From NCBI GenBank assembly GCA_964490395.1, contig CAZBAS010000003.1, positions 120,293-184,292 on the forward strand: 64,000 nucleotides of DNA. Direction: 5' to 3'. Both the position numbers and the translations under genes were made by a program. A model generated the notes under the pieces. That model searched no databases and was not told the origin of the DNA. It saw only the letters and a program-made list of their open reading frames with translations. This DNA is from an uncultured Candidatus Saccharibacteria bacterium (GTDB taxonomy: Bacteria > Patescibacteriota > Doudnabacteria > UBA920). How positions within the stretch are numbered: the first letter of the stretch is position 1; every line of letters begins with the position of its first letter. Below are positions 1 to 64,000 of the stretch, piece by piece.

Positions 1-216
1 GTTTATTTTTTATTATGATTGTTCTATATAATGCAATACACAATATTATTGTGCATTAGTCAATATTGCAAAAAAGCCTTTGTTTCTTTATAATATTTCT
101 ACCAGATTGCAGATTTTTACAGATATACAGAAACTCAAGCATTATTGCTTAATCCCGCGTGTATCTAATGTAATTTTTGTCTGTACATCAAATCTATTCG
201 TAATTCCTAGAATTTT

Positions 217-867
217 ATGGAAAAGTTAGTACTGAAGGCAACTGTACGTGATACAGCAACGCCCGTAAAAGTAATGCGCAAAGGTGGCGTAATTCCGGCA
301 GAATTGTACGGTCACAACGTAGCCAATGTACATCTTTCTATTTCTCAAAACGAATTTGAGAAAGTGTTTCGTAAAGCAGGTGAATCTACCATTGTCACTT
401 TGGATGTAGAAGGTAGTGGACAGCGCAATGTACTTATCCATGACGTACAAAAACACATGGTTAAGTCTCAGCCTATTCATGTAGACTTTTTGGAAGTAAG
501 CATGACTGAAAAACTGGAAACAACAGTTGCTCTGGAATACGAAGGCGAGTCTGTAGCTGTGAAGGCTTTGGGCGGTACTCTTGTGAAAGTATTGAACGAA
601 ATAACTGTTGAGTGTTTGCCTGGAGATTTGCCTCACAACTTGACCGTAGATATTTCTTCCATGGAAACTTTTGAAGATACTATTACTGTAAAAGACATTG
701 TACTTCCAAAAGGTGTAACGCTTGTCACCGATGGTGAAGAAATAGTTGCGAAAGTGCAGCCTCCTCGTGACCTCGAAGCCGAGCTTGCTGCTCCAGTTGA
801 AGAAGACGTAACAAAAGTAGAAGGCGTTGTAAAAGCTGAGGCAGAGACCGAAGAAAAAGCAGAATAA
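217..867 (+). CDS. rplY: 50S ribosomal protein L25 / general stress protein Ctc, with an acidic C-terminal tail
   Basis: The translation starts MEKLVLKATVRD and contains PAELYGHNVANVHLS, both typical of L25/Ctc. The ATG is at 217. Confidence 0.88.
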   Translation: MEKLVLKATVRDTATPVKVMRKGGVIPAELYGHNVANVHLSISQNEFEKVFRKAGESTIVTLDVEGSGQRNVLIHDVQKHMVKSQPIHVDFLEVSMTEKLETTVALEYEGESVAVKALGGTLVKVLNEITVECLPGDLPHNLTVDISSMETFEDTITVKDIVLPKGVTLVTDGEEIVAKVQPPRDLEAELAAPVEEDVTKVEGVVKAEAETEEKAE

Positions 868-876
868 CAATTTTGC

Positions 877-906
877 AAAGGACTGCCTTACGGTAGTCCT
901 TTTTTC
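877..906 (+). terminator. Rho-independent terminator after rplY
   Basis: The hairpin aaaggact...agtccttt is followed by a T-run. Confidence 0.5.
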
Positions 907-966
907 ATGATTACTTTTTGTACGTTGTAACGTACTTCCTTGGTTTAAGACACATACATACAACAC

Positions 967-1950
967 GTGAAGCATATAGTAGAAAAATATAAGAATAAGG
1001 GTACGCGTGCGCAGGTGGCCGTGGGCCTTGTCTGTGCTGTGGTTGTGCTGGCGCTGCTGGCGCATTTCGTATCTCTAGCGCGTGCCACTTTTCACCCGCT
1101 AATGCAGGTAAACGGTACACGTGTGGCGCCGCCAGCTGCTGTTCTTGATGATTCCGGCAAGGCCATGAGTGAGGCAGACCCGGTCGCTCCTCGGGGTGGC
1201 ATACAGAGTGCAGCACAGGCCATTATTCGGGTACCTGTTGCACACGCAGAAACTGGTGTAGGTTTGTTTGTTCCCATACTCATGTATCATCATGTTGGCC
1301 CGCTTCCGCCCGAAAGCGATGGTGTGCGAAAAGATTTAACGGTAAGCCCCCAGGATTTTGCGGCGCAGGTAGCGTGGCTCGCTCGCAATGGCTATACGAG
1401 TGTTAGCTTGCAGGATGTGTATTTGGCTACACAACATACATTTACTCTGCCCCGTAAGCCTATAGTATTTACTTTTGACGATGGGTACGCAGATGTATTT
1501 GCACACGCCGTACCTGTACTGCAGCAGTATGGTATGGTCGGTAGTTTTGCGGTAGTGCCCGGTTTTTTTGGTACACCCGACTATGCAACATGGGCAGATA
1601 TAATTTCCGCAAAAGCTTTGGGTATGGAAATTGTATCTCATACGGAAAATCATTTTGATGGTTCTAGCCCAAAGTTTGATTCCGCATACATTGAGTATAA
1701 TCTTAGAGAATCTTTGACTGACCTGGAAAGCCACATTGGCCCTGTGCCACGCATCCTGGTGTACCCGTATGGACACTTTACTCCCGAATATGTTGCTGTA
1801 GCAGAGCGGGTAGGTTTTACCATGGCGCTCACTACTCACTTTGGTACTCGCGTGAACCCTGCCGATCTCATGCATACGCCCCGCGTTCGGGTGCATGGAT
1901 CAGAGCCGCTGGACAAATTTATAGAAATTTTAATTGGAAAAAAGAAATAG
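967..1950 (+). CDS. polysaccharide deacetylase (NodB-homology domain) with an N-terminal membrane anchor
   Basis: It carries the FTFDDGYADV and VSHTENH motifs of carbohydrate esterase 4. The ORF starts at a GTG and the true start is uncertain. Confidence 0.8.
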   Translation: MKHIVEKYKNKGTRAQVAVGLVCAVVVLALLAHFVSLARATFHPLMQVNGTRVAPPAAVLDDSGKAMSEADPVAPRGGIQSAAQAIIRVPVAHAETGVGLFVPILMYHHVGPLPPESDGVRKDLTVSPQDFAAQVAWLARNGYTSVSLQDVYLATQHTFTLPRKPIVFTFDDGYADVFAHAVPVLQQYGMVGSFAVVPGFFGTPDYATWADIISAKALGMEIVSHTENHFDGSSPKFDSAYIEYNLRESLTDLESHIGPVPRILVYPYGHFTPEYVAVAERVGFTMALTTHFGTRVNPADLMHTPRVRVHGSEPLDKFIEILIGKKK

Positions 1951-1963
1951 CTACCTATGGTAG

Positions 1964-2806
1964 CTATTTTTTCTTGTGGCGTTTGAGCTCAAGATGTCGC
2001 CAGAGGCCCCCCAGGTCCTTAGTAAATGTTGCCTGCCAGCCTGGTAGGAGTTTTCTAATCATTTTCTGTAAGTCTGGTTTTGAACCGTCGTCTATCTCCA
2101 GTAATGCAATACCGCCAGTTTTAAGGTGTTTCGGCAGATCTGCAAAGAAGCGTTGGTATATATCCCATACCTCGCCGCCATCGGTTATGGCGACTTTTGG
2201 CTCGTATTTTAGGTTGTGAAAAAGCAGTTCGTACATGCCTTGCGGTACGTAGGGTAAATTGGCAACGATTATGTCGAACGCGCCGCGAGTATTTGTAAAT
2301 AAATCGCTTTGCACAAAGTTCACGTTCACTTTGTGAGTTTTTGCATTTTGCGCTGCTACTGTAAGGGCAGCAGGAGAAATATCGGAAGCCGTTATTTCAC
2401 TGGGAAGTGGAAAGTGGGAAGTGGAAAGTGAATGCGCAAGACTTATCGAGATGCAGCCCGACCCAGTACCTACATCCAATATTGAGACTTTCGACTTTAT
2501 AGACTTTCGACTTTTGACGATCGCTAACGCGCGTTCGACCAGCCATTCAGTCTCCGGGCGGGGGACTAAGACGAGTTTGTTCACTTTGAATTTAAGACCG
2601 TAAAAATATTTATAGCCCAGTATGTAGGCGACGGGTTCACCAGCGCGCCTGCGCTCTATGAGTTTTGTAAGTTTTTTTTGCTGCTCAGTAGTTAGTTTTG
2701 TTCCCGGGTGCATATATAAAAACTCCTTAGGTTGCTTCAGCACATGCGCAAGGAGTAACTCTATTTCAATGTCTTTGTACTTTTGCAGTGTTTGTTGAAT
2801 AGTCAT
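1964..2806 (-). CDS. prmC: release-factor glutamine N5-methyltransferase PrmC/HemK
   Basis: It has DVGTGSGCISI (SAM binding) and NLPYV (the NPPY-like motif). It contains an in-frame 13-mer tandem repeat gggaagtggaaagt at 2401-2433. Confidence 0.85.
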   Translation of the reverse strand: MTIQQTLQKYKDIEIELLLAHVLKQPKEFLYMHPGTKLTTEQQKKLTKLIERRRAGEPVAYILGYKYFYGLKFKVNKLVLVPRPETEWLVERALAIVKSRKSIKSKVSILDVGTGSGCISISLAHSLSTSHFPLPSEITASDISPAALTVAAQNAKTHKVNVNFVQSDLFTNTRGAFDIIVANLPYVPQGMYELLFHNLKYEPKVAITDGGEVWDIYQRFFADLPKHLKTGGIALLEIDDGSKPDLQKMIRKLLPGWQATFTKDLGGLWRHLELKRHKKK

Positions 2807-2811
2807 AAATA

Positions 2812-2906
2812 GAAATGTCTAATACCTAATTCCTAATTTCTAATAACAGACGAAATCTAGACCCGCATTTCCATTAGAAATTAGATATTAGGAATTAGGT
2901 ATTTCT
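2812..2906. repeat. AT-rich inverted-repeat element of the TAATTCCTAATTTCTAAT family
   Basis: gaaatgtctaatacctaattcctaatttctaat is paired with attagaaattagatattaggaattaggtatttc. Related copies lie at 7237-7268, 49640-49737 and 51465-51556. Confidence 0.5.
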
Positions 2907-2912
2907 GCAATC

Positions 2913-3983
2913 CTATTTCTGTAGCGCTTCTTTTTTCAGTCTCAAATCTGCTTTTTGCAGAGCATCGATAATGCCTTCAAGCTTGCCTTCCATTATGAGC
3001 GCTATTTGGTTGAAGTTTTCGTTTATGCGGTGGTCGGTAACGCGGTCCTGTGGGAAGTTATAGGTGCGGATTTTCTCACTGCGATCCCCAGTACCAATTT
3101 GGCTAAGGCGCGTATCTTTGAGCTTTTTATCTTCTATTTCTTTAAAATGCGCAGCAACACGAGAGCGAATAACGGCCAAGGCTTTTTCTTTGTTCTGAGC
3201 CTGACTGCGTTCGTCTTGGCATTGAGCAGTTATGCCAGTGGGGATGTGCACTATGCGGATAGCAGAGTAGGTTGTGTTAACACTTTGCCCACCATGACCG
3301 GAAGAAGTGGTTGCTTCTATTTTCAAGTCTTTCGGGTCTATGGCAAAATCTTTCTCTTCAACTTCAGGAAGTACCACTATGGTAATGGTTGAGGTGTGTA
3401 CGCGACCAGACTTTTCCGTCTCAGGAACGCGTTGTACTCGGTGTACGCCGGACTCGTATTTGAATGCACTGTAGGGTCCAACTTGCTGAGACTGCCTACC
3501 AGTAATTTCAAATATAACTTCTTTAAACCCGCCCACGTCACTTTTTGACGAAGATACTATGTGAATTTTCCAGCCACGGCTTTCGGCATATTTACCATAG
3601 GCGCGAAACAGCTCTGCGGCAAACAAGGTGGATTCATCACCACCAGCACCAGCGCGCATTTCCACCATGATATCTTTGCTGTCGTTCTCGTCTTTTGGTA
3701 GTAAATCGTTTTCTATTTCTTCAAGTAGGGCGGCCCCTTGCACTTGCAAGAGTTTTATTTCTTCCAGTGCCATGTTCTGCATCTCTGCGTCATCGACTTT
3801 GGTGAGTTCAGTGTTGTCTGCTATGTCTGCTTCTATTTTTTGCAGGCGCTCTATTTTTTCAACTACAGGAACCAGTTCCGTTTGCCGTTTACCCAGGCGC
3901 GCTAAATCTCCCGGGCTGCTCTGTCCTAGTTGCTCGGTGAGGTTCTTGTACTCGTCTATAATTTTTTGAAATGCTTGATTCAT
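2913..3983 (-). CDS. prfA: peptide chain release factor 1
   Basis: It has the GGQ motif (SSGHGGQSVNTT) and RVQRVPETEKSGRVHTS. The likely start is the internal MNQAFQK. Confidence 0.9.
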   Translation of the reverse strand: MNQAFQKIIDEYKNLTEQLGQSSPGDLARLGKRQTELVPVVEKIERLQKIEADIADNTELTKVDDAEMQNMALEEIKLLQVQGAALLEEIENDLLPKDENDSKDIMVEMRAGAGGDESTLFAAELFRAYGKYAESRGWKIHIVSSSKSDVGGFKEVIFEITGRQSQQVGPYSAFKYESGVHRVQRVPETEKSGRVHTSTITIVVLPEVEEKDFAIDPKDLKIEATTSSGHGGQSVNTTYSAIRIVHIPTGITAQCQDERSQAQNKEKALAVIRSRVAAHFKEIEDKKLKDTRLSQIGTGDRSEKIRTYNFPQDRVTDHRINENFNQIALIMEGKLEGIIDALQKADLRLKKEALQK

Positions 3984-4016
3984 AATGTGGGCGACACGAA
4001 TATATAAATACCCCAC

Positions 4017-4042
4017 ACGAATGTCACGAATAATCAAGACTA
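4017..4042 (-). promoter_or_regulatory. conserved upstream motif CACGAATGNCACGAATAATCAAGA, copy 1, upstream of prfA
   Basis: A near-identical 25-nt block also lies upstream of rpmE at 4544-4568. Confidence 0.3.
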
Positions 4043-4183
4043 TCTTGATGGCAATGTATTATTCCGAACCATTCGTGGTATTCGGGTGGTATTTGTAGAT
4101 TTGGGTCGCTATTATTCTAACACAAAACCACCTGTCTACCGGGTAAGTGGTAGAATGCAAGGTGGTTTGTGAGTGTAGAATAG

Positions 4184-4450
4184 CTAGGCTTTTGGAGTAC
4201 GAGCTTTTCTTGGCTTCTTTACCGTAATGGTGGCCTTTACTGTAGCGGCTTTGGCCTGCTTCTGTTTGAAGCGTTCAACAGTACCAGCAGTGTCTACGAG
4301 GTTCTGTTTACCAGTGTAGAATGGGTGGCAGTTGCTGCAGATTTCAGTGTCCAGCTTGGCTTTGGTTGAGCCGGTATGCCAGGTGGTGTTGCAGGAAGCG
4401 CAGGTGACCACAGCGGCTGTGTTGTAAGTAGGGTGTATAGAGGGTTTCAT
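4184..4450 (-). CDS. rpmE: 50S ribosomal protein L31 with a lysine-rich C-terminal extension
   Basis: It starts MKPSIHPTY and has the Cys pairs CASCNTTWH and [10 protein letters not shown]. Confidence 0.85.
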
Positions 4451-4543
4451 ATATGTGTAAATGAGTCTTGTATAGTATATAATCACTTGCCTTTTTGGTC
4501 AAGCAATGGTAGAATTATCGCGACACTAATCTACAAATAGGCA

Positions 4544-4568
4544 CCCGAATGCCACGAATAATCAAGAT
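4544..4568 (-). promoter_or_regulatory. conserved upstream motif, copy 2, upstream of rpmE
   Basis: cccgaatgccacgaataatcaaga matches the prfA-upstream block. Confidence 0.3.
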
Positions 4569-4722
4569 AAATTTCTACTTGTTGTAGCAGTTCTTGCCTA
4601 CTAATTATTCGCATCATTCGTGTGAAATTCGTATATTGGGGTCGCCAATTAATCACGCACACCTCCATGTATTCCTCTCTGGTATATAGCCAGAGCTGAG
4701 AGGTGGACGTATAAGGATATAC

Positions 4723-5472
4723 ATGAAAGACGTAACACTCCTTGAGCTCCTCAAGAGCGGAGCTCATTTTGGGCACACCACCAGCCGGTGGAACCCTCGC
4801 ATGAAGTCGTACATTTATACGGTACGCAACAACATTCATATTTTAGACTTGGCCAAGACACGCCAGGCACTGCTTAAGGCAGCAAGCTTTGTTTCTGACA
4901 GAGCAGCCATGGGCGGCACCGTTTTGTTTGTTGGCACTAAGCGCCAGTCCAGAGAAAGCATTAAGCAAGCTGCAGAAGCCTGCGATATGCCATACGTAAC
5001 CGCACGCTGGCTTGGTGGTACCTTTACCAATTTTCGAACTATTCAAAAAACTATTCGCAAACTCGAGAAGCTCCAGGAGCTTAAAGCAACTGGTCAGCTC
5101 GAAGCGCAATATACCAAGAAAGAACGCTTACTCATTGAGCGTGAGATGATAAAACTGGAAAAGCTGTTCGAAGGTATAAAGAATATGCGCAAGCTCCCAG
5201 ATGCTATATTCGTATCTGCAGTTGAGCACGATAGCACTGCAGTGCTTGAAGCTCGCAAAATGCATGTTCCTGTTATTGGTCTCGTAGACAGCAACAGCGA
5301 TCCACGGTACATAGATTTTCCAATTCCTTGCAACGACGATGCAACTAAGGCAGTAGCGCTTGTAGCTGGTGCCATTAGCGAAGCTATAGCAGAAGGAAGA
5401 CACCGCTTTAGCGCTGGCGCAGCAGTTGCCGCAGCTAAAGTAGAAAAAGAAGAAGCAGAACAGAAGAATTAA
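4723..5472 (+). CDS. rpsB: 30S ribosomal protein S2
   Basis: It starts LLKSGAHFGHTTSRWNPRM, the classic S2 N-terminus. Confidence 0.95.
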   Translation: MKDVTLLELLKSGAHFGHTTSRWNPRMKSYIYTVRNNIHILDLAKTRQALLKAASFVSDRAAMGGTVLFVGTKRQSRESIKQAAEACDMPYVTARWLGGTFTNFRTIQKTIRKLEKLQELKATGQLEAQYTKKERLLIEREMIKLEKLFEGIKNMRKLPDAIFVSAVEHDSTAVLEARKMHVPVIGLVDSNSDPRYIDFPIPCNDDATKAVALVAGAISEAIAEGRHRFSAGAAVAAAKVEKEEAEQKN

Positions 5473-5555
5473 GAGATAAGAATTATGAATTATGACTTCG
5501 GACACAGTACGTCCAAAGTTGTATCGTAATTCGTTATTCATAATTCATTATTCAA
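5472..5555. repeat. AT-rich inverted repeat between rpsB and tsf
   Basis: agaattatgaattatgac pairs with gttattcataattcattattc. Confidence 0.4.
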
Positions 5556-5565
5556 TCAAAAATAT

Positions 5566-6144
5566 ATGTCTAACGATTTAATAAAAGAAGTTCGTGAACT
5601 GACCGGTGCTGGCATGATGGATGTAAAAGAAGCACTGGATGCATCGAACGGTGACAAAGAAGCAGCCATAGAGTACCTTCGCAAGAAAGGCGCTGTAAAA
5701 CTTACAAAGAAAGCTGACCGCGTGGCAAACGAAGGCGTAGTAGAGAGCTATATTCACGGCGGCCGCATTGGTGTGCTGGTAGAACTTAACTGCGAGACCG
5801 ATTTCGTTGCTCGTACCGATGACTTTAAAAACTTAGCCAAAGATATTGCGCTGCACATAGCCGCAGCTGGTCCAATCTTTGTTTCTTCTGCAGAAATTCC
5901 TCTTGAAACCATTGAGAAGGAAAAAGAAATTTACAAAGAACAGACTACTGGAAAACCAGATGATATAGTTGAAAAGATGATTTCTGGTCGTCTTCAAAAG
6001 TACTTTGAAGAGGTATGTTTAATGGATCAGACATTTGTTAAGGATCCGAATCTTAAAATTCAGGACCTCATTTCTACCGCAGTTTCAAAAATGGGCGAGA
6101 ATATTCAGGTTCGTCGCTTCACCCGCTTTGTACTTGGAAACTAA
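5566..6144 (+). CDS. tsf: elongation factor Ts, short form
   Basis: The N-terminal UBA-like segment reads LTGAGMMDVKEALDASNGDKEAAIEYLRKKG. Confidence 0.9.
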   Translation: MSNDLIKEVRELTGAGMMDVKEALDASNGDKEAAIEYLRKKGAVKLTKKADRVANEGVVESYIHGGRIGVLVELNCETDFVARTDDFKNLAKDIALHIAAAGPIFVSSAEIPLETIEKEKEIYKEQTTGKPDDIVEKMISGRLQKYFEEVCLMDQTFVKDPNLKIQDLISTAVSKMGENIQVRRFTRFVLGN

Positions 6145-6149
6145 CATTA

Positions 6150-6250
6150 ACTGACAAAAATTAAAAAAATGACAAGAGTGACAAAAATATAGCTGCTGAA
6201 TCCAGAATATTTTTGTCATTTTTATTTATCCTTGCTCATTTTTGTCATTT
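6150..6250. promoter_or_regulatory. array of five TGACAAAAAT / ATTTTTGTCA sites including a perfect 12-bp inverted pair
   Basis: gtgacaaaaatat is separated by 17 nt from atatttttgtcat. There are three forward and two reverse copies and the array overlaps the start of the next gene. Confidence 0.35.
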
Positions 6251-6255
6251 CAAAT

Positions 6256-7125
6256 ATGTCTGCCTACGTCTTGCCCAACATTATTTTATTCATAGCAATT
6301 GTCGGGCTTTTGGCAGTTCTGGGACGTCACATCCCAGAGGCGCAAAGGCGTGCCCTGCATGCGCGCGACGGCAAGGAAGACACGAGTGGCTCCGCAGACA
6401 GGTATTGGCTTTTGCTTCAGGGCAAGCTCCGAGGCTTCTGGCGTTTTGTACTTGAGGCAAAAGGACTGCGGGATCCTATTGGCTCTAAGTTCCGCATGCG
6501 CCAGTTGCTTGCTGCAAACCAGCGTAAAACGAGAGCTAAGCAGCCAGCGGCTAAGATATCTGCAGCATACAAAGTAGAAGCAGCAGAAGTTGAGTCTGTG
6601 CCACACGTAGTACAACGCACCGAGAGTGCCCATGTAAAGCGTGTAGAGGCCCCTGTGCGAAGCGCCGCGGCCATACCAGCTATGCCTTCGCAGCACGTGC
6701 CGCACGCCCCAAAAATACACTCAGAAGTGGCCAATCCTGCTGAGCAGCGACAAGCAGCCGCAGAGCAACAAGCTGTGGGTGTAGAGCAGGCTATGACTGT
6801 GGCAAAGCAGTACCTGGACAATAAGCAGTATTTTGAAGCACGAAAGCTTTTAGATAGCCTCGGACAAGATGCCCACGCGAGTCCTGTGTTTTGGGCGCGT
6901 CTTGGCTTTAGCCAGTATCACTTAGGTGCATATGGCGAGGCTATACGCTGCTACGAAAAATCTCTGGGTTTGGACGCAAATCAGCCAAACCGCTATTACA
7001 ACTTAGCCTTAGCCTATGAGGCTGCAGGGAACCGTGTAAAAGCTCTGTCCACGCTCCAGAAAGCAATTCAAATGGATCCTAACAATCCGAAATATACGCA
7101 AACTCGTCAGGCGCTGACTAGTTAG
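6256..7125 (+). CDS. membrane-anchored TPR-repeat protein
   Basis: An N-terminal transmembrane helix is followed by a C-terminal TPR-like stretch (YYNLALAYEAAGNRVKALSTLQKAIQMDPNNP). The start is uncertain (6232 or 6256). Confidence 0.55.
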   Translation: MSAYVLPNIILFIAIVGLLAVLGRHIPEAQRRALHARDGKEDTSGSADRYWLLLQGKLRGFWRFVLEAKGLRDPIGSKFRMRQLLAANQRKTRAKQPAAKISAAYKVEAAEVESVPHVVQRTESAHVKRVEAPVRSAAAIPAMPSQHVPHAPKIHSEVANPAEQRQAAAEQQAVGVEQAMTVAKQYLDNKQYFEARKLLDSLGQDAHASPVFWARLGFSQYHLGAYGEAIRCYEKSLGLDANQPNRYYNLALAYEAAGNRVKALSTLQKAIQMDPNNPKYTQTRQALTS

Positions 7126-7194
7126 CTCAGCTGTTGCGCCACCCGCAACATCTTGCTACAATAAGTCCTGTCTGGTTTTTCTTTTCTTTCTTTT

Positions 7195-7230
7195 TCCTCC
7201 CCTAGAATAGGGGAGGCTAGGTGGGGTATT
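7195..7230. repeat. palindromic repeat of the CCCCTAnnnTAGGGG + TGGGG family (P1)
   Basis: tcctcccctagaataggggaggctaggtggggtat. Confidence 0.5.
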
Positions 7231-7273
7231 CTTACATTAGAAATTAGATAACAAGAATTAGACATTCTTAAGT

Positions 7274-7312
7274 GCCCGTCCCGCTAAGCGGGATGATCGG
7301 CACGCTAAGCGT
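7274..7312. repeat. pair of small GC hairpins of the CCCGCTNAGCGGG / CACGCTNAGCGTG family just upstream of tRNA-Thr
   Basis: tcccgctaagcggga is followed by ggcacgctaagcgtgcc. The same hairpin types occur at 14461-14552 and 29501-29545. Confidence 0.45.
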
Positions 7313-7388
7313 GCCGTTGTAGCTCAGTTGGTAGAGCATCTCCATGGTAAGGAGAAGGTCTGCGGTTCGATCCCGCACAACGGCTCCA
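7313..7388 (+). tRNA. tRNA-Thr (anticodon GGT)
   Basis: A manual cloverleaf gives acceptor GCCGTTG/CAACGGC, D-arm GCTC..GAGC, anticodon stem TCTCC/GGAGA with loop ATGGTAA, T-arm TGCGG TTCGATC CCGCA, discriminator T and an encoded CCA. Confidence 0.88.
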
Positions 7389-7390
7389 GA

Positions 7391-7421
7391 AAAACACTGC
7401 AATAAACTAGCAGTGTTTTTT
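7391..7421 (+). terminator. hairpin terminator after tRNA-Thr
   Basis: aaaacactgcaataaactagcagtgtttttt. Confidence 0.5.
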
Positions 7422-7425
7422 ATAT

Positions 7426-8328
7426 ATGGATATACAAATCTTATCCCGCAAGTTCATTGACTACTTAAAGTGCATTAAGGGTTACTCGGCGGAGACGCTC
7501 CGTCGTTACCGGCAGGTCATAAACTATTTTTGTAGCTATGCGCACATACACAGTATTGAACAGGTGGATCAGGAGAATGCGCGAAACTTATTTTACTACG
7601 GTCGTACAGAACAAAAGTGGACCACCAACACTTTTATCTGCAATCACAAGTCACTCATGGCATTCTTTCGCTGGTGCATGAAAGAAGAGCATATGACCTT
7701 TAACCCTATGGAAGCGATAGAGGTGCCGAAGCTGGAGAAACGGTTGCCACCGAAGCTAAACAAACAAGACGCGCTGCGCATACTTGAAGTTGTAGATAAC
7801 TATCCGTATGACAGCAAGTTCTTGCGCCTAAGGAGTTACGCAATATTCGCAAAGTTCATAATGGCAGGAGTGCGAAAGAAAGAACTATTAAATTTAAAAT
7901 ATACAGACGTTGAAATAGAAAACCTTTCCATATTCATCCGGCAGGGGAAGGGGAGTAAAGACCGGGTTGTACCAATTAACTACCGGCTGGCAGAAGCATT
8001 GCAGCGCTATGCAGAAGAGCGCCGCAGGGCAAACAAAACCTGCCCGGAGTTTTTTACTTCTTCTACGTATGACCAGGGCTTTACACATAGCGGTTTAAAG
8101 CGCGTACTGGAAAGAATAATACAAACTTCCGGCATACAGTTTAACATTCACAAGCTGCGCCACACATTTGCCACGCTAATGCTTGAAGGCGGCTGTGACC
8201 TGTACAGCCTTTCAAAAATGATGGGGCACAACGATATTAAAACCACCACCATATACTTGGCCGCTAACATTGAGCACCTGCGGGCGCAAATTACCAAACA
8301 CCCTTTGGCTCAGTGGTTTATGGGTTGA
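7426..8328 (+). CDS. tyrosine recombinase / phage-type integrase
   Basis: The C-terminal catalytic region reads HKLRHTFATLMLEGGCDLYSLSKMMGHNDIKTTTIYL (R..HxxR..Y). It sits immediately 3' of a tRNA. Confidence 0.85.
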   Translation: MDIQILSRKFIDYLKCIKGYSAETLRRYRQVINYFCSYAHIHSIEQVDQENARNLFYYGRTEQKWTTNTFICNHKSLMAFFRWCMKEEHMTFNPMEAIEVPKLEKRLPPKLNKQDALRILEVVDNYPYDSKFLRLRSYAIFAKFIMAGVRKKELLNLKYTDVEIENLSIFIRQGKGSKDRVVPINYRLAEALQRYAEERRRANKTCPEFFTSSTYDQGFTHSGLKRVLERIIQTSGIQFNIHKLRHTFATLMLEGGCDLYSLSKMMGHNDIKTTTIYLAANIEHLRAQITKHPLAQWFMG

Positions 8329-8416
8329 TTTTTAGGTCCTTTTGCAGTATAGTAGCTTATCTCATGGCCGGGTTTTCCTGCCATGTACATCAACCTGTAG
8401 GAGGAAAAATTAAGCT

Positions 8417-8887
8417 ATGGCAGAAGTTGTGAGTATTTTTACTGCACAAGATAAAGGTCAGCCTATGGTCTCCCATCAGCTCATTCAAGCTTTGGCTGGT
8501 GTGGGCTTGGCGGGTGATCGTTACGCTAATAGAAGAGGGGCATTCTCGGGTGCGAAAGCGCGGCAAACAGTCCGGCACGTCTCGCTTATTGCTGAAGAAG
8601 CAATTGCAGCGGCAAACGCCGAGCTGGACAATCCATTTGCACCAGAAGAAACACGCCGCAACATTCTTACTCGCGGCATTAACCTAAACGAACTTGTCGG
8701 GGTTGAGTTTTCTGTCGGCGTAGTGCGCATGCGTGGGGTCGAACTTTGTGATCCGTGCGGACGTCCTGCAAACCTGGCGGGGAAGGCATACTTTGACGTT
8801 GCGTTCGCTGACCGCGGTGGCCTCCGCGCTGAAGTTTTATCAGGCGGAACCATTAATGTTGGCGACGCAATAACCATCAATGCTTAG
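8417..8887 (+). CDS. MOSC-domain protein (YiiM-like)
   Basis: It contains GDRYANRRGAFSG and VELCDPCGRP, the typical MOSC Cys region. The gene is GC-rich compared with its neighbours. Confidence 0.65.
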   Translation: MAEVVSIFTAQDKGQPMVSHQLIQALAGVGLAGDRYANRRGAFSGAKARQTVRHVSLIAEEAIAAANAELDNPFAPEETRRNILTRGINLNELVGVEFSVGVVRMRGVELCDPCGRPANLAGKAYFDVAFADRGGLRAEVLSGGTINVGDAITINA

Positions 8888-9055
8888 GCTAACCACCTAA
8901 GCCAACCGAACGGAGGTCGGTGTATGCGTTTTGCGGAATGGTTGTTTATCATTGCTCTAATGCTTTATACCACAGCTATTGTGTGGCATAAGGTCGTAAA
9001 CGAACTTCGCATACCTATTGCGGTAGTTTTTTGAGCCGGCCTCCTAAACGACGTA

Positions 9056-9817
9056 ATGGGTACGTTTCTCCTGTGTGTTGCTGCTGCACATTCCTGGCAG
9101 TGGAACACTCACAGTATTGCAGGCCTGGCCGCTTTGGTGATCATGGCCGCACACTTTGGTTGGTACCTACTGGCCTTGTTCAAAAGCGGGAAGTGGGCAG
9201 TTTCATTCCACCGTTGGTCAGTTGCGGCTTGGGCGGTTTGGCTCGTGGCATTTGTGTCCGGCATTCCAGTCGGAGTGTGGGCACAATTATGGATCGCCGC
9301 TTCAATTACAGCGATGACGTGGTTTAGTTGGCGGCTGGCGGTAAAGCTTTATGTGCCACCTAAGATGGTCCGGGCAACATTGCTGGATCAGATTGAAGTG
9401 CTGGATGCCTCGGTCAAGCAACGGCGCTACTCCTGTGGGCACGATGCATCGAAGACGTTCAGGGTTTCATTCTACGGACAAGTGAGCAAGTTGTTCAAGC
9501 GTGCTCGCAAGTGCCCTGACTGTTTCATTGCAGAAGTTTCCCCGCACGTTATCCGCTGTGTCTTGTGCGGCGACCCGATTTTTCCTGGCGATGGGGTCGC
9601 GTTATATGCACCAGACAATACCATGAGGCTGGATATCGCCACCACTCTTCCCGATGGTCAGGTCATCGGCTGTATGGGTTGGGACTGTTGTGACTGCGGC
9701 GCGTTCTTCGCTGGCAACTGGTCAGTGGAAGGGTTTGTGCCCAGGTTTGGAGGCAGAACCGCGGGACAAGAGGCAATGGCTACAGGAAACACCATCGTAG
9801 TCAACCAAATAAGTTAG
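9056..9817 (+). CDS. membrane protein with a cysteine-rich C-terminal domain
   Basis: Four transmembrane helices are followed by several CxxC motifs (CPDCF, CVLCGD, CMGWDCCDCG). The gene is GC-rich and its function is unknown. Confidence 0.5.
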   Translation: MGTFLLCVAAAHSWQWNTHSIAGLAALVIMAAHFGWYLLALFKSGKWAVSFHRWSVAAWAVWLVAFVSGIPVGVWAQLWIAASITAMTWFSWRLAVKLYVPPKMVRATLLDQIEVLDASVKQRRYSCGHDASKTFRVSFYGQVSKLFKRARKCPDCFIAEVSPHVIRCVLCGDPIFPGDGVALYAPDNTMRLDIATTLPDGQVIGCMGWDCCDCGAFFAGNWSVEGFVPRFGGRTAGQEAMATGNTIVVNQIS

Positions 9818-9911
9818 CAATCGCCAAAACTTAAATTTTCAGGACAAGTGTCCACCGCTGCGAAGAAAGGCGCAGCGGTTTTTTATTGTGCGAATATATT
9901 CGTATATATAC

Positions 9912-9943
9912 AAAAAGAACGTACAAGTTAGTACGTTCTTTTT
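9912..9943. terminator. bidirectional hairpin terminator
   Basis: aaaaagaacgtac aagtta gtacgttcttttt is a perfect 13-bp stem flanked by A and T runs. Confidence 0.6.
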
Positions 9944-9946
9944 GTA

Positions 9947-10216
9947 TGGTGGGCCGAGTAGGATTCGAACCTACGAAGGCATAAGCCAGCTGATTTCAAT
10001 TTTCTCGGAGTTTCCTCTGAGGATCGGACTATATCTTCACCGTGATCAGTATGATGGTAGGTGTTTCGGTATCTAGTCTCTACGGCGCTCCCCGGCAGTG
10101 TGCCAGAGTTCCCACGGTATTACCATATTTACCTTAGTAAATTTAGGCTTCACCGTTATCCCGAAAAGTTCACTTTAGCGTTTCCACTAAAGGCTGCAAT
10201 TGTTTACAGTCAGCCC
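9947..10216 (-). ncRNA. candidate tmRNA (ssrA-like): a tRNA-like 3' terminus whose 5' acceptor partner lies 260 nt upstream
   Basis: On the minus strand the RNA ends GUAGG-UUCGAAU-CCUAC-UCGGCCC-A-CCA, which is a T-arm, a 3' acceptor strand, a discriminator and an encoded CCA. No anticodon or variable arm precedes the T-arm, unlike a tRNA. The complementary 5' strand GGGCUGA lies at plus-strand positions 10210-10216. No canonical -LAA tag ORF was found, so the call is tentative. Confidence 0.4.
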
Positions 10217-10246
10217 CCGTTGACCGCTTGGGTATCGACCCGCGTT

Positions 10247-10846
10247 TTACGCGGTAAGGTCAGTGAGTAATGCTTTGCATTCGGTCAATATTTCTTCAAG
10301 CAGTTTTTTATCGCTGTACCTAATATGGATTACGCCTTGAGGCATTGTTCGGTTTAAGCGCGTGCCCTGATTCTGGCGAACGTAGGGCTTTGTAAACTGA
10401 TTTTTAGAAACTTTAAGGGCTTTCGCCCAGTAATTGATTAGTCCCGTGGGACTATCTTCAGAAAAGCAATACAGGTAAAATCTTAGCTTATTTTCGTCTA
10501 TTTGGCAAATCTCTCTGAGGAATTTAAGGAACAATTTTATTGCTGGCATGGATGAGTTGGCAAGGTCTACGGTATTGCCAGTTTTGGCACCTTCGCCCCA
10601 GTAGAGCATTAAGGCGGCTATTTGGAGGTGTCGTTGTGGGGGAGTCAGCTTACTGACAATACTGTAGGTCTTGGGTGTCTGGAGAAATCGAAGTTTGTTT
10701 TGCTCGGTCTGGCTACGCATGCGCACTTTGGCCCTTCTGAGGATTCGATACACAGTGTGTATCGCCACGCCAGTTTCTCTGGCGATTGCAGGGGTGCTTC
10801 TGCCAGCGTTGTACAATGTAGTTATTTTTTCTGTATCAATCTCCAT
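10247..10846 (-). CDS. helix-turn-helix DNA-binding protein with a C-terminal domain of unknown function
   Basis: The N-terminal HTH reads LYNAGRSTPAIARETGVAIHTVYRIL. The weak LYWGEGAK similarity to LAGLIDADG is not convincing. Confidence 0.5.
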   Translation of the reverse strand: MEIDTEKITTLYNAGRSTPAIARETGVAIHTVYRILRRAKVRMRSQTEQNKLRFLQTPKTYSIVSKLTPPQRHLQIAALMLYWGEGAKTGNTVDLANSSMPAIKLFLKFLREICQIDENKLRFYLYCFSEDSPTGLINYWAKALKVSKNQFTKPYVRQNQGTRLNRTMPQGVIHIRYSDKKLLEEILTECKALLTDLTA

Positions 10847-10868
10847 AGCATTATTATAACATAAGACA

Positions 10869-10886
10869 AGCTGATAATTATCAGCT
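10869..10886. promoter_or_regulatory. perfect 18-bp palindrome AGCTGATAATTATCAGCT in a divergent promoter region
   Basis: It lies between the divergently transcribed HTH gene (minus strand) and the 10983 gene (plus strand) and is a likely operator. Confidence 0.35.
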
Positions 10887-10982
10887 TAGCATTACAAATG
10901 CTCACCTCCTGTTTCCTCTAACTGGTTTTATCTTTACTGCTCATGCTATACTGAATGTACCTTTTAATACATTTAAGCGTCC

Positions 10983-11576
10983 ATGCAGCCGCATTTTCCT
11001 CAAGCCTTACTCGAAGATACCCCAGAAGCGGATATAATTAGTTTTTTGTTATTTGCTCCGCCAAGAACCTTTAGCGCTCGTGAACTTGGAGTCCGACTTG
11101 GTCTCCGACCTAATAAATTAGTAGATAGCCTTGCCCGTTTGGTGGAGGGTGGTCAGCTTGTTACCTGTAGTAGAGGATCCATTCGCTACTACCGTTTGAA
11201 TCAGAAGCATAGATTTTACCCAGAGGTCCGTGAGGCGCTCATGGAACGGGGGAAAGACTACGAAGACGAACTATTTGCAGCTCTGAAAAAACTTGGTGCT
11301 AAAGCCGCCTTCCTGAGCGGTCTGTTTGTAGGAAAGCCTGAGCTAGAGGTGGACATGCTTATAGTGGGTAGTGTAAAAGAAGATAAGCTTAAGGCATTCA
11401 TAGAGGCGTGTGAACACATGATGGGGCAGGAGATAAACTACTGCATTATGGAAGAAGCGGAGTTTGTTGTTCGCCGCGACACTTTTGATAGGTTTATAAA
11501 AGATATCTTTGATTATCCGTACATTACCGTAGTAGATACTATTCAGCAGAAAAAGACACAAAAGCAGACAGCGTAA
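10983..11576 (+). CDS. winged-HTH plus minimal nucleotidyltransferase (Pol-beta superfamily)-like protein
   Basis: FSARELGVRLGLRPNKLVDSLARLVEGGQLV looks like a winged HTH. GLFVGKPELEVDMLIVGS resembles the MNT motif G..G....SD.D with E.D in place of D.D. Confidence 0.45.
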   Translation: MQPHFPQALLEDTPEADIISFLLFAPPRTFSARELGVRLGLRPNKLVDSLARLVEGGQLVTCSRGSIRYYRLNQKHRFYPEVREALMERGKDYEDELFAALKKLGAKAAFLSGLFVGKPELEVDMLIVGSVKEDKLKAFIEACEHMMGQEINYCIMEEAEFVVRRDTFDRFIKDIFDYPYITVVDTIQQKKTQKQTA

Positions 11577-11602
11577 ATGGACTTTGTGGATAACTTAAAC
11601 TT

Positions 11603-11626
11603 CCCCTCACATTTGAGGGGATTTTA
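11603..11626 (+). terminator. Rho-independent terminator
   Basis: cccctcacatttgaggggatttt. Confidence 0.55.
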
Positions 11627-11642
11627 TATTATTGACGTATAG

Positions 11643-11680
11643 TGAACGATCGTTTATTATACACGTGTACGAACGTTTAG
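11643..11680. promoter_or_regulatory. candidate SOS (Cheo-type GAAC-N4-GTTC) box region upstream of the four-helix-bundle and lexA gene pair
   Basis: gtGAACgatcGTTTat is followed by tacacgtgtaCGAACGTTT. The match is imperfect. Confidence 0.25.
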
Positions 11681-11822
11681 TTACTGGTTACAAGACATCA
11701 ATTGTAAATTCAAAAAATGCAATGTCTGGGGTCGGCTGGCATTTGTCAGGACTGCAGAGCCAAGTCTTAGTAACCAGTAATTATTGCGCAAGATTTGAAT
11801 TACGAAGTATGAATTAAGAATT

Positions 11823-12215
11823 ATGCAATCGCACGAACAGAATAAAATTGAGAAGTTTACAGATTTGAATGCATGGCGAGAAGCGCATAATTTGGTTCTA
11901 AAGACTTATGTTGTTATTAAGGATTTTCCTAAGGATGAGTTATTTGGCCTTACGAGTCAGCTAAGACGTGCAGTAGTTTCCATAACGTCGAATATTGCCG
12001 AGGCGTTCAGTAGAAATTCCTTTAAAGAAAAGTTACAATTTTGGGCTATAAGTTTAGGTTCTTTAACAGAAGTCCAAAATCAGTTAATTATAGCTCGAGA
12101 TGTAGGTTATTTGAGTCCACAAGACTACGAAGCCCTGAACAGTCAGTCCATAGTTGCTAGTAAGTTAATCAATGGTTTAATCAAGAAAACTAAAGTAATT
12201 ATTCATAATTCGTAA
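11823..12215 (+). CDS. four-helix-bundle protein (23S rRNA intervening-sequence / Avd-like family), paralogue 1
   Basis: It has the family signature FGLTSQLRRAVVSITSNIAEAFSR. It is about 40% identical to the paralogues at 12879, 13880 and 32497. Confidence 0.8.
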   Translation: MQSHEQNKIEKFTDLNAWREAHNLVLKTYVVIKDFPKDELFGLTSQLRRAVVSITSNIAEAFSRNSFKEKLQFWAISLGSLTEVQNQLIIARDVGYLSPQDYEALNSQSIVASKLINGLIKKTKVIIHNS

Positions 12216-12239
12216 TTCAGTATTCATAATTCAAACTCT

Positions 12240-12857
12240 ATGAGCAAAGATATTACAGGTAGACAAAAAGAATTACTACAATTCATCATAAAACAGGTGC
12301 GAGAGCACAATCTGCCACCGTCTATTTCTGAAATGGCAACTTTTCTTAAAGTGAGCTCCAAGAATGCAGTAGCTAAACTGCTCAATGCTCTGGAAGAAGC
12401 GGGCTACATAAAAACAGACGGTCGTGCGCGCGGTATAACCATATTAGATGCTTTGGGGGATACTCTAGAAAAAGGACTAATTCGCGTACCACTTCTTGGG
12501 CGCATTCAAGCTGGTGTACCGCACATGGCAGAAGAGCAAATAGAAGAGTGGGTTAACTTACCGCAAACTCTGGTAAAGGGTCGTAGAGATGTATTCCTGC
12601 TTAAAGTTCGCGGTGAAAGTATGATAAATGCTGGAATTTACGAAGGGGACCTAGTTATAGTTCGTCCCACCAAAGAAGCAAAGAATACAGATATAGTGGT
12701 GGCTCTTCTGCATGACGAAGCAACGGTGAAGCGACTTATATATGTAAAGAACCGAGCATACCTTAAAGCGGAAAATCCTGAATTCCCAAATATCTATCCT
12801 AAAGAAGAGTGGACCATACAAGGTAAAGTAGTCGGCGTTATCCGAAACCTAGAATAG
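12240..12857 (+). CDS. lexA: LexA repressor (S24 peptidase)
   Basis: An N-terminal winged HTH is followed by a C-terminal VRGESM (Ser) and VKRL (Lys) dyad. The fold motif GDLVIV is present. Confidence 0.9.
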   Translation: MSKDITGRQKELLQFIIKQVREHNLPPSISEMATFLKVSSKNAVAKLLNALEEAGYIKTDGRARGITILDALGDTLEKGLIRVPLLGRIQAGVPHMAEEQIEEWVNLPQTLVKGRRDVFLLKVRGESMINAGIYEGDLVIVRPTKEAKNTDIVVALLHDEATVKRLIYVKNRAYLKAENPEFPNIYPKEEWTIQGKVVGVIRNLE

Positions 12858-12878
12858 TAGTCAGAATATAGTAGTCGG

Positions 12879-13256
12879 TTGTCAGTTAATACGATCTGTA
12901 TGACCATACTCAAGTTTGAAGATATCCTTGCCTGGAAAAAGGCGCATGAGCTAACTCTTATGGTCTACGCACTCACTAAGGATTTCCCCCGAGAAGAGAT
13001 ATTCGGTCTAACTAGCCAGATTCGCGGGGCTGCGGTATCCGTTCCATCAAATATAGCCGAAGGGTTTAAGCGCAGAACCAAGAGCGACTCAATTCACTTT
13101 TATAATATTGCCCAAGGTTCATTGGAAGAAGCTAAATATCAGTTATTGCTCGCGCGCGACTTGGGTTATATACGAAATTCAGATTTTGATCTCAGTGCTG
13201 TTATTACAGATGAGGCAGGTAGATTGCTTGCCGGTTGGATTAGAAACGCTAAATAG
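12879..13256 (+). CDS. four-helix-bundle protein (IVS/Avd-like), paralogue 2
   Basis: FGLTSQIRGAAVSVPSNIAEGFKRR. Confidence 0.8.
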   Translation: MSVNTICMTILKFEDILAWKKAHELTLMVYALTKDFPREEIFGLTSQIRGAAVSVPSNIAEGFKRRTKSDSIHFYNIAQGSLEEAKYQLLLARDLGYIRNSDFDLSAVITDEAGRLLAGWIRNAK

Positions 13257-13350
13257 TACTAACAACTAACAACTGACTACTTACAACTTAATTAATTCCC
13301 CTGCGGTCGTCAGGGTCGTGTTAAACATTCTCTAAATTAAATTTACGTAT

Positions 13351-13842
13351 ATGCAATTAGATTTACAACTACAACAATTAAATGGTTTTTTTGGGACCGC
13401 TGCGTTGGCTACCTATGCCGGTAATAGTGGGTACGCAAAACCAATTAATAAGGGTTTTAAAGAGATGGAATATCGGGAAAACGACTGGTATTACCGTGAC
13501 AGCTATTGTGGCTTCTTTAAATCGTGGGGCAAAGAAACAGTGTGGTTCAAAGAAAAGCCTGTTTGGGTACAAAACTATGGAGGTGGCATGAACACCGAGT
13601 ACCAAGGCAATGAAAGTTTTGCTAAGCGCACATTTAGTTTTCTTAAGTCCGCGCTTGCTGCCGGCAAAAAGAGTGAAGTGTTTCAACCGCGCGGCCCGAA
13701 ACAGTACAAAAAAGGTAATTGGAGATACGAAACAGACCTAGATGGCGGCATTCAAAAGTTCAATGGTTTTGAAAAAATATTTTATAAAGATAAATTAGTA
13801 TTTACCCACCGCTATTTCGGCGGAGTTGTCATAGACAGGTAG
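13351..13842 (+). CDS. hypothetical protein, rich in aromatic and Gly residues
   Basis: It is an intact 163-aa ORF between two four-helix-bundle genes. No motif was recognised. Confidence 0.45.
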   Translation: MQLDLQLQQLNGFFGTAALATYAGNSGYAKPINKGFKEMEYRENDWYYRDSYCGFFKSWGKETVWFKEKPVWVQNYGGGMNTEYQGNESFAKRTFSFLKSALAAGKKSEVFQPRGPKQYKKGNWRYETDLDGGIQKFNGFEKIFYKDKLVFTHRYFGGVVIDR

Positions 13843-13879
13843 TTCATAAAGTTTATAAAGTCCATAAAGTAAATGCAAT

Positions 13880-14224
13880 ATGAAAATTAATAATTTCGAA
13901 GATATTATTGCATGGCAAAAAAGCAAAGACCTGGGGCTTCGACTTTATAAATCTTTTGGCAGACACGCCGATTATGGTTTTAGGGACCAAATACTTCGAG
14001 CGGTCATAAGCATTGCGAATAATATTGCGGAGGGCTTTGAAAGGCGGAGCAATAAAGAATTAAGGCAATTTCTGTTCATTGCAAAAGGATCGTGCGGTGA
14101 AGTTCGGTCTATGCTCTACTTCGCTTCTGAACTGGGTTATATAACATCCGCAGAGCTCGATAGCTATATGGATTCCTCTATAGAAATATCTAAATTATTA
14201 TCTGGATTTATTAAAACTTTATAA
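13880..14224 (+). CDS. four-helix-bundle protein (IVS/Avd-like), paralogue 3
   Basis: ILRAVISIANNIAEGFERRSNKE. Confidence 0.8.
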   Translation: MKINNFEDIIAWQKSKDLGLRLYKSFGRHADYGFRDQILRAVISIANNIAEGFERRSNKELRQFLFIAKGSCGEVRSMLYFASELGYITSAELDSYMDSSIEISKLLSGFIKTL

Positions 14225-14261
14225 ACTTTAAGAACTTTATTAACTTTTAACTTAAAAATAT

Positions 14262-14456
14262 ATGTCAGAAATGGAACTGACCAAACAAAATATAGTAAGT
14301 CAATTGCGCCGGTTGTGCGCACACTGCAATGCTGGACAGCAAGTGCCCCATCGTTGCACGGTTAAAGAAATAGCGCTTCGCGTACAGGCAATTCGCGGTA
14401 TTCCACTTATTGTAAATGACGAGTTTCGTGGTGTGCTCAACCCTTCATATCGCTAG
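14262..14456 (+). CDS. small hypothetical protein (64 aa)
   Basis: It is an ORF with the Cys/His pattern CAHCN..HRC. Confidence 0.3.
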   Translation: MSEMELTKQNIVSQLRRLCAHCNAGQQVPHRCTVKEIALRVQAIRGIPLIVNDEFRGVLNPSYR

Positions 14457-14460
14457 TATG

Positions 14461-14552
14461 GTCTGTCATCCCGCTCAGCGGGATGCTAACCACGCTGAGC
14501 GTGGTCATTCCCGCACATGCGGGAATCCAGTGTCGCTATCCCAGCGACACAG
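14461..14552. repeat. cluster of four consecutive short GC hairpins
   Basis: catcccgctcagcgggatg, accacgctgagcgtggt, cattcccgcacatgcgggaatc and gtgtcgctatcccagcgacac. The stems resemble the termini of the TGTCATTCCGG MITE-like family. Confidence 0.5.
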
Positions 14553-14606
14553 CCAAAGCTCTTAGTTTAGTTTGTAAATTATTTTGTTCTTAACACAAAA
14601 AAGTAT

Positions 14607-14870
14607 ATGCAAACATCTACAGTGCAGTACAAGTACAGTACTCGAACGCAAGGCTGGGTGGCTCGCGAAAAACCAGCATCGTACGCTGGTCGTGAAGATG
14701 CGTTATTGCTGGAGTTTAAAAAAGAAAGCATTGCCTTAGCGCAGCAAATATGGGAACTTGCAAATTTAGATACTAAAATTACTCCCATGGAGGAAGCAAA
14801 ACTAGTATTTAAACTGGAAGCCATTCTAGATATGCGCCGTGAACTAGTAAAAGAGGCGGGTACCAAATAA
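14607..14870 (+). CDS. hypothetical small protein (87 aa)
   Basis: ORF only. Confidence 0.35.
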   Translation: MQTSTVQYKYSTRTQGWVAREKPASYAGREDALLLEFKKESIALAQQIWELANLDTKITPMEEAKLVFKLEAILDMRRELVKEAGTK

Positions 14871-14943
14871 CAAAAATAGCCATAAAAGGCTATTTTTGCT
14901 GTATCAGGCCGACATGCTATTATATTTATAATCTTCCAATCAT

Positions 14944-15171
14944 ATGGAACTTACTAAAGAATATTTGGATAAACACTATCAAGAGCTTAACGAATTTCTC
15001 AGCGAACAGTTTGAGAAGGTTTTTGCTCGTTTCGATGAAATGGCCGCCAAAGCGGAGCTAGCGGCCCTGGAGAGAAAAACAACCGAGGGATTTGCAGAAC
15101 AATCTATTAAACTTGGTTTTATCCAAGCAGGCATAGCGATATTGAGAAAGGACTTAGAAGCCTTGGCCTAA
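14944..15171 (+). CDS. hypothetical coiled-coil protein that may continue by a +1 frameshift to 15280
   Basis: The stop at 15169-15171 is followed by an overlapping open frame reading KRTKDDDNAFTKELIKLKSRIDALERKVQALKKQHA, which ends at the terminator. Confidence 0.35.
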   Translation: MELTKEYLDKHYQELNEFLSEQFEKVFARFDEMAAKAELAALERKTTEGFAEQSIKLGFIQAGIAILRKDLEALA

Positions 15172-15264
15172 GCGCACCAAAGATGATGATAATGCTTTTA
15201 CCAAAGAACTTATTAAGTTGAAAAGTCGTATAGATGCTCTTGAGCGTAAGGTCCAAGCCCTCAA

Positions 15265-15297
15265 AAAACAACACGCCTAAATCGGCGTGTTGTTTTA
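15265..15297 (+). terminator. Rho-independent terminator
   Basis: aacaacacgcc taaat cggcgtgttgtttt. Confidence 0.6.
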
Positions 15298-15458
15298 TCT
15301 GTCTATGTACATAGGATTTTTGGTAGACCAACGGCGAACCAAACCGAGCTAGAATATACTAAAGCAATCTTAGAGATTGAGTTTTCCAATAATAATTGAG
15401 GTGTACGAAAAGAGAATGGAAAACTATTTCACGATACTTATAAGCTATTGAAGTAAAA

Positions 15459-16031
15459 ATGACACAAGATATAAAAGATAAGCTAAATAATAAGCTCAGA
15501 AGCCTTCCTTACACTGAAGTGGACGTGGTTTATATTCTCGTTCAAACATATAAAATATTGGAAAGTTCGGATATGCTTGAAAGTTATAAGACCATAAAGT
15601 TTTTCCGAAATTGGTCGTGCCATGCCAAGCTGAATGGCGATGCTGCAAGAATTTTCAAAGATGCTTACACCTTGATCGAAAATCAAAATAGTTTTAAAGA
15701 TCGTTTCGAATTTATCGACGCTTTCACTGATCAGATAAGTATCTGTTTCTCTAAGTATTCATTTAGCAAGTTGAGACAGCAGACGGAAGAATCCTTTGCC
15801 TCTTTAGGTGTCGAGGGTTTAAATTGGGAAGAGTTTAGAAAAAGTCTATACGGGGTCATTCAAGATACTCCGCTAATTGTATTAGATGAACAGAGAGAAG
15901 AAATAATGCGTTTTAAGTGTGTCGATGCCATCTATGATATGGAGCATGATGACATAGAGATTGAAGTCACTACAGAGACTGGCGTAAACGTAAATATTAC
16001 AACGAATGATTTGGCGCTAGAAGATAATTAG
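15459..16031 (+). CDS. hypothetical cytoplasmic protein (190 aa) in an AT-rich cassette
   Basis: It is an intact ORF. Local GC is about 33%, against roughly 48% in the flanking DNA. Confidence 0.5.
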   Translation: MTQDIKDKLNNKLRSLPYTEVDVVYILVQTYKILESSDMLESYKTIKFFRNWSCHAKLNGDAARIFKDAYTLIENQNSFKDRFEFIDAFTDQISICFSKYSFSKLRQQTEESFASLGVEGLNWEEFRKSLYGVIQDTPLIVLDEQREEIMRFKCVDAIYDMEHDDIEIEVTTETGVNVNITTNDLALEDN

Positions 16032-16252
16032 ATTTGCTTAGTAAATTATAAAAGCCTCTAATTATAGGAGCATAAGTCGTCCACCCGTCTTGTTTTCCTC
16101 TACCACTAACAACCTCATCCCCCTGGATGGGTTTTTTAGTTTAGTTTTATTCATGCGAATTGAGTTTTCCAAAATTTTGGTCTGATTGTTGCATTTCTGA
16201 ATTAAGCCTATAATTAAGACAAGTTAGTTTTCATACACATTAGGTATTCAAT

Positions 16253-16996
16253 ATGTTAATTAAACCCGAAGATATTACTTACAAAATTTATTCTAAACTC
16301 ACTGATTTTAGGTCAGGTTTTTTTATTTTGTTTTTAGTTTTCGTGATATGGACCGCCATTGACCCACGTTGGCAGATTGTGGTATCTAGGGAATTATTTA
16401 TCTCGACCCTTAAAGCAATGATAACGATACTACTTGCTATTGGGGGCATCACTGCAAGTTTTGTAACCATAGCAGTAGGGCTAACAAAAAATAAAAAACG
16501 TGTCGAAGTTACCAATCTTTGGTTGGAATTAGCAAAATATATTATATATCCATTCGCGGTAATCGTACTGATCGGTATAATATTATTTTTAACTCAAATA
16601 AATATATCAATTCCCGATACGAATTCTTCTCTCTCCCTGCTTATGTTTTTTGGGTTTCTAGTTGCTAACTCCTTTTTTGTAATTATAAAGGCATCAGAGA
16701 TTCTTATTGATCAAAGTTGGGTTGAGGAGGAGAAGTTTGAACGTCTTAAAAAACTATTCCCCGTTAGCGAACTAAATAAAACTTTTAAACTTCTAAGGTT
16801 TGAACAACAAAGTGGTAGAATTTATATTTATGATTTAATCAGAAGGAAAAGGAATTGGATATACAATTGGAAGACTTTCACCGATTTGGGTTATCCGCCT
16901 GGGAGCTGGCAAGAAATAGATTTGAATAATGTGCCCAATGAGTTTAGGGACTACTTAGACGATGAAGATATAATATCTCCAGATAGTAATAAATGA
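16253..16996 (+). CDS. hypothetical membrane protein with four transmembrane helices and a soluble C-terminal domain, in an AT-rich cassette
   Basis: There are four hydrophobic helices in the N-terminal 150 aa and the C-terminus is charged. Confidence 0.5.
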   Translation: MLIKPEDITYKIYSKLTDFRSGFFILFLVFVIWTAIDPRWQIVVSRELFISTLKAMITILLAIGGITASFVTIAVGLTKNKKRVEVTNLWLELAKYIIYPFAVIVLIGIILFLTQINISIPDTNSSLSLLMFFGFLVANSFFVIIKASEILIDQSWVEEEKFERLKKLFPVSELNKTFKLLRFEQQSGRIYIYDLIRRKRNWIYNWKTFTDLGYPPGSWQEIDLNNVPNEFRDYLDDEDIISPDSNK

Positions 16997-17096
16997 AGAT
17001 CTCTTACCAAAGCCAAAAATGTTTTCCATCTGTCTCGACTTGGTCTACCGAAAATACCGCGTGTGCGGTATTTTTGGTAGCTTCTTTTCAGGTAGG

Positions 17097-17768
17097 CTAT
17101 TGTGCCGGAGTTTTGAGTGCGTCTTCTATGCGCTGTTTTACTTCTTGTATGCCGCCTTGGAATACTTGCTCGCCATTTACATAAAATGTTGGGGTGCCAG
17201 GGTTGCCAAGTGTGGTGCCATCTGCCTTGTCTTGCTCTATTCGGTCCCGGTGGGGGTGGGTAACCAGGGCTTTATCAAACTTTTCTGCATCAAGTCCTAC
17301 GTCGGCTGCTATTTTTCTGAATATAGGTTTTGGGTCTGTAAGTGTTTCCCATTCTGGTTGGCGGGCATAAAGCGCGTCCACCATCTCAAAGAATTTTCCT
17401 TGGTCCGCTGCTGCTTCTACTGCATCTGCACCTGCGACTGCATTTGCGTGTTGAGGTAGGGGGTAGTGGCGAAATACGAATTTAACTCGGTCGCCGTATG
17501 TTTTATACAAGTTGTCTACCGCTGGGTTGGTACCTGCGCATGCGGGACACTGCATATCTCCAAATTCTATAACAGTAATTTTGCTATCCAATTTCCCACG
17601 TACATGTGGGGTCTCGCGATTTACTGCAGTGGCCTTGTCTGTGCTGCTTGCTGCGCTGCCCGTCCCGGGTGCTGTGTTATTGTTTTTCGCAATAAAATAG
17701 ATGCCTACTGCAAGTACAACAACAACTACCGAAATAATGAGTGTAACTATTTTAGTTTCTTTGGTCAT
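17097..17768 (-). CDS. DsbA/BdbD-family thiol:disulfide oxidoreductase, membrane-anchored
   Basis: It has an N-terminal transmembrane helix and a thioredoxin fold with a CPAC active site. Confidence 0.8.
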   Translation of the reverse strand: MTKETKIVTLIISVVVVVLAVGIYFIAKNNNTAPGTGSAASSTDKATAVNRETPHVRGKLDSKITVIEFGDMQCPACAGTNPAVDNLYKTYGDRVKFVFRHYPLPQHANAVAGADAVEAAADQGKFFEMVDALYARQPEWETLTDPKPIFRKIAADVGLDAEKFDKALVTHPHRDRIEQDKADGTTLGNPGTPTFYVNGEQVFQGGIQEVKQRIEDALKTPAQ

Positions 17769-17857
17769 AAAATTGTAGAAATAGTCTAGAAATTAATAGA
17801 ACTGTGTAGAGATTCGCAACCGGTTTCTATGGATATCACAATCTCTATAAGTATCGG

Positions 17858-18337
17858 TTATTTTCTTACTGCTCTTCTAAATAATAATAAAAGTATGGTT
17901 AATGTAAGGAAGCCAATGCCAGCAAGGAGGGGGATAGTTACAAAGCCGAAATATTCTATGAATTTGGTAGTACAGGAGACTCCTGCAAGGCATGGCGCTG
18001 CTGCTTCTGGAAGAATGTTGTAATAGAGCAGGTTGTGGTAAATGGATATGCCGAGTCCTACTAAGGAAAGCGGAAGCGTATAGCGGTATATGAGTCTGTC
18101 TCGACTCAGGATGCCAACAGGTAGGAGCAGTGCGAGCGGGTACATGCATATGCGTTGATACCAACAGAGCACGCAAGGGGGGAAGTGGCGGATTTCGCTA
18201 AAGTACAGGCTGCCAAGGAGGCCTACAAGGCTGCCCAGCCAGGCTAATATGAGGTAGCCAATGGGCCATGGTTTATTTCCTATTTCCATATAGTAGGTAC
18301 GAATTATGGTTACAATTTTATTGTAACGCGTTTTCAT
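17858..18337 (-). CDS. disulfide bond formation protein B (DsbB/BdbC family)
   Basis: It has four transmembrane helices and a CVLCWYQR periplasmic Cys pair plus a second Cys pair. The start is uncertain and could be the internal MEIGNK. Confidence 0.7.
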   Translation of the reverse strand: MKTRYNKIVTIIRTYYMEIGNKPWPIGYLILAWLGSLVGLLGSLYFSEIRHFPPCVLCWYQRICMYPLALLLPVGILSRDRLIYRYTLPLSLVGLGISIYHNLLYYNILPEAAAPCLAGVSCTTKFIEYFGFVTIPLLAGIGFLTLTILLLLFRRAVRK

Positions 18338-18513
18338 AACTATGCCAAAGCGGACAATATTTGATACAATGCTTACATATGTCCAGTAAAGCTTTTCCGC
18401 AAGTTTTTTCTGGTATTTTCCATACAGCGCATTATTTCATTAATTATTTGTGCTGTTTTGACTGGCGGTGTTTGCAATAACTCCATTGCCATTGCAAAAC
18501 AGACTTACTAAGT

Positions 18514-20022
18514 ATGTTTAAGCGAAATAAACCAACTATAGGTGTGTACATTGGTGCTGCAGTATATGTGGGAGCGTTGTTTCTACTCGGCTGGGTTCAT
18601 GGTGATGCAGGCGATTTGCGCATAATTCGCCTTACAGAGGGGTTTGCGCTGGGTGCGATAGTTTCCTTGTATTGTGCACTTTTACCTACAGCACTCTATG
18701 AACAATTTCCCGCAATTCCTGGCAAGAACTCATGGATTTCCGCGAAACAAGCATTCTACGTAGTAGCGCTGTGCTTTGCTTTGGTCCATGGTTCTTTGGC
18801 GTTCTTCAAGCTTTTGGGCGGCTTTGCAGGGTGGGGCTTTTTGGGTGCGGTCTATCAAAAGGCAGCTGTTTTAGGGGTGATGACCATACTCGGCATTGCA
18901 TGTTGCGTTGCCTACAATTTCTTTGCACGTTTTGAAACTGCTCTCCAGAAATATCCTAAGGTAAAAAGTATTGCGTATGCACTGTCGGTTCTTGTTGTGG
19001 TTCATGCGTCTTTGGTTGGGAGTCATGTCCGCATAGCAACATCGCCCGTACGTTGGCTGGGCTTTTTGGGGGTAGCATTTTTGTTTTTACTCCTGGCACT
19101 CCGCGTTGATAAGAAAGTATTTGCTGGCACAAACATTGCATGGTGCACTATAGTAGTAGCCATTGCCACAGGCCTACTTGGGCAGATGTGGCTTCTCGGG
19201 CCAGTCTTGGCTCGAAATGGCTCAGCCTCTAACTCCGGCGCCCATGCAGGCATGGATATGTCCAGTATGGCTGGTATGAATATGTCTATGGGTACTTCTA
19301 GTAGCCAGTACACTCTCAGTGTGCAAACACCGCCCAATATAACTGCAGGGAGTAGTGTGCCATTTTCCTTCAAGGTATTTACTGCAAGCACCGGAAGCCT
19401 GGTAACCCAGTTCAATACGGTTCATGACAAGCTCGCGCACTTGGTCATTGTAAACGACAAACTTGGTTATTATAGTCATATCCACCCAGATCTTACGGAT
19501 GGCCAATTTACCATTTCCACTTCGTTTCCTGCGGATGATAATTACCGAGCGTACATAAGTTTTGAGCCAAAAGGCGGGGCAGAGCAGGTGTTTGCGTACA
19601 GCTTTGTAGTGGGCAAGGGGGCTAGTGGGGCGCCAGACAAGACTGTGGACGCAACTGCAGCAAAAACCTTTGGTGGTGTAACTGCAAGCCTACTCGGTGG
19701 TGCGAAGATTTCTGCGGTAGATGTGGCGAGCGGGAAGGCAAAGCTCACGTTCCATTTTGCTGATAGTGCAGGTAAACCGGTAACCAACTTGTACCCTTAC
19801 TTAGCAGCGTTTGGCCACCTAGTGATGATAAACACCGACACGTATTCATACCTTCATGTGCACCCGCTTATAGTGCCGTTTGGACCGGAGGAAACAAGCG
19901 GTCCGGATGTGGAATTTATGGTTATGGGAAATATACAGCCTGGAATTTATAAACTCTTTGGGCAATTTAACCCAAACAAGCAGCTCATTACTGTACCGTA
20001 TACTATAGAAGTAACTAAATAA
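18514..20022 (+). CDS. CopD-like polytopic membrane domain fused to a C-terminal YtkA/CopC-like soluble domain through a Met-rich linker
   Basis: About seven or eight transmembrane helices with conserved His are followed by a GMDMSSMAGMNMSMG methionine cluster. The architecture resembles YcnJ without the CopC module. Confidence 0.55.
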   Translation: MFKRNKPTIGVYIGAAVYVGALFLLGWVHGDAGDLRIIRLTEGFALGAIVSLYCALLPTALYEQFPAIPGKNSWISAKQAFYVVALCFALVHGSLAFFKLLGGFAGWGFLGAVYQKAAVLGVMTILGIACCVAYNFFARFETALQKYPKVKSIAYALSVLVVVHASLVGSHVRIATSPVRWLGFLGVAFLFLLLALRVDKKVFAGTNIAWCTIVVAIATGLLGQMWLLGPVLARNGSASNSGAHAGMDMSSMAGMNMSMGTSSSQYTLSVQTPPNITAGSSVPFSFKVFTASTGSLVTQFNTVHDKLAHLVIVNDKLGYYSHIHPDLTDGQFTISTSFPADDNYRAYISFEPKGGAEQVFAYSFVVGKGASGAPDKTVDATAAKTFGGVTASLLGGAKISAVDVASGKAKLTFHFADSAGKPVTNLYPYLAAFGHLVMINTDTYSYLHVHPLIVPFGPEETSGPDVEFMVMGNIQPGIYKLFGQFNPNKQLITVPYTIEVTK

Positions 20023-20029
20023 GGTGTAT

Positions 20030-20135
20030 TGGTCCGGTTCTTCCCCTAAGATAGGGGAATCTAAATGGGGTATGGACCATTATTGCTATAGTTCATACCA
20101 CCCCAACCCCTCCTATTTTAGGAGGGGAACAAATG
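20030..20135. repeat. composite palindromic repeat P2 (TCCCCTAAGATAGGGGAA...CCCCTCCTATTTTAGGAGGGG)
   Basis: It is near-identical to the copy at 58554-58651. Confidence 0.55.
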
Positions 20136-20151
20136 CAGCAACGATTAGCAT

Positions 20152-21024
20152 ATGTCTAGACTTTTGAAAATCACATTATGGATAGCATTGTTGCTAGCAA
20201 TTTTGTTGCCGACGCATTTCGCTTCAGCGCATGTGCTGAAGGTAGATGGTAGTATAGGATCTACTTTGCATGTGGACCCTGCTGACAACCCCATTGTGGG
20301 TAGTCCGGCTACGTTTTATTTTGAAATAAAAGACAAGCAAAATAAATTTACTCCAGCAGCGTGTAACTGTACTGTTAGTATATCCACCAGTCAGGGAGAG
20401 GTGCTTCATACCGAGCAACTATTTACCCAGAGTAGTAGTGCGGGTCTTTCAAATCCATTACTGCAATATGTATTTGAGAAAGGTGGGGTATATACTGTTA
20501 CGCTCACGGGTAGTCCTAAAACCGCGGGTGGGTTTCAAAGTTTTCAGCTCAGTTACACTGTTCGTGTAGAAAATGGTGAATCATCTGCCCATACGGATAG
20601 TGCTGAAAGTTCTGTTTCTGACGCCTGGCTCTACAGCGGCCTAGGGCTACTCGTAGTAGTTGGCTTTGCGCTCATTACATGGCAGCGAAAGAAAAAAAGT
20701 AAACATAGCTCAGCCTTACTCGTGCTGTTCGGAGTTTTTGCCTCGGCGAACATGCTCTTTTACGCTGGTCATTTTTTTGAGCTTGCTACCCCAGCTCCGG
20801 TGCACCACCATACTGCTCACGAGACGGGCCATGTTGAAAAAGGTTTTCATGCTACTGCTCCCCATACTACGCCCCTAGCTGTAACACATGCTTTTGTAGG
20901 TAGTGAGCATGTGCTAAGCCCTTTGTTTCTCAGGCCTGCGCCAGTTGCACTCGCCTTTGTTCCTGCACTCTCAAATACACGCGCACCGCCCCTAGTCGCA
21001 CCCTTTGCCATGTCCGTTTCCTAA
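20152..21024 (+). CDS. YcnI-like (DUF1775) secreted/membrane protein with a His-rich C-terminal tail
   Basis: A signal peptide is followed by a mature N-terminus beginning HVLKVDG. After a transmembrane helix the tail reads HHHTAHETGHVEKGFH. Confidence 0.5.
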   Translation: MSRLLKITLWIALLLAILLPTHFASAHVLKVDGSIGSTLHVDPADNPIVGSPATFYFEIKDKQNKFTPAACNCTVSISTSQGEVLHTEQLFTQSSSAGLSNPLLQYVFEKGGVYTVTLTGSPKTAGGFQSFQLSYTVRVENGESSAHTDSAESSVSDAWLYSGLGLLVVVGFALITWQRKKKSKHSSALLVLFGVFASANMLFYAGHFFELATPAPVHHHTAHETGHVEKGFHATAPHTTPLAVTHAFVGSEHVLSPLFLRPAPVALAFVPALSNTRAPPLVAPFAMSVS

Positions 21025-21101
21025 TCCGCCCCTGTTAGTGCATTTGATGCAACTGACCTGAGTGTGCGGATGCGTGTTATTATTTAAAGTTTTACGTATT
21101 C

Positions 21102-21821
21102 ATGAAATTTCAAAAAGTTGCAGCAGCCAGTATTGCACTGGCGAGTTTAGTGTTGTTTGCGCAAAGCGTTTCAGCACATGTGGTAGTGAGTCCCAAAGAA
21201 GTAGGGGTTGGTAAATTCCAGACTTTTAGTGTTGGTGTTCCTGTAGAGAAAGATATGCCTACTACGGGCCTTCGTCTTGTGGTACCCGATGGTTTAAACT
21301 ACGTTACGCCAAATGTAAAACCAGGCTGGAAAATAGAAGTGAAAAAAGAACCGGTTATGAAAGACGGGAAGCAGGTTATGTCCGAAGACGGTGATGAAAA
21401 AGTAGAGCGCACTAGTGAAATTTCTTGGACCGGCGGCAGCATTCCTGCTGGGCAGCGCGACGATTTTCTCTTTAGTGCTCAAGTGCCTGCTACTACTACA
21501 ACCATTGCCTGGAAAGCGTACCAGACGTATGCAGATGGCAGTATTGTAGCGTGGGATGCCTCTCCCCAGGCTGTTGCAGACCAGAAGAAGGCCATGGATG
21601 AAGCTATGAAAAAAGAGCCGAACATGAAAATGGATGAGGTTACACTCAAACCATACTCTGAAACAAAAGTGGTTGATGATTTGGCAGCAGCAAATTCCAC
21701 AAGCACATCTACCACTTCAGCCGCTGACCTTAAGTCCGCCACTCGTAATGCAAAAGTTGCTCTTGTCATAAGCGTTGTAGGGCTGCTTCTCGGAGCCCTC
21801 GCGGTATCGAAGAAGTCGTAA
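21102..21821 (+). CDS. YcnI-like (DUF1775) copper-binding protein with a C-terminal membrane anchor
   Basis: The signal peptide ends AHVVVSPKE, the conserved N-terminal His motif of YcnI. Confidence 0.6.
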   Translation: MKFQKVAAASIALASLVLFAQSVSAHVVVSPKEVGVGKFQTFSVGVPVEKDMPTTGLRLVVPDGLNYVTPNVKPGWKIEVKKEPVMKDGKQVMSEDGDEKVERTSEISWTGGSIPAGQRDDFLFSAQVPATTTTIAWKAYQTYADGSIVAWDASPQAVADQKKAMDEAMKKEPNMKMDEVTLKPYSETKVVDDLAAANSTSTSTTSAADLKSATRNAKVALVISVVGLLLGALAVSKKS

Positions 21822-22069
21822 GTATTAGTTCTACAAGGTCGTTCCGTATAGTTCGGGCGACCTTTTGTATTGCATACGGCCACACAATAGCCGTGAGAAA
21901 TAAGACTTGCCTGCCTGACAAAGCTTTAGCGAAGTTGGGAAAAATGAGGCGTGAGGCTTGACGCAAGTTATAGAGTATTTGCTCTGACTCATTCCCCAAG
22001 CCCCATGTCTCACTACTGGCTTTGAGTGCTATACTATTAGAAAGATTTAGCAACGTGTGACTGTAAGCT

Positions 22070-23440
22070 ATGGCGAAAAAGACTATACAAAAAGCAGCAG
22101 AGGCGCCTGCATCGGCGTTTGAAGATGGGGTAGAGAGGATAAAAAAGTTCGAGCAGGACCTAGTGAGTAAAGAGCCGCTCAAAACAGCGGAAGAGTATTG
22201 GCATACCTTAGGACCGGGTCTTACCACGGGCGCATCGGATGATGATCCTTCGGGTATAGCAACCTATTCTCAAACAGGTGCCCGGTATGGGTTTCAGCTG
22301 TCTTGGCTTTCTTTGTTTACCTTTCCGCTTATGGCGGTAGTTCAAGAAATGTGCGCGCGCATTGGCTTGGTCACTGGTCGGGGTTTGGCGGGGAACATTC
22401 GGCAGCACTATTCCAAAAAAGTCTTGTATGCGTGCGGGCTGCTTTTGTTTGTAGCAAATGTATTTAACATTGGCGCTGACCTTGGCGCTATGGCGCAGGG
22501 TGCGCAGCTGCTAGCACCGGGCTTGAATTTTTACGCCCTCATTATTTTATTTGCTGGCGTCAGTTTGGTGCTACAGATTTTTACCACGTATGCACGGTAT
22601 GCCCGTTATTTAAAATACCTAGCTTTGGTTCTGTTTGCCTACATGCTTTCGGCGCTGAGTGTGCACATGGATTGGCATGCTTTGTTTCGAGCAACTGTCA
22701 TACCATCCATTACTTTTTCTAAGGAGCAAATTCTACTTATTTGTGCCATCCTTGGAACCACCATTTCCCCGTACTTGTTTTTCTGGCAAACTTCACAGGA
22801 GGTAGAAGAAGAAATTCTCCGCGGGGAGAAAACCATAACTGAGCGAAGGAATTCTGTTACCCCAAAACAGGTAAAAGAAATGCGAGTGGATGTCTGGTCG
22901 GGCATGTTTATTTCCAATGTGGTCATGTTCTTCATTATTGCAGCATGTGCCGCAACTTTATTTGCCCACGGCCAAAATGATATTCAGTCTGCGTCCGATG
23001 CAGCGCTTGCATTGAAGCCATTCGCGGGAAACTTGGCCTATTGGTTTTTTGCTATAGGAATTATAGGTACTGGTCTTTTGGCCATACCCGTACTTGCAGG
23101 GTCTGCGTCCTATGCGTTGTCTGAAAGTTTTGGCTGGAAGCAAGGGCTTTACCGCACGCTTGGACAAGCTAAAGCATTTTATGGCGTTATTATCATTGCT
23201 ATGCTGTTTGGTATATTGCTCAATTTTACCCACATAGACCCCATAAAAGCACTTATTTATTCTGCAGTACTAAACGGTATTATAGCCCCTCCCATCCTTA
23301 TACTGATTGTGCGTATAAGCGGTAACCAGCGCATTATGGGCGAGCATGTGAGTGGCTCTACGGCAAAAGCTGTGGGCTGGCTTACCATAGCGCTCATGAT
23401 AGTTTCCGGGGCAGCGGCGTTGGTGTCACTATTCATCTAG
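22070..23440 (+). CDS. NRAMP-family divalent metal transporter (MntH-like)
   Basis: It has the DDDPSGIATYSQTGARYGFQLSWL Nramp signature and 11-12 transmembrane helices. Confidence 0.85.
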   Translation: MAKKTIQKAAEAPASAFEDGVERIKKFEQDLVSKEPLKTAEEYWHTLGPGLTTGASDDDPSGIATYSQTGARYGFQLSWLSLFTFPLMAVVQEMCARIGLVTGRGLAGNIRQHYSKKVLYACGLLLFVANVFNIGADLGAMAQGAQLLAPGLNFYALIILFAGVSLVLQIFTTYARYARYLKYLALVLFAYMLSALSVHMDWHALFRATVIPSITFSKEQILLICAILGTTISPYLFFWQTSQEVEEEILRGEKTITERRNSVTPKQVKEMRVDVWSGMFISNVVMFFIIAACAATLFAHGQNDIQSASDAALALKPFAGNLAYWFFAIGIIGTGLLAIPVLAGSASYALSESFGWKQGLYRTLGQAKAFYGVIIIAMLFGILLNFTHIDPIKALIYSAVLNGIIAPPILILIVRISGNQRIMGEHVSGSTAKAVGWLTIALMIVSGAAALVSLFI

Positions 23441-23450
23441 ATGCAATATA

Positions 23451-23483
23451 AAAAACTCTGGCAAAGCATGCCAGAGTTTTTTA
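23451..23483. terminator. bidirectional terminator between convergent genes
   Basis: aactctggcaaagcatgccagagttttttat. Confidence 0.6.
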
Positions 23484-23489
23484 TATGTC

Positions 23490-25829
23490 CTATTTTTTTA
23501 TGGGGTTACTAAACCACCGAACAGTAATTTTATACTGTATATATATGGTTACCGCTACAATTGCTACGGTTATGAGGAGAGGCAAGAGTGGGGGAACGCC
23601 TAGGCCAAATATATGCCTTAGACCCTTGGAGCTGAATAACAGTAAAAGAGTGAGTAGGCTCCCGCCAGCAATGGTGTATAGGTTTTTCCGCTGGAGTATT
23701 TCGGAGCTTGCTGCGTAGGCAAGAGGTGCTAGGCTAAAGAACGAAATGCCCAACGCAATAAGGGTAAGTACAATAAGTATGTTGGAAGGCGCTATCTTGA
23801 GTGCGTGGGGACTAATGAAGAATACTCCAGTAGTAGCTGCGGTGGTAACGAGGGACTGGATAAGTGAGTAGGGAAGTATCTTACGCAAGAAGGGCCGGTT
23901 GAGCGCACGTTCTGGATTCCGCACGGGCCACATGGCCCAGTAAAAAATCGGTAGCCCTATGGTAAAGTACCCTATAACCGTTGTGTTGCGAGGGGAGAGG
24001 GGGTAGTCGTGGCCAAGAAAGGCGAGAATGATAAACAGAAGGAGTCCCACTGCGACTTTGTTAAAGAATACACTTGCTACAAGTTCAATGTTGGTAATAA
24101 TGCTATCGGCTAGTTCTACTCCTGCTGGCAGCGCAGCAAAGCTATTGTTCATAAGAACTATTTGCGCTATGGATCGGGTTGCTCCAGCGCCATCGAACAT
24201 GGCAATGCCCAGGTCTGCTTTTTTTATGGCTAAAGCATCGTTTGCGCCGTCTCCAACCATGGCGGTAAAGCCGCTCAGTTTTAGTACTTCAATAATTTTT
24301 TCTTTTTGTTCGGGACGAATGCGCGCAAAGATATGGTATGCAGGTACGCGTTCTCGGTACATTTCATTATCCCAGTTCAGCATTTCTTGCCCGGTGATTA
24401 CTAAGTCCGTATAGAGTATGCCTGCTTCTTCGGCTATGGCCCTCACCGTTTCTGCGTTGTCTCCAGAAATAACCCGTATGCGCACTCCGTGGTCCTGAAA
24501 GAATTTGATAATATCTTTTGTGCCAGCGCGGAGGGGGTTTGTAAGCACGAATAAAGCAATGGGTTCGAGGCTGCTTCCGCTTAAATTTTCTTCTATGGGA
24601 CCAGAGTTTTTAGTAAGCAGGACAAGTCGTTTTGCTTTAGGGGCGTGTGTAGCAATGAGCGATTCTACCCAGTGCGCATCTTCAGAATTTCCTATGTGGG
24701 GGAGTAATATGTCAGGAGCGCCCATTACCACGGTGTAGGTGTGTTCGTGTATGTTCAGTGTAGCGCTACCATATTTGCGAGTAGAAGAAAAAGGAATTGA
24801 CGAAAGCACTTTACCTACAAATCCCGCAGTGCTTTTTTGGGTAATGGCTTTTGCAGTGTGTGAGGCATCGCTGGTGGCGGCGAAATATCCTATAGCAAGA
24901 GAAAGGGCCATAGATTCGTCATCTGGCTGTTTCGTAACAATCTGTTCAAGTACAGGAACGTTTTCCGTGAGCGTGCCAGTTTTATCTATGCAGAGATTTT
25001 TTATGCGCCCGAGTTTTTCTGTAGCGTTTATTTCCTGTAGGAGTACTTGTTTGCGAAATAGTCGTACTGCGCCATAGGCGAAGAATATGGTGGTAGCTAA
25101 AATAAGCCCTTGCGGTACAAGTGTTCCGGTGAGTGCTGCTATGTCGCGGACAATAGTAACTACCAGTTCGTGTCCCGATATACCAGAAATAAGTACATAG
25201 ACTATGGCCACCAGAAGCACATATGACATGTACTGAATGAACAAGGTTAAGGTGCGCTGGATAGGGCTGAGTTCGAGTCGGTACTCTTTGAGCTTGCTGG
25301 TCATGCCTGCTACGTAGCTTTCCTTGGGGAGCTTCTCGACTTCTAAGACGACAGAGCCTGCCACCACAAAGCTGCCGGCAAGAAGAGTGTCGCCTACTTT
25401 TTTACCAATATTGCTAGATTCACCTGTAAGGAGGGCCTCGTTTACTTCTACGCTGTTACTAGCTTCCACAGTGCCGTCGGTAGGTATTTGGTCTCCGAGC
25501 TCCAGCAGAATGCGATCGCCTATTCGGACTCGCTCGAGTACTACATTTTCAGTACCGCCGCCTTCCAGCATGCGTTTGACCTGCGGTGTCATGAGAATCT
25601 GGAGCTCTTCTAAGGCGACTTTTGCACGAAGGTCCTGAATGGTTCCAATGATGCTGTTGAGGACTACAATAATAAATAAAAATAATCCTTCCTGAATTTC
25701 TCCAAAAACGAGCAGTAGTATGGTAACCGTAATAAAAATAATGTTTGGTAGGGTTACGGTGTTCCGGTAGAAGATAGGACGGATATATTTTTTTGTGGTG
25801 TTGTAGTAGGTTTTAAGTTTTTCCGGCAT
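23490..25829 (-). CDS. cation-transporting P-type ATPase (P2-like, Ca/Mg-type)
   Basis: It has the DKTGTLT phosphorylation site, TGES, VISGDN, GDGANDALAIKKADLGIAM and ten transmembrane helices. Confidence 0.9.
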   Translation of the reverse strand: MPEKLKTYYNTTKKYIRPIFYRNTVTLPNIIFITVTILLLVFGEIQEGLFLFIIVVLNSIIGTIQDLRAKVALEELQILMTPQVKRMLEGGGTENVVLERVRIGDRILLELGDQIPTDGTVEASNSVEVNEALLTGESSNIGKKVGDTLLAGSFVVAGSVVLEVEKLPKESYVAGMTSKLKEYRLELSPIQRTLTLFIQYMSYVLLVAIVYVLISGISGHELVVTIVRDIAALTGTLVPQGLILATTIFFAYGAVRLFRKQVLLQEINATEKLGRIKNLCIDKTGTLTENVPVLEQIVTKQPDDESMALSLAIGYFAATSDASHTAKAITQKSTAGFVGKVLSSIPFSSTRKYGSATLNIHEHTYTVVMGAPDILLPHIGNSEDAHWVESLIATHAPKAKRLVLLTKNSGPIEENLSGSSLEPIALFVLTNPLRAGTKDIIKFFQDHGVRIRVISGDNAETVRAIAEEAGILYTDLVITGQEMLNWDNEMYRERVPAYHIFARIRPEQKEKIIEVLKLSGFTAMVGDGANDALAIKKADLGIAMFDGAGATRSIAQIVLMNNSFAALPAGVELADSIITNIELVASVFFNKVAVGLLLFIILAFLGHDYPLSPRNTTVIGYFTIGLPIFYWAMWPVRNPERALNRPFLRKILPYSLIQSLVTTAATTGVFFISPHALKIAPSNILIVLTLIALGISFFSLAPLAYAASSEILQRKNLYTIAGGSLLTLLLLFSSKGLRHIFGLGVPPLLPLLITVAIVAVTIYIQYKITVRWFSNPIKK

Positions 25830-25900
25830 GATACACAAGCTCTAGAATGTTATCTTATCTATATAATAGCCGAAAACAACGCTTTTGTCAGAATTTACCC

Positions 25901-25945
25901 TACCCATGGGCACCATTGTAGCTGCTACAATGGTGCCCATGGGTA
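25901..25945. repeat. perfect 45-bp palindrome of the ATGGGCACCAT family, a likely terminator
   Basis: tacccatgggcaccattgtagctgctacaatggtgcccatgggta. Relatives lie at 28729, 43589 and 53444. Confidence 0.5.
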
Positions 25946-25950
25946 TGTGA

Positions 25951-26724
25951 TTATAATACGTAGTTTCCCACTTTGGTGCGCACCAGTGTATATACGCAGG
26001 CGCCAGTGCCTAGCTTTTTTCCAATTTCGTTTACCAAAGAACGAATGTAGGTGCCGCTGCTGCAACGCACGGTAAAGGAAAGGGTAGGCATGCGTTTGTG
26101 TGGCTCGTGCGCGAGGAGTTCGTGCCAGGTGTTTATAATTTCGTCTTGGCGGAAATTGCCATCAACTTCCGGTATAGTGCGGGTAATGTAATTCAGTATA
26201 TCCATTGCAGAAAGTTCACTAACTGCTACCTCCGTTATGGCATGGATAGTGGTTAGTCTCTCGGGAGCGTCTTCCGCTTGTATGCTCTTTGCCTGTGCCC
26301 ATGCATGGAGTGGTTTGCCTTTATAGGGCGGCGAGCTGTATATGGGCAATGGTAACAATGTTTCTCCAACGTAAGATTGTAATATTTTCGGCATTTGCTC
26401 CTCCCCTAATATAGGGGAGGTTGGGTGGGGTCTAATTGCACTGGGCACTCCCAACAAATCAAAAGAGTCAGTTTGTACCCCCAATAGTGCAGTAACTCTA
26501 TACTCTTTATCTAGTCCTAAATACGTATCTTTTTCATGAACTGCATCTCCAGCTAGTATTAACAACAACCCTTCTGCCATGGGGTCAAGCCTTCCTGCGT
26601 ACGTAAGAGGGACTGCTCGCAGCTCTGGCCTTTGCTCCTTTAAACCAGAAAGCGCCTGCAGGGGAGTGCTGCCTGCAGGTTTATACATGCCATATACATT
26701 TGGCGTGAATTGAGTAATTTTCAT
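25951..26724 (-). CDS. truB: tRNA pseudouridine synthase (TruB-like)
   Basis: It has the GRLDPMAEGLL catalytic Asp motif. It carries an in-frame palindromic repeat insertion at 26398-26432. Confidence 0.75.
   Translation of the reverse strand: MKITQFTPNVYGMYKPAGSTPLQALSGLKEQRPELRAVPLTYAGRLDPMAEGLLLILAGDAVHEKDTYLGLDKEYRVTALLGVQTDSFDLLGVPSAIRPHPTSPILGEEQMPKILQSYVGETLLPLPIYSSPPYKGKPLHAWAQAKSIQAEDAPERLTTIHAITEVAVSELSAMDILNYITRTIPEVDGNFRQDEIINTWHELLAHEPHKRMPTLSFTVRCSSGTYIRSLVNEIGKKLGTGACVYTLVRTKVGNYVL
26398..26432. repeat. palindromic repeat P3 inserted in-frame in truB
   Basis: ctcctcccctaatataggggaggttgggtggggtc is translated as part of ...PHPTSPILGEE... Confidence 0.55.
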
Positions 26725-26768
26725 GGTCAGGTTACACTATAGCAGAGTTTATAATATTTTAAAGTTGT

Positions 26769-27458
26769 ATGACTGCGTCGGTAATAATTCGCGTAAAGAA
26801 TGAGGTGGAGAATCTGAAAAAACTTTTAACCTTACTCAAAAGGCAAGTTTTCCAGGATTTTGAAGTTATTGTGGTAAACGATGCTTCCACGGATGGTGGC
26901 GCTGAGGTAGTGTTTGACTATTTCGCACCAGAACGCGCTGCTGTGGTGAATCTGGTAAGGGCTTTCAACTATGCTTATGCCTCAAACATTGGAGCAGAGC
27001 ATGCAAAAGGGAAGTATTTAGTATATGTAAGCGCGCACTCGTTTCCTATATCGAACACCTGGCTTGGTGATGGTCTGGCTCATTTTGCAGATAGTAAGGT
27101 CGCCGGCGTTTTTGCATTGCCTGTAGCGCACACGAATACAAACATTGTTGAGAAATTGTTTATCAACGTTCCCACACTGCTCCGACATTCGTCATTGAAA
27201 ATTTATACAGAACCGCGGCTTGGTGTAATGGGTGCAACGAATGCCATTTTTAGAAAAGACCTATGGGAGGCGTACCATTTTAACGAAGATTTTATTATTG
27301 GTGGTGAAGATTATGACTGGGCTTGTCACTTTCTTGCACGCGGATTCGTAACTGTGCAAGATCCGAAATTCCGCGTATATCACTCGCACCACTTGGGTCT
27401 TTTCGGACTTATTTCCCAAGGCTTTAAATATCAACGCATGATGAAACCCTCCCGGTAA
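26769..27458 (+). CDS. family 2 glycosyltransferase
   Basis: IVVNDASTDGG and the DxD region. Confidence 0.75.
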   Translation: MTASVIIRVKNEVENLKKLLTLLKRQVFQDFEVIVVNDASTDGGAEVVFDYFAPERAAVVNLVRAFNYAYASNIGAEHAKGKYLVYVSAHSFPISNTWLGDGLAHFADSKVAGVFALPVAHTNTNIVEKLFINVPTLLRHSSLKIYTEPRLGVMGATNAIFRKDLWEAYHFNEDFIIGGEDYDWACHFLARGFVTVQDPKFRVYHSHHLGLFGLISQGFKYQRMMKPSR

Positions 27459-27561
27459 TTTTTCCTGTTCCAAACATGTACATTTGTATAAGTTTGGGAC
27501 AAGAGCTGCTAAAAAAGATAATGCAAAAACAGTGCAGCATCAGCCGCACTGTTTTTTCGAT

Positions 27562-28134
27562 TTATTTTTTCTTGTTGTATTTTCCCATAAGCTCTGCTTC
27601 TGCGATAATATGCCCTTTCATTGCTTCTTCCACTTCAGCTCGTGTTGGAGGGGTGGGAAACGCAAGCTCTGCATCTAGTGCATAAGCCTTAAAGAAATAC
27701 CTGTGTTCTTTGTCGGGTGGACACGGACCCGTATAGCTGGTTTTACCTGAACCATTTTTGCCCGCAGTGCCAATGGAGGGGTCGTTTTCTGGTATGATAA
27801 GTGCCTGTGGGGGTATATTGTATAACACCCAGTGGTCATACATGCCATCGGGCTTTAGATCTTTTGGTACATCTGGGTCATGCACGAGCAGTGCAATGGA
27901 TTTCGTGCGCTCAGGTACTCCGCTCATGACTAGCGGGGGACTTATGCTTTCTCCATCGCATGTGTATATTGCGGGTATGTTCTCGTTATTTTTAAATGCA
28001 GGGCTTTCTAAATACATAGTGTGTGCATCGGCTACTATGCCAGTGTTTGAATTTAAATTTCCTACCACAGTGTTAGTGCATCCCACTGCAAGTAGCAACA
28101 GTAGGAACACGGAGGACATTCTTAGTATACGCAT
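27562..28134 (-). CDS. PEBP (YbhB/YbcL) family lipoprotein
   Basis: It has a lipobox LAVGC, then DPDVP...HWVLYNIP...GPCPPDKEHRYFF. Confidence 0.75.
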   Translation of the reverse strand: MRILRMSSVFLLLLLAVGCTNTVVGNLNSNTGIVADAHTMYLESPAFKNNENIPAIYTCDGESISPPLVMSGVPERTKSIALLVHDPDVPKDLKPDGMYDHWVLYNIPPQALIIPENDPSIGTAGKNGSGKTSYTGPCPPDKEHRYFFKAYALDAELAFPTPPTRAEVEEAMKGHIIAEAELMGKYNKKK

Positions 28135-28287
28135 GCAAATTTCTCCTTACAAGCAGTATGTACGGCGTGTATTAAGAGAAGATGAATGCTTACCTTGTAC
28201 TCTATAGCATTGTTGAAAATTCATACAATGTTAAGCACCCTATATGCTACACTACAAACATTACCAGTAACTATTACTTCTACACAT

Positions 28288-28719
28288 ATGCAAAAAGGTT
28301 TAGTTGCCGAAGTAGAAACAACCATTCACGCCCGAGCAGATAAAGTCTGGGAGGCTTTAACTACTCCAGCGCTCATTACACAATATTTATTTGGGACACA
28401 TGTAGAATCGAATTGGGAAGTGGGCAACCCTATTACCTACAAGGGCAAGTGGCAGGGGAAGCAGTATGAAGATAAAGGTATTATCTTGGAGCTGGAGCCA
28501 GAAAAACGTTTTGTTTCCACCTATTGGTCTAGCATGTCTGGCAAGCCGGATACAGAAGAAAACTATAGCACGGTTATATACGAACTCACCGCAGAAGACG
28601 ATGATGCTACCACACTTAAAATAACCCAAGACAACAACGCCACTGAAGAATCTCGCGAGCACTCCGAAAAGAACTGGGCCACGGTACTCAAAGGACTAAA
28701 AGAGATGTTGGAGAAATAG
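28288..28719 (+). CDS. SRPBCC (AHSA1/START-like) family protein
   Basis: The pattern KVWEALTTPALITQYLFG...WEVGNPITYKG is typical of Aha1-like SRPBCC proteins. Confidence 0.6.
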   Translation: MQKGLVAEVETTIHARADKVWEALTTPALITQYLFGTHVESNWEVGNPITYKGKWQGKQYEDKGIILELEPEKRFVSTYWSSMSGKPDTEENYSTVIYELTAEDDDATTLKITQDNNATEESREHSEKNWATVLKGLKEMLEK

Positions 28720-28728
28720 TCTCTGATA

Positions 28729-28769
28729 ACAATGGGCACCATTGCGCCATGCAATGGTGCCCATTGTTA
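28729..28769. repeat. palindrome of the ATGGGCACCAT family
   Basis: aacaatgggcaccattgcgccatgcaatggtgcccattgtt. Confidence 0.5.
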
Positions 28770-28775
28770 TGGTAA

Positions 28776-29021
28776 TCATCTGAATTTTTTTACCAACAGC
28801 TCTTTTTTAATTTTGGGCCATTTTTTCACTTCTATTTCTCTTCGCATGGCATCGCCCACTGTTTTAAACTGTTCCGAATATATGATTTTCCCACCACCAT
28901 GTGTGCGGGTATAGATTGCCCCTTTGCCGGTGTTGTGGAGTTTCTCTCTGTGTGCTAAATCTTTTGTACTCCCGCAATACAGCGTATTATCCGCGCAGCG
29001 AAATAGGTAGAAGTAGAACAT
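28776..29021 (-). CDS. small GIY-YIG nuclease-family protein
   Basis: YFYLFRCADNTLYCGSTKDL...REKLHNTGKGAIYT. Confidence 0.7.
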   Translation of the reverse strand: MFYFYLFRCADNTLYCGSTKDLAHREKLHNTGKGAIYTRTHGGGKIIYSEQFKTVGDAMRREIEVKKWPKIKKELLVKKFR

Positions 29022-29088
29022 GCAAGTAGTATAACATTCGTCTTTATGGGCTACCGGGAATTGGCCGCCTACAGTGCAGCTTTACTAA

Positions 29089-29355
29089 TCACGGTTTAAG
29101 ATCATTGATCAGGCGTTCCTTCTTAGTTCGTGACCATTTTTTAATTTGAATCTCGCGCTTCCGCGCTTCGGATAAGGTGTTGTAGTGCTCTGTATAGACC
29201 ACGCTTCCACCTTTATGAGATGTGGTCCATTCTGCACCTCGAGACGTGTTATGGCGGTTTTCTCGTTCGGAAAGATTGTTGGTTACACCGGTGTAGAGGG
29301 TGTTGTCAGGGGTGCGGAGTAAATACAGATAGTACATAGTATAAGCATAGAACAT
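29089..29355 (-). CDS. small GIY-YIG nuclease-family protein, a paralogue of 28776
   Basis: YLYLLRTPDNTLYTGVTNNLSERENRHN. Confidence 0.7.
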   Translation of the reverse strand: MFYAYTMYYLYLLRTPDNTLYTGVTNNLSERENRHNTSRGAEWTTSHKGGSVVYTEHYNTLSEARKREIQIKKWSRTKKERLINDLKP

Positions 29356-29425
29356 TGTGCCCCTCGACTCGGGGACTCGCTCGGGACAAATTTAAAACAC
29401 CACGTTAAACGTGGTGTTTTAAATT

Positions 29426-29500
29426 TGGTAGCGCTACCGGGAATCGAACCCGGATTTTGTGGATGAAAACCACATATCCTAACCATTAGATGATAGCGCC
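29426..29500 (-). tRNA. tRNA-Glu (anticodon TTC)
   Basis: The reverse complement folds with acceptor GGCGCTA/TAGCGCT, anticodon stem TGTGG/CCACA with loop TTTTCAT, T-arm CGGGT TCGATTC CCGG and an encoded CCA. Confidence 0.75.
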
Positions 29501-29545
29501 GCGCTTGGCGCGGCTATACTCACGCTGAGCGTGAGCGCCTTATGC
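29501..29545. repeat. pair of GC hairpins upstream of tRNA-Glu, the same family as 7274 and 14461
   Basis: gccgcgcttggcgcggc and tcacgctgagcgtga. Confidence 0.45.
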
Positions 29546-29698
29546 TCTCAGACTTTAGTAGAAAATTGGATATTTACTAACCAATACCCGCTTATTTTAG
29601 CAGAGCTAAGTATAAAAGGGAAGGGGGTCGTCAGCTGAGAATTTAGCAAAGCAACTTAATTGTGGTATCTTGAGAGTATAGTAAATAAAAATAACTTT

Positions 29699-30202
29699 AT
29701 GACAGGTAGAAGACCAGAAGCTTCTTTTGACACAGAAATAGGGGCGCGCGAATTAGCAGGTGAGCCGCGGAAGCGCACCATGGATTTTGGCGATAGAGAG
29801 TTCGAAGTTTTAGACGTAAATATCTTGCGCCCTTCGGATATCGTAGCCGGTGATCGCACCATGATTACTACGGGTAGCGGCAACAGGTATATGATTCGTT
29901 GGTCGAAAAGCGGTGGAGGGCCAAAGATATATAACGAACGCACTGAGTTTAAGGAAGGCTTCCCGCTTTATAATAAGTACACGGATGGTTCACCCATTGC
30001 CGAAGTGGGAAAGCCTTTTGAGTTTTATATTATTACCGATACCGCAGCAAATATAGGACAGAAAATGGAAGCAACTCCAGTGTCTGCTATAGAGATCCGC
30101 AAAGGAATTGACGATGCCATTGAATCCGGTCATCAAAAGATAAGTTTTGGCGGTATTGCACAAGCCCTTATCGATGAAACTAATGGTAGAAATCAGACCT
30201 AA
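29699..30202 (+). CDS. hypothetical protein
   Basis: ORF only. 29699 is the first ATG. Confidence 0.4.
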   Translation: MTGRRPEASFDTEIGARELAGEPRKRTMDFGDREFEVLDVNILRPSDIVAGDRTMITTGSGNRYMIRWSKSGGGPKIYNERTEFKEGFPLYNKYTDGSPIAEVGKPFEFYIITDTAANIGQKMEATPVSAIEIRKGIDDAIESGHQKISFGGIAQALIDETNGRNQT

Positions 30203-30209
30203 TAACACT

Positions 30210-30341
30210 ATGGCTAAATATAGGGTATTAATTTTACTAAGCCTGTCCATTGCTTTGCTTGCAGCGGGTTGCACTAAGCGCCCATTGCCACGGGAGGTGC
30301 CCAGTTCGCCTGCGGCTTCGTATAATCAATTACCGCAGTAG
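30210..30341 (+). CDS. small lipoprotein
   Basis: MAKYRVLILLSLSIALLAAGC has a lipobox. Confidence 0.35.
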   Translation: MAKYRVLILLSLSIALLAAGCTKRPLPREVPSSPAASYNQLPQ

Positions 30342-30354
30342 GATGGGTGTCGTT

Positions 30355-30404
30355 TAAGCATTTAAGCATACAAACATATAAACATGTAAACATATAAACA
30401 TGTA
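30355..30404. repeat. short tandem 8-9-mer repeat (aacatgtaa / aacatataa)
   Basis: There are five or six tandem units. Confidence 0.5.
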
Positions 30405-30432
30405 AGCATGTAAAATGCCCGAGACAAGTCTC
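30405..30432. terminator. bidirectional terminator
   Basis: atgcccgagacaagtctcgggcatttg. Confidence 0.6.
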
Positions 30433-30468
30433 GGGCATTTGTTTGAATGGTTGGATGTTTACATGCTC

Positions 30469-31278
30469 CTACGCTTCTTCCTCGTCATCGTCATCATCCT
30501 CGTCATCGTCTATAAACTCATCTTCTTCTTGGATGGGGGTTTCGTTACTTGCTAGGGGTTGTGGTGGCTGTGGTTCTGCCCAAATATCTTCAACGGGAGC
30601 AGGTTGCGTTGCGGCAATATCTCGCGCTGGTTCAGCATATGGAGTTGGCTCCTGGTACATGGGGCCGCCCACTGGGTCTTGGAAGGTTTGTGCGGTGCTT
30701 ACTTGTTCACTTCCGCTGTCTGGCTGTGCCTCTAGGGCTTCAGTTTTGGTTTGAGGAGTTTCTGGAAGTTTTATACTTTCGGTTAGCTTTTGGAATTCTG
30801 GTAAGTCTGCTACCGTTTGCATGCCCATATGCTGCAAGAATTCGGTTGTTACCTGGTATAAGTTGCTACGGCTATCGTCTGGGTTCTGTATTTTTTCTAT
30901 AAGTCCTCGCATGAGCAGCTGGCGAATAGAATACTGACAGTTTACACCGCGAATGGCTTCTATTTCCGCTTTAGAGATGGGCTGCCGGTACGCAATAATG
31001 CCAAGTACTTCTACAGTGGCGTCGGTAAGTTTTTCACGAAGGTCAGCAGTAAGAAACGCCTTTACTTGGTCTACGTTTTTTGGGTGCGTACCTAGCTGCC
31101 ACTGGCCATTTGCTTCCATGAGTACAATGCCTGAGTCTTTACGCGTAGCTGCTAGTTCCTGCAAAGCGGCAAGGGTCTGTTCAGCGCTTGCACCTAAGAT
31201 GGCCGCTAGTTGGCTTGTGGTAACTGGTTTGCTTGCAACAAAGAGTATGCTTTCAAGTTTAGGGATTAATTCGTTCAT
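30469..31278 (-). CDS. scpB: segregation and condensation protein B with a poly-acidic C-terminal tail
   Basis: LESILFVASKPVTTSQLAAIL, winged-helix repeats and a C-terminal DDDEDDDDDEEE. Confidence 0.85.
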   Translation of the reverse strand: MNELIPKLESILFVASKPVTTSQLAAILGASAEQTLAALQELAATRKDSGIVLMEANGQWQLGTHPKNVDQVKAFLTADLREKLTDATVEVLGIIAYRQPISKAEIEAIRGVNCQYSIRQLLMRGLIEKIQNPDDSRSNLYQVTTEFLQHMGMQTVADLPEFQKLTESIKLPETPQTKTEALEAQPDSGSEQVSTAQTFQDPVGGPMYQEPTPYAEPARDIAATQPAPVEDIWAEPQPPQPLASNETPIQEEDEFIDDDEDDDDDEEEA

Positions 31279-31400
31279 TGGTTGAATAGGTTATGGTTAC
31301 AAGTTGTGGCTGCCAGTATAGTACTAGGGAAAAGTTTAGAGTTCAAATACCTTATACCAGAATACCAAACAGGCCGCTACAACTTACAACATATTACTTA

Positions 31401-31637
31401 TTAGTTCTTACTGAGCACAAAGAGCCATATCCCTGCACCTATAAGTATTATGGCAGCAAGTACTATTTGCACTTGATTGCCAAGGAGGCGCTTGCCCTCT
31501 GGCGCATCGGGTGGCATTTTCACTATACCTGCTGCAAGGAGCCACTTTTGCACTGTAAAGTACCATGGCTCATACAGGGTGGTGCCATAGAGGTAGCCGG
31601 CAATTATTAATAGGGTGGCAAAAAGTTCTCGGTTCAT
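31401..31637 (-). CDS. small membrane protein
   Basis: It has two transmembrane helices. Confidence 0.35.
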   Translation of the reverse strand: MNRELFATLLIIAGYLYGTTLYEPWYFTVQKWLLAAGIVKMPPDAPEGKRLLGNQVQIVLAAIILIGAGIWLFVLSKN

Positions 31638-31710
31638 AAGAGGTATGTTCGAATCTACGAATAGGACGAATCTGCGAATGGCTACGAATAAAAATGTACG
31701 TGCTTAGGGG

Positions 31711-32475
31711 CTATTGGTCGACATTCGTAGTTTCGGATTGTGCTGTCTTTCGGATCATAATGTCTGTGAATAGTGCATCTTGCTCCACGCTGAATATGCG
31801 TTGTTTTACGAGTTCGAGCAAGGCAAGGAAAGTGACTATAACTTCGGACTTATTTTTTGCTTGGGCAATAACGCTAGAAAGTTTTGTCTCTATTTGCTTG
31901 GAAAGTAAGCCTTGCAGGTGCGTTATCTTTTCTTGTATGGATATAGCTTCTTTAATGCGCGCTTTGGGCAGGCTGTCGAGCTCTTTCAGTTCGCTCAGTA
32001 CTTTTAATATGCCATTGTAGAGTTCTCTTCCTGTAACGGAAGGGTCGGGGAAAAAGCTTACGCGCTGGGAAAACACTAAAGTACGGGTAAAGCTTTGCTC
32101 TTGCCTTGCATCGAGGACTTTTAGGTGCCGCGCTACTTCACGGAATTGCTTATACAGCAATAACTGAGTTTCAAGAGGTACACCAGCATCTTCCTCATCT
32201 GCTTCTATTTCTAGCGTTGGCAGTATTGCTTTGGACTTTATTACCAAAAGTTTAGCAGCAATAGCCAAGAAATCCGAAAGGGAAGTAGGGTCTATTTCTT
32301 CTAGCTTTCGTACATACTGCAAAAACTGCTCAGTTACCTGGGCAAGGGCGACATCGGTTATGTTTAACTTTTGCTCTTCAATTAAAGAGAGCAGTAAGTC
32401 TAACGGTCCTTCAAATTCGTGTTGTGCAAGTTTTATGCTGTGTTGTTCCATAAGTGCGTATGTAGCCTGTAACAT
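31711..32475 (-). CDS. scpA: segregation and condensation protein A
   Basis: FEGPLDLLLSLIEEQKLNITDVALAQVTEQFL. Confidence 0.85.
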   Translation of the reverse strand: MLQATYALMEQHSIKLAQHEFEGPLDLLLSLIEEQKLNITDVALAQVTEQFLQYVRKLEEIDPTSLSDFLAIAAKLLVIKSKAILPTLEIEADEEDAGVPLETQLLLYKQFREVARHLKVLDARQEQSFTRTLVFSQRVSFFPDPSVTGRELYNGILKVLSELKELDSLPKARIKEAISIQEKITHLQGLLSKQIETKLSSVIAQAKNKSEVIVTFLALLELVKQRIFSVEQDALFTDIMIRKTAQSETTNVDQ

Positions 32476-32496
32476 ATAACATGTAACAAAATCAAC

Positions 32497-32865
32497 TTAG
32501 CTCATTTTTCTGATGGTTGCCCATAACATGCGAGCTATCTCGTCTCCTAAATTATATGCTTTGCTGTAATTATCTTCGTTAATCCATGTTTCCCGATTTG
32601 CAAACTTTAGTAAGTACTGGCTTTCCTTTAAGGATCCGAAGGCGATTTCTAAGAAGTTTAATTGTACCTTATATCTGAACCTGGCGAAACCTTCAATGTA
32701 ATTTAATGCTATAGATAATGCTGCTCGCTTGTGCTGTGAACTTGATCCGAATAGTTCTTCTTTTGGATATTTGTTAGTAATAGCGTAAATAAGGTGGACA
32801 TAAGCATCGATCTTCACTTGAAGAATGTCATGGAATTTATCTTGGTTATCTGTTACATGTTCCAT
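32497..32865 (-). CDS. four-helix-bundle protein (IVS/Avd-like), paralogue 4
   Basis: FGSSSQHKRAALSIALNYIEGFAR. Confidence 0.75.
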   Translation of the reverse strand: MEHVTDNQDKFHDILQVKIDAYVHLIYAITNKYPKEELFGSSSQHKRAALSIALNYIEGFARFRYKVQLNFLEIAFGSLKESQYLLKFANRETWINEDNYSKAYNLGDEIARMLWATIRKMS

Positions 32866-32880
32866 GCTACATGTTACGTA

Positions 32881-33504
32881 TTATTTACTAAATGCTCCGA
32901 GTATTGGCTCGGTTGCTTTAAAGAATTGTTTTGAAGGTACTTTTACACTTTCGGTAAAGCTGCCGGCGGTAAATATAACGTTCTTGTTCAGAGTGAGTTT
33001 TTTGTCCATGAACAATGGTAGGTCGTATATTTCCAATGGCGCCAGCAAATATTTTGTCTTCAGCTTGGCGGCAATATCTTTTTCTTTTGCTATGGACGAC
33101 TTAACCTTAATGGGCTTAGGTAGTTTTGGATTCTGCTTTACCAATTTTTTATAAAGCTTAGTTTGAACGTCGAACACAAATGCATCTATCTTTTTAAAGT
33201 CCAAGTGCTTACCCGCAGGAACCGCAACAAGGACAAGGCTATACTTTTCTACTTTTGGTGCGAGTGCTGGCGTAGCCTTCGGTTTTCCGGTCTTCGTTGC
33301 CTTCTTCGGCGCGGCGGCGGGCTCTGGAAATTCAGTTACAAAGGCTAGGGGTTTATCGAACTTTACCAGGACCGTTTTAACAACCTCTTTTGGGTTTATG
33401 TGCTGGGTTTCAGCAGCGTTGAACGCAGTATATACTTTGCGATGTTTGATAACTTCAAACTGTATGCCCTCAGCTTCTAAAAACTTTTGAATTTTTTTAT
33501 CCAT
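32881..33504 (-). CDS. YbaK/ProX-like aminoacyl-tRNA deacylase domain protein with a Pro/Lys/Ala-rich insert (tentative)
   Basis: The N-terminus KIQKFLEAEGIQFEVIKH...KTVLVK resembles the YbaK family. It has a low-complexity linker. Confidence 0.35.
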   Translation of the reverse strand: MDKKIQKFLEAEGIQFEVIKHRKVYTAFNAAETQHINPKEVVKTVLVKFDKPLAFVTEFPEPAAAPKKATKTGKPKATPALAPKVEKYSLVLVAVPAGKHLDFKKIDAFVFDVQTKLYKKLVKQNPKLPKPIKVKSSIAKEKDIAAKLKTKYLLAPLEIYDLPLFMDKKLTLNKNVIFTAGSFTESVKVPSKQFFKATEPILGAFSK

Positions 33505-33534
33505 ATGGCGAAACGCAGAATTACGAATAGAGAA

Positions 33535-35040
33535 TTATGAATTACGTAAAGAGAGCAAAACCTTTATATGGTATGCCGTAATAATTGCAGCAGTGAGCAC
33601 TAGTAACCACACTGGTATGTAAATACTGGCGGCCCAGAGGGTTACGAAGCCGTACCCAAGTGCACAGGCTATGACCAATATTGAGCGCCAAGATGATGGT
33701 CTCGCCGCCTTTGGCAACTTGTAATTTAATTGTAGCAAAAGTGGGGGATAAAGCCACATAGTAAAAGCAGAAAGGCAGGCCGAGAGCACTAACAGGAAAA
33801 AAGGTTGCTTAAATGCTGGAACAAGTAATGATAGGCATAAAATAGCTATGCCTAGAAGGGCTGCGAATATACTGAGGTGTCCGTGTGTTGCTGTTCCCAA
33901 GCGTTTAATTAGTCCTTGGTTTGATAGATTGAGTGGGTTTAAAATGCGGCTGAGTAGGCGACCAATGGCGTCGAGTATGGTCAGGTTCGCCATGATAAAT
34001 ATGAGCGTACCCGCAATGCCAAATAATGTACCAAGGTGGGGGAATAGTGCGTTTAGGGCAAGTATTTCTGCTTTGATAACTCCAAAGCCTTGCGCTGTGC
34101 CAATAGGCAATAAAATGCGTCCAAGGTAAGCAAGGAGGAATATAGAAAATACATTTGCTACAACGAACAGAAGTGCATGCTCCTTATTTATAAACGCAAA
34201 CCATTTTTTAAAGTTTGAGATTGATTCTTTGCTTTCCAATTCTCTTCGGTTTGTCATTCCGGCCCCCGAGCCGGAATCCAGGCTGGGACTAAGATGGATT
34301 CCGGATAGCCCTCGATGACTCGTGGCTTCCGGAATGACAGAGGGGGAGTTAACTCCATAGCCTTTATCTGCAATCCACTCGCTTTGCACTAAGTTGAGTG
34401 CGCCTGCCACTCCGCCGTAGGCTAGCGCGCCTACAAAATCAAAACGCGGCAGATTTTTTGGTATGTAGCCAAAATTAAAGAGGCCGCGCAGCCCTTCCCA
34501 AAAAACTCCCGCATCAAACTTTACTATAACCACAAGTACAATAATGCTTAGTGCACTGCTTAAACCGATGCGGGAAATTTTTTCTAGTATTTTATAAATA
34601 TTCGATTTCCGAAATACCAGTATTGCTAAACCGAGCAGGAGCACGGCGAGTGCTAACCCTATATTTCGTTCTTGTCCTGCAGGTACATTGAAAAGCACTG
34701 CGAGAATGTTTCCCGCCGTGCTCATCCACGCTGGCCACATGAGCGCAGCTATTACCGTGAGTCCAAAGACCGTGGCAAGCCATATTTTGTTTTGCACTAA
34801 CGCTGCTTCTACTCGCTTTCCCGTGACGAGTGTGTAGCGCTCTATTTCTATATTTACCACAAACTGCAGCAGCAGAATTATGAGTAATGGCCACAACAGG
34901 CCAAGGCCAAAGTTCGCCACCAGGCTCGGCCAGAGAAGCATTTCGCCGCCATTGAGCGATAGCGCTACAAAGACTATGCTGGGGCCCAACATAGCTAATA
35001 ACGATTTTGTGAGTGGTGGAAAGGTTTGTGCGTTTTTCAT
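33535..35040 (-). CDS. polytopic membrane protein of unknown function carrying an in-frame MITE-like insertion
   Basis: It has 12 or more transmembrane helices. The element at 34252-34339 is translated as ...PEATSHRGLSGIHLSPSLDSGSGAGM... Confidence 0.5.
   Translation of the reverse strand: MKNAQTFPPLTKSLLAMLGPSIVFVALSLNGGEMLLWPSLVANFGLGLLWPLLIILLLQFVVNIEIERYTLVTGKRVEAALVQNKIWLATVFGLTVIAALMWPAWMSTAGNILAVLFNVPAGQERNIGLALAVLLLGLAILVFRKSNIYKILEKISRIGLSSALSIIVLVVIVKFDAGVFWEGLRGLFNFGYIPKNLPRFDFVGALAYGGVAGALNLVQSEWIADKGYGVNSPSVIPEATSHRGLSGIHLSPSLDSGSGAGMTNRRELESKESISNFKKWFAFINKEHALLFVVANVFSIFLLAYLGRILLPIGTAQGFGVIKAEILALNALFPHLGTLFGIAGTLIFIMANLTILDAIGRLLSRILNPLNLSNQGLIKRLGTATHGHLSIFAALLGIAILCLSLLVPAFKQPFFLLVLSACLSAFTMWLYPPLLLQLNYKLPKAARPSSWRSILVIACALGYGFVTLWAASIYIPVWLLVLTAAIITAYHIKVLLSLRNS
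34252..34339. mobile_element. MITE-like element of the TGTCATTCCGG...CCGGAATGACA family (B1), inside a CDS
   Basis: It has terminal inverted repeats. The internal segment is the reverse complement of the 45025 copy (ccggatagccctcgatgactcgtggc). Confidence 0.5.
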
Positions 35041-35060
35041 TTTACAGTGTATGCTTCGCG

Positions 35061-35411
35061 CTAGAACACGAGAAGTAGGATGGTAATAATGGCCATGGGA
35101 ATGGCACCTACTGCGACCAAAAACGTTCCCATTTTTTCGTTGCCTTTGCTATATAACCAGAATCCGTAACACAGAGTAACAATGTTTACAAAAGTGGCCA
35201 CACCTATGGATGCAGCATTTGAGTGGTAGCTTCGTACAAAGTTAAAAAAACTAAGTCCGCTTGGGCCAAATGCTCTTTCAACTAACATTTGTCCGCCTAC
35301 GCACAGTGGCCAGACAATGTTCATGACTGCTGCAACGGTCTTTACTATTAATGCGCCATTAGGGTGGCCCTGCTGCGGTGGGGTAGGTTCTATTTTTGTT
35401 TGCGGTGTCAT
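35061..35411 (-). CDS. small membrane protein
   Basis: It has three transmembrane helices. Confidence 0.35.
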   Translation of the reverse strand: MTPQTKIEPTPPQQGHPNGALIVKTVAAVMNIVWPLCVGGQMLVERAFGPSGLSFFNFVRSYHSNAASIGVATFVNIVTLCYGFWLYSKGNEKMGTFLVAVGAIPMAIITILLLVF

Positions 35412-35430
35412 ACAGTGAACTATCCTTTAT

Positions 35431-37209
35431 TTAACTTTGCTTTTTTACAGGGAGGTCCAGTTTAATATGTAATTCTTTAAGCTGCTTTTCGTCTACGGTG
35501 CCTGGTGCGGACATCATAAGGTCTTCTGCGCTTCCGTTTTTCGGGAATGCAATAACTTCACGGATGTTGGGTTCGTCCATGAGCACCATGAACAAACGGT
35601 CCAAGCCAAATGCACAGCCGCCGTGTGGGGGTGCGCCATATTCGAACGCGCGAATCATGCCGCCAAATTTTTCGTCCACCGTAGCGCGGTCTATACCCAC
35701 AACCCCAAATGCTTTGTACATAACCTCAGGGTTAAAGTTACGAATGGCACCGCTACAAATTTCATAGCCATTCGCTACCATGTCGTACTGGTCTGCTTTA
35801 ATTTGCAACGGATCTTCAGATTCAAGCGCGGCAAGACCGCCTTGGGGCATGGAGAATGGGTTATGAGAGAAATCTACTTTCTTTTCGGTCTCGCTCCATT
35901 CGTACATAGGAAAATCGGTAATCCATGCGAGCGCCACTATGCTCGGATCCTTCAGTCCAAAATCATCACCGAGCTGGCTACGAAGTTTACCCAGTACTTT
36001 GTTTACTACACTTCTTTCGTCTGCGCCAAAGAAAACGATGTCCCCATCGCCAGCGTTGGTTTTGCGGATTATAGTCTCTATTTCACTTTCGCTCATGAAT
36101 TTGAGAATGGGGGATTTCTTTTCTCCATTTTCCAGCACTATATATGCCAAACCACCGGCGCCTTCGCGCTTTACCATTTCGGTTAGGGTGTCTATTTGGC
36201 TTCTGGTAAGTCTGCTCCCGCCTTCGCAGCGAATAGCTTTTACACAGCCGCCGTTTTTAATGGCATTGGCGAACACACTAAATTGCGTATCGGTGAGCTC
36301 TTCGGTGAGTTCAACCATTTCCATGCCAAACCGTAGATCCGGTTTGTCGCTACCGTACTTTTCCAGTGCCTCGGCATAGGGAATGCGTGGCACGGGCTTT
36401 TGCATAACCTTTTTGCCGGCGAAATCTTCTACTAAAGAAACTATGAGTGGCTCCATTTCGTTCCACACAACTTCGCCCTTGGTAGCAAAACTCATTTCAA
36501 GGTCGAGTTGATAGAATTCACCAGGGTGCCGGTCTGCACGGGGGTCTTCGTCGCGGAAGCAGGGGGCTATTTGATAGTAGCGGGGGAGGCCGCCAACCAT
36601 GAGTAATTGTTTAAACTGCTGTGGTGCTTGGGGTAAGGCGTAAAATGTACCCGGGTGGATGCGAGAAGGTACCAGAAAATCGCGTGCACCCTCTGGTGAA
36701 CTAGAAGTAAGAATAGGTGTGGTAACCTCTATGAACTCGTGCTGCATCATGTATTGGCGAATGCGCATGTTGTAGTCTGCACGAAGTTTAAGCATGCGTT
36801 GCATTTTCTCGCGACGTAGGTCAAGAAAGCGGTAGGTAAGACGCATGTCCTCGTTAATGTTGCTTTCCTGGTGAAAGATGGGAAAGGGGAGTGGCTTGCT
36901 CGTGTTTAGAACAACAAGTTCGGTAACAACTAGTTCTATGCTACCTGTAGCTATGTTAGGGTTCACCAATTTCTCGTCTCGTTTTACTACTGTGCCCGTT
37001 GCCTGGAGTACAAACTCGTCGCGCACTTTGCTCGCAACTTCAAAAGCCTCAGCGGTTTCTGGGTGGATGGTGAGTTGTACAATACCCGTATGGTCACGAA
37101 GGTCTATGAATATAAGCCCTCCGTGGTCACGAGTGCTCGCAGCCCAGCCAGCCACGGTTATTTGCTCACTGACTTTTTGAGGGGTCTCTGATGATAGTGT
37201 TCTGTGCAT
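35431..37209 (-). CDS. aspS: aspartyl-tRNA synthetase, bacterial type
   Basis: Class II motifs are present, with FRDEDPRADRHPGEFYQLD and GGCAFGLDRL at the C-terminus. The N-terminus is an OB anticodon-binding domain. Confidence 0.95.
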   Translation of the reverse strand: MHRTLSSETPQKVSEQITVAGWAASTRDHGGLIFIDLRDHTGIVQLTIHPETAEAFEVASKVRDEFVLQATGTVVKRDEKLVNPNIATGSIELVVTELVVLNTSKPLPFPIFHQESNINEDMRLTYRFLDLRREKMQRMLKLRADYNMRIRQYMMQHEFIEVTTPILTSSSPEGARDFLVPSRIHPGTFYALPQAPQQFKQLLMVGGLPRYYQIAPCFRDEDPRADRHPGEFYQLDLEMSFATKGEVVWNEMEPLIVSLVEDFAGKKVMQKPVPRIPYAEALEKYGSDKPDLRFGMEMVELTEELTDTQFSVFANAIKNGGCVKAIRCEGGSRLTRSQIDTLTEMVKREGAGGLAYIVLENGEKKSPILKFMSESEIETIIRKTNAGDGDIVFFGADERSVVNKVLGKLRSQLGDDFGLKDPSIVALAWITDFPMYEWSETEKKVDFSHNPFSMPQGGLAALESEDPLQIKADQYDMVANGYEICSGAIRNFNPEVMYKAFGVVGIDRATVDEKFGGMIRAFEYGAPPHGGCAFGLDRLFMVLMDEPNIREVIAFPKNGSAEDLMMSAPGTVDEKQLKELHIKLDLPVKKQS

Positions 37210-37338
37210 AGATATAAATGAACTTAAAATTTAAAATTGATAAGTCAAAACTTCAACTAAAAACGAATAACTTTGTAACTGGTATGTTAGGAGTTTTTAA
37301 GTTTTAATTTGAATTTTTGACTTTTGACTTTTCAGTTT

Positions 37339-37570
37339 AAAAATAAAACACCCTTACAAACTAATCATCGTTAAATGACTAGTTTGTAAGGGCGCTCAAA
37401 ATCTGGCGCGGTGCCACCTTACTTTGTACTCTTGTGCCCTTCGCTATGCTTAGGGCCTACGGCTATAACGGGCGTTCCCGGAGAGGTCTAGTCCTGAATG
37501 AGTGCTTAGTGCTTAGTTCTTTAGTGCGCAGGAGTTTACTAGGCACTAGGTACTACTAACTAGGAACTAA
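37339..37570 (-). promoter_or_regulatory. T-box riboswitch leader for aspS
   Basis: The leader RNA has AGUAAGGUGGCACCGCGCC, which matches the T-box core GGUGGNACCGCG. The bulge UGGC would pair with GCCA of a discriminator-G tRNA-Asp. An alternative 18-bp terminator hairpin (cccuuacaaacuagucau...augauuaguuuguaaggg) plus a U-run competes with the antiterminator. Confidence 0.6.
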
Positions 37571-37770
37571 TTAAGTTTCTTCTCTCAGCTCGGCTGTGTT
37601 TGCAGCGTCGATGCTTTTACTAAAGTAATTATACCAAATCTGCATTTCTTTCACAAATCTTGCTGCGGTATACTGGCCCTTGATTTATTTATGAAAATAT
37701 GTTTTAATACTCAGTCGCATCCCTTATGGGACGACGGAGTAAAATTGCTTGTCGCAAAAGAGGAGGTGCT

Positions 37771-37962
37771 ATGGCACCTAAAAAACACCCTACGTTGTCC
37801 GCACCCCAGTCGTTTATAGATTGGGACAGTATTAACAGGCTCCCTCGAAGATCGAGCCGTGGGCCAGGTGGCAAGGGCGGAGGAAAGCTGGTGCTCATCT
37901 TGATAGTAGTGGTCCTGATTCTTTTCTTTCTGGGGTTACTTGGAGCGATTTCAAGTAACTAA
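37771..37962 (+). CDS. small membrane protein (tentative)
   Basis: It has a Gly-rich stretch and a C-terminal transmembrane helix. Confidence 0.25.
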   Translation: MAPKKHPTLSAPQSFIDWDSINRLPRRSSRGPGGKGGGKLVLILIVVVLILFFLGLLGAISSN

Positions 37963-38107
37963 CAGTAAGGTGGTCGACTTCTGGTGGTGCAGATTTATGC
38001 ACCACTTTTTTATTTACCCTTTTTTATAAAATTGCCCGTGGTATAATATTTTTTGATAATAAAAGAATAGCGCCTGTCGGCCCATAGGACCAATCACAAA
38101 TACAAAT

Positions 38108-38326
38108 ATGGCCTTAAAAAAGATAGTGCTCGACTTGGAGACTCATCCAACTCCGCCAAGCCTTCGTCGGACTTGGGCTATTATCGTAACAAAGTAAATT
38201 TAAACGAAAGTTAGCATGCTCAAGAAAATTATATTAGACCTCGAAACCCGTCCAGCCTTCGCTAAAGCTTCGGCGGATTTCGTCTCTTGAGTGAAATAAA
38301 TTATTGTATTTACTATTCCTGACTGT
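38108..38326 (+). repeat. two degenerate tandem copies of the first ~110 bp of the downstream exonuclease gene
   Basis: 38108-38145 is 37 of 38 identical to 38327-38364 (atggcYttaaaaaagatagtgctcgacttggagactca). A second, diverged copy starts at 38216 (MLKKIILDLETRP...). Each copy ends in a stop after about 25-30 codons. Confidence 0.5.
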
Positions 38327-38908
38327 ATGGCTTTAAAAAAGATAGTGCTCGACTTGGAGACTCAAAATTCATTTGATGATGTAGGCGGTAGGGGCAAGAA
38401 TCATTTGCTTAAAATTTCTGTGTGCGGAGTGTATTTTTCAGATACCGATAAGTACGCTATATACGAAGAGCATGAAATGGGTAAGCTCGCACCGCTCTTG
38501 CAAACCGCAGATCAAATAATAGGATATAACATAAAGGACTTTGACTTTGAGGTGCTGCAACCGTATTTGAACTTTAATATTTTTGAAATTCCGTATTTAG
38601 ACATTCTAGAAGAAATAGAAAAAGTGCTTGGTCACCGCATTCGTTTAGAAGCGGTTGCGCAAGGTACGCTAGGAAGTGGCAAGTCTGGCACGGGTTTGCA
38701 AGCTATTCTATATTGGCGCAATGGACGTTTAGATGAGTTAAAAAAATACTGTTTGGATGACGTAAAAGTGACCAAACAAGTCTACGAGTACGCCATGAAA
38801 AATAAAAAACTCCTTTTTTCCGACTATTTCAGCATAAAAGAAATCCCCATAACCTTTGCAGAAGCAAAGGAGAGGGGGGAGGTGTACCACCAAGCTGGAC
38901 TGTTTTAG
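38327..38908 (+). CDS. DEDD-family 3'-5' exonuclease (DnaQ-like)
   Basis: It has the exo I motif LDLET, exo II YNIKDFD and an exo III H/D region. Confidence 0.65.
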   Translation: MALKKIVLDLETQNSFDDVGGRGKNHLLKISVCGVYFSDTDKYAIYEEHEMGKLAPLLQTADQIIGYNIKDFDFEVLQPYLNFNIFEIPYLDILEEIEKVLGHRIRLEAVAQGTLGSGKSGTGLQAILYWRNGRLDELKKYCLDDVKVTKQVYEYAMKNKKLLFSDYFSIKEIPITFAEAKERGEVYHQAGLF

Positions 38909-38969
38909 CGCCTTTATTTTCATTTTGTGAGCATGGGCGTTATTTGCAAATTTCAGGTATTATATAGAC

Positions 38970-40046
38970 ATGAAACTTTCTCGTAGCAAAACTACCTATG
39001 CGCCCCTTGTTGTATTGGGGCTATTTATATTGGCCCTGTTTTTACCGCAGGTCTTTTCAGGAAATTGGGTTCTCCCACAGTTTTTTAGCATTGGACCCAT
39101 AACCATTCATTACTACGGCATAACCATGGCGCTTGCTGTGGCTTCTGCGTGGTGGCTTGCAAGTAAACGTGCTCCGCAGTATGGCCTTACTCAAGAGCAA
39201 GTAGATACTTTATCGCTTTGGCTGGTAGTAGGTGGGCTTATTGGCGCGCGGCTCTACCACATTGCTAGTAGCTGGCAGTATTACTGGCAGTACCCATTAG
39301 AAGCGCTTAAGATTTGGCACGGCGGCCTTTCCATATTCGGCGCTCTTCTTGGCGGTTTTATTGTTTTGCTGTTCAGCGCAACAGCAAAAAATAAACTGTC
39401 AATATCAACAGGGGGAGGCACTAGTGTCATTGCGAGCGATGCTTTGAGAACGAAGCAATCTAATACTATGACGGCGGATGAGATTGCCGCGTCGCAGACT
39501 CCTCGCAATGACAAGAGGGAGAGCGGGGTTGCGTCTTCTGCCCCCATTCAACATTCTGCATTCAACATTCTGCATTTACTAGATTGGCTTGCCCCGTCTG
39601 TCCTCCTTGGCCAAATTATTGGTCGCTTTGGGAACTTTTTTAACTACGAGGCCTTTGGATATCCTACAAATCTGCCGTGGAAAATGTTTGTGCCAGAATA
39701 TTTTAGACCGAGCGAATATATAAGCGCTCTATATTTCCATCCATTATTTTTGTACGAGGCGCTGGGAAATACTTTTATATTTCTTGGCTTACTCTATTTT
39801 TTCCGGGCCAATCGCATCAAGAAAAGTGCGAAGCCAGTACCTGCTGGCGCGCTATTCTTTAGCTATCTAATTTTGTATAATGTACTTAGATTTGCTCTAG
39901 AACATTTACGTATAGACAGCACGTTCTTGGTTTACAGTATACGACTCAATGCTCTGGTCAGTGGGTTCTTGGTGGTATTGAGCGCAGCAGGCTTGTATTG
40001 GCTGCAGAAACGTGCAAATGGTGCCACAGCAGTTAGCCCCACTTAA
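38970..40046 (+). CDS. lgt: prolipoprotein diacylglyceryl transferase carrying an in-frame ~90-bp MITE-like insertion
   Basis: It has the Lgt signature HYYGITMALAV..GGLIGARLYH..WHGGLSIFGALLGG. The insert is translated as ...SVIASDALRTKQSNTMTADEIAASQTPRNDK... Confidence 0.85.
   Translation: MKLSRSKTTYAPLVVLGLFILALFLPQVFSGNWVLPQFFSIGPITIHYYGITMALAVASAWWLASKRAPQYGLTQEQVDTLSLWLVVGGLIGARLYHIASSWQYYWQYPLEALKIWHGGLSIFGALLGGFIVLLFSATAKNKLSISTGGGTSVIASDALRTKQSNTMTADEIAASQTPRNDKRESGVASSAPIQHSAFNILHLLDWLAPSVLLGQIIGRFGNFFNYEAFGYPTNLPWKMFVPEYFRPSEYISALYFHPLFLYEALGNTFIFLGLLYFFRANRIKKSAKPVPAGALFFSYLILYNVLRFALEHLRIDSTFLVYSIRLNALVSGFLVVLSAAGLYWLQKRANGATAVSPT
39425..39513. mobile_element. MITE-like element of the TGTCATTGCGAG...CTCGCAATGACA family (A1), inside lgt
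   Basis: The terminal inverted repeats are tgtcattgcgagcga and ctcctcgcaatgaca. The internal part is a gcaatct...agattgc inverted repeat. Confidence 0.5.
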
Positions 40047-40094
40047 CTACGGTTATTTGAAATTTGTTATTTGATCCTTGGAACTTAATTTAAG

Positions 40095-40844
40095 ATGCTT
40101 ACTTTAAAAAGCCATAAAACTCTGAGCGTGCTTGCGGCATGCATCCTGCCGGCTGCCATGTACAGCCTGGCAGTTCCGGTGCCGGTGTTTCGGTATATAG
40201 TGCCGCTGTTCGTGTGCTTAGTTGCTATAGTGCAAGGCCTATCTTGGACTACACTTACGGGCGCTGCAGACGGGAAACGCTGGAGCCTTCTTCGGAGCAG
40301 TTTGTTTTACATTGCCTGGCTCTGTTTGTTTTTTCTTATGCCAACGCATACTCTGCAAATGGCGTATATGATAATTTCTGTTCCTATTTTGTATTTGGGT
40401 GAGCAGCTCGTAGCCTACACCGGTGAGACTGTGTTGGTAACACACACCATACTTACCAGCTTTGGCATTTTACTTGCTGCAGCGGCAGGTGAATTTTATT
40501 TTCATGCAGGAAGCGTTGTGCTTACTTTGGCAGTATTTGTTTGTCTGTTTTTACTCACCCGCGCAACCTATGTATTTGTGCCGCAAACTAGCACTATTCG
40601 CTTGGCGTCATCTTTGTTAGTTGCGTTTCTTGCCACAGAAGTGTATGCGTCCGTGCTGTTCTTGCCATTCCACTATACAGTACTCGGTTTCTGCGCCTTC
40701 ATTGTTTTTTACATAGTATGGCTGTTTACCTATTACTGGCAGTTTGGGGCTTTAACGCCTCAGCGAGTTAAGCTATACTTGCTTGTAAGCGCTGCGTTGC
40801 TTGTTGCGCTATTACTTGCTACTCCGTGGCAAATAATGACCTAG
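40095..40844 (+). CDS. hypothetical polytopic membrane protein
   Basis: It has seven or eight transmembrane helices. Confidence 0.45.
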   Translation: MLTLKSHKTLSVLAACILPAAMYSLAVPVPVFRYIVPLFVCLVAIVQGLSWTTLTGAADGKRWSLLRSSLFYIAWLCLFFLMPTHTLQMAYMIISVPILYLGEQLVAYTGETVLVTHTILTSFGILLAAAAGEFYFHAGSVVLTLAVFVCLFLLTRATYVFVPQTSTIRLASSLLVAFLATEVYASVLFLPFHYTVLGFCAFIVFYIVWLFTYYWQFGALTPQRVKLYLLVSAALLVALLLATPWQIMT

Positions 40845-40926
40845 TAAATAAAATGAAGAATGTGGAATGACGAATGCTGAATTAATAATGCATCCGCTAT
40901 GGTTCTCCCTTTAACTTGTAACATCT

Positions 40927-41997
40927 ATGATCAAAAAATTTCTTTATATAGTTCTTATAGCGCTGTTCGTTTTTATCCTCAATGTATTTTTTGCGGATAG
41001 GCTTTCTGCGCACATAGCAACCTGGAACTGGGTTAAAAAAGCGCACTTAGTAGAGCCTCGCGCGCCTCTAGTGATCAATACACGGGAAGAGATTCGGGTA
41101 AACGAGACAAACGACATTATTTCTGCATTGAGCCGTAATAAAAATAAAGTTGGCGCGCTGTTTGCAGTGGGCGCTGGCGCTCCGCAGCTGAAGGGTGCAG
41201 TGGTGGCTGCTACTTCAAATGGTCTTGTGCTTACTTCGCGCTTGGCGGTAGGGGACCTGAAGCCCGAGCAACTTTCTGTGCAGCTAGACGATGGTAAACG
41301 CTATGCAGTGAGCAGCATTATTTCTGACCCGGCAAGTAATATAGTAGCGCTGCAAACAAACGCAACAGGACTTTCGGTAATATCGTTTGCTGGTCGCTCC
41401 GATATGTTTGCAGGGGAGCGCGTTATGCTACTTGCGGCAAACGCAGATGGTAGCAGCTATTTTCTTGCTAGCTTCCTTTCGAGTGGTGAATTTATGCCAC
41501 TCGAAGTTGTATCCAGTGATATGCCAAACCGTGTAGTCTCTTTGCAGCCAACTACTGGTGCCATGCCTGGCCAGTCAGTGATGGATTTGTCGGGTAAACT
41601 CATAGGCATGTGGGACGGACAGAGATTAGTCTCAGCTACTGTACTGCAAGAAGTGGTAAACGGACTTCTTGCTGCAAATGGCAAGGTGGTTCGTCCTGTG
41701 TACGGATTTATGTATCGTTTTATTTCAAATACCCTCGCGGCAAGTGAGGGTCGTACCGCTGGTTTGCTCGTAAGCAAGCCCAGCGCCGGAACTCCAGCAG
41801 TTCTTGCAAATTCTGCTGCGGCAAAAGCGGGTTTACTCGAAGGTGACATTATTACCAAGATAAATAACCAGGCAGTAGGGGAGAACAGCGTACCGGAAAC
41901 ATTACTACTTAGTGTTTCGCCTCAAACAAAGCTCTCGCTTCAGGTAAAAAGAGGCGTCCAGCTTCTCGATATGTCCATAACTCCGCTCGCGCAGTAA
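40927..41997 (+). CDS. HtrA-like (S1C) serine protease with a C-terminal PDZ domain, membrane-anchored
   Basis: A trypsin-like fold is followed by a PDZ domain (LLEGDIITKINNQAVGE). The catalytic Ser region is divergent (PGQSVMD). Confidence 0.55.
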   Translation: MIKKFLYIVLIALFVFILNVFFADRLSAHIATWNWVKKAHLVEPRAPLVINTREEIRVNETNDIISALSRNKNKVGALFAVGAGAPQLKGAVVAATSNGLVLTSRLAVGDLKPEQLSVQLDDGKRYAVSSIISDPASNIVALQTNATGLSVISFAGRSDMFAGERVMLLAANADGSSYFLASFLSSGEFMPLEVVSSDMPNRVVSLQPTTGAMPGQSVMDLSGKLIGMWDGQRLVSATVLQEVVNGLLAANGKVVRPVYGFMYRFISNTLAASEGRTAGLLVSKPSAGTPAVLANSAAAKAGLLEGDIITKINNQAVGENSVPETLLLSVSPQTKLSLQVKRGVQLLDMSITPLAQ

Positions 41998-42166
41998 GCA
42001 CTTTCCAGGTGCATACACATTCTGGTAGCTACATTTGCCTGTTATCGGTTGCTTCAATATTCCATATTTTCTCTTATATAAGGCAGGTCTTTATCCTGTC
42101 TTATATTGACAAAAGACAGCTTTTATGCTACTATTATAAGTCCCTTAAAGGAAAAGGCTTATAACT

Positions 42167-43525
42167 ATGGCAGATAAGAACCAAAGCAAATTTTATCCCG
42201 CAGCGAGCGAAGAGATTGCTCGCATGCTTGGTCTTACCAACTCTGACGCAGGTAGCGCTGCTAAGCCAGGGCCTGTTCAAAGCGCGCCAGTTCCTGAAAT
42301 AATTGTGCCTACGGCAACTACTGCTCCTCTGGGCGCTGTAGTGGATGCTGGTTCTATGGAAGATACTATTGCCGAGGACGTTGCTGCAGTGACTGGGAAA
42401 GCTGATAGTGAAAAGACTGCGATGCCTACTGCAGCAAAGCCGCCTCGTCCTTCAGTTGCAAAAGCGATTGGAAAAACCATGCTGGCTGTAGTGCCTTATG
42501 TGGCTGTGTTCGCTATTTTTTTGTTAGTGTATTACACCTGGTTCGCTGACCCTTCTAACCGTCCTCAATTTTTTAAGAGTTTCCAGAAGCAAGAAACTAC
42601 CCAAGCCGATGATCGCGCTAAGCTCGTGGGAGCACTGAAGAAAAGTGAGTCGGGTAGCTATGCCCAGTGGATTTCTAGTTATTACTACAATGTGACCGAC
42701 GGAAGCTTGGTAGAGATGGACCATGTAGCACCGAACAAGCTTACCAACTTTGAGAATTATTTGCTGAAGCTTAACCCTAAGTCCAACGATGTTCGCGGTA
42801 CAGGTACGAGTGATGCAGATGCAGTCCTTGCTGGTGTGGACCCGCTCACCGGACAGTCACTTTCCGATGATAAGCGCGACATAGTCGCCCAGTATTTTGA
42901 TGCAGAAGCCATTCGCGCGCGTACTCCTGGTGTTGCGGTTTCCCCGCGCATAACTCCTCGAGTTGCTCAGGCAACCGTTGTTACGCCAACTCCAACTACC
43001 ACGAATACATCTACTCCAACTGCTATTCCTTCCGTAGTGTCCACCAACGATTGTGCGGAAAACAAACTGCGCATTAATACTTCTGTGCCAGGTCGTCTTG
43101 AAGTGCCAGTTATGGGAGTAAACGTGCCCATTATTTGGACTAAAGATTCTAAGAATTTTGATAACGACCTTAAGAGCGGTGTGGTGCACTATCCGTGCAC
43201 ACCACTACCTGGCGATATTGGTACATCGTACATATCGGGGCACTCAAGCAATTACGCATGGGTGAAAGCTGACTATAACCAGATTTTTGCGAAGATGAAC
43301 GACCTGCCAGATGGCGCTACATTTAAAGTAACCGTGGTGGGACAAGATGGAAAAGATATACGGCTCTACTATGTAGTGCAACGCAAAACCGTATACGAAG
43401 CAAACGACCAGGCTCAGTTTACAAACACTGCAGACTCCGTAGTGGCGCTTTCTACCTGCTGGCCGCTGAACACGACCCAGAAACGTATGGTTGCGTTTGG
43501 AAAACTTGATCGCATAGAACGCTAG
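42167..43525 (+). CDS. sortase-family transpeptidase with a long N-terminal low-complexity region and a transmembrane helix
   Basis: The C-terminal sortase domain has YISGH (His) and ALSTCWP (the TLxTC Cys). Confidence 0.65.
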   Translation: MADKNQSKFYPAASEEIARMLGLTNSDAGSAAKPGPVQSAPVPEIIVPTATTAPLGAVVDAGSMEDTIAEDVAAVTGKADSEKTAMPTAAKPPRPSVAKAIGKTMLAVVPYVAVFAIFLLVYYTWFADPSNRPQFFKSFQKQETTQADDRAKLVGALKKSESGSYAQWISSYYYNVTDGSLVEMDHVAPNKLTNFENYLLKLNPKSNDVRGTGTSDADAVLAGVDPLTGQSLSDDKRDIVAQYFDAEAIRARTPGVAVSPRITPRVAQATVVTPTPTTTNTSTPTAIPSVVSTNDCAENKLRINTSVPGRLEVPVMGVNVPIIWTKDSKNFDNDLKSGVVHYPCTPLPGDIGTSYISGHSSNYAWVKADYNQIFAKMNDLPDGATFKVTVVGQDGKDIRLYYVVQRKTVYEANDQAQFTNTADSVVALSTCWPLNTTQKRMVAFGKLDRIER

Positions 43526-43588
43526 AATATAATTTTCAATTTTTAATTTTGCAATTTTTAATGTGAGGCAGGAGCAAAGTTTCGGTAC

Positions 43589-43615
43589 TGTCTAGATGGG
43601 CACCATCTAGACAGT
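43589..43615. repeat. short palindrome of the ATGGGCACCAT family
   Basis: ctgtctagatgggcaccatctagacag. Confidence 0.4.
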
Positions 43616-43632
43616 AGAAGTATAAAATCTTT

Positions 43633-43735
43633 TGTCATTGCGAGGAGGCTTTGTGACGAAGCAATCTAATGAATGATTAAGAGAAATATTAGATTGCCAC
43701 GTCATTCCGTAAAGCCGGAACTCCTCGCAATGACA
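43633..43735. mobile_element. MITE-like element of the TGTCATTGCGAGGAG family (A2), intergenic
   Basis: The terminal inverted repeats are tgtcattgcgaggag and ctcctcgcaatgaca. Confidence 0.5.
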
Positions 43736-43954
43736 GTCGCTAGGCATACTGCTAATCGCATGAGTGGTTTCGAAGGTATATCGATATTACTCACGCGCTC
43801 AGCAAGTGGGACTGGCGCGATTATGATTGGCCCGTGAACGCCACGGTTGCCAATTTTCGCGCCAGTTCCGGCGCACGAACAGTTCCTTGAAATATACAAA
43901 CTCGGTGGCTACCGCATGCGCGGCGCCATCTTTTTGCTACAAAAGGGGGGCAAA

Positions 43955-44914
43955 ATGACTTATCGACGAAAAATCAATCTTTTATTCATTCTCGTAGGCA
44001 TTCTATTGGTGTTGGCAGTATGTATGCTGCCTGCATTGTTCGATTCGCTTCACGCGCAATCCTTGCCACAAGGGCCCGCGGTTGTTAAGCTTCAGGTTTC
44101 GGGTCGAAATGACGACTCTAACCTGTTGTCTGAACGATTGCAAGGGTGGCTCGGCCCTCGCGCCGCAGTGGACGTGTCGCCTGACGCCTCCGTTGACGCT
44201 ACTGTGGTCTTGGACTTTCTGAGATTCGACAGTAGCTATAAGCCGCAACAGCGTTCGATTATCCGCGAAGGCGGTGCAGATGGTGCGAGTCGTGGAATCG
44301 GTGATCTAGGCCAAGCAACTGCTGGTGAGCTTGAAAGAAACGGCGGCATTGCGGGTCGTGCCATTGGCGCCGCAATTCGGACTGGTTCTAACACCGCCAG
44401 CCAAAAGACCCAGCAGAAAATTTTATATGGAGCCCCCAAGTACGAAAGTGTTCAGCTTCAGTATAAATACTGTCTGGGGGATAACTGCAAGCCTCTGAGT
44501 GCCACCCTGTATGCCCAAGTTGAAAGACAAACGGATTCTACAGGACAGTGGAGTAAGTTTAAGGTTCTGGAAGTGGGGCACGATCCCCAGAACCTTCAAC
44601 CGCTTGAACCCGTAATGGACCTTGGTGAGGGCTACTCGGCCCTATTTCCCGCCCGCATGCAGGAGGGGCTCTTTGCCCTCATGATGCATACGAACCCTCG
44701 AACGCAGGAGGACGAGCCGCGTTGGCCATTGGTACGGGGGGACGAAATGTTCGTGCGCCTTCGGCAACTTGTCGAAACTAAAGCAGTTGCTAAGACCACG
44801 CGAGAGAGGGCAGTTACTACAGTTGCCCCTCCGACAACGCGGCCAACGAAGCCGCCAAAGTATAATGCCCCAGAAAGGGTGGGGCCAAACACCGCCACGG
44901 GTCGCAAGCCCTAG
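43955..44914 (+). CDS. hypothetical membrane-anchored protein, GC-rich
   Basis: The ORF is about 58-60% GC against a ~48% background. It has an N-terminal transmembrane helix and a Pro/Thr-rich C-terminus. The start is uncertain (43847 or 43955). Confidence 0.45.
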   Translation: MTYRRKINLLFILVGILLVLAVCMLPALFDSLHAQSLPQGPAVVKLQVSGRNDDSNLLSERLQGWLGPRAAVDVSPDASVDATVVLDFLRFDSSYKPQQRSIIREGGADGASRGIGDLGQATAGELERNGGIAGRAIGAAIRTGSNTASQKTQQKILYGAPKYESVQLQYKYCLGDNCKPLSATLYAQVERQTDSTGQWSKFKVLEVGHDPQNLQPLEPVMDLGEGYSALFPARMQEGLFALMMHTNPRTQEDEPRWPLVRGDEMFVRLRQLVETKAVAKTTRERAVTTVAPPTTRPTKPPKYNAPERVGPNTATGRKP

Positions 44915-45024
44915 CGGTAGGCTAGCCGTCGATTAAACAAAGCGCAGTGAGCGCACGGGCCATTAATTTGGTTTCGTGTACTTGCTGCGCTTTTTCGTTT
45001 ATTTAAATAGATTAACCTCAGTAT

Positions 45025-45129
45025 TGTCATCCCGGAAGCCACGAGTCATCGAGGGCTATCCGGGATCCATACCTTAGAAATACTGGATTCCAGTCTTCCC
45101 TCGCAAAGCCTCGTGGAAACTGGAATGAC
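45025..45129. mobile_element. MITE-like element of the TGTCATTCCGG family (B2), inverted relative to B1
   Basis: Its first ~40 bp (tgtcatcccggaagccacgagtcatcgagggctatccgg) is the reverse complement of the end of the 34252-34339 copy, with 1 mismatch in 39. Confidence 0.5.
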
Positions 45130-45258
45130 GGAGGGGGTGGCCACGAAAAACGTTGTATTTTCATTTTGAGGGAATTTGGTGGGGGCATTCGTGTGAGGTC
45201 GGTTTTTTGTTTATGGCTAATTGGCGTATACTAAAAGCACTATTTAATTACTATATTT

Positions 45259-46200
45259 ATGCATGGTGAGACGCGTGATTTTGGACAAATAGCAAATACA
45301 TCTGAGCAAAAGCCGCAAGATGAAAAGCCTAAGGTAGGTCGTCGTTCGTTTATCAAACAGACCAGTGCGGCCATGACTGGGTTGGCGCTCGGTGCAACAG
45401 AAGTGTTTGGACAAAATCCACAGTATCGTCCTCCTGAAAGGGTTCGCCCTCACAATCCAGAACAGAAACCGGTAGAAGCACCCAATCAAACGGAAGCCAC
45501 GGAGGTTAAATATGGTTACAATCGACTTATAGTAGAGGTGCCCCCCACTATGACAGATACCAAGATAAGCTCTCTTGGTGCAGACCTTACTACTGCGCTT
45601 ACTGGAGGCGGGTATGGAGTGCATCACGTAGAGGTAGTTGTCACTCGCAACGCAAAAGAACCGCAGTACAAAGGTGCGCCCGTGCTTAAGTGGGAAGCTC
45701 AGTCAGAAATGATCCGGCAACCAGTTATTAAAGCGAGCGGGAAGCAGGCATTCGGTAGGGCTGCTCGCGACGTGCTTACTGGGGCACACGGCATGCCGGG
45801 GCCGGCAACGCCCAGTGGTGAGGTTGGCGCATCGGGAGATGGTGTGTACCATGTAGAAGGAAAGTTGGTTTTTGGAGCGTTTTACGATGGCGTGAGTCAA
45901 AATCTAACAGTGCATGCAGAACATAAGGGTGGGGGTCACTGGCGGCACACCGTAGATACTGGCTCTGAGCATGCACTCGTCACTTTAAATAATAGTGAAA
46001 GACTTTCTGAGGCAGAGCAGCAAGAAGCAGCTCTGGTGTTCTTACTGAAAACTAGAAAAGGGCAACTTTCTACGCTATCTAAGATTGCGGATCAGTTTAA
46101 ACGTGATGAAGCGCGTCGGACTATTGATGGTGTGGGTTCCTCAACTACAGAGCAATCAGATGAGGCTCAGGGTAATAGAAGAGTGCGACCTCGTAACTAG
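45259..46200 (+). CDS. hypothetical Tat-secreted protein, GC-rich
   Basis: It has a twin-arginine signal GRRSFIKQTSAAMTGLALGA. Confidence 0.5.
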   Translation: MHGETRDFGQIANTSEQKPQDEKPKVGRRSFIKQTSAAMTGLALGATEVFGQNPQYRPPERVRPHNPEQKPVEAPNQTEATEVKYGYNRLIVEVPPTMTDTKISSLGADLTTALTGGGYGVHHVEVVVTRNAKEPQYKGAPVLKWEAQSEMIRQPVIKASGKQAFGRAARDVLTGAHGMPGPATPSGEVGASGDGVYHVEGKLVFGAFYDGVSQNLTVHAEHKGGGHWRHTVDTGSEHALVTLNNSERLSEAEQQEAALVFLLKTRKGQLSTLSKIADQFKRDEARRTIDGVGSSTTEQSDEAQGNRRVRPRN

Positions 46201-46384
46201 ATTTGTATTGGAATGTTCGGGTAGTAATGGGCCCGCACCCAATAGCTACGGGCGTGCATGTAGCCATGTAGTTAAATCTATCCATAAAGCGGTAGCGGCG
46301 ACTGTTGACTAAACAGGTATTTTTGCTAATAATTATATGATTTTAGGTAAGGTATTTTATTCCTAGTTATTTAGCAGTAGACAT

Positions 46385-47383
46385 ATGCTTAAAAAGATTG
46401 GTTTAGTAGTTGCTCTATTTTTTATAGGTTCGGCAGCTTTTCCAAGTTTTGCCAAGGCAGACTTTGCGCCACTTGTGCTTACCAAGCAAGTACGAAATAT
46501 AACGCAAGGCAGCACCCTTGCGGCAAATGCGAATGCAACTCCAGGTGACGAACTTGAATTTGAAGTCGCTGTCCAAAATGCAAGCACAGCGGCTCTGCCA
46601 CTAGTAACGCTTTCAGATGTTGCATTAAGTTCTTTGCAATTTGAACCGAACATATATGTATCGCGCGCCTATGCGGGTCAGCTCGGTACTCCTGGTATTC
46701 AAGTGGCAAGTGTGGAAACGGGCGGTACAGTAGTGCTGCGTTACCGAGCAGTGCTTTCTCCGACTGTATCGGTAAATAGCACATTGTGCAGCGTTTCCAA
46801 TGCTGCCATGGCGGGGGCAAGTACGAGCGCTACTTCCTGCGTATATGTTCAGGCGAAACCTGCAGGGGCAAGTGCCCAAGGTCTTGTGCGCCAGAGTGTA
46901 ACAGTTGTTAACGATACAAAAAATACATCGGGACCATCTGTTTCTGCACAAAAGGAAGATTTTCTTACTTATACATTCACCGCAACCAATGCAGGTACAG
47001 TAAGTTCGCCTAATTATGCCATGATGATAAATATTTCTGGCATTTCACCATTGGTAGACGTTGTTGATTTAGGTGGTGGCGTACTCAGCGGCTCTACAGT
47101 GTCCTATGCAGGAAGCGATATACTGCCGGGTGCAAGTCTTACCCATACTATGCGTGTCCGAGTGAAATATTATGTGCCCCCCTATGGGTTTAGGTTGTCT
47201 GTGCAATACGGAAATGAAGCAGTGGTAACCATCCCTCACGCGACCGGGCTCGCAAATGGGTACGTAGCGCCAAATACCGGAAAAACTCGTGAGGTGCCTA
47301 CAGCTGTTTTGGCAGGTCTCGTGCTTGCTAGCGCTGCTTTTGTTCTCACGCAGCGGCGTTTGCGAACTGTAGTATTCAAATAA
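46385..47383 (+). CDS. DUF11-repeat surface protein with a C-terminal sorting-signal-like tail
   Basis: A signal peptide and DUF11-like repeats (TPGDELEFEVAVQN) are followed by a C-terminal VAPNTGK motif, a hydrophobic helix and RRLR. Confidence 0.55.
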   Translation: MLKKIGLVVALFFIGSAAFPSFAKADFAPLVLTKQVRNITQGSTLAANANATPGDELEFEVAVQNASTAALPLVTLSDVALSSLQFEPNIYVSRAYAGQLGTPGIQVASVETGGTVVLRYRAVLSPTVSVNSTLCSVSNAAMAGASTSATSCVYVQAKPAGASAQGLVRQSVTVVNDTKNTSGPSVSAQKEDFLTYTFTATNAGTVSSPNYAMMINISGISPLVDVVDLGGGVLSGSTVSYAGSDILPGASLTHTMRVRVKYYVPPYGFRLSVQYGNEAVVTIPHATGLANGYVAPNTGKTREVPTAVLAGLVLASAAFVLTQRRLRTVVFK

Positions 47384-47397
47384 CATATGGCATTATA

Positions 47398-47421
47398 CAT
47401 ATCCACCCGAGCGGTGGATAT
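47398..47421 (+). terminator. terminator hairpin
   Basis: atatccacccgagcggtggatatttttatt. Confidence 0.5.
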
Positions 47422-47559
47422 TTTTATTGCACATGGTGAGAAGCTCATGCTATATTAGTTACAACAAAAATAGAGCCGGTAAATACAAAAACAAACCAAT
47501 GGAGAGCGGTTTGTTTATTTTATTAGTATTTTGCTTATAGTGGATTCGAGGGTCTTCAT

Positions 47560-48735
47560 ATGGATGAAAAATTGCTCATAGAACTTATAGAAGAAGCGCA
47601 AAAAAGAGGTGGTGGGTTAATTCTGAATATGGGCGACACGCCTCGTGCGGTAGTGCTCAGTGTTGATGCGTACACTGAACTTTTATCGGGTAAGTCGAGC
47701 GATTTATTGGCCCCTGCTTCGGCAGCAACAACCGAGCCGCTGGCAGAAAAGGAAAAGCCTATGACAGTGCTGGTAACGGGAGGTGCTGGATATATTGGTG
47801 GTCACGTGGTACGTGAGGCGTTGGCGCAGGGGTATAGTGTGGTGGTGCTCGATAATCTCAGCACAGGCAAGCGGGAACATGTTCCGAGTGGGGCCGTGTT
47901 CATAGAGGGAGATGTGCGCGATGTAAACTTACTTCGTGATATTTTTGCTCAGTACGCCATTACAGTAGTGGTCCATTTAGCGGCGTTACTAGAAGCGCAA
48001 GAGTCGGTTGCGCAGCCGGTGCCGTATTTTGAAACGAATGTGCTTGCTACCATGCGGCTCGTAGAGGTGATGCATGAAGTAGGGGTACATAAGCTTCTGT
48101 TTGCTTCAACTGCAGCAGTATATGGAGCAAGCAATGTGGGGAATTTTACCGAGAGCTCTCCGTGTGCTCCCACGAACCCCTATGGCTCTAGTAAGCTCTT
48201 GGCTGAGCAAGGTCTGGAATACTTTGCTACCTATGCAGGTATAACAGTAACGGTGCTCCGTTTTTTCAACGTAGCTGGCACACATGAGGCTTGGGGTATT
48301 CACGATACCCACGACCGGGCGCACCTCATTCCACTGGTGCTCGATGTTGCAAAGGGAAAGAGTTCTCAGCTTACTGTGTTTGGCGAAGACTACGAAACCG
48401 TAGATGGTACCTGTGTGCGTGATTACGTGCATGTGTACGACATAGCACGGGCTATTCTGGCTGCCGCTACTATACCGCAAAGTGATTCGTATGAGGTATA
48501 TAACGTGGGTACGGGGCATGGCGCGAGTGTTCGTGAAATAGTGCAGGTTGTAGCTGAGATAACTGGCCGTATGGTGCCAATGGAAGTAGGGCCACGAAGG
48601 GCTGGCGATGACGCGCAGCGGGTTGCTGATGCCTCTAAAATAAAACAGGCGTTAGGGTTTGCTACCCTGCATAGCAGCCTTGCAGAAATAATAGAGTCTG
48701 CTTGGGAGTCTGTTGCTGAGTCCGCAGGTATGTAA
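47560..48735 (+). CDS. galE: UDP-glucose 4-epimerase with an in-frame 67-aa N-terminal extension
   Basis: The GalE core starts at the ATG at 47761 (MTVLVTGGAGYIGGHVV) and has YxxxK. The upstream in-frame segment contains AVVLSVDAYTELL, which is antitoxin-like. Confidence 0.8.
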   Translation: MDEKLLIELIEEAQKRGGGLILNMGDTPRAVVLSVDAYTELLSGKSSDLLAPASAATTEPLAEKEKPMTVLVTGGAGYIGGHVVREALAQGYSVVVLDNLSTGKREHVPSGAVFIEGDVRDVNLLRDIFAQYAITVVVHLAALLEAQESVAQPVPYFETNVLATMRLVEVMHEVGVHKLLFASTAAVYGASNVGNFTESSPCAPTNPYGSSKLLAEQGLEYFATYAGITVTVLRFFNVAGTHEAWGIHDTHDRAHLIPLVLDVAKGKSSQLTVFGEDYETVDGTCVRDYVHVYDIARAILAAATIPQSDSYEVYNVGTGHGASVREIVQVVAEITGRMVPMEVGPRRAGDDAQRVADASKIKQALGFATLHSSLAEIIESAWESVAESAGM

Positions 48736-48796
48736 TATTTCTGTTCTCAAAAAAAGCAAGATATTTTAATGAATTTCTTGCTTTTTACTTTAAAAA

Positions 48797-48836
48797 TTGC
48801 CCGCCCAAGGCGGATCCGCCTTGGGCGGAAAAATTA
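48797..48836 (+). terminator. Rho-independent terminator
   Basis: gcccgcccaaggcggatccgccttgggcggaaaaatt. Confidence 0.65.
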
Positions 48837-48911
48837 AAAATTCTAACCATTTTGGGTGTCCCATGGTATAATTACCTGTAACATAGGATAAATTTAATCG
48901 ATTAATACTAT

Positions 48912-49631
48912 ATGCAGAAGTTATCTGTGGTTATTCCTGCGTACAAAGAGGCGCAGCGCATAGAAAGTACACTTAAAAAAATTCAGACTTTTTTGCAGGC
49001 GCAAAGTTACGCTCATGAGGTACTGGTTGTGGTAGATGGTTCTCCAGATAATACTGCGGAAGTAGTAGAGCAGTGCCGGGCATGGTTTCCTGAACTGAAG
49101 CTTATTAACAATACAGAAAATAAAGGTAAAGGTGCGGTAGTGAAGCAAGGGATGCTTGCAGCTACCGGTGATGTTCGTTTGTTTATGGATGCAGACGGTT
49201 CTACAGCAGTTGACCACATAACCTCATTCCTGCCGTATTTTGAAAAAGGGTACGATGTCGTAGTGGGCTCACGCAGAACTGAAGGTGCAAACATTGCGGT
49301 ACACCAGCCATTGCTTAGGGATTTTCTTGGTGGAGTGTTTCGTTTTATAGTTCATACGCTTGTGCCGCTCCATGTTACGGACTCTCAGTGCGGCTTTAAA
49401 GCGTTTACGGCAGAGGCGGCGCAGAAAGTATTTCCGAAGCAGACTATAGAGCGATTTGCATTTGATGTAGAAATACTTGCAATTGCTCGAAGGGAAAAGC
49501 TAAAGATAGAAGAAGCGCCAGTGACCTGGATAAATGACGGCGCGAGCACCGTTAAATTTATGTGGATGGTGCAAATGCTGCTCGAGATAGGGTTAGTACG
49601 ACTGAACTTGTGGACAGGAAAGTACAAATAG
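48912..49631 (+). CDS. family 2 glycosyltransferase (Dpm1-like polyprenyl-phosphate glycosyltransferase)
   Basis: LSVVIPAYKEA, VVVDGSPDNT and FMDADGST. Confidence 0.8.
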   Translation: MQKLSVVIPAYKEAQRIESTLKKIQTFLQAQSYAHEVLVVVDGSPDNTAEVVEQCRAWFPELKLINNTENKGKGAVVKQGMLAATGDVRLFMDADGSTAVDHITSFLPYFEKGYDVVVGSRRTEGANIAVHQPLLRDFLGGVFRFIVHTLVPLHVTDSQCGFKAFTAEAAQKVFPKQTIERFAFDVEILAIARREKLKIEEAPVTWINDGASTVKFMWMVQMLLEIGLVRLNLWTGKYK

Positions 49632-49639
49632 TGAAGAAA

Positions 49640-49737
49640 TGTCCAATTTCTAATATCTAATATCTAATGTTCGGACTATAGGGTTAAGAATTTTCATTAG
49701 GAATTAGAAATTAGGTATTAGACATTAAACGCCAGTT
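49640..49737. repeat. AT-rich inverted-repeat element of the TAATTCCTAATTTCTAAT family, upstream of the subtilase gene
   Basis: aatttctaatatctaatatctaat is paired with attaggaattagaaattaggtattagacatt. Confidence 0.5.
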
Positions 49738-49743
49738 CCAGTA

Positions 49744-51402
49744 TTGATTACTAGATATCGTTTAATGTACAACTATAAAAGAAATTTAAAAAAACTGATT
49801 ATCTATAGCACTACCTTGCTTGCTCTAGCTTGTTCTGCCGTTCCCGTGCAGGCATTTTCGGTGCATGCGGGGGCGATTGATGTGAACGATCCTGGCTTTA
49901 CGTCGGATTCACTTAATATAGATAGGCAGTGGGGGCTTTCTAAAGCTAAATTTATCGATGCATGGAATAAGACTACGGGCAGTAGTTCTGTTGTGGTTGC
50001 GGTTATAGATACGGGCATAGACGAAACCCACGAAGATTTGTCGCGCACTACTTTTATCCCGGGGTTTGATTTTATTACCAGCACCGTACTTACTCCTGGA
50101 ACTGACTCTGATGATAATGGCCACGGAACCCTTGTTGCAGGTATTCTTGGCGCAGTAGCAAACAATGGCATAGGGATAGTTGGTACCAACTGGCAGGTGG
50201 CTCTTATGCCGCTGAAAGCGCTCGATAGTAATGGTTCCGGCACATCTGAGAATGTTGCTAAAGCAATTGTGTGGGCCACTGACCATGGCGCGTTTATTAT
50301 AAATCTTAGTTTGGGCGGGGTGGGTTTTGGGCAAGACGTTGGCCTTGCAAAAGCAATTACTTACGCATTTCAGCACAATGTAGTTATAGTCGCTGCCGCG
50401 GGTAATGACTCTGCTCCAAACGGGGGTAACTTAGACCAAGACCCGGTATTTCCTATCTGTGATGATAACGGTCAGAACATGGTGATAGGCGTGGCAGCGG
50501 TGGATGCACTAGATCAAAAGCCTTCTTTTTCAAATTACGGAAAAAACTGCGTAGATGTTTCAGCTCCTGGTAAGCGAATACTTTCAACTATAAGTCGCGA
50601 CCCTATAACGCGAGCAAAATCCCCAAATTCGTACGCGTACGCCTCTGGCACTTCGCTGGCGGCGCCGTTTGTGAGTGGCCAGGCAGCATTGCTAAAAGCG
50701 CTGTTTCCAAATGCAACGAACCGTCAGATACGCGATCGGATTATTTCTACTACGGACCCTATAGACGCGCCCAACATAAGCCTTTGTAACGGGCCGTGTG
50801 CAGGAAAGATTGGTACTGGGCGTATAAATGTTGCGAGCAGCCTCTCAAGCACTATTTTGCCAGAAATCATAGCAGAAGGAGATTTGGTGCAGGTTATTGA
50901 GACTGGAGAAATTTTTGTAATTAGTGGCGGTAAGCGGCTTCATGTGAGCAGCTTTGTACAGCAGCAACGGTACGGAAACAGTGCTCCTCGGCAAGTATAT
51001 ACCTGGCAAGTGTTGTCGTTTCCGGAGGGACAATATGCGCAGCCTGCAGATGGAACTTTGGTGAAAAAAGCGAGCGGCTCTACGGTGTATTTTATGCAAA
51101 ATGGCATAAAGATGCCTGTATCGTACGACGTATTTGTGCAGCGAAAATTTACGTTTGATAGGGTGTTCACTCTTGGTGATGTTGAGATGGACGCGTGGCT
51201 CACGGGAAAGTTTTTACCGCCGAGTGACGGGGCGTTGGCGCGCTCACGAACCAATCGCACAGTCTACTGGGTGGTTGGTGGTGTATTACACCCTATTACT
51301 GCAGCATTCTATGCAAATCGCGGTCTTTCTGTATTTCCCATTGTGTACTTTAACGATGGTGATATAAAACAATTTCCAAAAGGTGAAGCATATGTGAGGT
51401 AA
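49744..51402 (+). CDS. secreted subtilisin-like serine protease (S8) with C-terminal repeat domains
   Basis: It has the catalytic triad regions VAVIDTGID, HGTLVAGILGA and GTSLAAPFVSG. Confidence 0.85.
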   Translation: MITRYRLMYNYKRNLKKLIIYSTTLLALACSAVPVQAFSVHAGAIDVNDPGFTSDSLNIDRQWGLSKAKFIDAWNKTTGSSSVVVAVIDTGIDETHEDLSRTTFIPGFDFITSTVLTPGTDSDDNGHGTLVAGILGAVANNGIGIVGTNWQVALMPLKALDSNGSGTSENVAKAIVWATDHGAFIINLSLGGVGFGQDVGLAKAITYAFQHNVVIVAAAGNDSAPNGGNLDQDPVFPICDDNGQNMVIGVAAVDALDQKPSFSNYGKNCVDVSAPGKRILSTISRDPITRAKSPNSYAYASGTSLAAPFVSGQAALLKALFPNATNRQIRDRIISTTDPIDAPNISLCNGPCAGKIGTGRINVASSLSSTILPEIIAEGDLVQVIETGEIFVISGGKRLHVSSFVQQQRYGNSAPRQVYTWQVLSFPEGQYAQPADGTLVKKASGSTVYFMQNGIKMPVSYDVFVQRKFTFDRVFTLGDVEMDAWLTGKFLPPSDGALARSRTNRTVYWVVGGVLHPITAAFYANRGLSVFPIVYFNDGDIKQFPKGEAYVR

Positions 51403-51464
51403 GTATTTCAGCTGGTTTACTCTTGAACGAAACAAACTTCATTTGTGTAGGGTATACTATATAT

Positions 51465-51556
51465 AAATATCTAATTCCTAATTTCTAATGTCTAAAAAAA
51501 GACAAAGGAAAATCCGAACATTTGGAATTAGAAATTAGGAATTAGAAATTCATTTG
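51465..51556. repeat. AT-rich inverted-repeat element of the same family, downstream of the subtilase gene
   Basis: atctaattcctaatttctaatgtct is paired with ggaattagaaattaggaattagaaatt. Confidence 0.5.
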
Positions 51557-51563
51557 GCATCAT

Positions 51564-53426
51564 ATGATTACATATAAAAAACGGATTGGCGCATTTGTAG
51601 TGCTAACGCTTTTATTTAGCACTCTCGTGCCAAATGTAAGTTTAGCGCAGGCTATTGATACTTCGTTCGATCCTAATAAGCTTATAGACGATAAGGTATT
51701 TGCAGATACGCAAACCTTTGGTGGTGCAGAAGGTATTCAAAAGTTTTTGGAGAGCAAAAATAGCGTGCTAGCAAACACCTCCCCTGAATTTTTGACAAAA
51801 CTCAAGGAGCCAACGGTGACTATGCTTAAAACAGCTCTCGAAGATCCTCATCCTAACTTGCCACGTTTGCGCACGGCAGCAGAGCTTATCTGGGATGTTG
51901 CGCAAAGCAGCGGCATGAACCCGCAAGTGCTGTTGGTTACCTTACAGAAAGAACAGGGTCTTATTACCACACACCAAAACGATGACCCAAGTAGGCTCCA
52001 GCGAGCTTTGGACTTTGCTATGGGTTTTGATTGTCCCGATGATACTGGTTGCGGGACTTTGTTTCCTGGATTTTACTATCAATTGTTTGGCAATGTAGAC
52101 GCAACTGGTAACCGTTACCTGGGGGCCGCAAAGTCGCTTATGAAATCATTTAACGTACCTGAAGGACGGGGGCCGGTGATAAATGGGAAAACCACAAAAG
52201 TGGGGGACATAATAGAGCTTGGCAATACGCTTGGTGGCTATGATGGCGTACTGGAACGACAAACTGTCATGGTGCAAAACCGGGCAACGGCAGCCCTGTA
52301 TCGCTATACCCCTCATGTGTTCAACGGTAACTACAATTTTCAAAAATATTTCTCCCAGTGGTTTAAATACGCGAACGGCACCATAATGAAGCTGGCAAAC
52401 GACACTGCCACGTACATTATCCAAAATGGGAGCCGCCTTATGCTGCCTCAGTTTGTAGCGCAGGCACGTGGGCTTGATATGGCAAAGAGTATTACGGTAT
52501 CACCTACAGAAGTAGAGAGTTACCCCGTAGGTCCAGTCTATGGCCCTGCGGATAATACCATAGTGGCGGTTACGGGTGATACGCAGAAATATGTATTCAT
52601 AGATAACATAAAACATCCAGTTTCTGACTTTGTTATAGGTCAGCGCAAACTGAACGTAGCAGCTACGCTCACCATTAGTCCCGCAGAAGCACAGTTGTTT
52701 ACGAGCGGTGACGTGCTTACCCCTTCCGATGGAACGGTTATAAAAGCGCAGTCAAAACCTGAAGTATATTTGGTAGATGGCGGTAAGTTAAAGCTGTATA
52801 GTGCGTTTACCTTTAACCAGCGAAAAGTAGCAAAGCAGGTGCAGCTGGTTTCTGATGGCGAAGTTGCAACCTATCCTAAACAAGGGTTTGTAGCGCCGCT
52901 CGATGGCACGCTCATAAAGGCGCAGAACGACGGAGCTATATTTGAAATATCTCAGGGTGTAAAACATCCATTTACTGCCGCGCTGTTTAAGAATCGGGGT
53001 TTGAGCTTTAAGAACGTTGCAGCGCTCAGCGCTGAAGAGGTTGCAAGCTTCCCAGTAGATGGGTTTGCAACGCCTAAAGACAAGACGTTCTTCAAAGTTG
53101 CTGAGACGGGCCAGCTCTACTACTTTAAGGAAGGTACTAAGCGGACTATATCGGCATTTGTTGCAAAACAGCAGCGTATAACACCTGACTATACATTTGG
53201 TAAGGGCGAGGCAGATTCCTGGGCAGATGGCATAGCGGTGCCTCCACGAGACGGTACCTACCTCAAGGGCAATGCTACGGCAGACGTATATTATGTAAGC
53301 AAAGGCCAGCTCCACCCAATGACATACGCAGCGTACAAAGCGCGTAAACTTACTCCAGCGAAAATATCTACCATCCCTCAAGCTGAAGTAGATGCCTACG
53401 CAAAAGGGGATTTGATAGCTAAATAA
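51564..53426 (+). CDS. secreted protein made of about 60-aa repeats shared with the subtilase C-terminus
   Basis: It has a signal peptide. Repeated blocks such as DGTLIKAQ..GAIFEISQGVKHPFTAALFKNRGL resemble the DGTLVKKASGSTVYFMQNGIKMPV.. blocks of the subtilase. Confidence 0.5.
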   Translation: MITYKKRIGAFVVLTLLFSTLVPNVSLAQAIDTSFDPNKLIDDKVFADTQTFGGAEGIQKFLESKNSVLANTSPEFLTKLKEPTVTMLKTALEDPHPNLPRLRTAAELIWDVAQSSGMNPQVLLVTLQKEQGLITTHQNDDPSRLQRALDFAMGFDCPDDTGCGTLFPGFYYQLFGNVDATGNRYLGAAKSLMKSFNVPEGRGPVINGKTTKVGDIIELGNTLGGYDGVLERQTVMVQNRATAALYRYTPHVFNGNYNFQKYFSQWFKYANGTIMKLANDTATYIIQNGSRLMLPQFVAQARGLDMAKSITVSPTEVESYPVGPVYGPADNTIVAVTGDTQKYVFIDNIKHPVSDFVIGQRKLNVAATLTISPAEAQLFTSGDVLTPSDGTVIKAQSKPEVYLVDGGKLKLYSAFTFNQRKVAKQVQLVSDGEVATYPKQGFVAPLDGTLIKAQNDGAIFEISQGVKHPFTAALFKNRGLSFKNVAALSAEEVASFPVDGFATPKDKTFFKVAETGQLYYFKEGTKRTISAFVAKQQRITPDYTFGKGEADSWADGIAVPPRDGTYLKGNATADVYYVSKGQLHPMTYAAYKARKLTPAKISTIPQAEVDAYAKGDLIAK

Positions 53427-53443
53427 TCAGTTGTCAGTAAGCC

Positions 53444-53484
53444 GATGGGCACCATCTGCACGTTGCGTGCAGATGGTGCCCATC
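53444..53484. repeat. palindrome of the ATGGGCACCAT family, a likely terminator
   Basis: gatgggcaccatctgcacgttgcgtgcagatggtgcccatc. Confidence 0.5.
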
Positions 53485-53709
53485 ATCATTTAGAAGCAGT
53501 ATTCGAATTAGTAAATTATCTGCCGAATTTTGTGCTAGAATTCGGGCATGAAAACCTATTTGCAATGATGGTGGGTTATAAATCGTCTTTATCACTTTCG
53601 TAAAGTACAAAAGCGCGATTGGGTGTCGGAAGACGAATTTTTATGGTGGATGATCGGGATAGATATTAAAATTGCCATTTCCGAACCTCTAACAAAGCAG
53701 AATAATTAG

Positions 53710-54072
53710 AGCGGGAGAAAAGCTCTTATAACGAGATACCTCTTTGGCTCTAATCACTGGGATGACGATTTTTCGATATCGGATGATGGAATTAGGGGAA
53801 AAATACTGACTGTTGTCAAAGATTGTGAAGATGGTTCGATATCGTATATTGCACGAAGACAAATCGGCGCCAATTCTATTACCGCCAGGGAGCAATTAAA
53901 CTTACTTCCTAAAGGAAAAGAAGATTATGCTTTTTCTCATTTAGTAGTAGTGGCGATAAGTAACATAAGAATCGTTTGGTGGATTATTGTGCCAGTGCTA
54001 TCATTTTTGTTTGGCGTTTCGACTAGGGGTGGTGTGTACGTTATTAAAAAGATAATTAATCTTTTAATCTAG
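53710..54072 (+). pseudogene. 120-codon open frame with no ATG start, a possible gene remnant
   Basis: The frame runs 53710-54072 with no stop and encodes ...DGIRGKILTVVKDCEDGSISYIARRQIGANSI.... The only in-frame alternative start is the GTG at 53950. The region is AT-rich. Confidence 0.2.
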
Positions 54073-54192
54073 GCCACTAACTCGTTGCTGCTAAGGGGAT
54101 GTCTTTTCTAGTTTTGTATATGAAAAAAGTCATTGCTTGCAACAAAGACTTTTTAACTGACTACTGACAACTACATTCTTATTGCTAGATGC

Positions 54193-55542
54193 CTACTTAC
54201 TCGCAACCACTGTTGGTAACGGATGGTCGTTGAAGATCTGGACTAGTTTATCAATCTTCATGACGTAGTTTACGGTTTCGTTGCGGAGGATGCTTGCCTG
54301 GGTTTTATCCAGTTCTGCTTGTGCAGTCGTAAGTGTTGCTTGTTCTTTATTGAGTACGCCTTGGAGTTTGGCCTTATCTGCTTTTTTAGCAGTTTTCTTT
54401 ATTTGCACTTTAAGCGCGTTTATCACTGCTGTTTGCCGGTTTACTTTATCTTGAAGCGGCCCTACATCTGCCGAATGGTCTTGTGACCACAGGGGGCCGT
54501 AAGCAATGGCGGTTTTTGCCACGCGGACAGGTCCGCCGTTGTATGCAGCAACACCGTAGTCGAATGCGTGTGCTGCGAGAAATGCATCTCCAGCTCGGGT
54601 TTCTACTTCTTTTATGTAGTCATCGAGAAGTAGGTACGTTGCTTTTACGCCATTTACATGGTTGCGCATGCCGGTTACGAAGTCGGGAATAAGGTTTGCC
54701 TCTGGGTGTCGTTTTACTAAGGATGCGTAAGTAGAAGGAATGAACTGGCTTATACCCGCAGCTCCCGCGCTGCTAACACTGTATTTCCACGTTTCGCCCT
54801 CGTTGCCTGCGAGGAGCACATTTATTTTCGCTATGAGCTGCTTAGTATCTGCTGTGTTTAAAAACTCAGAGGTGTCCATGTGCTCGGCGTAGAGAAGGGA
54901 GCGTACAAGGCCGGGCTCTATAGCCGCAGGTATGCTTTTACCAGGACTGGAAATGGATGGGGTGTTTTGAAGCTGAACCACAGCTTGGGCAATAACTCCA
55001 TCTAAATACTGAGCTCCATAGCTACTTACCTCTGCAGTTACGAGTTCGGGGGAGTAGGGAACATATACACCAGAGTAGAGTGCTTTTTCTATGGCTGCTT
55101 TACTGCCAGATTCAACCGGGGTAATAAGGTATTTGAGTGCGAGCACTTTTCCGCCTGCTGGTTTGTTTACGGTAAAGCGGGTGTTTACCCCGTTAAACTT
55201 TACAACGTCTATATCATAATTTTTATCGGGGAACTCAAAGCTTGTGCCACGTTGCATGGCCGCAGTTACTTTTATGGTGCCGCTGGTTGGGTCGAGTACG
55301 GCAACTGCTAAGTCTTTTATGTCCAGGGTGTAATTTTGCAGGACTTGCTTTTTAGTTTTGCTCCGGGCCTGTACTGTGGTTTTGTAATGCGGAGTAAGGG
55401 CGTAGTTCAGCTTTACCGGAGCCAGTAGCTCCTTGGCCTGCTTAATTTGGGTAACGAGGCTTTGCGCCGGAGTTTCTGCTTGGGCCGGAAAGGGGAAGGC
55501 AATAAGCGCAAAAATGAGTGTGAGGAGTTGTAGTTTTTTCAT
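54193..55542 (-). CDS. secreted lytic transglycosylase (SLT domain) protein with a coiled-coil C-terminus
   Basis: A signal peptide is followed by the SLT motifs GISQFIPSTY and AYNGGP. Confidence 0.7.
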   Translation of the reverse strand: MKKLQLLTLIFALIAFPFPAQAETPAQSLVTQIKQAKELLAPVKLNYALTPHYKTTVQARSKTKKQVLQNYTLDIKDLAVAVLDPTSGTIKVTAAMQRGTSFEFPDKNYDIDVVKFNGVNTRFTVNKPAGGKVLALKYLITPVESGSKAAIEKALYSGVYVPYSPELVTAEVSSYGAQYLDGVIAQAVVQLQNTPSISSPGKSIPAAIEPGLVRSLLYAEHMDTSEFLNTADTKQLIAKINVLLAGNEGETWKYSVSSAGAAGISQFIPSTYASLVKRHPEANLIPDFVTGMRNHVNGVKATYLLLDDYIKEVETRAGDAFLAAHAFDYGVAAYNGGPVRVAKTAIAYGPLWSQDHSADVGPLQDKVNRQTAVINALKVQIKKTAKKADKAKLQGVLNKEQATLTTAQAELDKTQASILRNETVNYVMKIDKLVQIFNDHPLPTVVASK

Positions 55543-55599
55543 ATCGAATCGGTTTTTCTAAGCCCCAATATTATATCATGACGGTGTGAAAGTATGGTC

Positions 55600-55775
55600 T
55601 GTCATTGCGAGGAGGCCAGGCTCTGATGGTTGACGCGGCAATCTGCACTCCAATGTCATTCTGGGGGAGACTTTGTGACCGAAGAATCTAGATCCTTCGT
55701 CGCTCAGATGCATTCGCTTCTCAGGATGACAAATGCAAAGGGGTGAATGGTCACAGGGCGTTGCTCGCAATGACA
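55600..55775. mobile_element. MITE-like element of the TGTCATTGCGAGGAG family (A3), a longer nested copy
   Basis: The terminal inverted repeats are tgtcattgcgaggag and gttgctcgcaatgaca. The interior contains a second tgtcattctg...caggatgaca pair. Confidence 0.5.
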
Positions 55776-55818
55776 AATGGTAAGGGTGTTGCTACAATAC
55801 TCTCATACATAAGTAAGT

Positions 55819-55992
55819 ATGGGTATGGAAACTCGTCATTTTGAAAAGTCTGAACCTGCTTCTCCGCTTTTAGATGAAAGCAAGCAAGATGATTTTATGG
55901 ACACAAGACGCACGTGTCCACGGTGCGGTGCGAAAAATCCAATCGACGCATATTATTGTACCCAATGTGGTGTTTTGCTTCGAGATAAATAA
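55819..55992 (+). CDS. small zinc-ribbon protein (about 57 aa)
   Basis: CPRCGAKN....YYCTQCG is two CxxC pairs. Coordinates are within 1 nt. Confidence 0.35.
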   Translation: MGMETRHFEKSEPASPLLDESKQDDFMDTRRTCPRCGAKNPIDAYYCTQCGVLLRDK

Positions 55993-55995
55993 AGT

Positions 55996-57495
55996 ATGGC
56001 AAAAGTTTCAAGTAATATTTTTTGGCTTTCTATCTCTCGAGTAGTAGGTTTGGTACTGCTGTTTTTTGCGTACACCCAACTGTTTAGGTATTTGGGTCCA
56101 TATGGCACTGGTCAGTACCAGTTTGTGCTGTCTTTGGTAACTATATTTGGCATTATTATTGACCTTGGAATTTCTCAGTATGTAACTAAAAAGATTGCCG
56201 AAGACCATAGTAGTGCACCAAAATATTTTTATAACTTTTTAGCGGCAGAGGTAATACTCGCAGCAGTAGTGTACGGGCTTCTCGTGCTCTACGTGTTTGC
56301 TCGGGGATACGAGCCAGTAGTACGTGAAGCGGCTATGGTGGCGGGCGGGGGACTCTTTTTATATGGACTTACAGTGCCGTTTCTTGCGGTACTTTCTGGT
56401 TTCCAAGAACTGCGTAAAGTAGCAATAAACAACTTTGTTGCTTCTCTTGTGAATGTGGTCATCATTCTCACTGCGGTGTACTTTAGGCATTATATAGTCT
56501 ACTTAGCGTTGAACCAGGGGATTGCTTCGGCATTTTCTTTGGCTTTGTACTACGGACATGTACGCGCACACATCCCTGGGCTTAAGCTCCGGCATGCCAT
56601 AGATGCATTTGATTTTTCTTTGCTTAAAAAAATACTGCGCGCTGCAGCACCCTTTGCGCTTTTGGTTAGTTTTAGCACTATCTACAATCGGGTAGATGTG
56701 GTTATTATTACTAAACTATTGGGGTATGAGGCAACAGGCTTGTATACGACCGCCTATAAGATTGTAGACTTAACTAACTTTTTTCCTGCAGTAGTGTCGC
56801 ACTCGCTCTATCCTGCGCTGGCCGCCCTTATGGCTAAAAAAGCCTTTGGCGAAGTGCGCAATAGTTTAGAACGCTATGTACGGTTTATGATTGCCATTGC
56901 ACTGCCGCTGGGCGTGGGTGGGAGTTTGCTTGCAAAGCAGCTCATATTAGTGCTCACGAGCGGAGATGTGCGCTTTTTACCTTCGAGCAGTGTACTGGCT
57001 ATTTTGGTATGGGCCATTGTTATATTGTTTGTGTACGTTACTGCCAATGCCCTGGTAACCTCTCAGCTTACTAAGTGGGCGGTCGCTATTACGGGAGCAA
57101 ATGTCATTGTAAATGTAGTGGGCAATTTTCTACTGGTTCCGCATTATGGCATTAAGGGTGCCGCAGTGATGACTGTGTGCTCCGAGTTTCTCCAGGGTGC
57201 ATTTTATTTTTACTTTATAAAAAAGAATATTACAGACTTCAAGTTACTGGGCCAGTTTATAAAACCGATCCTCGCAGCCGCGGTTATGGGCGTAGTGTTG
57301 TGGTTTATTCGCGACTGGTCACCATTGCTGGTACCGCTGGAGGCAAGTACACGGCACTTGCTGCCCCTTATTTTAAACCTTGCCGTTGTTGGCGGTGTTG
57401 GACTTTTGGCCTATGTGGCAGCGCTCGGCGCACTAAAATTCTTTACTTCTGAGGATCTCCAGTTCCTTAAGCGATTGTTTCGTCGCACTGTTTAA
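55996..57495 (+). CDS. Wzx-type oligosaccharide flippase (polysaccharide biosynthesis protein family)
   Basis: It has 12-14 transmembrane helices. The N-terminal WLSISRVVGLVLLFFAYTQLFRYLGPYGTGQYQFV is typical of the Wzx/PST family. Confidence 0.8.
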   Translation: MAKVSSNIFWLSISRVVGLVLLFFAYTQLFRYLGPYGTGQYQFVLSLVTIFGIIIDLGISQYVTKKIAEDHSSAPKYFYNFLAAEVILAAVVYGLLVLYVFARGYEPVVREAAMVAGGGLFLYGLTVPFLAVLSGFQELRKVAINNFVASLVNVVIILTAVYFRHYIVYLALNQGIASAFSLALYYGHVRAHIPGLKLRHAIDAFDFSLLKKILRAAAPFALLVSFSTIYNRVDVVIITKLLGYEATGLYTTAYKIVDLTNFFPAVVSHSLYPALAALMAKKAFGEVRNSLERYVRFMIAIALPLGVGGSLLAKQLILVLTSGDVRFLPSSSVLAILVWAIVILFVYVTANALVTSQLTKWAVAITGANVIVNVVGNFLLVPHYGIKGAAVMTVCSEFLQGAFYFYFIKKNITDFKLLGQFIKPILAAAVMGVVLWFIRDWSPLLVPLEASTRHLLPLILNLAVVGGVGLLAYVAALGALKFFTSEDLQFLKRLFRRTV

Positions 57496-57507
57496 CTCAC
57501 ACACAAC

Positions 57508-57551
57508 AGTCTGTTCGCAATTTAAGCGGCCGCTTAAATTGCGAACAGACT
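57508..57551. terminator. perfect 44-bp palindromic terminator
   Basis: agtctgttcgcaatttaagcggccgcttaaattgcgaacagact. Confidence 0.65.
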
Positions 57552-57565
57552 TTTAAGAGCTGTAC

Positions 57566-58009
57566 ATGAAAGACGCAGTTACAAAAATTATGGTGTTTGG
57601 GACGTTTGATATTTTGCACCCAGGTCATGTGCACTTTTTTAAACAAGCACGCAGGCTTTCTCGCAAGCCCTTTTTAATAGTTTCCATTGCGCGTGATGCT
57701 TCGGTAAAAAAGGTAAAAGGCAAGGCGCCCTTGTATTCAGAAACGGCTCGTGCAGCATTTGTGCAAAAAACAGGTCTTGCAGATAAAGTGGTGCTTGGAG
57801 ACACAAAAGGCCACATGCCGCACATTCTTAAAGAAAGCCCAGACATTATTGCTTTAGGGTATGACCAAGCTGGCTATTATGTGGAGGCCACGGAAAAGTA
57901 TTTGCAAGATAATAACATCCCCATACGCATAGTCCGGCTTAAGTCCCACCACCCAGAGAAATACAAATCCTCAATCTACAAAACTAAACTCGCTGAAAGA
58001 AGTGCGTAA
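57566..58009 (+). CDS. cytidylyltransferase-family nucleotidyltransferase (TagD/RfaE-II-like)
   Basis: It has the HxGH motif FGTFDILHPGH and a KMSSS-like region. Confidence 0.7.
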   Translation: MKDAVTKIMVFGTFDILHPGHVHFFKQARRLSRKPFLIVSIARDASVKKVKGKAPLYSETARAAFVQKTGLADKVVLGDTKGHMPHILKESPDIIALGYDQAGYYVEATEKYLQDNNIPIRIVRLKSHHPEKYKSSIYKTKLAERSA

Positions 58010-58244
58010 ATCCTATGGCCCTCCTAACAGAAGATGCTCTTCTGTTTGCATACTGAATGCCGTACTTAATTGGCAATGGACTTATATCCTAAGTATGGTT
58101 TATAAGTCCTAGCTCGATTGTGTATTTGGTCACTTGCCAAAATTTCTTTGTTCTGGCAAGCTTGCGGTAGAACAACCTTGGTTAATAAGTATATTTACCA
58201 GGAAAATACCAACACCTTACATTCCCTGATCAAGGAGGCGCCTT

Positions 58245-58487
58245 ATGGCAAGGCAATCGCAAGATCCGGAGCCAGGCAACTGGTTTTATAAAAGGTTGGG
58301 CGACATATGTGTTCGTATGGAGTATGCGTTTGTTGCTGGTGCGTACCGTTGGGTACAATCAGATGATCAGCCTACTCAGTTCACACCGAATCGCACACCA
58401 TCATATGCCAACGATCTATGCGGATCGTGCGGCAACCTAAAATGGCTCAATCGGTGCCCCCAGTGCAAGGGGTACAAGAAACCTTAG
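58245..58487 (+). CDS. small Cys-rich hypothetical protein
   Basis: CGSCGNLKWLNRCPQCKG. Confidence 0.3.
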   Translation: MARQSQDPEPGNWFYKRLGDICVRMEYAFVAGAYRWVQSDDQPTQFTPNRTPSYANDLCGSCGNLKWLNRCPQCKGYKKP

Positions 58488-58553
58488 CCCGCCATCATAA
58501 CAATTTTAGATGGAGTTACGGGCTTTTATTTATGGTAGATTTAGTGGTCCTGT

Positions 58554-58651
58554 TTTCCCCCTAAGATAGGGGAAGTTAGATGGGCAGGAGCTAATAGTTT
58601 CGTGGTTCATACCACCCCTAACCCCTCCTATTTTAGGAGGGGAACAAATGC
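58554..58651. repeat. composite palindromic repeat P4, near-identical to 20030-20135
   Basis: ttttccccctaagataggggaagttagatggg is followed by cataccacccctaacccctcctattttaggaggggaacaaatgc. Confidence 0.55.
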
Positions 58652-58711
58652 TGTAATGGTTGGGGTTTGGTGTATTTTGTACCTATAGTTTTTTGTTGTT
58701 ACAATATACGT

Positions 58712-59908
58712 ATGATTATAGGTATAGAAGCGGAGCGGGCGAATAATCCGGTTAAGACGGGGGTGGAGCATTATGCGCAGCAGCTCATATTGCAGTTCGC
58801 TCAAATAGATGCGGAAAATCAATACATTTTATATTTACGCACTCAGCCTGAGGAGTGGATATTAAAGCTTCCTAAAAATTTTAGTTACAAGGTAATGCCA
58901 TTTCCCATTTTTTGGACACAACTACGTTTGTCCTGGGAAATGCTTAGGCATAAGCCGGACGTCTTATTTGTCCCGGCAAGTTCTATGCCCATTATCCATC
59001 CACGCAAAACCGTGGTTACGGTGCATGATTTGGCGTTTATGTTTTACCCGGAAACGTATACCACGTTCATGCGGTACTTTCACATGTTTGAGGATGTGTT
59101 GGTGAGTCAGCTTGCGTGGAAAATTATCACTGTTTCCGAAAGTACCAAGCGCGATTTTGTTAAGTTTTGGAAAACGGATGAAAAGCGCATAAGCGTTGTA
59201 CGTCATGGGTTTACTCCGGTCTCCGGTCCCTCTCCTCGTGAGGAGGGGCAGGGGGAGGTCATAGTAAAGAATGACGATGCATTAAAAGTTTCTATGACCC
59301 CCTCTAACTCCCCCTCAAGCGGGGGAGCACCGGACCTAGGCAATAAGCCACAAGCTACCAGCTCACTTCAGTTGCCGGAAAAGTTTGTACTGTTCCTCTC
59401 AACTATCCAGCCACGCAAGAATTTGAGCGGGCTTATAGCTGCATTTCGTAAGTTTAAACAAAATCATCCTGAAGACTCCCATAAGCTTGTAGTAGCAGGT
59501 AAAATTGGTTGGAAGGCAGAGGGGATATTGCAGGAAATAGAGCGTAATAAAGATGTGGTACTATATCTAAATCACGTTACGGACGAAGAGCGGGCAGAGC
59601 TGTACAAAAAGGCGTCGGCTCTTGCTATGCCCAGCCTGTATGAAGGGTTTGGTATGTGGATACTCGAAGCCTTTGATGCTGGCGTGCCAGTTATAACATC
59701 GAATATTTCTTCCATGCCGGAAGTGGCAGGGGATGCGGCCGAGTACTGTGATCCTAAAAGCATAGAGAGCATAACAGCAGCCTTAGAAAAAGTGCTTTTG
59801 GACAAAGAAAGAGCCGCCACGCTTGTACAACAAGGGCGTGAACGGCTAAAGATGTTCTCCTGGCGCAAATGCGCTGAGGAGACTTTAAAAGTTATTCAAG
59901 CAAAGTGA
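58712..59908 (+). CDS. family 4 glycosyltransferase (GT-B) with a repeat-derived insert in the interdomain linker
   Basis: The C-terminal EGFGMWILEAFDAGVPVITSNISSMPEVAGDAA is the GT4 E-x7-E region. The insert PSPREEGQGEV...SNSPSSGGAPDLG is encoded by the palindromes at 59225-59330. Confidence 0.8.
   Translation: MIIGIEAERANNPVKTGVEHYAQQLILQFAQIDAENQYILYLRTQPEEWILKLPKNFSYKVMPFPIFWTQLRLSWEMLRHKPDVLFVPASSMPIIHPRKTVVTVHDLAFMFYPETYTTFMRYFHMFEDVLVSQLAWKIITVSESTKRDFVKFWKTDEKRISVVRHGFTPVSGPSPREEGQGEVIVKNDDALKVSMTPSNSPSSGGAPDLGNKPQATSSLQLPEKFVLFLSTIQPRKNLSGLIAAFRKFKQNHPEDSHKLVVAGKIGWKAEGILQEIERNKDVVLYLNHVTDEERAELYKKASALAMPSLYEGFGMWILEAFDAGVPVITSNISSMPEVAGDAAEYCDPKSIESITAALEKVLLDKERAATLVQQGRERLKMFSWRKCAEETLKVIQAK
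59225..59330. repeat. two GC-rich palindromes inside the GT4 gene
   Basis: ccctctcctcgtgaggagggg and ctccccctcaagcgggggag. Confidence 0.35.
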
Positions 59909-60117
59909 CGGCTTATTATTTTGATGTGCTCCATACTTGTAACGCTGGCCAGGACCTGACCCGCGGCGCTACTAATAATAAGTGTGCCATCTTTTAGGGT
60001 TAATATGCCCTTGTGGATTACGAAATCAACCTTGCCGTCGGGCATTAATTGGCCAACTTTTACTGTAGCCATTAATCTGCTAACACCCAGTGCGGTATAG
60101 ACTCTATGCTTGGTCAT
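59896..60117 (-). CDS. hypothetical small protein (73 aa)
   Basis: ORF only. Confidence 0.3.
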   Translation of the reverse strand: MTKHRVYTALGVSRLMATVKVGQLMPDGKVDFVIHKGILTLKDGTLIISSAAGQVLASVTSMEHIKIISRHFA

Positions 60118-60229
60118 TTGTTGCCTCCTTTGGGGACGTCAGAAAGTATCTCTATCTTAGCGGAATAATAACAGGCTATTCATAAAAACGCGAATATTCC
60201 CATTTTTACTTTATTTATCTTGATAACTC

Positions 60230-61993
60230 ATGTTGAGCACCTCATTTACTAACCATAAATTTTTTAAAAATCAATCCATACTTATTTTGCTACTCTGGCA
60301 GACGCTTTCCGTGTATCTTATGGCCGTGGGAACGTGGCCTGCGTGGGTGGCTTGGGTGAATGTTGGGCTCATTATTTTATTTATTGTGCTCAGACCTGCT
60401 TTCGAAGGTCTTTTGCTTGCCGTGGGGTCCATTGCTTTTTATGTGGTGCTGCCGAGCCATTTTTCTGACACCCTATCCATGTGGCGACCTGTGGTGGGTG
60501 TATTGTTTTTAAAAACGGTTTGGGAATGGTGGTTTGTTTCTTCTCCTAGGGTAGGCGGAGCTAGAGGGGGTGCGAGCGCTCATACCACACCCAACCTCTC
60601 CTATCTTAGGAGAGGAGTAAATGCCGCTCGTAGTATAGTTTTGAACTTTCATAATTCCCTCTACACCTATGAAAAATTTGGTGCCGCGTTATTTGTTTTA
60701 GCCATACTATCGCTTGCACTTGCGCGATACCCGCTTCGTGGCGCATCGCAGCTTGTTTTTTTGCTCAACACAGCGTTGCTCTATCCTATTGTAGTGTGGG
60801 CTGTTAAAAGCCGTGACCAGTTTATTCGCGTGCTTAGGTACGGCGCCCTATCTACGGGGGCCATCATAGCTATTGGATATGTACAATTTACCGCAACACT
60901 GTTTAGCGTAGCGTATTACTTTTGGCAATATTGGGCGCTGCGTGTGGCAACGTTGTACTATGGGTTGCCGCTTGCTAAAGTGCTGCAGTATTCAAACTCT
61001 TGGGTTACGGTCCAGGGCGAAGCAAAAACCCTTCGCATGTTTAGTATTATGCCGAGCAGTCATGCCTTTGCTATGGTCTGCGTATTGTTTTTAGCGTTCG
61101 CGTTACCATTGTTGTATGTGTCATCCTCGCGAAGGCGGGGATCTAACTCGCCTACAAGCGAGCAAAAAGCCGGTACTCTGTTGTCGGCTGGTGGACCGAC
61201 GTGGATTCCCGATCGGGTCGGGAATGACAGAAGAGGCAGGCTTTGGCTGGGAGTTGCGTTGGCGTGCTTGGCACTGATTGTTTCTGGAACGCGTGGGGTG
61301 TGGGCTGGTATGGTGCCAGTGTTTATTATTGTTGCATTACTCTACAAGATAAAAAACCTTAAGCTTACTGAGCTGCTTAGGCCCGCGCTGGCCGCCATGT
61401 TACTTGCGATAATTTTATTTGAAGCATCACCGTTGTTGGATCGTGGGTTTGCTTGGGTACGAAACGCAAGCGGAGAAGCGACCTTGGATAGAGTAGAAAG
61501 TATTATTAACCCCGAAGAAACATCGAATGCTGGAAGGCTCGAAATGTGGAGGGCTGCGTCAAAGTATGCGCTGCATCATCCGTTTGGGGTAGGGTATGCT
61601 AACTTTGTAGTCACTCTTTCTACAACTGCCAAGGACGTGAGTTTTGACCAGGCCGCAAGCCAGGAAAACAAACTGTATCAACTTCCTCAGCGTTACGTCA
61701 CAGCTCACAGTCTGTACCTGCAACTGCTGGTTGAGCTGAGTGCGATAGGTCTTATACTGTTCGGACTGTTCTGGCTAAGTTTTTTCTACCGCATGTGGGA
61801 TTACGTACGATCTCGGGCCTACAGCATAAGCCCCGAAACCATATATATTGCAAGCCTTTGCGTGGTATTCCTCTGGTTTCTTGCCTATGGCGTATTTGAT
61901 GTGACTTGGCTTAATGATAAGATATTACTGTATACCTTTCTAGCGTTAGGCCTCGCGAGGATTGCAGTGTCCACCACAAGCAGCGCCGATTAA
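60230..61993 (+). CDS. O-antigen ligase (Wzy_C)-like polytopic membrane protein carrying two in-frame repeat insertions
   Basis: It has a 12-TM topology with a large loop. The inserts at 60538-60625 and 61129-61229 are translated without stops as ...AHTTPNLSYLRRGVNAA... and ...SSSRRRGSNSPTSEQKAGTLLSAGGPTWIPDRVGNDRRG... Confidence 0.55.
   Translation: MLSTSFTNHKFFKNQSILILLLWQTLSVYLMAVGTWPAWVAWVNVGLIILFIVLRPAFEGLLLAVGSIAFYVVLPSHFSDTLSMWRPVVGVLFLKTVWEWWFVSSPRVGGARGGASAHTTPNLSYLRRGVNAARSIVLNFHNSLYTYEKFGAALFVLAILSLALARYPLRGASQLVFLLNTALLYPIVVWAVKSRDQFIRVLRYGALSTGAIIAIGYVQFTATLFSVAYYFWQYWALRVATLYYGLPLAKVLQYSNSWVTVQGEAKTLRMFSIMPSSHAFAMVCVLFLAFALPLLYVSSSRRRGSNSPTSEQKAGTLLSAGGPTWIPDRVGNDRRGRLWLGVALACLALIVSGTRGVWAGMVPVFIIVALLYKIKNLKLTELLRPALAAMLLAIILFEASPLLDRGFAWVRNASGEATLDRVESIINPEETSNAGRLEMWRAASKYALHHPFGVGYANFVVTLSTTAKDVSFDQAASQENKLYQLPQRYVTAHSLYLQLLVELSAIGLILFGLFWLSFFYRMWDYVRSRAYSISPETIYIASLCVVFLWFLAYGVFDVTWLNDKILLYTFLALGLARIAVSTTSSAD
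60538..60625. repeat. diverged copy of the composite palindromic repeat (P5), inside a CDS
   Basis: cataccacacccaacctctcctatcttaggagaggagtaaatgc resembles cataccaccccaacccctcctattttaggaggggaacaaatgc. Confidence 0.5.
61129..61229. mobile_element. MITE-like element (B3) with TGTCATCC...GGAATGACA termini, inside a CDS
   Basis: The terminal inverted repeats are tgtcatcctcgcgaagg and ccgatcgggtcgggaatgaca. Confidence 0.45.
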
Positions 61994-62015
61994 TGGTTAG
62001 GTTATCTTCTACTAT

Positions 62016-63194
62016 ATGGCAAAAGTTACTCTCATACAGGTGATCTACAATGGCATGCGGTATATACCGCAGTCGTTTGATTCGATGCTGCAGCAAACAG
62101 TTCAGGATGTAGATTATGTTGCTGTGATCTGTGGCAATGCAGATAGCGGGAAAGAGTATATCCAAGAACACTATCCTGCAGTGCGCGTTATTGATTTGGG
62201 AGAGAATGCTTTTTTCGCTCGTCCTCATAACATTATCTTTAGCACCTATACTTCTGACTTTTTTCAATTGGTCAATCAAGACTTAATCTTGGAACCAAAC
62301 TATGTAGAGGAAATGCTCAAGGTTTTTGCGTTGAATCCGCGCATTGGGGCTGCTACCGGTAAACTGCTTAAGTACGATTTCGTAAATAATAAAAAGTTGG
62401 ACATTATAGACACGACCGGTGTGACTGTGTGGACAAATGGTCGTGCTGCGGATCGTGGTCAGAATAAAAAAGACAGTGGGCAATTTGATGCATTGTTGGA
62501 TGTAATCGGAGTTTCCGGGGCCGGGCCCATGTACAGGCGTGAAGCCCTGGAGGACATTAAGATGCCGAAGTTCAGTAAGCAGCGTTGGCAAGTGCAGGAC
62601 AATCGTCTGGCGCCCTCAGAAAGTAACGACCCAAATTTTGTTACAGAGTACGAATACTTTGATGAAGACTTTGTTGCATACTGGGAAGATGTAGATTTAT
62701 CGCTTCGCATGCAGGCTAGGGACTGGAAGTGTGTGTATGTGCCTGTGGCTGTGGGGTACCATGGGCGGACCGCTGCTTCCTCTGAAAAAGATTACGCAGA
62801 TGTTGCTGCGTACCAGAAGCACCACAATAGTCTTTCCAGCTTTGTGAGGCAGATGAACTATAAGAATCATATTTTTCTGACGCTTAAAAATATTCCAATT
62901 ATTTCTTGGAAATTTTTTGCTCGAGAATTTTTTATGCTGGCGTACATACTTTTGCTCGAGCGTGCAACTTTAGGAATTTTTTCAGTCTTTTTGAAGCAGG
63001 CGCCCACTATGTTAAAAAAGCGGGGCTGGATAGCGAAACATAGAAAGACCAGAACGTGGCTAGGTATGCGACAGCGTCGGGGTATTGTTTCACTTGTTGA
63101 TGACGTAGAGGGCGTAAACCAGTCTAACGCTTCACTGAGTCATTGGGTGAAAGAGTTTTTTAGGCTCATGCGTTTGGTGGTCGGGAAGAAATAA
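62016..63194 (+). CDS. family 2 glycosyltransferase
   Basis: It has a GT-A N-terminal domain with a DxD-like EDFVAYWEDVDLSLR. Confidence 0.65.
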   Translation: MAKVTLIQVIYNGMRYIPQSFDSMLQQTVQDVDYVAVICGNADSGKEYIQEHYPAVRVIDLGENAFFARPHNIIFSTYTSDFFQLVNQDLILEPNYVEEMLKVFALNPRIGAATGKLLKYDFVNNKKLDIIDTTGVTVWTNGRAADRGQNKKDSGQFDALLDVIGVSGAGPMYRREALEDIKMPKFSKQRWQVQDNRLAPSESNDPNFVTEYEYFDEDFVAYWEDVDLSLRMQARDWKCVYVPVAVGYHGRTAASSEKDYADVAAYQKHHNSLSSFVRQMNYKNHIFLTLKNIPIISWKFFAREFFMLAYILLLERATLGIFSVFLKQAPTMLKKRGWIAKHRKTRTWLGMRQRRGIVSLVDDVEGVNQSNASLSHWVKEFFRLMRLVVGKK

Positions 63195-63240
63195 TACCCG
63201 GCGTGGTATTTTTCACTCTAAGTATTAGAAATAAATTCAA

Positions 63241-64000
63241 TGGAGCTTTCAATTATTCTTGTTCCGTATAAGTGTAAAGAAGTGTTTAAGGTGGCGTTGG
63301 ACGCAGTATACGCATCCAGGGTTAACTTTGAGTACGAAGTTATTATTATAGACAATGATTCGCAAGATGGGACAGTAGAAATGGTGGAGCAGGAGTATCT
63401 ATCGAAGCCTGATATTGCTGCTAAAACAACGCTTATAAAAAACACTAACGAGGGTTTTGCGAAAGGTAACAACCGAGGGTTGAGAGTATCTAAAGGTGCT
63501 TATAAGTTATTGCTGAACCCGGATACAAAAGTGGCCCCTGATACATTGCAGACAATGATGGACTTTATAAAGTCTCGTCCCGATGTTGGCATTGCTACCT
63601 GTAAGCTTGTAAAAGGTGATGGTACGCTCGATGCTGCATCGCGCCGAGGCTTACCCGACCCATGGAATGGATTCATGCGGGTGACAGGCTTATCGTTTTT
63701 GCTTCCTAAATCAAAACTAATTGCAGGGTATAACCTGACCCACGCTGATCCCGATGAGGAAATGGAGATAGGTGCATGTGTTGGGGCGTTTATGTTCGTT
63801 AGCCCAACGTGCTATGAAAAAATAGGCTTGTTGGACGAACAGTTTTTTATGTATGGGGAAGACTTAGATTGGTGCAAGCGTGCGCACGATGCAGGGTTTA
63901 AAATTTGGTATTATCCTAAAACCACTACCATACACTACAAAGGGTCTTCATCTAAAAAGAACTCAAAGAAAGCGTTATACGAGTTTCACAATACCATGTG
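63241..64000 (+). CDS. family 2 glycosyltransferase, 3'-truncated by the window edge
   Basis: IIIDNDSQDGT and GACVGAFMFV...YGEDLDWCKRA are typical of rhamnosyl/GT2 enzymes. The ORF runs off the end of the window. Confidence 0.7.

Follow-up and report, generated by a model that had tools for sequence, protein, structure and literature searches.

The 64-kb stretch of a Patescibacteria (CPR) chromosome analysed here, which we call the window, contains a short AT-rich interval with two adjacent genes, ORF-A and ORF-B. An earlier note had taken them for the soluble and membrane components of a defence cassette, which raises the question of whether the interval is foreign DNA and, if so, whether its two genes belong together. 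The reading that we favour, with a probability of roughly 0.6, is that the islet is a horizontally acquired accessory insertion of two independent, probably conflict-related genes.

Both open reading frames are intact, co-oriented and begin with ATG, as had been described: ORF-A (15459–16031; all coordinates refer to the plus strand of the window) encodes 190 residues and ORF-B (16253–16996) 247, and since each has protein homologues they are real coding genes. Kyte–Doolittle hydropathy likewise bears out the expected combination of one soluble and one four-helix membrane protein. ORF-A is acidic (35 D/E against 21 K/R) and contains no transmembrane segment (maximum 19-residue mean of 0.84), whereas ORF-B has four, at about residues 18–37, 47–78, 89–113 and 125–148, followed by a C-terminal tail of approximately 100 amino acids. 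Neither protein gave a significant match in Pfam, PADLOC, PHROGs or NCBIfam, in agreement with the earlier view that they lack recognisable domains. They are the sole genes of the islet, and no integrase or transposase was found there, with no recombinase-family match in Pfam or NCBIfam.

The islet extends from 15327 to 17080 (1754 bp) and has a GC content of 34.8%, compared with 44.9% for the 64-kb window. A 1754-bp GC scan of the 64 kb places it as the lowest stretch (minimum at 15301; 5th percentile 39.7%), and among 59 genes ORF-B has the lowest GC content of all (33.5%, z = −2.8), with ORF-A at 36.3% (z = −2.1). The contrast first proposed, about 33% against 48% in the flanks, stands as regards the AT-richness but was overstated: the islet itself is less extreme, and although the right flank (dsbA) reaches 47–51% GC, the left flank has only 38–42% because other AT-rich insertions lie there. 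The ~5 kb around the islet are themselves somewhat AT-rich.

In the closest relative (contig L009) the same flanking genes lie 179 bp apart and the islet is absent; LexA and a 64-aa protein are 100% identical to their counterparts in the window and DsbA is 75% identical. An 11-bp direct repeat, ATTTTTGGTAG, lies exactly at the islet breakpoints; its left copy occupies 15316–15326 and its right copy 17070–17080, at the right end of the islet. These are the only two exact copies in the 64 kb and form a candidate target or att-core duplication, while the joined site of the relative carries one related copy, cTTTTGGcGG. Given the 179-bp junction of the flanks in the relative and the repeat at the breakpoints, the islet is a true insertion of foreign DNA, horizontally acquired, and the suspected island of anomalous composition is confirmed as such. 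It displays the empty site, deviating composition and flanking direct repeats by which genomic islets are recognised, and has no integrase of its own. A separate NCBI contig (L008) is exactly identical to window positions 15243–17139, and ORF-A and ORF-B are identical across three independent assemblies (L006–L008).

The islet was inserted where two core genes converge, a small one for a coiled-coil protein and dsbA, in the space that separates their terminators. The strong terminator reported upstream is indeed present as a hairpin with a perfect 13-bp stem and a 6-nt loop (15265–15296); it belongs to the upstream small gene, lies outside the islet and is conserved at the relative's empty site. 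The islet is framed by a 16-nt terminal inverted repeat (94% complementary), whose left arm (15316–15331) begins with the left copy of ATTTTTGGTAG and whose right arm, TTGGTCTACCGAAAAT (17040–17055), is part of the islet right end (17040–17080), where a hairpin terminator with a plain 16-bp stem is also located (17045–17080). A 3' flank motif, GTCTCGACTTGGTCTACC, is kept downstream of an ORF-B homologue on another contig (L002). Rfam gave no match in 14800–17400, no recombinase adjoins the islet in the window, and the border motifs and the upstream 14-mer described below were not found in other loci with up to one mismatch. From this one empty site, in a diverged relative, we infer a Campbell-type integration of a circle of ~1.74 kb, in keeping with the 11-bp direct repeat that marks the breakpoints; since the islet encodes no recombinase, catalysis would have been supplied in trans. 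Joining the islet ends would re-form a hairpin with a 21-bp stem that contains the direct repeat, and the predicted circular junction reads TTGGTCTACCGAAAATACCGCGTGTGCGGTATTTTTGGTAGACCAA.

Each of the two genes has its own upstream region and its own terminator, and the reading as a two-gene cassette is weak in part for this reason. An exact 14-mer, ATTGAGTTTTCCAA, is found upstream of ORF-A (15376–15389), 83 nt from its start codon when counted start to start, and a second time at 16159–16172, with no further exact copy in the window (the conserved upstream box is given as GAGTTTTCCAAAATTTTGG). ORF-A is followed by an intrinsic-terminator-like hairpin with a T-run (16114–16131; 7-bp stem with 4 G-C pairs, tail TTTTTTAG). 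Beyond it comes a putative ORF-B promoter module (16159–16214), assigned from its sequence, in which the second copy of the 14-mer overlaps a palindrome, CCAAAATTTTGG (16169–16180), and a putative −35 element, TTGTTG (16186–16191), is separated by a 17-nt spacer from a putative −10 element, TATAAT (16209–16214). The ~135 nt upstream of ORF-B are conserved before its homologue in L002 and also before an unrelated 175-aa gene on the same contig, which opens with a tRNA 3' end and a direct repeat of ~200 nt. This layout suggests that the two genes of the islet are transcribed independently, each as a single-gene unit, and do not form one operon. The 14-mer common to both upstream regions could nevertheless mean co-regulation and hence a functional link. 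With three ORF-B sequences in all, co-occurrence statistics cannot exclude a connection between ORF-A and ORF-B.

Among 5.8 billion proteins only two are homologous to ORF-B (65% and 56% identity); an iterated search added no others, and none was found in the JGI metagenomes and IMG/VR. Where the contig includes flanking DNA of higher GC, these homologues are AT-rich relative to it (0.33 against 0.465 in L001 and 0.477 in L004); the contigs L002, L003 and L005 are AT-rich throughout, and the neighbours of both homologues are unrelated to ORF-A. The predicted topology is N-in/C-in, so that the ~100-aa, beta-rich C-terminal domain is probably cytoplasmic. In the AlphaFold2 (AF2) model, which is of moderate quality overall (pLDDT 60.6) and better in the C-terminal region (74–87), this small domain resembles uncharacterised phage proteins in a BFVD fold search (E = 5.9e-4); a Foldseek search of the PDB yielded no significant match, its top one being an endolysin cell-wall-binding domain (E = 0.19). 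Sub-threshold HMM matches were obtained to the PADLOC 2TM effector (E = 0.0085), PycTM (0.089) and the Pfam family YLATT (0.13). On these grounds ORF-B would best be described as a very rare four-TM protein that carries its own conserved promoter module.

ORF-A looked like an orphan in a word-indexed homologue search, a status overturned by a full HMMER search that retrieved 183 cluster representatives at E ≤ 1e-3. These ~190-aa proteins, acidic and cytoplasmic, constitute an undescribed and fast-diverging family without a Pfam model, in which Y25, K32 and W52 are invariant and H55, E20, E35, W123 and P138 nearly so. A 51-member alignment gave no significant match in Pfam, PADLOC, PHROGs or NCBIfam, and its profile search against the PDB returned noise only; the single-sequence AF2 model was unusable (pLDDT 45). 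ORF-A was not found in an IMG/VR scan, in PHROGs or by tblastn against plasmids. The gene is poorer in GC than its contig in all 20 family loci compared (mean difference −10.6 points), and no neighbour is conserved across 23 non-redundant loci. Some relatives form solo islets after rpsJ or mreB, one sits alone exactly between the genes for the large and small subunits of ribonucleotide reductase with 15-nt gaps, and some adjoin tRNA 3' ends. Others are found next to an integrase and a DitA-like gene, a HEPN_AbiU2 gene, REase_II (a type II restriction enzyme), Helicase+DUF2290 with a serine recombinase, or AbiEii with BrnT/BrnA. Such defence contexts occur only among the more distant relatives, the close CPR relatives lying amid housekeeping genes. 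Taken together, these sequence contexts point to a wandering accessory gene that is AT-richer than its hosts and settles alone between core genes, beside tRNAs or within defence and mobile islands.

The strongest alternative is that ORF-A and ORF-B make up a two-component abortive-infection or defence cassette, in which a cytoplasmic sensor or regulator would act with a membrane-disrupting effector. The two genes came on one islet, the exact 14-mer precedes each of them, the sub-threshold matches of ORF-B include the 2TM effector, PycTM and YLATT, and relatives of ORF-A are found beside small TM proteins (L030, L032 and L037) and in defence islands. However, the combination occurs in this genome only. 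A search for the pair elsewhere found no co-occurrence in the 2 contexts of ORF-B homologues, where the partners are unrelated, or in the 23 ORF-A-family loci, which have no ORF-B-like or otherwise conserved neighbour; a terminator separates ORF-A from ORF-B, solo islets are common among the relatives of ORF-A, TM proteins adjoin the family at a frequency that we estimate to be close to chance, and every HMM match remains below threshold. We therefore regard this reading as unlikely. Of what the earlier note had proposed, a connection with defence survives in the contexts of distant ORF-A relatives, and neither gene is core or housekeeping, but neither protein matches a known defence family, and the pairing of a soluble with a membrane component was not borne out.

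The solo relatives invite a different reading, according to which ORF-A would be a selfish homing-type gene of a new endonuclease-like family that copies itself into the spacers of conserved operons, with ORF-B as an unrelated passenger or neighbour. Free-standing homing endonuclease genes occupy similar places, a well-known example being mobE between nrdA and nrdB of T-even phages, and the ORF-A relatives resemble them in being solo, AT-rich and recombinase-less in short spacers between highly conserved genes (the ribonucleotide reductase genes, rpsJ and mreB). The conserved polar residues E20, Y25, K32, E35, H55 and D136 could, moreover, build an active site. Yet ORF-A bears no recognisable nuclease motif or family signature, and such strong acidity is unusual in an endonuclease that binds DNA. 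Its family is chromosomal in bacteria and absent from the phage collections searched, with no homologue in viral contigs or PHROGs, and the direct-repeat duplication at the ends of the islet fits site-specific or microhomology integration instead. We consider this explanation distinctly improbable.

Equally doubtful is the proposal that the islet carries orphan immunity or antagonism cargo, with ORF-A as an acidic protein that confers immunity or mimics DNA, ORF-B as a membrane protein for immunity or exclusion, and both belonging to cassette-like arrays that share a promoter module, by analogy with acquired interbacterial defence arrays. ORF-A is acidic and its family is fast-diverging (all 30 of the 90%-identity clusters examined contain one or two sequences), and in L002, where a tRNA 3' end opens the contig together with a direct repeat of ~200 nt, the same ~135-nt leader stands before different cargo genes. 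Against it, no toxin gene or fragment was recognised nearby, known immunity families were unmatched, and the islet in the window has no adjoining recombinase. Finally, the notion that ORF-A and ORF-B are ordinary core or housekeeping genes specific to the lineage, low in GC only through local compositional noise, would suit two intact genes identical in three independent assemblies and a somewhat AT-rich surrounding 5 kb, but it is scarcely credible, being already contradicted by the clean empty site in the nearest relative, from which both genes are missing, and by the GC data, which put the islet at the extreme of the window distribution and show the rare, scattered homologues to be always compositionally foreign.

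We thus return to an accessory insertion of two independent genes. Both would most likely act separately in genetic conflict, in the exclusion of phages or mobile elements or in immunity, the membrane perhaps being the site of action of ORF-B and the cytoplasm that of ORF-A. A more far-reaching extension, which we put forward tentatively and believe to be improbable as a whole, is that the ORF-A family consists of widespread self-spreading or defensive single genes, and that the islet and the ORF-B cassettes, moved in trans, represent an integrase-less cassette system of the CPR. The targets may be core-operon spacers, tRNA ends and defence islands in bacteria at large, the reduced genomes of Patescibacteria among them, and movement in trans may rely on att sites that contain hairpins and on shared leader modules. 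Patescibacteria have tiny genomes in which few defence systems and few mobile elements have been recognised. The window provides a cleanly bounded insertion without a recombinase in such a genome, together with an uncharacterised family of 183 cluster representatives whose behaviour in many phyla is that of a mobile conflict gene. Should ORF-A or ORF-B prove to serve defence, immunity or homing, the accessory genes of Patescibacteria would gain a new family, and with it a handle on how DNA enters their genomes. At present the islet is well documented but hypothetical, and its operation as a sensor-plus-effector defence system would be conjectural.

How does the islet compare with known systems? 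Aditi offers a positional parallel: one distant relative of ORF-A (P0065) lies behind a DUF5677 gene with a 4-nt overlap, in the position of DitB, and this DUF5677 neighbour matches the PADLOC DitA model (E = 2.3e-60) and stands beside a phage-type integrase. In contrast, the window is devoid of a DitA-like gene (tblastn with two DitA-like queries), and the ~355-aa partners of homologous DUF5677 genes on C. difficile and S. salivarius plasmids, which we take to be DitB, are unrelated to the ORF-A family. Neither ORF-A nor 51 family members match DitB in PADLOC, and the A3 profile misses these presumed DitB proteins; an identity of ORF-A with DitB was therefore rejected. Our literature search found no mechanistic information on Aditi or DUF5677.

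A likeness to HEPN RNases (Rx4-6H) comes from the RNWxxH motif in the helical N-terminal region of ORF-A and its close relatives (RNWSCH in ORF-A and 11 of them) and from the relative that adjoins the HEPN_AbiU2 gene. As a trait of the family the HEPN reading of RNWSCH is unlikely: of 149 sequences, 63 keep the motif arginine and 54 have C in its place, so that RNxxxH is unconserved family-wide, hhalign against the neighbouring HEPN_AbiU2 protein gave a probability of 9%, and there is no HEPN match in Pfam for ORF-A or its family.

With the CBASS effectors 2TM and Cap15 and with PycTM of Pycsar, ORF-B shares a small size, N-terminal TM helices followed by a soluble C-terminal domain, a location on a foreign islet, and a weak HMM similarity to the effector TM regions. 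It differs from them in that these matches are below any threshold (E from 0.0085 to 0.089) and no cyclase or signal-producing gene is present among the neighbouring ORFs; it also departs from CBASS in having four TM helices instead of two, with no Cap15-like beta-barrel detected.

The islet, finally, resembles integron cassettes in being a small cargo without a recombinase, the ends of which, once joined, would fold into a long hairpin with the crossover site, and the repeated leader module before different cargo genes in L002 extends the likeness. No IntI-type integrase or attI was seen among the annotated neighbours, however, and the hairpin of the joined ends, with its near-perfect 21-bp stem, has none of the extrahelical bases and R/L boxes by which attC is defined; the cassettes described here carry their own promoters and terminators.

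The AT-rich DNA between the terminator of a small gene and dsbA carries two intact, co-oriented ORFs, as claimed in the earlier note: ORF-A (15459–16031, + strand), encoding 190 aa, and ORF-B (16253–16996, + strand), encoding 247 aa. Hydropathy analysis bore out their description as one soluble and one membrane protein, with four transmembrane helices (TM) in ORF-B and none in ORF-A, and the strong hairpin reported ahead of them is a terminator with a perfect 13-bp stem at 15265–15296. The basic loop KNKKR and a K/R-rich stretch after TM4 suggest, by the positive-inside rule, an N-in/C-in topology for ORF-B, which would place its ~100-aa C-terminal domain in the cytoplasm. The composition is indeed anomalous, but to a lesser extent than the 33% GC against flanks of ~48% first proposed: the islet (15327–17080, 1754 bp) has 34.8% GC versus 44.9% for the window, and the flanks reach 47–51% on the dsbA side and just 38–42% on the left. 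Its GC is the minimum among all 1754-bp windows of the 64 kb, and that of ORF-B is the lowest among 59 genes (z = -2.8; ORF-A, z = -2.1).

Comparison with related genomes reveals that this stretch is an insertion. When the DsbA protein was used to scan one genome per species, 18 loci were returned, the close ones in MAGs of Patescibacteria that carry the label Ca. Saccharibacteria or Doudnabacteria. The closest relative (L009) shares LexA and a 64-aa protein with the window at 100% identity and DsbA at 75%. Its genes follow one another in the same order, but the small-gene terminator lies just 179 bp from the dsbA 3' end, with neither ORF-A nor ORF-B at this junction. Side by side, homology ends after ...CATAGGATTTTTGGTAG (15326) and restarts at ATTTTTGGTAGCTTCTTTTCAG (17070), and the joined site in L009 holds one copy, cTTTTGGcGG. 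The inserted 1754 bp are therefore flanked on both sides by the 11-mer ATTTTTGGTAG, whose only two exact copies in the 64 kb are those at the islet borders. A 16-nt inverted repeat is present at the islet ends as well (15316–15331 and 17040–17055; 15 of 16 positions complementary), and its right arm forms, together with the right direct repeat, a terminator hairpin with a 16-bp stem; if joined, the ends would give a 21-bp stem holding the direct repeat. No recombinase gene is encoded on the islet, which may have entered as a small circle by Campbell-type integration via the short core, catalysed in trans. An NCBI contig of the same locus (L008) corresponds exactly to 15243–17139, the islet plus ~60–85 nt per side, an extent to be expected if the assembly graph branched at the islet borders. 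A further assembly (L007, an ENA contig of coverage 2) matches the window identically up to 16501, within ORF-B, and continues into unrelated GC-rich sequence (contig positions 1776–1910); it is either chimeric or comes from a variant in which ORF-B is disrupted. More distant relatives carry, at this same junction downstream of dsbA, genes for malic enzyme, DUF1761, dihydroorotate dehydrogenase and others (names read from ORF translations), and the junction measures from 0.2 to 7 kb across related MAGs (L010–L017). The site is variable and does not form a dedicated defence island.

Other features lie to the left of the islet. Three 23S_rRNA_IVP-type genes (11823–12215, 12879–13256 and 13880–14224), all AT-rich and absent from L009, are each tightly enclosed by their own 23–32-nt inverted repeat within modules at 11794–12235, 12856–13293 and 13841–14247; these look like IVS-like stem-loop modules inserted in intergenic spacers, outside any rRNA gene. 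The first sits, in the interval 11794–12240, between the lexA start (12240) and two SOS-box-like sequences, GAACGATCGTTT and CGAACGTTT (11644–11678), which are kept in L009, and was therefore inserted into the lexA leader. A 75-aa ORF at 14944–15171 is cut short by an insertion of 1 nt with respect to L009, whose frame runs on to a stop in the terminator stem (window ~15279); two independent assemblies, L006 and L007, have this frameshift too.

The earlier note had seen in the two genes the typical layout of an abortive-infection or other defence cassette; on a specific model of this kind, ORF-A would act as sensor and ORF-B as membrane effector. Their joint arrival favours this model, as does an exact 14-mer, ATTGAGTTTTCCAA, shared by their upstream regions and without another copy in the 64-kb window. 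The 14-mer is all that these regions have in common. ORF-A is followed by a terminator-like hairpin with a T-run (16114–16131), and ORF-B has an upstream region of its own. However, the key support for the model, recurrence of the pair, is missing both at ORF-B homologues and at ORF-A-family loci. Just two ORF-B homologues occur among 5.8 billion clustered proteins (65% and 56% identity), preceded by a 309-aa protein in one contig (L001) and by 175-aa and 132-aa proteins in the other (L002), all unrelated to ORF-A, with no ORF-A relative beside either. ORF-A and ORF-B are separate units, not a conserved pair, and the sensor–effector model is unlikely. ORF-B homologues have a GC of 0.33 against 0.465 (L001) and 0.477 (L004) for the higher-GC contig DNA; this contrast is visible in these two contigs only, the remaining three being AT-rich throughout.

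About 135 nt 5' of ORF-B are kept in L002, among them the box GAGTTTTCCAAAATTTTGG, a TATAAT and the next ~20 nt. There, this leader module stands ahead of the ORF-B homologue and also of the 175-aa gene, which is unrelated. Relative to TATAAT the box spans about -59 to -41, a position at which an UP element or activator site would be expected. The start of L002 reads as a tRNA 3' end (TCGGGGTTCGATTCCCCGTAGCGCTACCA), a truncated gene at which ARAGORN called no tRNA, and a ~200-nt direct repeat (1–242 and 1385–1636) combines this tRNA end, a hairpin and the ORF-B-type leader/promoter module. Between the repeat copies, ahead of the ORF-B homologue, lie two unrelated genes for small membrane proteins. 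An AF2 model of ORF-B built from three sequences contains four long helices of low confidence and a small C-terminal alpha/beta domain (pLDDT 74–87), and Foldseek against the PDB retrieved nothing significant (best E 0.19). The C-terminal 63–72 residues match uncharacterised phage proteins (viral models; E 5.9e-4, 5.4e-3 and 2.9e-2), which offers a lead but no function.

ORF-A is no orphan: although a word-indexed search returned just the query itself, searching all 1.84 billion representatives with HMMER yielded 183 proteins at E<=1e-3 (28 of them at E<=1e-10), nearly all of 170–220 aa. In an alignment of 51 sequences Y25, K32 and W52 are invariant, and I5, K8, E20, E35, F48, H55, W123, F126 and P138 nearly so. 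No family member scanned matched Pfam or PADLOC, the family profile matched nothing in the PDB, longer members show no extra recognisable domain by eye, and a single-sequence AF2 model of ORF-A was unusable (pLDDT 45). The RNWSCH motif, invariant among close relatives, resembles the HEPN Rx4H motif; family-wide, however, its arginine position holds R in 63 and C in 54 of 149 sequences, and comparing profiles with the HEPN_AbiU2 protein next to one relative gave a probability of 9%, so HEPN membership is not supported. Neither ORF-A nor ORF-B belongs to a described family.

Across the 23 non-redundant loci from which ORF-A family contexts were taken, no neighbour family recurs. In all 20 loci measured the gene is poorer in GC than the remainder of the contig (mean difference 10.6 points), and tRNA genes lie directly upstream in three loci. 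In CPR-like small-genome settings, ORF-A relatives form solo AT-rich islets among core genes: after rpsJ (L037), mreB (L043) or ftsX (L056), or, for P0027 (L054 4138–4755; L055 5001–5618), exactly between the large- and small-subunit genes of ribonucleotide reductase, with 15-nt gaps on each side. Free-standing homing endonuclease genes typically occupy such places, which favours viewing ORF-A as a homing-type selfish gene; the acidity of the protein and its lack of a nuclease signature count against this improbable reading. More distant members are housed in defence or mobile islands, beside HEPN_AbiU2 (L027), a phage-type integrase and a DUF5677 protein matching PADLOC DitA (E 2.3e-60; L028/L029), a type II restriction enzyme (L034), Helicase+DUF2290 (PADLOC E 3.6e-230 and 1.9e-38) with a large serine recombinase (L045), BrnT/BrnA and AbiEii (L046), or an FRG-domain protein (L048). 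That the islet holds orphan immunity cargo is just as doubtful as homing, and a housekeeping role for either gene is excluded.

The best-supported reading is that the islet was horizontally acquired, without a recombinase, and holds two independent accessory genes. The foreign composition, rapid divergence and patchiness of the families and the proximity of some members to defence or recombinase genes are typical of conflict genes. Small foreign islets with hypothetical genes are a familiar kind of object; the value of this one lies mainly in the ORF-A family and in so clean an insertion signature from a CPR genome. In one defence setting (L028 3462–5614; L029 1595–3747), a DitA-like gene is followed by an ORF-A relative with a 4-nt overlap, whereas DUF5677 genes on two Firmicute plasmids have partners of ~355 aa, which we take to be canonical DitB. 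These partners are unrelated to the ORF-A family; the L028 case thus gives no evidence that ORF-A is DitB and represents a DitA-like gene whose partner is another protein. Compared with Aditi, these loci have an ORF-A relative where the plasmid homologues have the ~355-aa protein, and possibly constitute a variant Aditi-like pair.

Follow-up and report, generated by a model that had tools for sequence, protein, structure and literature searches.

A REP/REPIN element pairs short imperfect palindromes in inverted orientation, with the conserved 5′ flank GTAG and no target-site duplication; REPINs are extragenic by definition, and a single-copy gene for RAYT, an IS200/IS605-like Y1 transposase, is presumed to mobilise them in trans. 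Rickettsia palindromic elements (RPEs) are palindromic repeats of ~100–150 bp belonging to several families. They are found in frame within unrelated housekeeping genes, where they are read through; surface or loop sites tolerate them, and they decay over time (Ogata et al. 2000, 2002, as summarised in PMC10969869). In Neisseria, the NTS/dRS3 repeats and SRMs are linked to SsnA, a GIY-YIG ssDNA nuclease (Chenal et al. 2025, PMC11893778). The NTS/SRM anatomy comprises a GTCAT 5′ flank, an ATTCC…GGAAT hairpin and an ATC 3′ flank, and SRMs reportedly occur in large numbers in symbionts, Rickettsia and Wolbachia among them (PMC11893778). Bacterial MITEs that fuse with ORFs include ERIC, Correia and Coxiella QMITE1/2 (PMC5896051, PMC10969869).

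The window analysed here, a 64,000-nt stretch of DNA from a small uncultured bacterium (Patescibacteria/CPR), carries a family of short hairpin repeats built from one module, GTCATT[GC]C…G[GC]AATC. The pattern GTCATTSC-N(8-38)-GSAATC occurs 10 times (0.03 expected), and the terminus GTCATTSC 14 times against 3.3 ± 1.9 expected, with none of 100 shuffles reaching as high a count; a structural scan returned 10 matches where 1.3 were expected, and the elements fold into hairpins with z-scores of -3 to -9. Most elements consist of modules in inverted, head-out pairs, which is why they appear to end in TGTCAT…ATGACA terminal inverted repeats. Modules are also found singly and co-oriented, and partners vary, the same module having different ones at 34252, at 45025 and at the Saccharibacteria loci L128 and L130. 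The doublets are flanked by pyrimidine-rich sequence on their left side and by purine-rich sequence on their right, which could reflect a target preference or a true element that is slightly longer. The further copies predicted by the initial annotation exist: the termini recur in the window, in one Saccharibacteria MAG and on at least 120 IMG/VR contigs. The same module is also present, in frame, in the gene for an SPP1-type phage portal protein, and a search of the R. felis plasmid pRF found no modules.

These repeats are an RPE-like invasion of coding sequence in a new phylum, Patescibacteria, and the likeness to RPEs that the initial annotation drew is apt. The six elements it listed are all present at the positions given, except that the Wzy copy starts at 61119 rather than 61129 and that 55600–55775 is a nested pair. 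The three copies it placed in genes do lie inside intact ORFs (501-aa protein, lgt and Wzy_C), and we add a fourth in-frame repeat at 60522–60634. All the host genes are essential-looking membrane-protein genes, and the four inserts are predicted to form extra loop residues.

One family-B element (34252–34339, minus strand) is an inverted doublet of modules 34253–34278(+) and 34297–34338(-). It is in frame, reading ...SVIPEATSHRGLSGIHLSPSLDSGSGAGMTN..., within a 501-aa polytopic membrane protein (33535–35040, minus strand), whose ORF is uninterrupted and has no Pfam match. The element sits where two highly conserved blocks are joined by a short linker of variable sequence (...ADKGYGVN, linker, ESISNFKKW...); the insert is missing from three of three relatives of the protein, and the relatives L004–L007 have a 64-bp heptamer-like linker instead. 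An intergenic family-B copy (45025–45130; modules 45026–45067(+) and 45086–45129(-)) has a left module that matches the right module of the 34252 element at 96% identity, and the 46-nt arms at 34294–34339 and 45025–45070 are 96% complementary, as expected from the earlier claim that the two copies share an end in opposite orientation. This copy sits in a gene-replacement region where relatives are not alignable.

The family-A element at 39425–39513 (plus strand; modules 39426–39460(+) and 39482–39512(-)) reads in frame as SVIASDALRTKQSNTMTADEIAASQTPRNDK within lgt, the prolipoprotein diacylglyceryl transferase gene (38970–40046, plus strand; Pfam PF01790 (LGT), E 5e-61). The product has 358 aa vs 280–320 aa in most homologues, with its PF01790 match split into two stretches, and the insert is absent from the closest Lgt homologues, P0002–P0005 (62–74% identity, 311–321 aa), and from relatives L004–L007. 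Residues 139–200 correspond to residues 120–125 of E. coli Lgt, its 6-residue TM3–TM4 loop, so the insert does map to a loop, as had been proposed; AlphaFold models it as low-confidence coil (residues 146–195, pLDDT <50) between confident helices 122–146 and 200–221. The best-preserved family-A copy is intergenic, downstream of a sortase gene (43633–43735), and combines a 15-bp outer stem with an inner palindrome, GACGAAGCAATCT...AGATTGCCACGTC (fold z = -8.4); L004 and L007 lack it and have an unrelated hairpin at that site. At 55600–55775, in an intergenic divergent promoter region, an outer family-A element absent from relative L132 is interrupted at its centre by an inner element, TGTCATTCTGG...CAGGATGACA (55654–55731), nested in the central loop.

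Two repeats share the gene for the O-antigen-ligase-like (Wzy_C) protein (60230–61993, plus strand; Pfam Wzy_C, E 1.5e-19), which is uninterrupted and encodes 587 aa vs 541–548 aa in the nearest element-free orthologues. The family-B element (61119–61229, plus strand; left end TGTCATCCTCGCGAAGGCGGGGATC) pairs modules 61120–61143(+) and 61204–61228(-) around a 60-nt spacer containing two further small hairpins, and reads in frame as ...VSSSRRRGSNSPTSEQKAGTLLSAGGPTWIPDRVGNDRR.... In blastn against L132 the alignment stops exactly at 61118 and 61228, and L132 carries a different hairpin of 35 nt at the site; L131, a relative of ~90% nucleotide identity, has the same element with 4 of 111 nt different. 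Among 19 aligned Wzy homologues, 17 lack the insert, one (the close relative) shares it and one has a different element in the loop. The fourth in-frame repeat, of family C (60522–60634, plus strand), lies in loop 1 and is made of two hairpins, TTCCCCTAAGATAGGGGAA and CCCCTCCTATTTTAGGAGGGG, reading ...SSPRVGGARGGASAHTTPNLSYLRRGVNAA...; the same loop holds a complete family-A element in L131 and a decayed remnant (RSQSL) in L132. Further family-C copies are intergenic, at 20022–20146 (the reference copy of the family) and at 58537–58661, upstream of a glycosyltransferase gene.

As first described, the host ORFs continue through the elements without a stop; the uniform gain of about 30 residues was wrong. 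Relative to element-free relatives or orthologues, the net gain is 19 aa (+57 bp) in the 501-aa protein, 37–47 aa (~+114 bp) in Lgt and about 25–30 aa (~+75 bp) at the 61119 insert of Wzy. The genic elements themselves (88, 89 and 111 bp) are mostly not multiples of three in length, but the net differences are. Between one and three of the six frames are open in each element. The G+C-rich stems are almost without stop codons, so that some insertions may leave, or be repaired to, an open frame. Judging by ORF integrity, such copies are probably translated, adding ~20–45 disordered residues to a loop as in RPEs, and all other genic insertions would be purged by selection. It is very improbable that the inserts go untranslated, through hairpins cut from the mRNA, ribosome bypass or host genes that are decaying pseudogenes. 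Such strong hairpins might in principle cause ribosome stalling or undergo cleavage, and each of the four nucleotide differences within the shared Wzy element alters an amino acid; yet the frame is open in 4/4 genic copies with a net length change that is a multiple of three, the host proteins are otherwise intact, highly conserved and retain their catalytic motifs, and the same pattern is seen in many independent lineages and in the phage portal gene.

Copies are absent from syntenic relatives (~75–85% nucleotide identity), where alignments stop at the element borders, and roughly 55 kb of these relatives contain no modules vs 10 in the window. In the same Lgt/Wzy loops, more distant Patescibacteria have other peptides derived from repeats (VIARSE…, EIASS…LPPRNDK, PSYLRRG, GAGIQ, SLRLGERES…), and in alignments of homologues the inserts fall in variable loops. 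Together, the absence from syntenic relatives and the different inserts in more distant Patescibacteria indicate that the inserts are recent and lineage-specific, not ancestral. Because the relatives are 15–25% diverged and have other sequence at the same sites, insertion is not separable from replacement or recombination, and the borders against them are not clean. The idea that the segments are not insertions but loop sequence of ancestral origin or a product of misassembly is effectively refuted: repeats can give rise to chimeras in metagenome assembly, and Logan contigs end near them, but an identical Lgt protein with its insert is encoded on three independent Logan contigs from three sequencing runs, and a separate sample also yielded the 61119 insert. 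The orthologue comparison suggested in the initial annotation likewise found close Lgt orthologues, the relatives of the 501-aa protein and 17/19 Wzy homologues without the inserts, and the same sequences recur as intergenic repeats.

The elements had been called MITE-like. As classical MITEs they would be IS deletion derivatives whose TGTCAT…ATGACA termini are bound by a DDE transposase that makes a target-site duplication. Their 11–15-bp inverted termini starting TG…CA, small size, multiple copies and variable presence among relatives fit this description. It is nevertheless unlikely, since no direct repeat flanks 28 of 33 doublets, no transposase domain was found in the window's larger ORFs (~50 scanned), and 1.2 Mb of loci held no transposase between inverted modules, the recurrent ORF there being the phage portal gene; the lack of duplication and of a transposase in the window leaves the label unsupported. 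Moreover, each terminus is the 5′ flank of a self-contained, NTS/SRM-type hairpin module, and such modules also occur singly and co-oriented. Stem sequences differ between families although their pairing is preserved, an indication that structure, not sequence, is what is recognised.

We consider it about 70% probable that the elements are short, non-autonomous, structure-defined hairpin-module repeats that have recently multiplied in this Patescibacteria lineage, are moved in trans and are in some cases read through in genes. The building unit would be the 5′-GTCAT-stem-loop-stem-ATC-3′ module, mostly in inverted head-out pairs, landing in intergenic DNA, in other elements and in DNA encoding permissive membrane-protein loops. 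Spread would most likely depend on an enzyme that acts in trans from a gene elsewhere in the genome and recognises the hairpin in single-stranded DNA, a mechanism nearer to REP/REPIN with RAYT or to NTS/SRM with an Ssn GIY-YIG nuclease than to DDE-transposase cut-and-paste. No mobilising enzyme was identified.

A doubtful alternative, though somewhat more probable than classical MITEs, is that the repeats are strict SRMs, that is, host-maintained targets of an Ssn-type GIY-YIG ssDNA nuclease that modulate DNA uptake or recombination near variable surface genes and are propagated by recombination or gene conversion, not transposition. The anatomy is that of NTS, and within an intergenic cluster of four tandem NTS-like hairpins (14464–14555, plus strand; fold z = -9.0) the copy at 14503–14530, GGTCATTCCCGCACATGCGGGAATCCAG, has three mismatches to the Neisseria NTS consensus (25/28 identical; none such expected). 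The elements are concentrated in a surface-polysaccharide/cell-envelope region and flank both sides of a replaced gene cassette (43748–46380), the element held in common with L131 has diverged less than the gene around it (4/111 vs 124/1118 differences, p = 0.013), and Saccharibacteria are naturally competent. However, the strict published SRM regular expression has no match in the window. Its two GIY-YIG genes resemble UPF0213 proteins in the PDB and show no spatial association with modules: none flanks either gene, and 311 kb of flanks around 81 of their metagenomic homologues held only one weak module. The syntenic relatives also retain the GIY-YIG gene yet carry no modules.

With ERIC, Correia and QMITE the window elements share a small, structured, multi-copy nature and the occasional overlap or extension of ORFs, but those repeats have target-site duplications and/or IS-related ends and mostly lie at gene termini, whereas the window elements are mid-gene in conserved enzymes. 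REP/REPIN elements are similar in their inverted doublets, conserved 5′ flank, lack of target-site duplication and presumed movement in trans; the window differs in its four genic copies, in a GTCAT rather than GTAG flank and in having no RAYT/Y1 transposase. The modules share with NTS/SRM the GTCAT-hairpin-ATC order and the clustering near envelope and variable genes, but their loops and stems are often longer, their inverted doublets and open frames inside genes are not described in the SRM paper (PMC11893778), and the window modules have no demonstrated associated ssn gene. RPEs are likewise palindromic, of several families, in frame, at loop sites and subject to decay in a reduced-genome, host-dependent bacterium; the likeness is one of behaviour, RPE hosts being Alphaproteobacteria, and in Patescibacteria the same loops are struck repeatedly by different families across lineages. 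The window elements pair a behaviour known from RPEs with a hairpin of the NTS/SRM type.

All six palindromic elements that the initial annotation had described as MITE-like repeats with TGTCAT…ATGACA termini are present in the window, and shuffled sequences support the termini: the terminal 8-mer GTCATTSC occurs 14 times, against 3.3 ± 1.9 in shuffles. Two positions had to be revised, since the left end of the copy in the Wzy_C gene lies at 61119 and not 61129, and 55600-55775 is a nested pair, an outer element with a second one (55654-55731) inserted centrally. At each element end stands a small hairpin, complete in itself and bounded by constant flanks (GTCAT, stem, loop, stem, ATC), referred to here as a module, with TTGC…GCAA stems in family A and TTCC…GGAA stems in family B. 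The pattern GTCATTSC-N(8-38)-GSAATC, which spans both families, matched 10 times in the window where 0.03 matches are expected, and a separate structural scan also returned 10 modules (1.3 ± 1.1 expected). In the elements starting at 34252, 39425, 43633, 45025 and 61119, the modules form head-out inverted pairs 18-60 nt apart, and this pairing accounts for the apparent terminal inverted repeats, TGTCAT…ATGACA over 11-15 bp.

The elements measure 88-176 bp, belong to three families and fold as long hairpins with z-scores of -3.0 to -8.4, the exception being 55600-55775 (z = -1.4), whose weak fold is due to its composite nature. None was matched by an Rfam family. The end common to elements 34252 and 45025, already recognized from the sequence, extends over 46 nt with 96% complementarity. 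Modules are exchangeable between elements, the partner of CCGGAAGCCACGAGTCATCGAGGGCTATCCGG differing between 34252, 45025 and two Saccharibacteria contigs. The window also holds a four-hairpin cluster at 14464-14555. Paired small hairpins (CCCGCTnAGCGGG … CACGCTnAGCGTG) were observed at 7282-7313 and 29502-29533, immediately upstream of tRNA-Thr and tRNA-Glu, and at 14472-14503, inside this cluster.

Four genic copies are spread over three genes, all of them uninterrupted: an ORF of 501 aa at 33535-35040 (minus strand) without a Pfam family, lgt at 38970-40046 (plus strand; Pfam LGT, E 5e-61, matched in two stretches) and a Wzy_C gene at 60230-61993 (plus strand; Pfam Wzy_C, E 1.5e-19). The three copies first reported inside long ORFs are indeed there, and a fourth had gone unnoticed: a family C repeat that occupies 60522-60634 and falls in Wzy loop 1, with intergenic kin at 20022-20146 and 58537-58661. 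Contigs of three independent sequencing runs encode the identical Lgt protein, and the genic insert is therefore no artefact of a single assembly. As regards reading frame, the genic elements (88, 89, 111 and 113 bp) are mostly not multiples of three, but the net gains are, multiples of three appearing only as the difference from empty orthologues; in Wzy, the frame appears to be restored by an indel of 1 nt some 12 nt past the element. All elements, whether in genes or not, have one to three stop-free frames of six, so that some insertions can survive in coding DNA. The predicted host-element junction peptides include GGGTSVIASDALR, TKQSNTMTADEIAASQTPR and GSNSPTSEQK.

The location of the inserts in loops, proposed from the sequence, is borne out in all three proteins. 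In Lgt, the insert stands in place of residues 120-125 of the Escherichia coli protein, between two transmembrane helices, and in the AlphaFold model residues 146-195 form a low-confidence (low-pLDDT) coil with confident helices on either side (122-146 and 200-221). The loop carrying the insert is probably cytoplasmic, to judge by the positively charged residues of its E. coli counterpart. The inserts in Wzy and in the 501-aa protein sit within variable linkers.

Syntenic contigs of relatives were recovered via the nearest Lgt and Wzy homologues, five with ~72-86% nucleotide identity (L004-L007 and L132) and one with ~90% (L131); homologues of the window genes carry the source names Candidatus Doudnabacteria and Patescibacteria group, and these names, along with gene content, assign the window to Patescibacteria (CPR). 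In blastn comparisons the window is colinear with these contigs, and alignments stop at the elements. Window 34227-34349 corresponds to 64 bp in relatives, 39370-39540 to 55 bp, 55580-56004 to 137 bp and 61118-61228 to 35 bp, while 43546-43748 corresponds to about 103 bp containing an unrelated hairpin. No module was found in about 55 kb of unique sequence from the relatives, against ten in the window. The same holds for the proteins, in which the inserts are missing from orthologues: Lgt residues ~140-190 have no counterpart in the four nearest homologues (311-321 aa, 62-74% identity), the 501-aa protein has a linker of 39 residues in the window versus 20 in three relatives, and the Wzy insert is absent from 17 of 19 homologues, being common to L131, with one further homologue bearing a distinct element in that loop.

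Insertion has recurred at certain loops of envelope proteins. Loop 1 of Wzy contains a complete family A element in L131, where the window has family C, and an apparent decayed right half of a family A element (…RSQSL…) in the more distant L132. Lgt and Wzy proteins of distant Patescibacteria carry other repeat-derived peptides in the same loops (VIARSE…RRG, EIASS…LPPRNDK, PSYLRRG, …GAGIQ and SLRLGERES…), and such different peptides in identical loops imply repeated, independent insertions there. L132 has its own 35-nt hairpin (CGCGCAATT…AATTGCGCG, at 10827-10861), in frame in the Wzy loop at the exact site of element 61119; this site attracts hairpins of unrelated sequence. Between the window and L131, the common Wzy element shows 4 differences in 111 positions and the remainder of the gene 124 in 1118 (Fisher p = 0.013); all four changes in the element alter an amino acid. 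Small as these numbers are, they hint at nucleic-acid-level constraint or homogenization rather than selection on the peptide.

Other repeats and insertions were also observed in the window. Arrays of 7-nt units (AATTAGG/AATTAGA and GAATTAT) lie at 2811-2906, 7232-7266, 49638-49726 and 51463-51553, with more at 5444-5553, 11789-11823, 12189-12233 and 33510-33544; they form inverted pairs around genes, such as the S8 peptidase gene at 49744-51402. In relatives, the counterpart of the 501-aa protein has a similar tract (GAAATTGGAAATTGAGAATTGG) in frame in its linker, at the very position occupied in the window by a family B element. Two direct copies of a 39-nt sequence (38107-38145 and 38326-38364, 97% identical) repeat the beginning of ORF 38327-38908 some 220 bp ahead of it, and the lgt-bearing Logan contigs start inside the downstream copy. 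Between the nested element and a flippase gene lies a 57-aa zinc-ribbon ORF (CPRCG…CTQCG, 55819-55992, plus strand) that L132 is without. A gene-replacement cassette at 43748-46380 comprises ORFs 43847-44914 (355 aa) and 45259-46200 (313 aa), which are unlike the single 266/277-aa ORF of relatives at this place, and has raised G+C (0.52 over 44001-46000); element 43633 precedes the cassette and element 45025 splits it, an arrangement reminiscent of the NTS-gene-NTS organization of Neisseria. Four paralogous ORFs for 23S rRNA intervening-sequence proteins (PF05635, four-helix bundle) were found at 11823-12215, 12879-13256, 13880-14224 and 32497-32865 (minus strand). The last lies in a ~440-bp insertion (32457-32897) between scpA and the tRNA-edit gene, and since this insertion is absent in L005 and L007, the PF05635 ORFs also look mobile. 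Rfam further identified a group I intron (10004-10215) within a tRNA gene that ARAGORN missed (9935-10260, minus strand), the 3' half, including T-arm and CCA, lying at ~9940-9990 and a plausible 5' half at ~10216-10255, with a helix-turn-helix ORF (10247-10846) directly upstream of the gene. Group I introns in tRNA genes of Patescibacteria have recently been described (PMC13011429).

Beyond the window, the termini recur in a Saccharibacteria metagenome-assembled genome (MAG) and in viral sequences. In a scan of genome contigs, a 20-mer specific to the shared family B module gave two copies in one Saccharibacteria MAG, plus one chance match, and the family A terminus pattern was found in at least 120 stretches of IMG/VR viral contigs. 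In many of the IMG/VR contigs listed, modules are single and co-oriented. Six viral contigs (L013, L037, L064, L083, L097 and L115) have one module direction throughout (6/6, 8/8, 7/7, 10/10, 7/7 and 5/5, respectively), whereas those of the window form inverted pairs; such uniformity suggests a strand-specific role or insertion. In viral contig L093, family A modules (…NEIATPSARNDSPFVSLRGAAHRSNL…) are in frame in the middle of an SPP1-type portal protein (7359-8843, minus strand; Pfam E 4e-23), and in-frame portal modules are carried by four related contigs in all (L093, L020, L114 and L121). Phages therefore bear modules, which their coding sequences tolerate. A plasmid blastn search with the 43633 copy gave no match, and the Rickettsia felis plasmid pRF contained no modules. 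From its viral and MAG distribution, the module family is widespread and phage-borne, with a density that is strongly lineage-specific.

The label of MITE, taken literally, is not supported. The elements resemble MITEs in their terminal inverted repeats of 11-15 bp, which module pairing explains, and differ from them in target-site duplication: none was seen at the window copies, and 28 of 33 full doublets (inverted module pairs from the window and fetched loci) have no direct repeat over the flanks, the remainder having 1-2 nt that correspond to chance matches. The flanks of these 33 doublets are pyrimidine-rich on the left and purine-rich on the right. Pfam scans of the ~50 larger ORFs of the window found no transposase, Y1 transposase or RAYT domain, and both results speak against a classical MITE. 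A parent insertion sequence with matching ends was found neither by these Pfam scans in the 64-kb window nor in 1.2 Mb of loci, which were searched for autonomous elements, defined as inverted modules 250-4000 bp apart around an ORF. A recurrent ORF of 190 aa was considered as a transposase and rejected, as it is the N-terminal part of the phage portal gene with in-frame modules.

Two tandem single-domain GIY-YIG ORFs (81 and 88 aa; 28776-29021 and 29089-29355, minus strand; Pfam E about 1e-14) adjoin tRNA-Glu. NCBIfam gives them no name, and their best PDB matches are UPF0213 proteins. As drivers of the elements they were rejected, being flanked by no module. No GIY-YIG homologue was present among the 120 module-bearing viral loci listed, the flanks of 81 metagenomic GIY-YIG homologues contained one weak module in 311 kb, and an orthologue is kept in a relative with zero modules; given these negatives, the GIY-YIG genes of the window are not shown to be the driver. 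The movement of the elements is best accounted for by a hairpin-recognizing mechanism that would act on single strands, because duplications are lacking, structure appears to be recognized (stems vary and flanks stay the same) and elements are nested in elements.

These repeats are coding palindromic repeats in a new phylum, built from hairpin modules like those of the Neisseria NTS and the Ssn-related motifs (SRM), and we found no report of such elements in CPR/Patescibacteria in the literature searched. A broader reading, to which we tentatively give a probability of about 0.3, is that there is one pan-bacterial superfamily of GTCAT-hairpin-ATC modules (NTS/SRM modules), of which coding palindromes would be one manifestation, not specific to Rickettsia. 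Such modules would be mobilized via single-stranded DNA by a small nuclease and not a transposase, would pass from host to host on phages and would preferentially re-enter existing hairpins, creating hot-spot loops in envelope proteins of Patescibacteria and a recurrent source of fast-evolving surface loops. Should the frequency indicated by the homologue alignments hold across Patescibacteria, selfish DNA and not adaptation would account for many 'lineage-specific insertions' of CPR proteins, which would bear on how protein families are annotated, structures predicted and phylogenies built in this very large group of uncultured organisms. Metagenome assembly is affected as well, since contigs break at the repeats. 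With several families, nesting, and filled versus empty orthologous sites, the elements offer a tractable system for the study of hairpin movement and loop tolerance, and the shared module may join two literatures, on the coding palindromes of Rickettsia and on the NTS/Ssn repeats of Neisseria.

Among known systems, REPINs share with these elements the inverted doublet of REP-like hairpins, the conserved flank and the absence of duplication, but they are extragenic and RAYT-dependent, whereas four copies here are genic and the window has no Y1 transposase. The GTCAT-hairpin-ATC anatomy is shared with SRM and with the Neisseria NTS (CGTCATTCCCGCGMAVGCGGGAATCYRG, with dRS3 inside it), both of which the single-domain GIY-YIG nuclease SsnA (94 aa; CDD cd10448) cleaves in single-stranded form; they are most abundant in symbionts (Rickettsia, Wolbachia and Neisseria) (Chenal et al. 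2025, PMC11893778). The window modules share the oriented hairpin with its GTCAT 5' flank and ATC 3' flank, and 14503-14530 matches the NTS consensus with three mismatches (0 expected by chance). The strict SRM pattern, HGTCWYN(0-2)YYVSBRHN(0-5)WNVSBRGN(0-2)RNCYNB, had no match in the window, where the copies narrowly miss it because their loops are longer or because position -1 is a G; a relaxed module definition was used for this reason, with shuffles as control. A further difference is that no modules lie beside the single-domain GIY-YIG genes of the window. Because neither the strict pattern nor the association with an ssn gene was found, the elements are not filed as members of NTS/SRM.

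With the Rickettsia palindromic elements (RPE) they have in common palindromic repeats, about 100-150 bp long in RPE, in many copies and several families (88-176 bp and three families here), in-frame insertion into unrelated genes whose orthologues are without it (four genic copies here) and the loop or surface position of the insert. RPE peptides contain VIP…GIQ or …ARND motifs. The likeness to RPE drawn in the initial annotation is one of function, the elements of the window being, like RPE, in-frame, tolerated, loop-located and decaying (PMC10969869).

Follow-up and report, generated by a model that had tools for sequence, protein, structure and literature searches.

The lgt locus

Within the window, that is, the whole 64,000-nucleotide stretch of DNA analysed here, the gene for prolipoprotein diacylglyceryl transferase (Lgt) carries a short palindromic repeat inside its reading frame, and this repeat lies in turn within a larger expansion of the encoded protein. 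The features concerned are the following:

38970..40046, plus strand: lgt (prolipoprotein diacylglyceryl transferase), 358 aa, reading frame intact
39384..39569, plus strand: expanded cytoplasmic loop, residues 139-200 of the protein, standing in for about six residues of E. coli Lgt
39425..39513, no strand assigned: 89-bp palindromic repeat in lgt, a head-to-head dimer of two TGTC-tagged units with the in-frame translation VIASDALRTKQSNTMTADEIAASQTPRND
39425..39464, plus strand: left unit of the repeat, with TGTC tag, ATTGCGAG box, variable part, GAAGCAAT box and CTA tail
39478..39513, minus strand: right unit of the repeat, inverted, read as TGTC-ATTGCGAGGAG...CGCGGCAAT-CTC on the minus strand

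The open reading frame at 38970-40046 matches the LGT family of Pfam (PF01790, E 5.4e-61, 206 bits) in two stretches that flank the insert, and phmmer pairs it with E. coli Lgt (5AZB) at E 5.5e-15. Its homologues, 1818 in number, come mainly from Patescibacteria. In an alignment of 21 homologues, residues Y49, R219, N222, E227, G230, R307 and E311, which correspond to Y26, R143, N146, E151, G154, R239 and E243 of the E. coli enzyme, are invariant. The initial annotation had described the Lgt signature as intact around the insertion, and both the Pfam matches on either side and the invariance of the signature residues bear this out; judged from the alignment, the essential residues appear to be untouched and the predicted catalytic machinery intact. 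The position of E. coli H103 is occupied by F124 here, which indicates that conservation of the HGGL motif does not extend to this Lgt clade.

It could be argued that the open frame of this lgt is accidental, the gene being an assembly chimera or a pseudogene in decay, as repeats can cause misassembly and stop-free frames through copies of this type of repeat are common (41-53% of the copies are free of stops in any given frame vs 33% of shuffles). However, the identical sequence was assembled independently from three sequencing runs, which rules out an assembly artefact; source samples include DRR235452, DRR235453 and SRR12487046. Moreover, the full frame of 358 aa is present with all invariant Lgt residues, the 178 codons located 3' of the element are still in register, and the gene order (RNase H-like protein, lgt, 249-aa protein, PDZ protease, sortase) is conserved, being common to the two genes named P0002 and P0003, the nearest Lgt relatives. 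A pseudogene or chimera is thus very improbable. A downstream restart producing a split Lgt was also considered and ruled out, because the TTG that follows an AGGGAG-like stretch is out of frame.

The palindromic repeat in lgt

The element begins with TGTCATTGCGAGCGA (39425) and ends with CTCCTCGCAATGACA (39513). Its termini, TGTCATTGCGAG (39425-39436) and CTCGCAATGACA (39502-39513), form an outer inverted repeat in which 12 of 12 positions are complementary, and an inner pair, ACGAAGCAATCTAAT and ATGAGATTGCCGCGT, is 80% complementary. The palindromic insertion of about 90 bp and the interior inverted repeat reported for this gene were thus both correctly recognised, the exact length being 89 nt, which is no multiple of three. 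Folded as RNA, the element reaches -35.2 kcal/mol (z = -4.4 against dinucleotide shuffles). Pairing takes place between the two units of the dimer: within one ATTGCGAG/GAAGCAAT-type unit only ATTGC/GCAAT (5 bp) is self-complementary, and ATTGCGAG pairs with CTCGCAAT in the partner unit and not within its own. The predicted translation of the insert contains the peptide TKQSNTMTADEIAASQTPR.

Promoter and terminator signals in 38800-40200 occur at chance level only, and no T-run follows the hairpin on its 3' side; an internal terminator within the element is ruled out on both grounds. The 14-nt tandem duplication at 39545-39572, which might have been taken for an insertion footprint, is ruled out as such, because the peptide QHxxFNILH is also found in P0002, P0006 and P0008.

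The initial annotation proposed that either the loop tolerates the insert or the RNA or protein is processed. Removal of the segment before mature Lgt is formed, as an intron-like RNA or an intein-like protein, would relieve an essential enzyme of a foreign and strongly folding segment, a general argument to which the genome adds a genuine group I intron at 10004-10215 of the window (Rfam), and thus the presence of self-splicing RNAs. However, the evidence at the element itself speaks against processing. An Rfam search of the whole window at the gathering threshold returned no family at this position, and searches of the element at E <= 10 and of four pristine-copy loci at E <= 1 returned sub-threshold noise only. 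A length of 89 nt is far below the size of group I and group II introns and, not being a multiple of three, means that excision at the ends of the palindrome would shift the frame. At the protein level, Pfam finds only LGT in this open reading frame, with intein, Hint and endonuclease domains absent, and no family in two element-derived peptides, and the Cys/Ser...Asn-Cys/Ser junction residues of inteins are absent from the segment. Finally, most copies of the repeat family to which the element belongs are intergenic. That the segment is removed is therefore hardly credible.

Location and predicted structure of the expanded loop

In the phmmer alignment with E. coli Lgt, residues 36-138 pair with residues 14-119 and residues 201-348 with residues 126-285, leaving residues 139-200 of the query unmatched between positions 119 and 126 of 5AZB. 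In the structure of the E. coli enzyme, H103GGL lies at the start of TM3 on the periplasmic side, R122 and R143 lie in TM4, D129 is cytosolic and the cytosolic side has no significant catalytic role (Mao et al., 2016). Taken together, the alignment and this topology place the insert in the cytoplasmic TM3-TM4 turn. As regards E. coli as a host, Lgt of monoderms does not function there according to PMC13251419.

The spacing between WHGGLS and GQxxGRFGN provides a measure of the expansion: it amounts to 92 aa here, against a mode of 38 shared by about 60 of 110 homologues. The total expansion as deduced from the sequence would thus be about 54 residues over the modal loop and 62 relative to E. 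coli, to which the palindrome contributes only about 30. The estimate of roughly 30 extra residues given earlier therefore applies to the palindrome alone and falls short of the whole insert (about 54-62 residues). The remaining 24-32 or so extra residues beside the palindrome (SISTGGGT, KRESGVASSAP...) are not accounted for by the 89-bp element.

The insert is hydrophilic, its mean hydropathy being -0.51 with no 19-residue window above 0.52. In an AlphaFold2 model built with 21 homologues (mean pLDDT 73, pTM 0.70), residues 144-196 have pLDDT values below 50 and form a coil that lacks secondary structure, with helices at 122-146 and 200-221 on either side, so that the loop is predicted to be disordered. 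Compared with the two related copies found in the lgt genes of other genomes (loci L004 and L005, see below), the nucleotide differences are distributed over the three codon positions as 13/13/13 in 29 codons and as 14/15/22, respectively. This spread over all codon positions means that there is no detectable constraint on the peptide of the insert. The suggestion that the loop tolerates the insert is supported by its position in a cytoplasmic turn, its hydrophilicity, the disordered coil of the model and the presence of other inserts at this place in relatives.

A dispersed family of palindromic repeats

The element in lgt is not unique in the genome. Its terminus, GTCATTGCGAG, occurs seven times in the 64-kb window with at most one mismatch, whereas 0.69 occurrences are expected and none of 100 shuffles reaches seven. 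The same termini enclose two further elements of the window, one well preserved and the other composite:

43633..43735, no strand assigned: well-preserved family copy, intergenic
55600..55775, no strand assigned: composite family copy, intergenic, with a CGTC-1-like sister element nested at 55654-55731

All three ATTGCGAG-type copies of the window have TGTC at both ends, and each of the two intergenic ones contains stops in five of six frames. For the copy at 43633-43735 the predicted fold is one long hairpin (-48.9 kcal/mol, z = -9.6). The lgt copy, with a z-score of -4.4 and a right unit shorter than that of the intergenic copy, has decayed since landing, its inner stem being mostly gone.

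An exact-pattern scan of public genomes, using one genome per species, yielded at least 120 loci with the same termini and boxes in at least seven phyla. The matches listed include Alpha- and Gammaproteobacteria (many of them cultured Bradyrhizobium), Bacteroidota, Planctomycetota, Desulfobacterota, Chloroflexota, Ignavibacteriota and Patescibacteria. The 133 copies listed share a common layout, YY-GTCATTGCGAG, variable part, GAAGCAATC[C/T], variable loop, [G/A]GATTGCTTC, variable part, CTCGCAATGAC-RR, and all copies among these matches are dimers with the tags facing outward. Of the 133 public copies listed, 71% have C and 24% have T as the base preceding GTCATT. The tail after ATTGC...GCAAT is CCA in most proteobacterial copies, the window copies having CTA or CTC in its place. 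Membership of the lgt segment in this family is therefore directly supported. Around the 133 copies listed, target-site duplications of 2-5 nt are no more frequent than expected by chance.

The majority of the family copies are intergenic. Among the matches listed, three of 133 public copies are in frame within genes confirmed by Pfam:

L043: in-frame copy in GMP synthase (GuaA), inside the GATase domain
L050: in-frame copy in a UvrA-type ABC ATPase
L060: in-frame copy in a PBP transglycosylase, in a Patescibacteria genome

Literature searches with the DNA string of the element and with its characteristic peptide strings returned nothing relevant. On the basis of these strings, no description of the ATTGCGAG/GAAGCAAT family by sequence was found in the literature.

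Presence and absence of the repeat in related lgt genes

The nearest relatives of this Lgt, P0002 (loci L001/L002) and P0003 (L003), are encoded in syntenic regions and lack the element. At the corresponding site the DNA of P0002 reads GGTAGTGT-AGTTGAA-GCCTCTGGGGCCCCC, whereas that of the window reads ACTAGTGT-CATTGCGAG...[element]...GCGTCTTCTGCCCCC. That the nearest orthologues lack the element is thus observed directly; the segment is not conserved in the Lgt of unrelated bacteria either, and the alignment of orthologues that had been recommended as a check identifies it as a lineage-specific insertion.

The site itself is occupied repeatedly. About 12 further homologues have an expanded loop, and the DNA encoding it consists of palindromic repeats in these genes too. 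In this loop, members of the family found in the window lgt are present at loci L004 and L005, where the frame is also the same, and at L007, where it differs; L006 and L008 have CGTC-1-like elements there. Because the element of L007 is read in another frame, it must stem from an independent event. In a neighbour-joining tree computed with the loop left out, carriers of ATTGCGAG-type elements fall into three separate clades, and their tree neighbours are either non-carriers or carriers of other families; the sisters P0007 and P0008 have different repeat families at the same site. This distribution, seen in sequence comparisons, suggests that the TM3-TM4 loop is a permissive site that may have gained, lost or replaced repeats repeatedly.

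A variant of this reading is a single ancient insertion in the ancestor of a Patescibacteria clade, later lost or overwritten in many of its descendants. It is favoured by the shared frame (S|VIA...PRND) and similar position of the elements in the window, L004 and L005, and by the likeness of the purine-rich right flanks in the window and L004 (AAGAGGGAG and AAAAGAGAGGGG). On the other hand, the carriers are distributed over three clades in which the nearest neighbours lack the element or carry another family, and L007 is clearly independent. Alignments of the copies with each other also speak against it, although as weak evidence: palindromes align in both directions and gaps inflate identity, so global pairwise identity was set aside and only scores and orientation were used, according to which the lgt copy aligns with the highest score to the intergenic copy of its own genome (43633-43735), and the copies of L004 and L005 align better in reverse orientation. 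A single ancient insertion is a minority reading and somewhat unlikely.

Comparison with known palindromic repeats

Several families of short bacterial repeats resemble the element in one respect or another. A clear precedent is provided by the Rickettsia palindromic elements (RPEs; Ogata et al., 2000, Science 290:347; Ogata et al., 2002, Genome Res 12:808; summarised in PMC10969869), which are defined by the occurrence of in-frame palindromic repeats in housekeeping genes (PMC10969869). Like the lgt element, RPEs are short multi-copy palindromes, many of them located in frame in unrelated housekeeping genes, where the added peptide segment lies at positions compatible with the fold and function of the protein. 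They differ from it in host (Rickettsia vs Patescibacteria), in forming their own sequence families, mostly of about 100-150 bp, where the lgt element has other conserved boxes, and in the encoded peptides, which are VIAS...PRND for the lgt element and, for example, SFLRKQES...RFRGND for dimers of the RPE type listed in PMC3733652. With its Patescibacteria host and its different peptides, the lgt element does not belong to the RPE sequence families of Rickettsia. Translation has been demonstrated for some proteins decorated with RPE-1 (work cited in PMC3733652); for the lgt element we infer it.

The element also resembles the repeats of the CGTC-tagged REP superfamily (Di Nocera, De Gregorio and Rocco, 2013, PMC3733652). 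According to this paper, the CGTC tag of these repeats is often changed into TGTC (a CCTC variant also exists), the stems start with AT and the tail is near CCA; the repeats form mainly head-to-head dimers with spacers of 20-100 bp, occur in five phyla, have no associated transposase and are in some cases intragenic, including in uvrA, PBP 1C and lnt. Patescibacteria are not among the phyla named there. The family described here shares with them the terminal tag, the AT at the start of the stem, the 3-nt tail and the dispersed, mostly intergenic dimers, and differs in having a stem of 5 bp per unit instead of one of 8-9 bp with a 4-5 nt loop. VIAS, SLRG, LAMT and PRND, the characteristic peptides of the family described here, do not occur in the intragenic repeats tabulated in PMC3733652, the comparison with CGTC-1 to CGTC-4 covering such peptides and the described features. 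The lgt element probably works like CGTC REP dimers and is probably related to them.

Two further classes bear comparison. In REPINs, which are mobilised by RAYT transposases (Bertels and Rainey, 2011, PMC3116915), two inverted REP units likewise form one larger hairpin, target-site duplications are lacking and most copies are intergenic. However, REPINs have a GTAG tag, a lineage-specific distribution and a RAYT gene, present in single copy, that these REPs also flank, whereas the lgt family has a CGTC/TGTC tag and boxes found across phyla; identity with GTAG/RAYT REPINs is ruled out by the tag. MITEs (Correia, ERIC and RUP among others; PMC10969869) resemble the family in being small and non-autonomous, with terminal inverted repeats and some in-frame fusions to open reading frames. 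As a rule, MITEs are flanked by target-site duplications and have the same ends as a parent IS (PMC10969869), and since no target-site duplication above chance was found among the 133 copies listed, classical MITE transposition is ruled out for this family.

Proposed origin and consequences of the insertion in lgt

The segment in lgt is best explained, with good confidence, as a copy of a dispersed non-coding palindrome that landed in the codons of the TM3-TM4 turn and is translated and tolerated there, much as RPEs are in their host genes. In this model, a family copy (a head-to-head dimer with TGTC/CGTC tags and ATTGCGAG and GAAGCAAT boxes that folds into one long hairpin) would have entered lgt, its landing place being the codons of the short cytoplasmic TM3-TM4 turn. 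The element and the neighbouring extra sequence would together preserve the frame and introduce no stop codon. The location of the segment and its open frame are observed directly, and because this frame is open and preserved, the segment is most likely transcribed and translated with lgt. The product would be an active Lgt whose cytoplasmic loop, hydrophilic and unstructured, exceeds the usual length by about 54-62 residues. The catalytic machinery of the enzyme, lying on the opposite face of the membrane, would remain untouched. Tolerance of the loop and the route by which the repeat arrived are, like translation, conclusions drawn from this arrangement. The stops found in the intergenic copies fit a filter by which only stop-free, frame-keeping insertions in a tolerant loop survive.

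Intragenic insertion of REP- or RPE-like repeats is a known phenomenon, and what is modestly new here is the host phylum, the recurrent use of the Lgt loop and a widespread family of which no description was found. Relative to the initial annotation, the cross-phylum dispersed family with its intergenic copies in the window and the precedent of RPEs and intragenic REPs are additions. The palindrome in lgt appears to be a clean example of repeat DNA that an essential membrane enzyme has absorbed with no apparent harm, in this case in Patescibacteria, whose genomes are reduced. That the cytoplasmic TM3-TM4 turn of Lgt would be freely expandable is useful for tagging, for engineering and for reading length variation in alignments, while the understanding of lipoprotein maturation is unchanged by the finding. 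The spread of the ATTGCGAG/GAAGCAAT family over many phyla and its repeated in-frame occurrence within real genes (Lgt, GuaA, UvrA and PBP) also carry a warning for annotation, as many 'hypothetical proteins' with VIAS.../SLRG.../...LAMT/...PRND would be translated repeats.

A sister element in an Nramp-like gene and the possible role of embedded hairpins

A second in-frame palindrome of the window provides a comparison for the copy in lgt:

33535-35040, minus strand: host gene of the sister element, encoding a conserved 501-aa Nramp-like membrane protein
34252..34339, minus strand: CGTC-1-like sister palindrome TGTCATTCCGG...CCGGAATGACA, in frame and read as VIPEATSHRGLSGIHLSPSLDSGSGAGMT

This element has TGTC at both ends, and the sister elements have the stem and loop dimensions of CGTC REPs, as shown for example by its unit on the plus strand, ATTCCGGC-CCCGA-GCCGGAAT. 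Together with the sister elements at 55654-55731, L006 and L008, it encodes peptides of the VIP...AGI(Q)/GMT type, like those of the CGTC-1 repeats in PMC3733652. In the window, as in L132 and L133, the element is embedded at one and the same codon position, and between these genes only 2-4 of 29 third codon positions differ in it, as against 56-60% in the rest of the gene (P ~3e-6 to 7e-9). The changes that do occur in it show no preference for third positions. Three processes would each account for this conservation, namely nucleotide-level selection acting on the hairpin, its concerted evolution together with further copies, or independent and recent insertions into the same codon. As a pattern in sequence, the conservation hints that copies embedded in genes are perhaps not in every case neutral passengers.

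The same pattern bears on the question of whether the palindrome in lgt is kept for a role of the nucleic acid, either as an mRNA hairpin affecting translation, stability or RNase processing or as a DNA structure bound by a host protein, much as gyrase or IHF bind REPs, the peptide loop being a by-product. In support of such a role, the boxes of the family are conserved as nucleotides across phyla, the lgt copy has kept every pair of its outer 12-bp stem, and the Nramp-embedded sister shows the low number of third-position changes given above, although the latter may also be explained by recent independent insertions or gene conversion. For lgt itself the indications point the other way: the inner stem has mostly been lost relative to the intergenic copy, the copy shows no excess conservation in comparison with those of L004 and L005, the closest relatives lack the element while sister lineages have other families at the same site, and terminator and promoter signals do not exceed chance. 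A nucleic-acid role is accordingly improbable for the lgt palindrome, and its reading as a translated and tolerated passenger is preferred.

More broadly, CGTC/TGTC palindromes might be kept or renewed at specific intragenic sites, through selection on the hairpin or through a transposase-independent, site-preferring mode of copying that acts across phyla. This proposal derives from the Nramp copy, conserved several-fold above the level of synonymous sites, and from the different families found in the same codon neighbourhood of sisters; it is unlikely. In the Nramp-like gene, as in lgt, occupation of the site varies among relatives, since the segment is missing from most homologues and, in others, this point is taken up by different inserts, and carriers of the element are interspersed with non-carriers in the tree.

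Sister element in an Nramp-like gene

The palindromic insertion in lgt is not the only one that keeps a reading frame open in the window. A second in-frame insertion, formed by an element of the sister family (CGTC-1-like), occurs in the gene for a conserved Nramp-like membrane protein, in which the frame through the embedded element reads VIPEATSHRGLSGIHLSPSLDSGSGAGMT. The element was compared at the same codon position in loci of two other genomes (L132 and L133):

34252-34339 of the window, inside the ORF 33535-35040 (minus strand), CGTC-1-like palindromic element, in frame
~10700-10790 of L132, embedded element in the Nramp-like gene
~7090-7185 of L133, embedded element in the Nramp-like gene

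Most Nramp-like homologues lack this segment and some carry different inserts at the same point. Among the three genomes compared, only 2-4 of the 29 third codon positions of the element differ, against 56-60% of those in the remainder of the gene (P ~1e-6 to 1e-8 for the contrast). At the sequence level, this points to a repeat that has either been recently renewed or is conserved as nucleotide sequence.

Copies in other genes and within other repeats

Repeats of the family to which the lgt element belongs (ATTGCGAG-type) are also found in frame in genes of other genomes:

L043, 4466-4543, GMP synthase, within the GATase domain
L050, 2835-2921, minus strand, UvrA-type ABC ATPase
L060, 7300-7386, PBP transglycosylase

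In the window, a CGTC-1-like palindrome (TGTCATTCTGGG...CTCAGGATGACA; 55654-55731) is nested in a ATTGCGAG-type palindrome at 55600-55775, and the copy in the lgt gene of locus L005, from another genome, similarly contains an additional hairpin. It appears from this that one such palindromic repeat can insert into another.

Other features of Lgt

The main permissive site of Lgt, the TM3-TM4 turn, is not its sole one, as some homologues carry more repeat-like inserts in other loops, e.g., at residues ~46-80 of the L005 protein P0013 (FTSPNPLLERGGIGQKNFPVLPLSKGELEG) and in the C-terminal loop of P0052, the Lgt protein of locus L007. Just downstream of the element, lgt contains an exact 14-nt tandem duplication (CATTCAACATTCTG twice; 39545-39572), the two units of which are read in two different frames to give IQHS and FNIL. 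The lgt gene of locus L003 has a different 14-nt tandem at the same place (CACAACCTACAACC twice; ~6430-6462). The duplication in the window was ruled out as a fresh insertion footprint because its peptide is common to relatives.

The histidine of the HGGL motif (H103) is regarded as important in E. coli Lgt. In the alignment of this region (residues 117-126; window 39318-39347), H103 pairs with F124 of this clade (IFGAL), and the WHGGLS of the clade pairs with the E. coli WDGGMS. From these pairings, the histidine is either absent from Lgt of these Patescibacteria or displaced by seven residues.

Other repeats and a group I intron

Further palindromes and hairpins lie between genes of the window:

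2811-2906, 49638-49719 and 51463-51553, separate family of intergenic palindromes whose arms are of low complexity (AATACCTAATTCCTAATTTCTAAT / ATTAGAAATTAGGAATTAGGTATT)
25901-25945, 28726-28770, 53444-53484 and ~43596-43620, perfect 19-22-bp hairpins with a common core (ATGGGCACCAT / ATGGTGCCCAT)

The 'SNSQFPISN' inserts of Nramp-like homologues may be in-frame copies of a repeat similar to the first of these, while the perfect hairpins are probably terminators or one more small repeat family.

The anticodon loop of a tRNA with a long variable arm (~9947-10240, minus strand), which was not called by ARAGORN, is split by a group I intron (10004-10215, minus strand; a match to Rfam RF00028 at 59.5 bits). 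The 5' exon of the tRNA is GGGTCGATACCC...GCTGACTGT and its 3' exon AAATCAGC...GGTTCGAATCCTACTCGGCCCACCA. The tRNA probably has a GUA (Tyr) anticodon, and a terminator hairpin follows it at 9908-9947.
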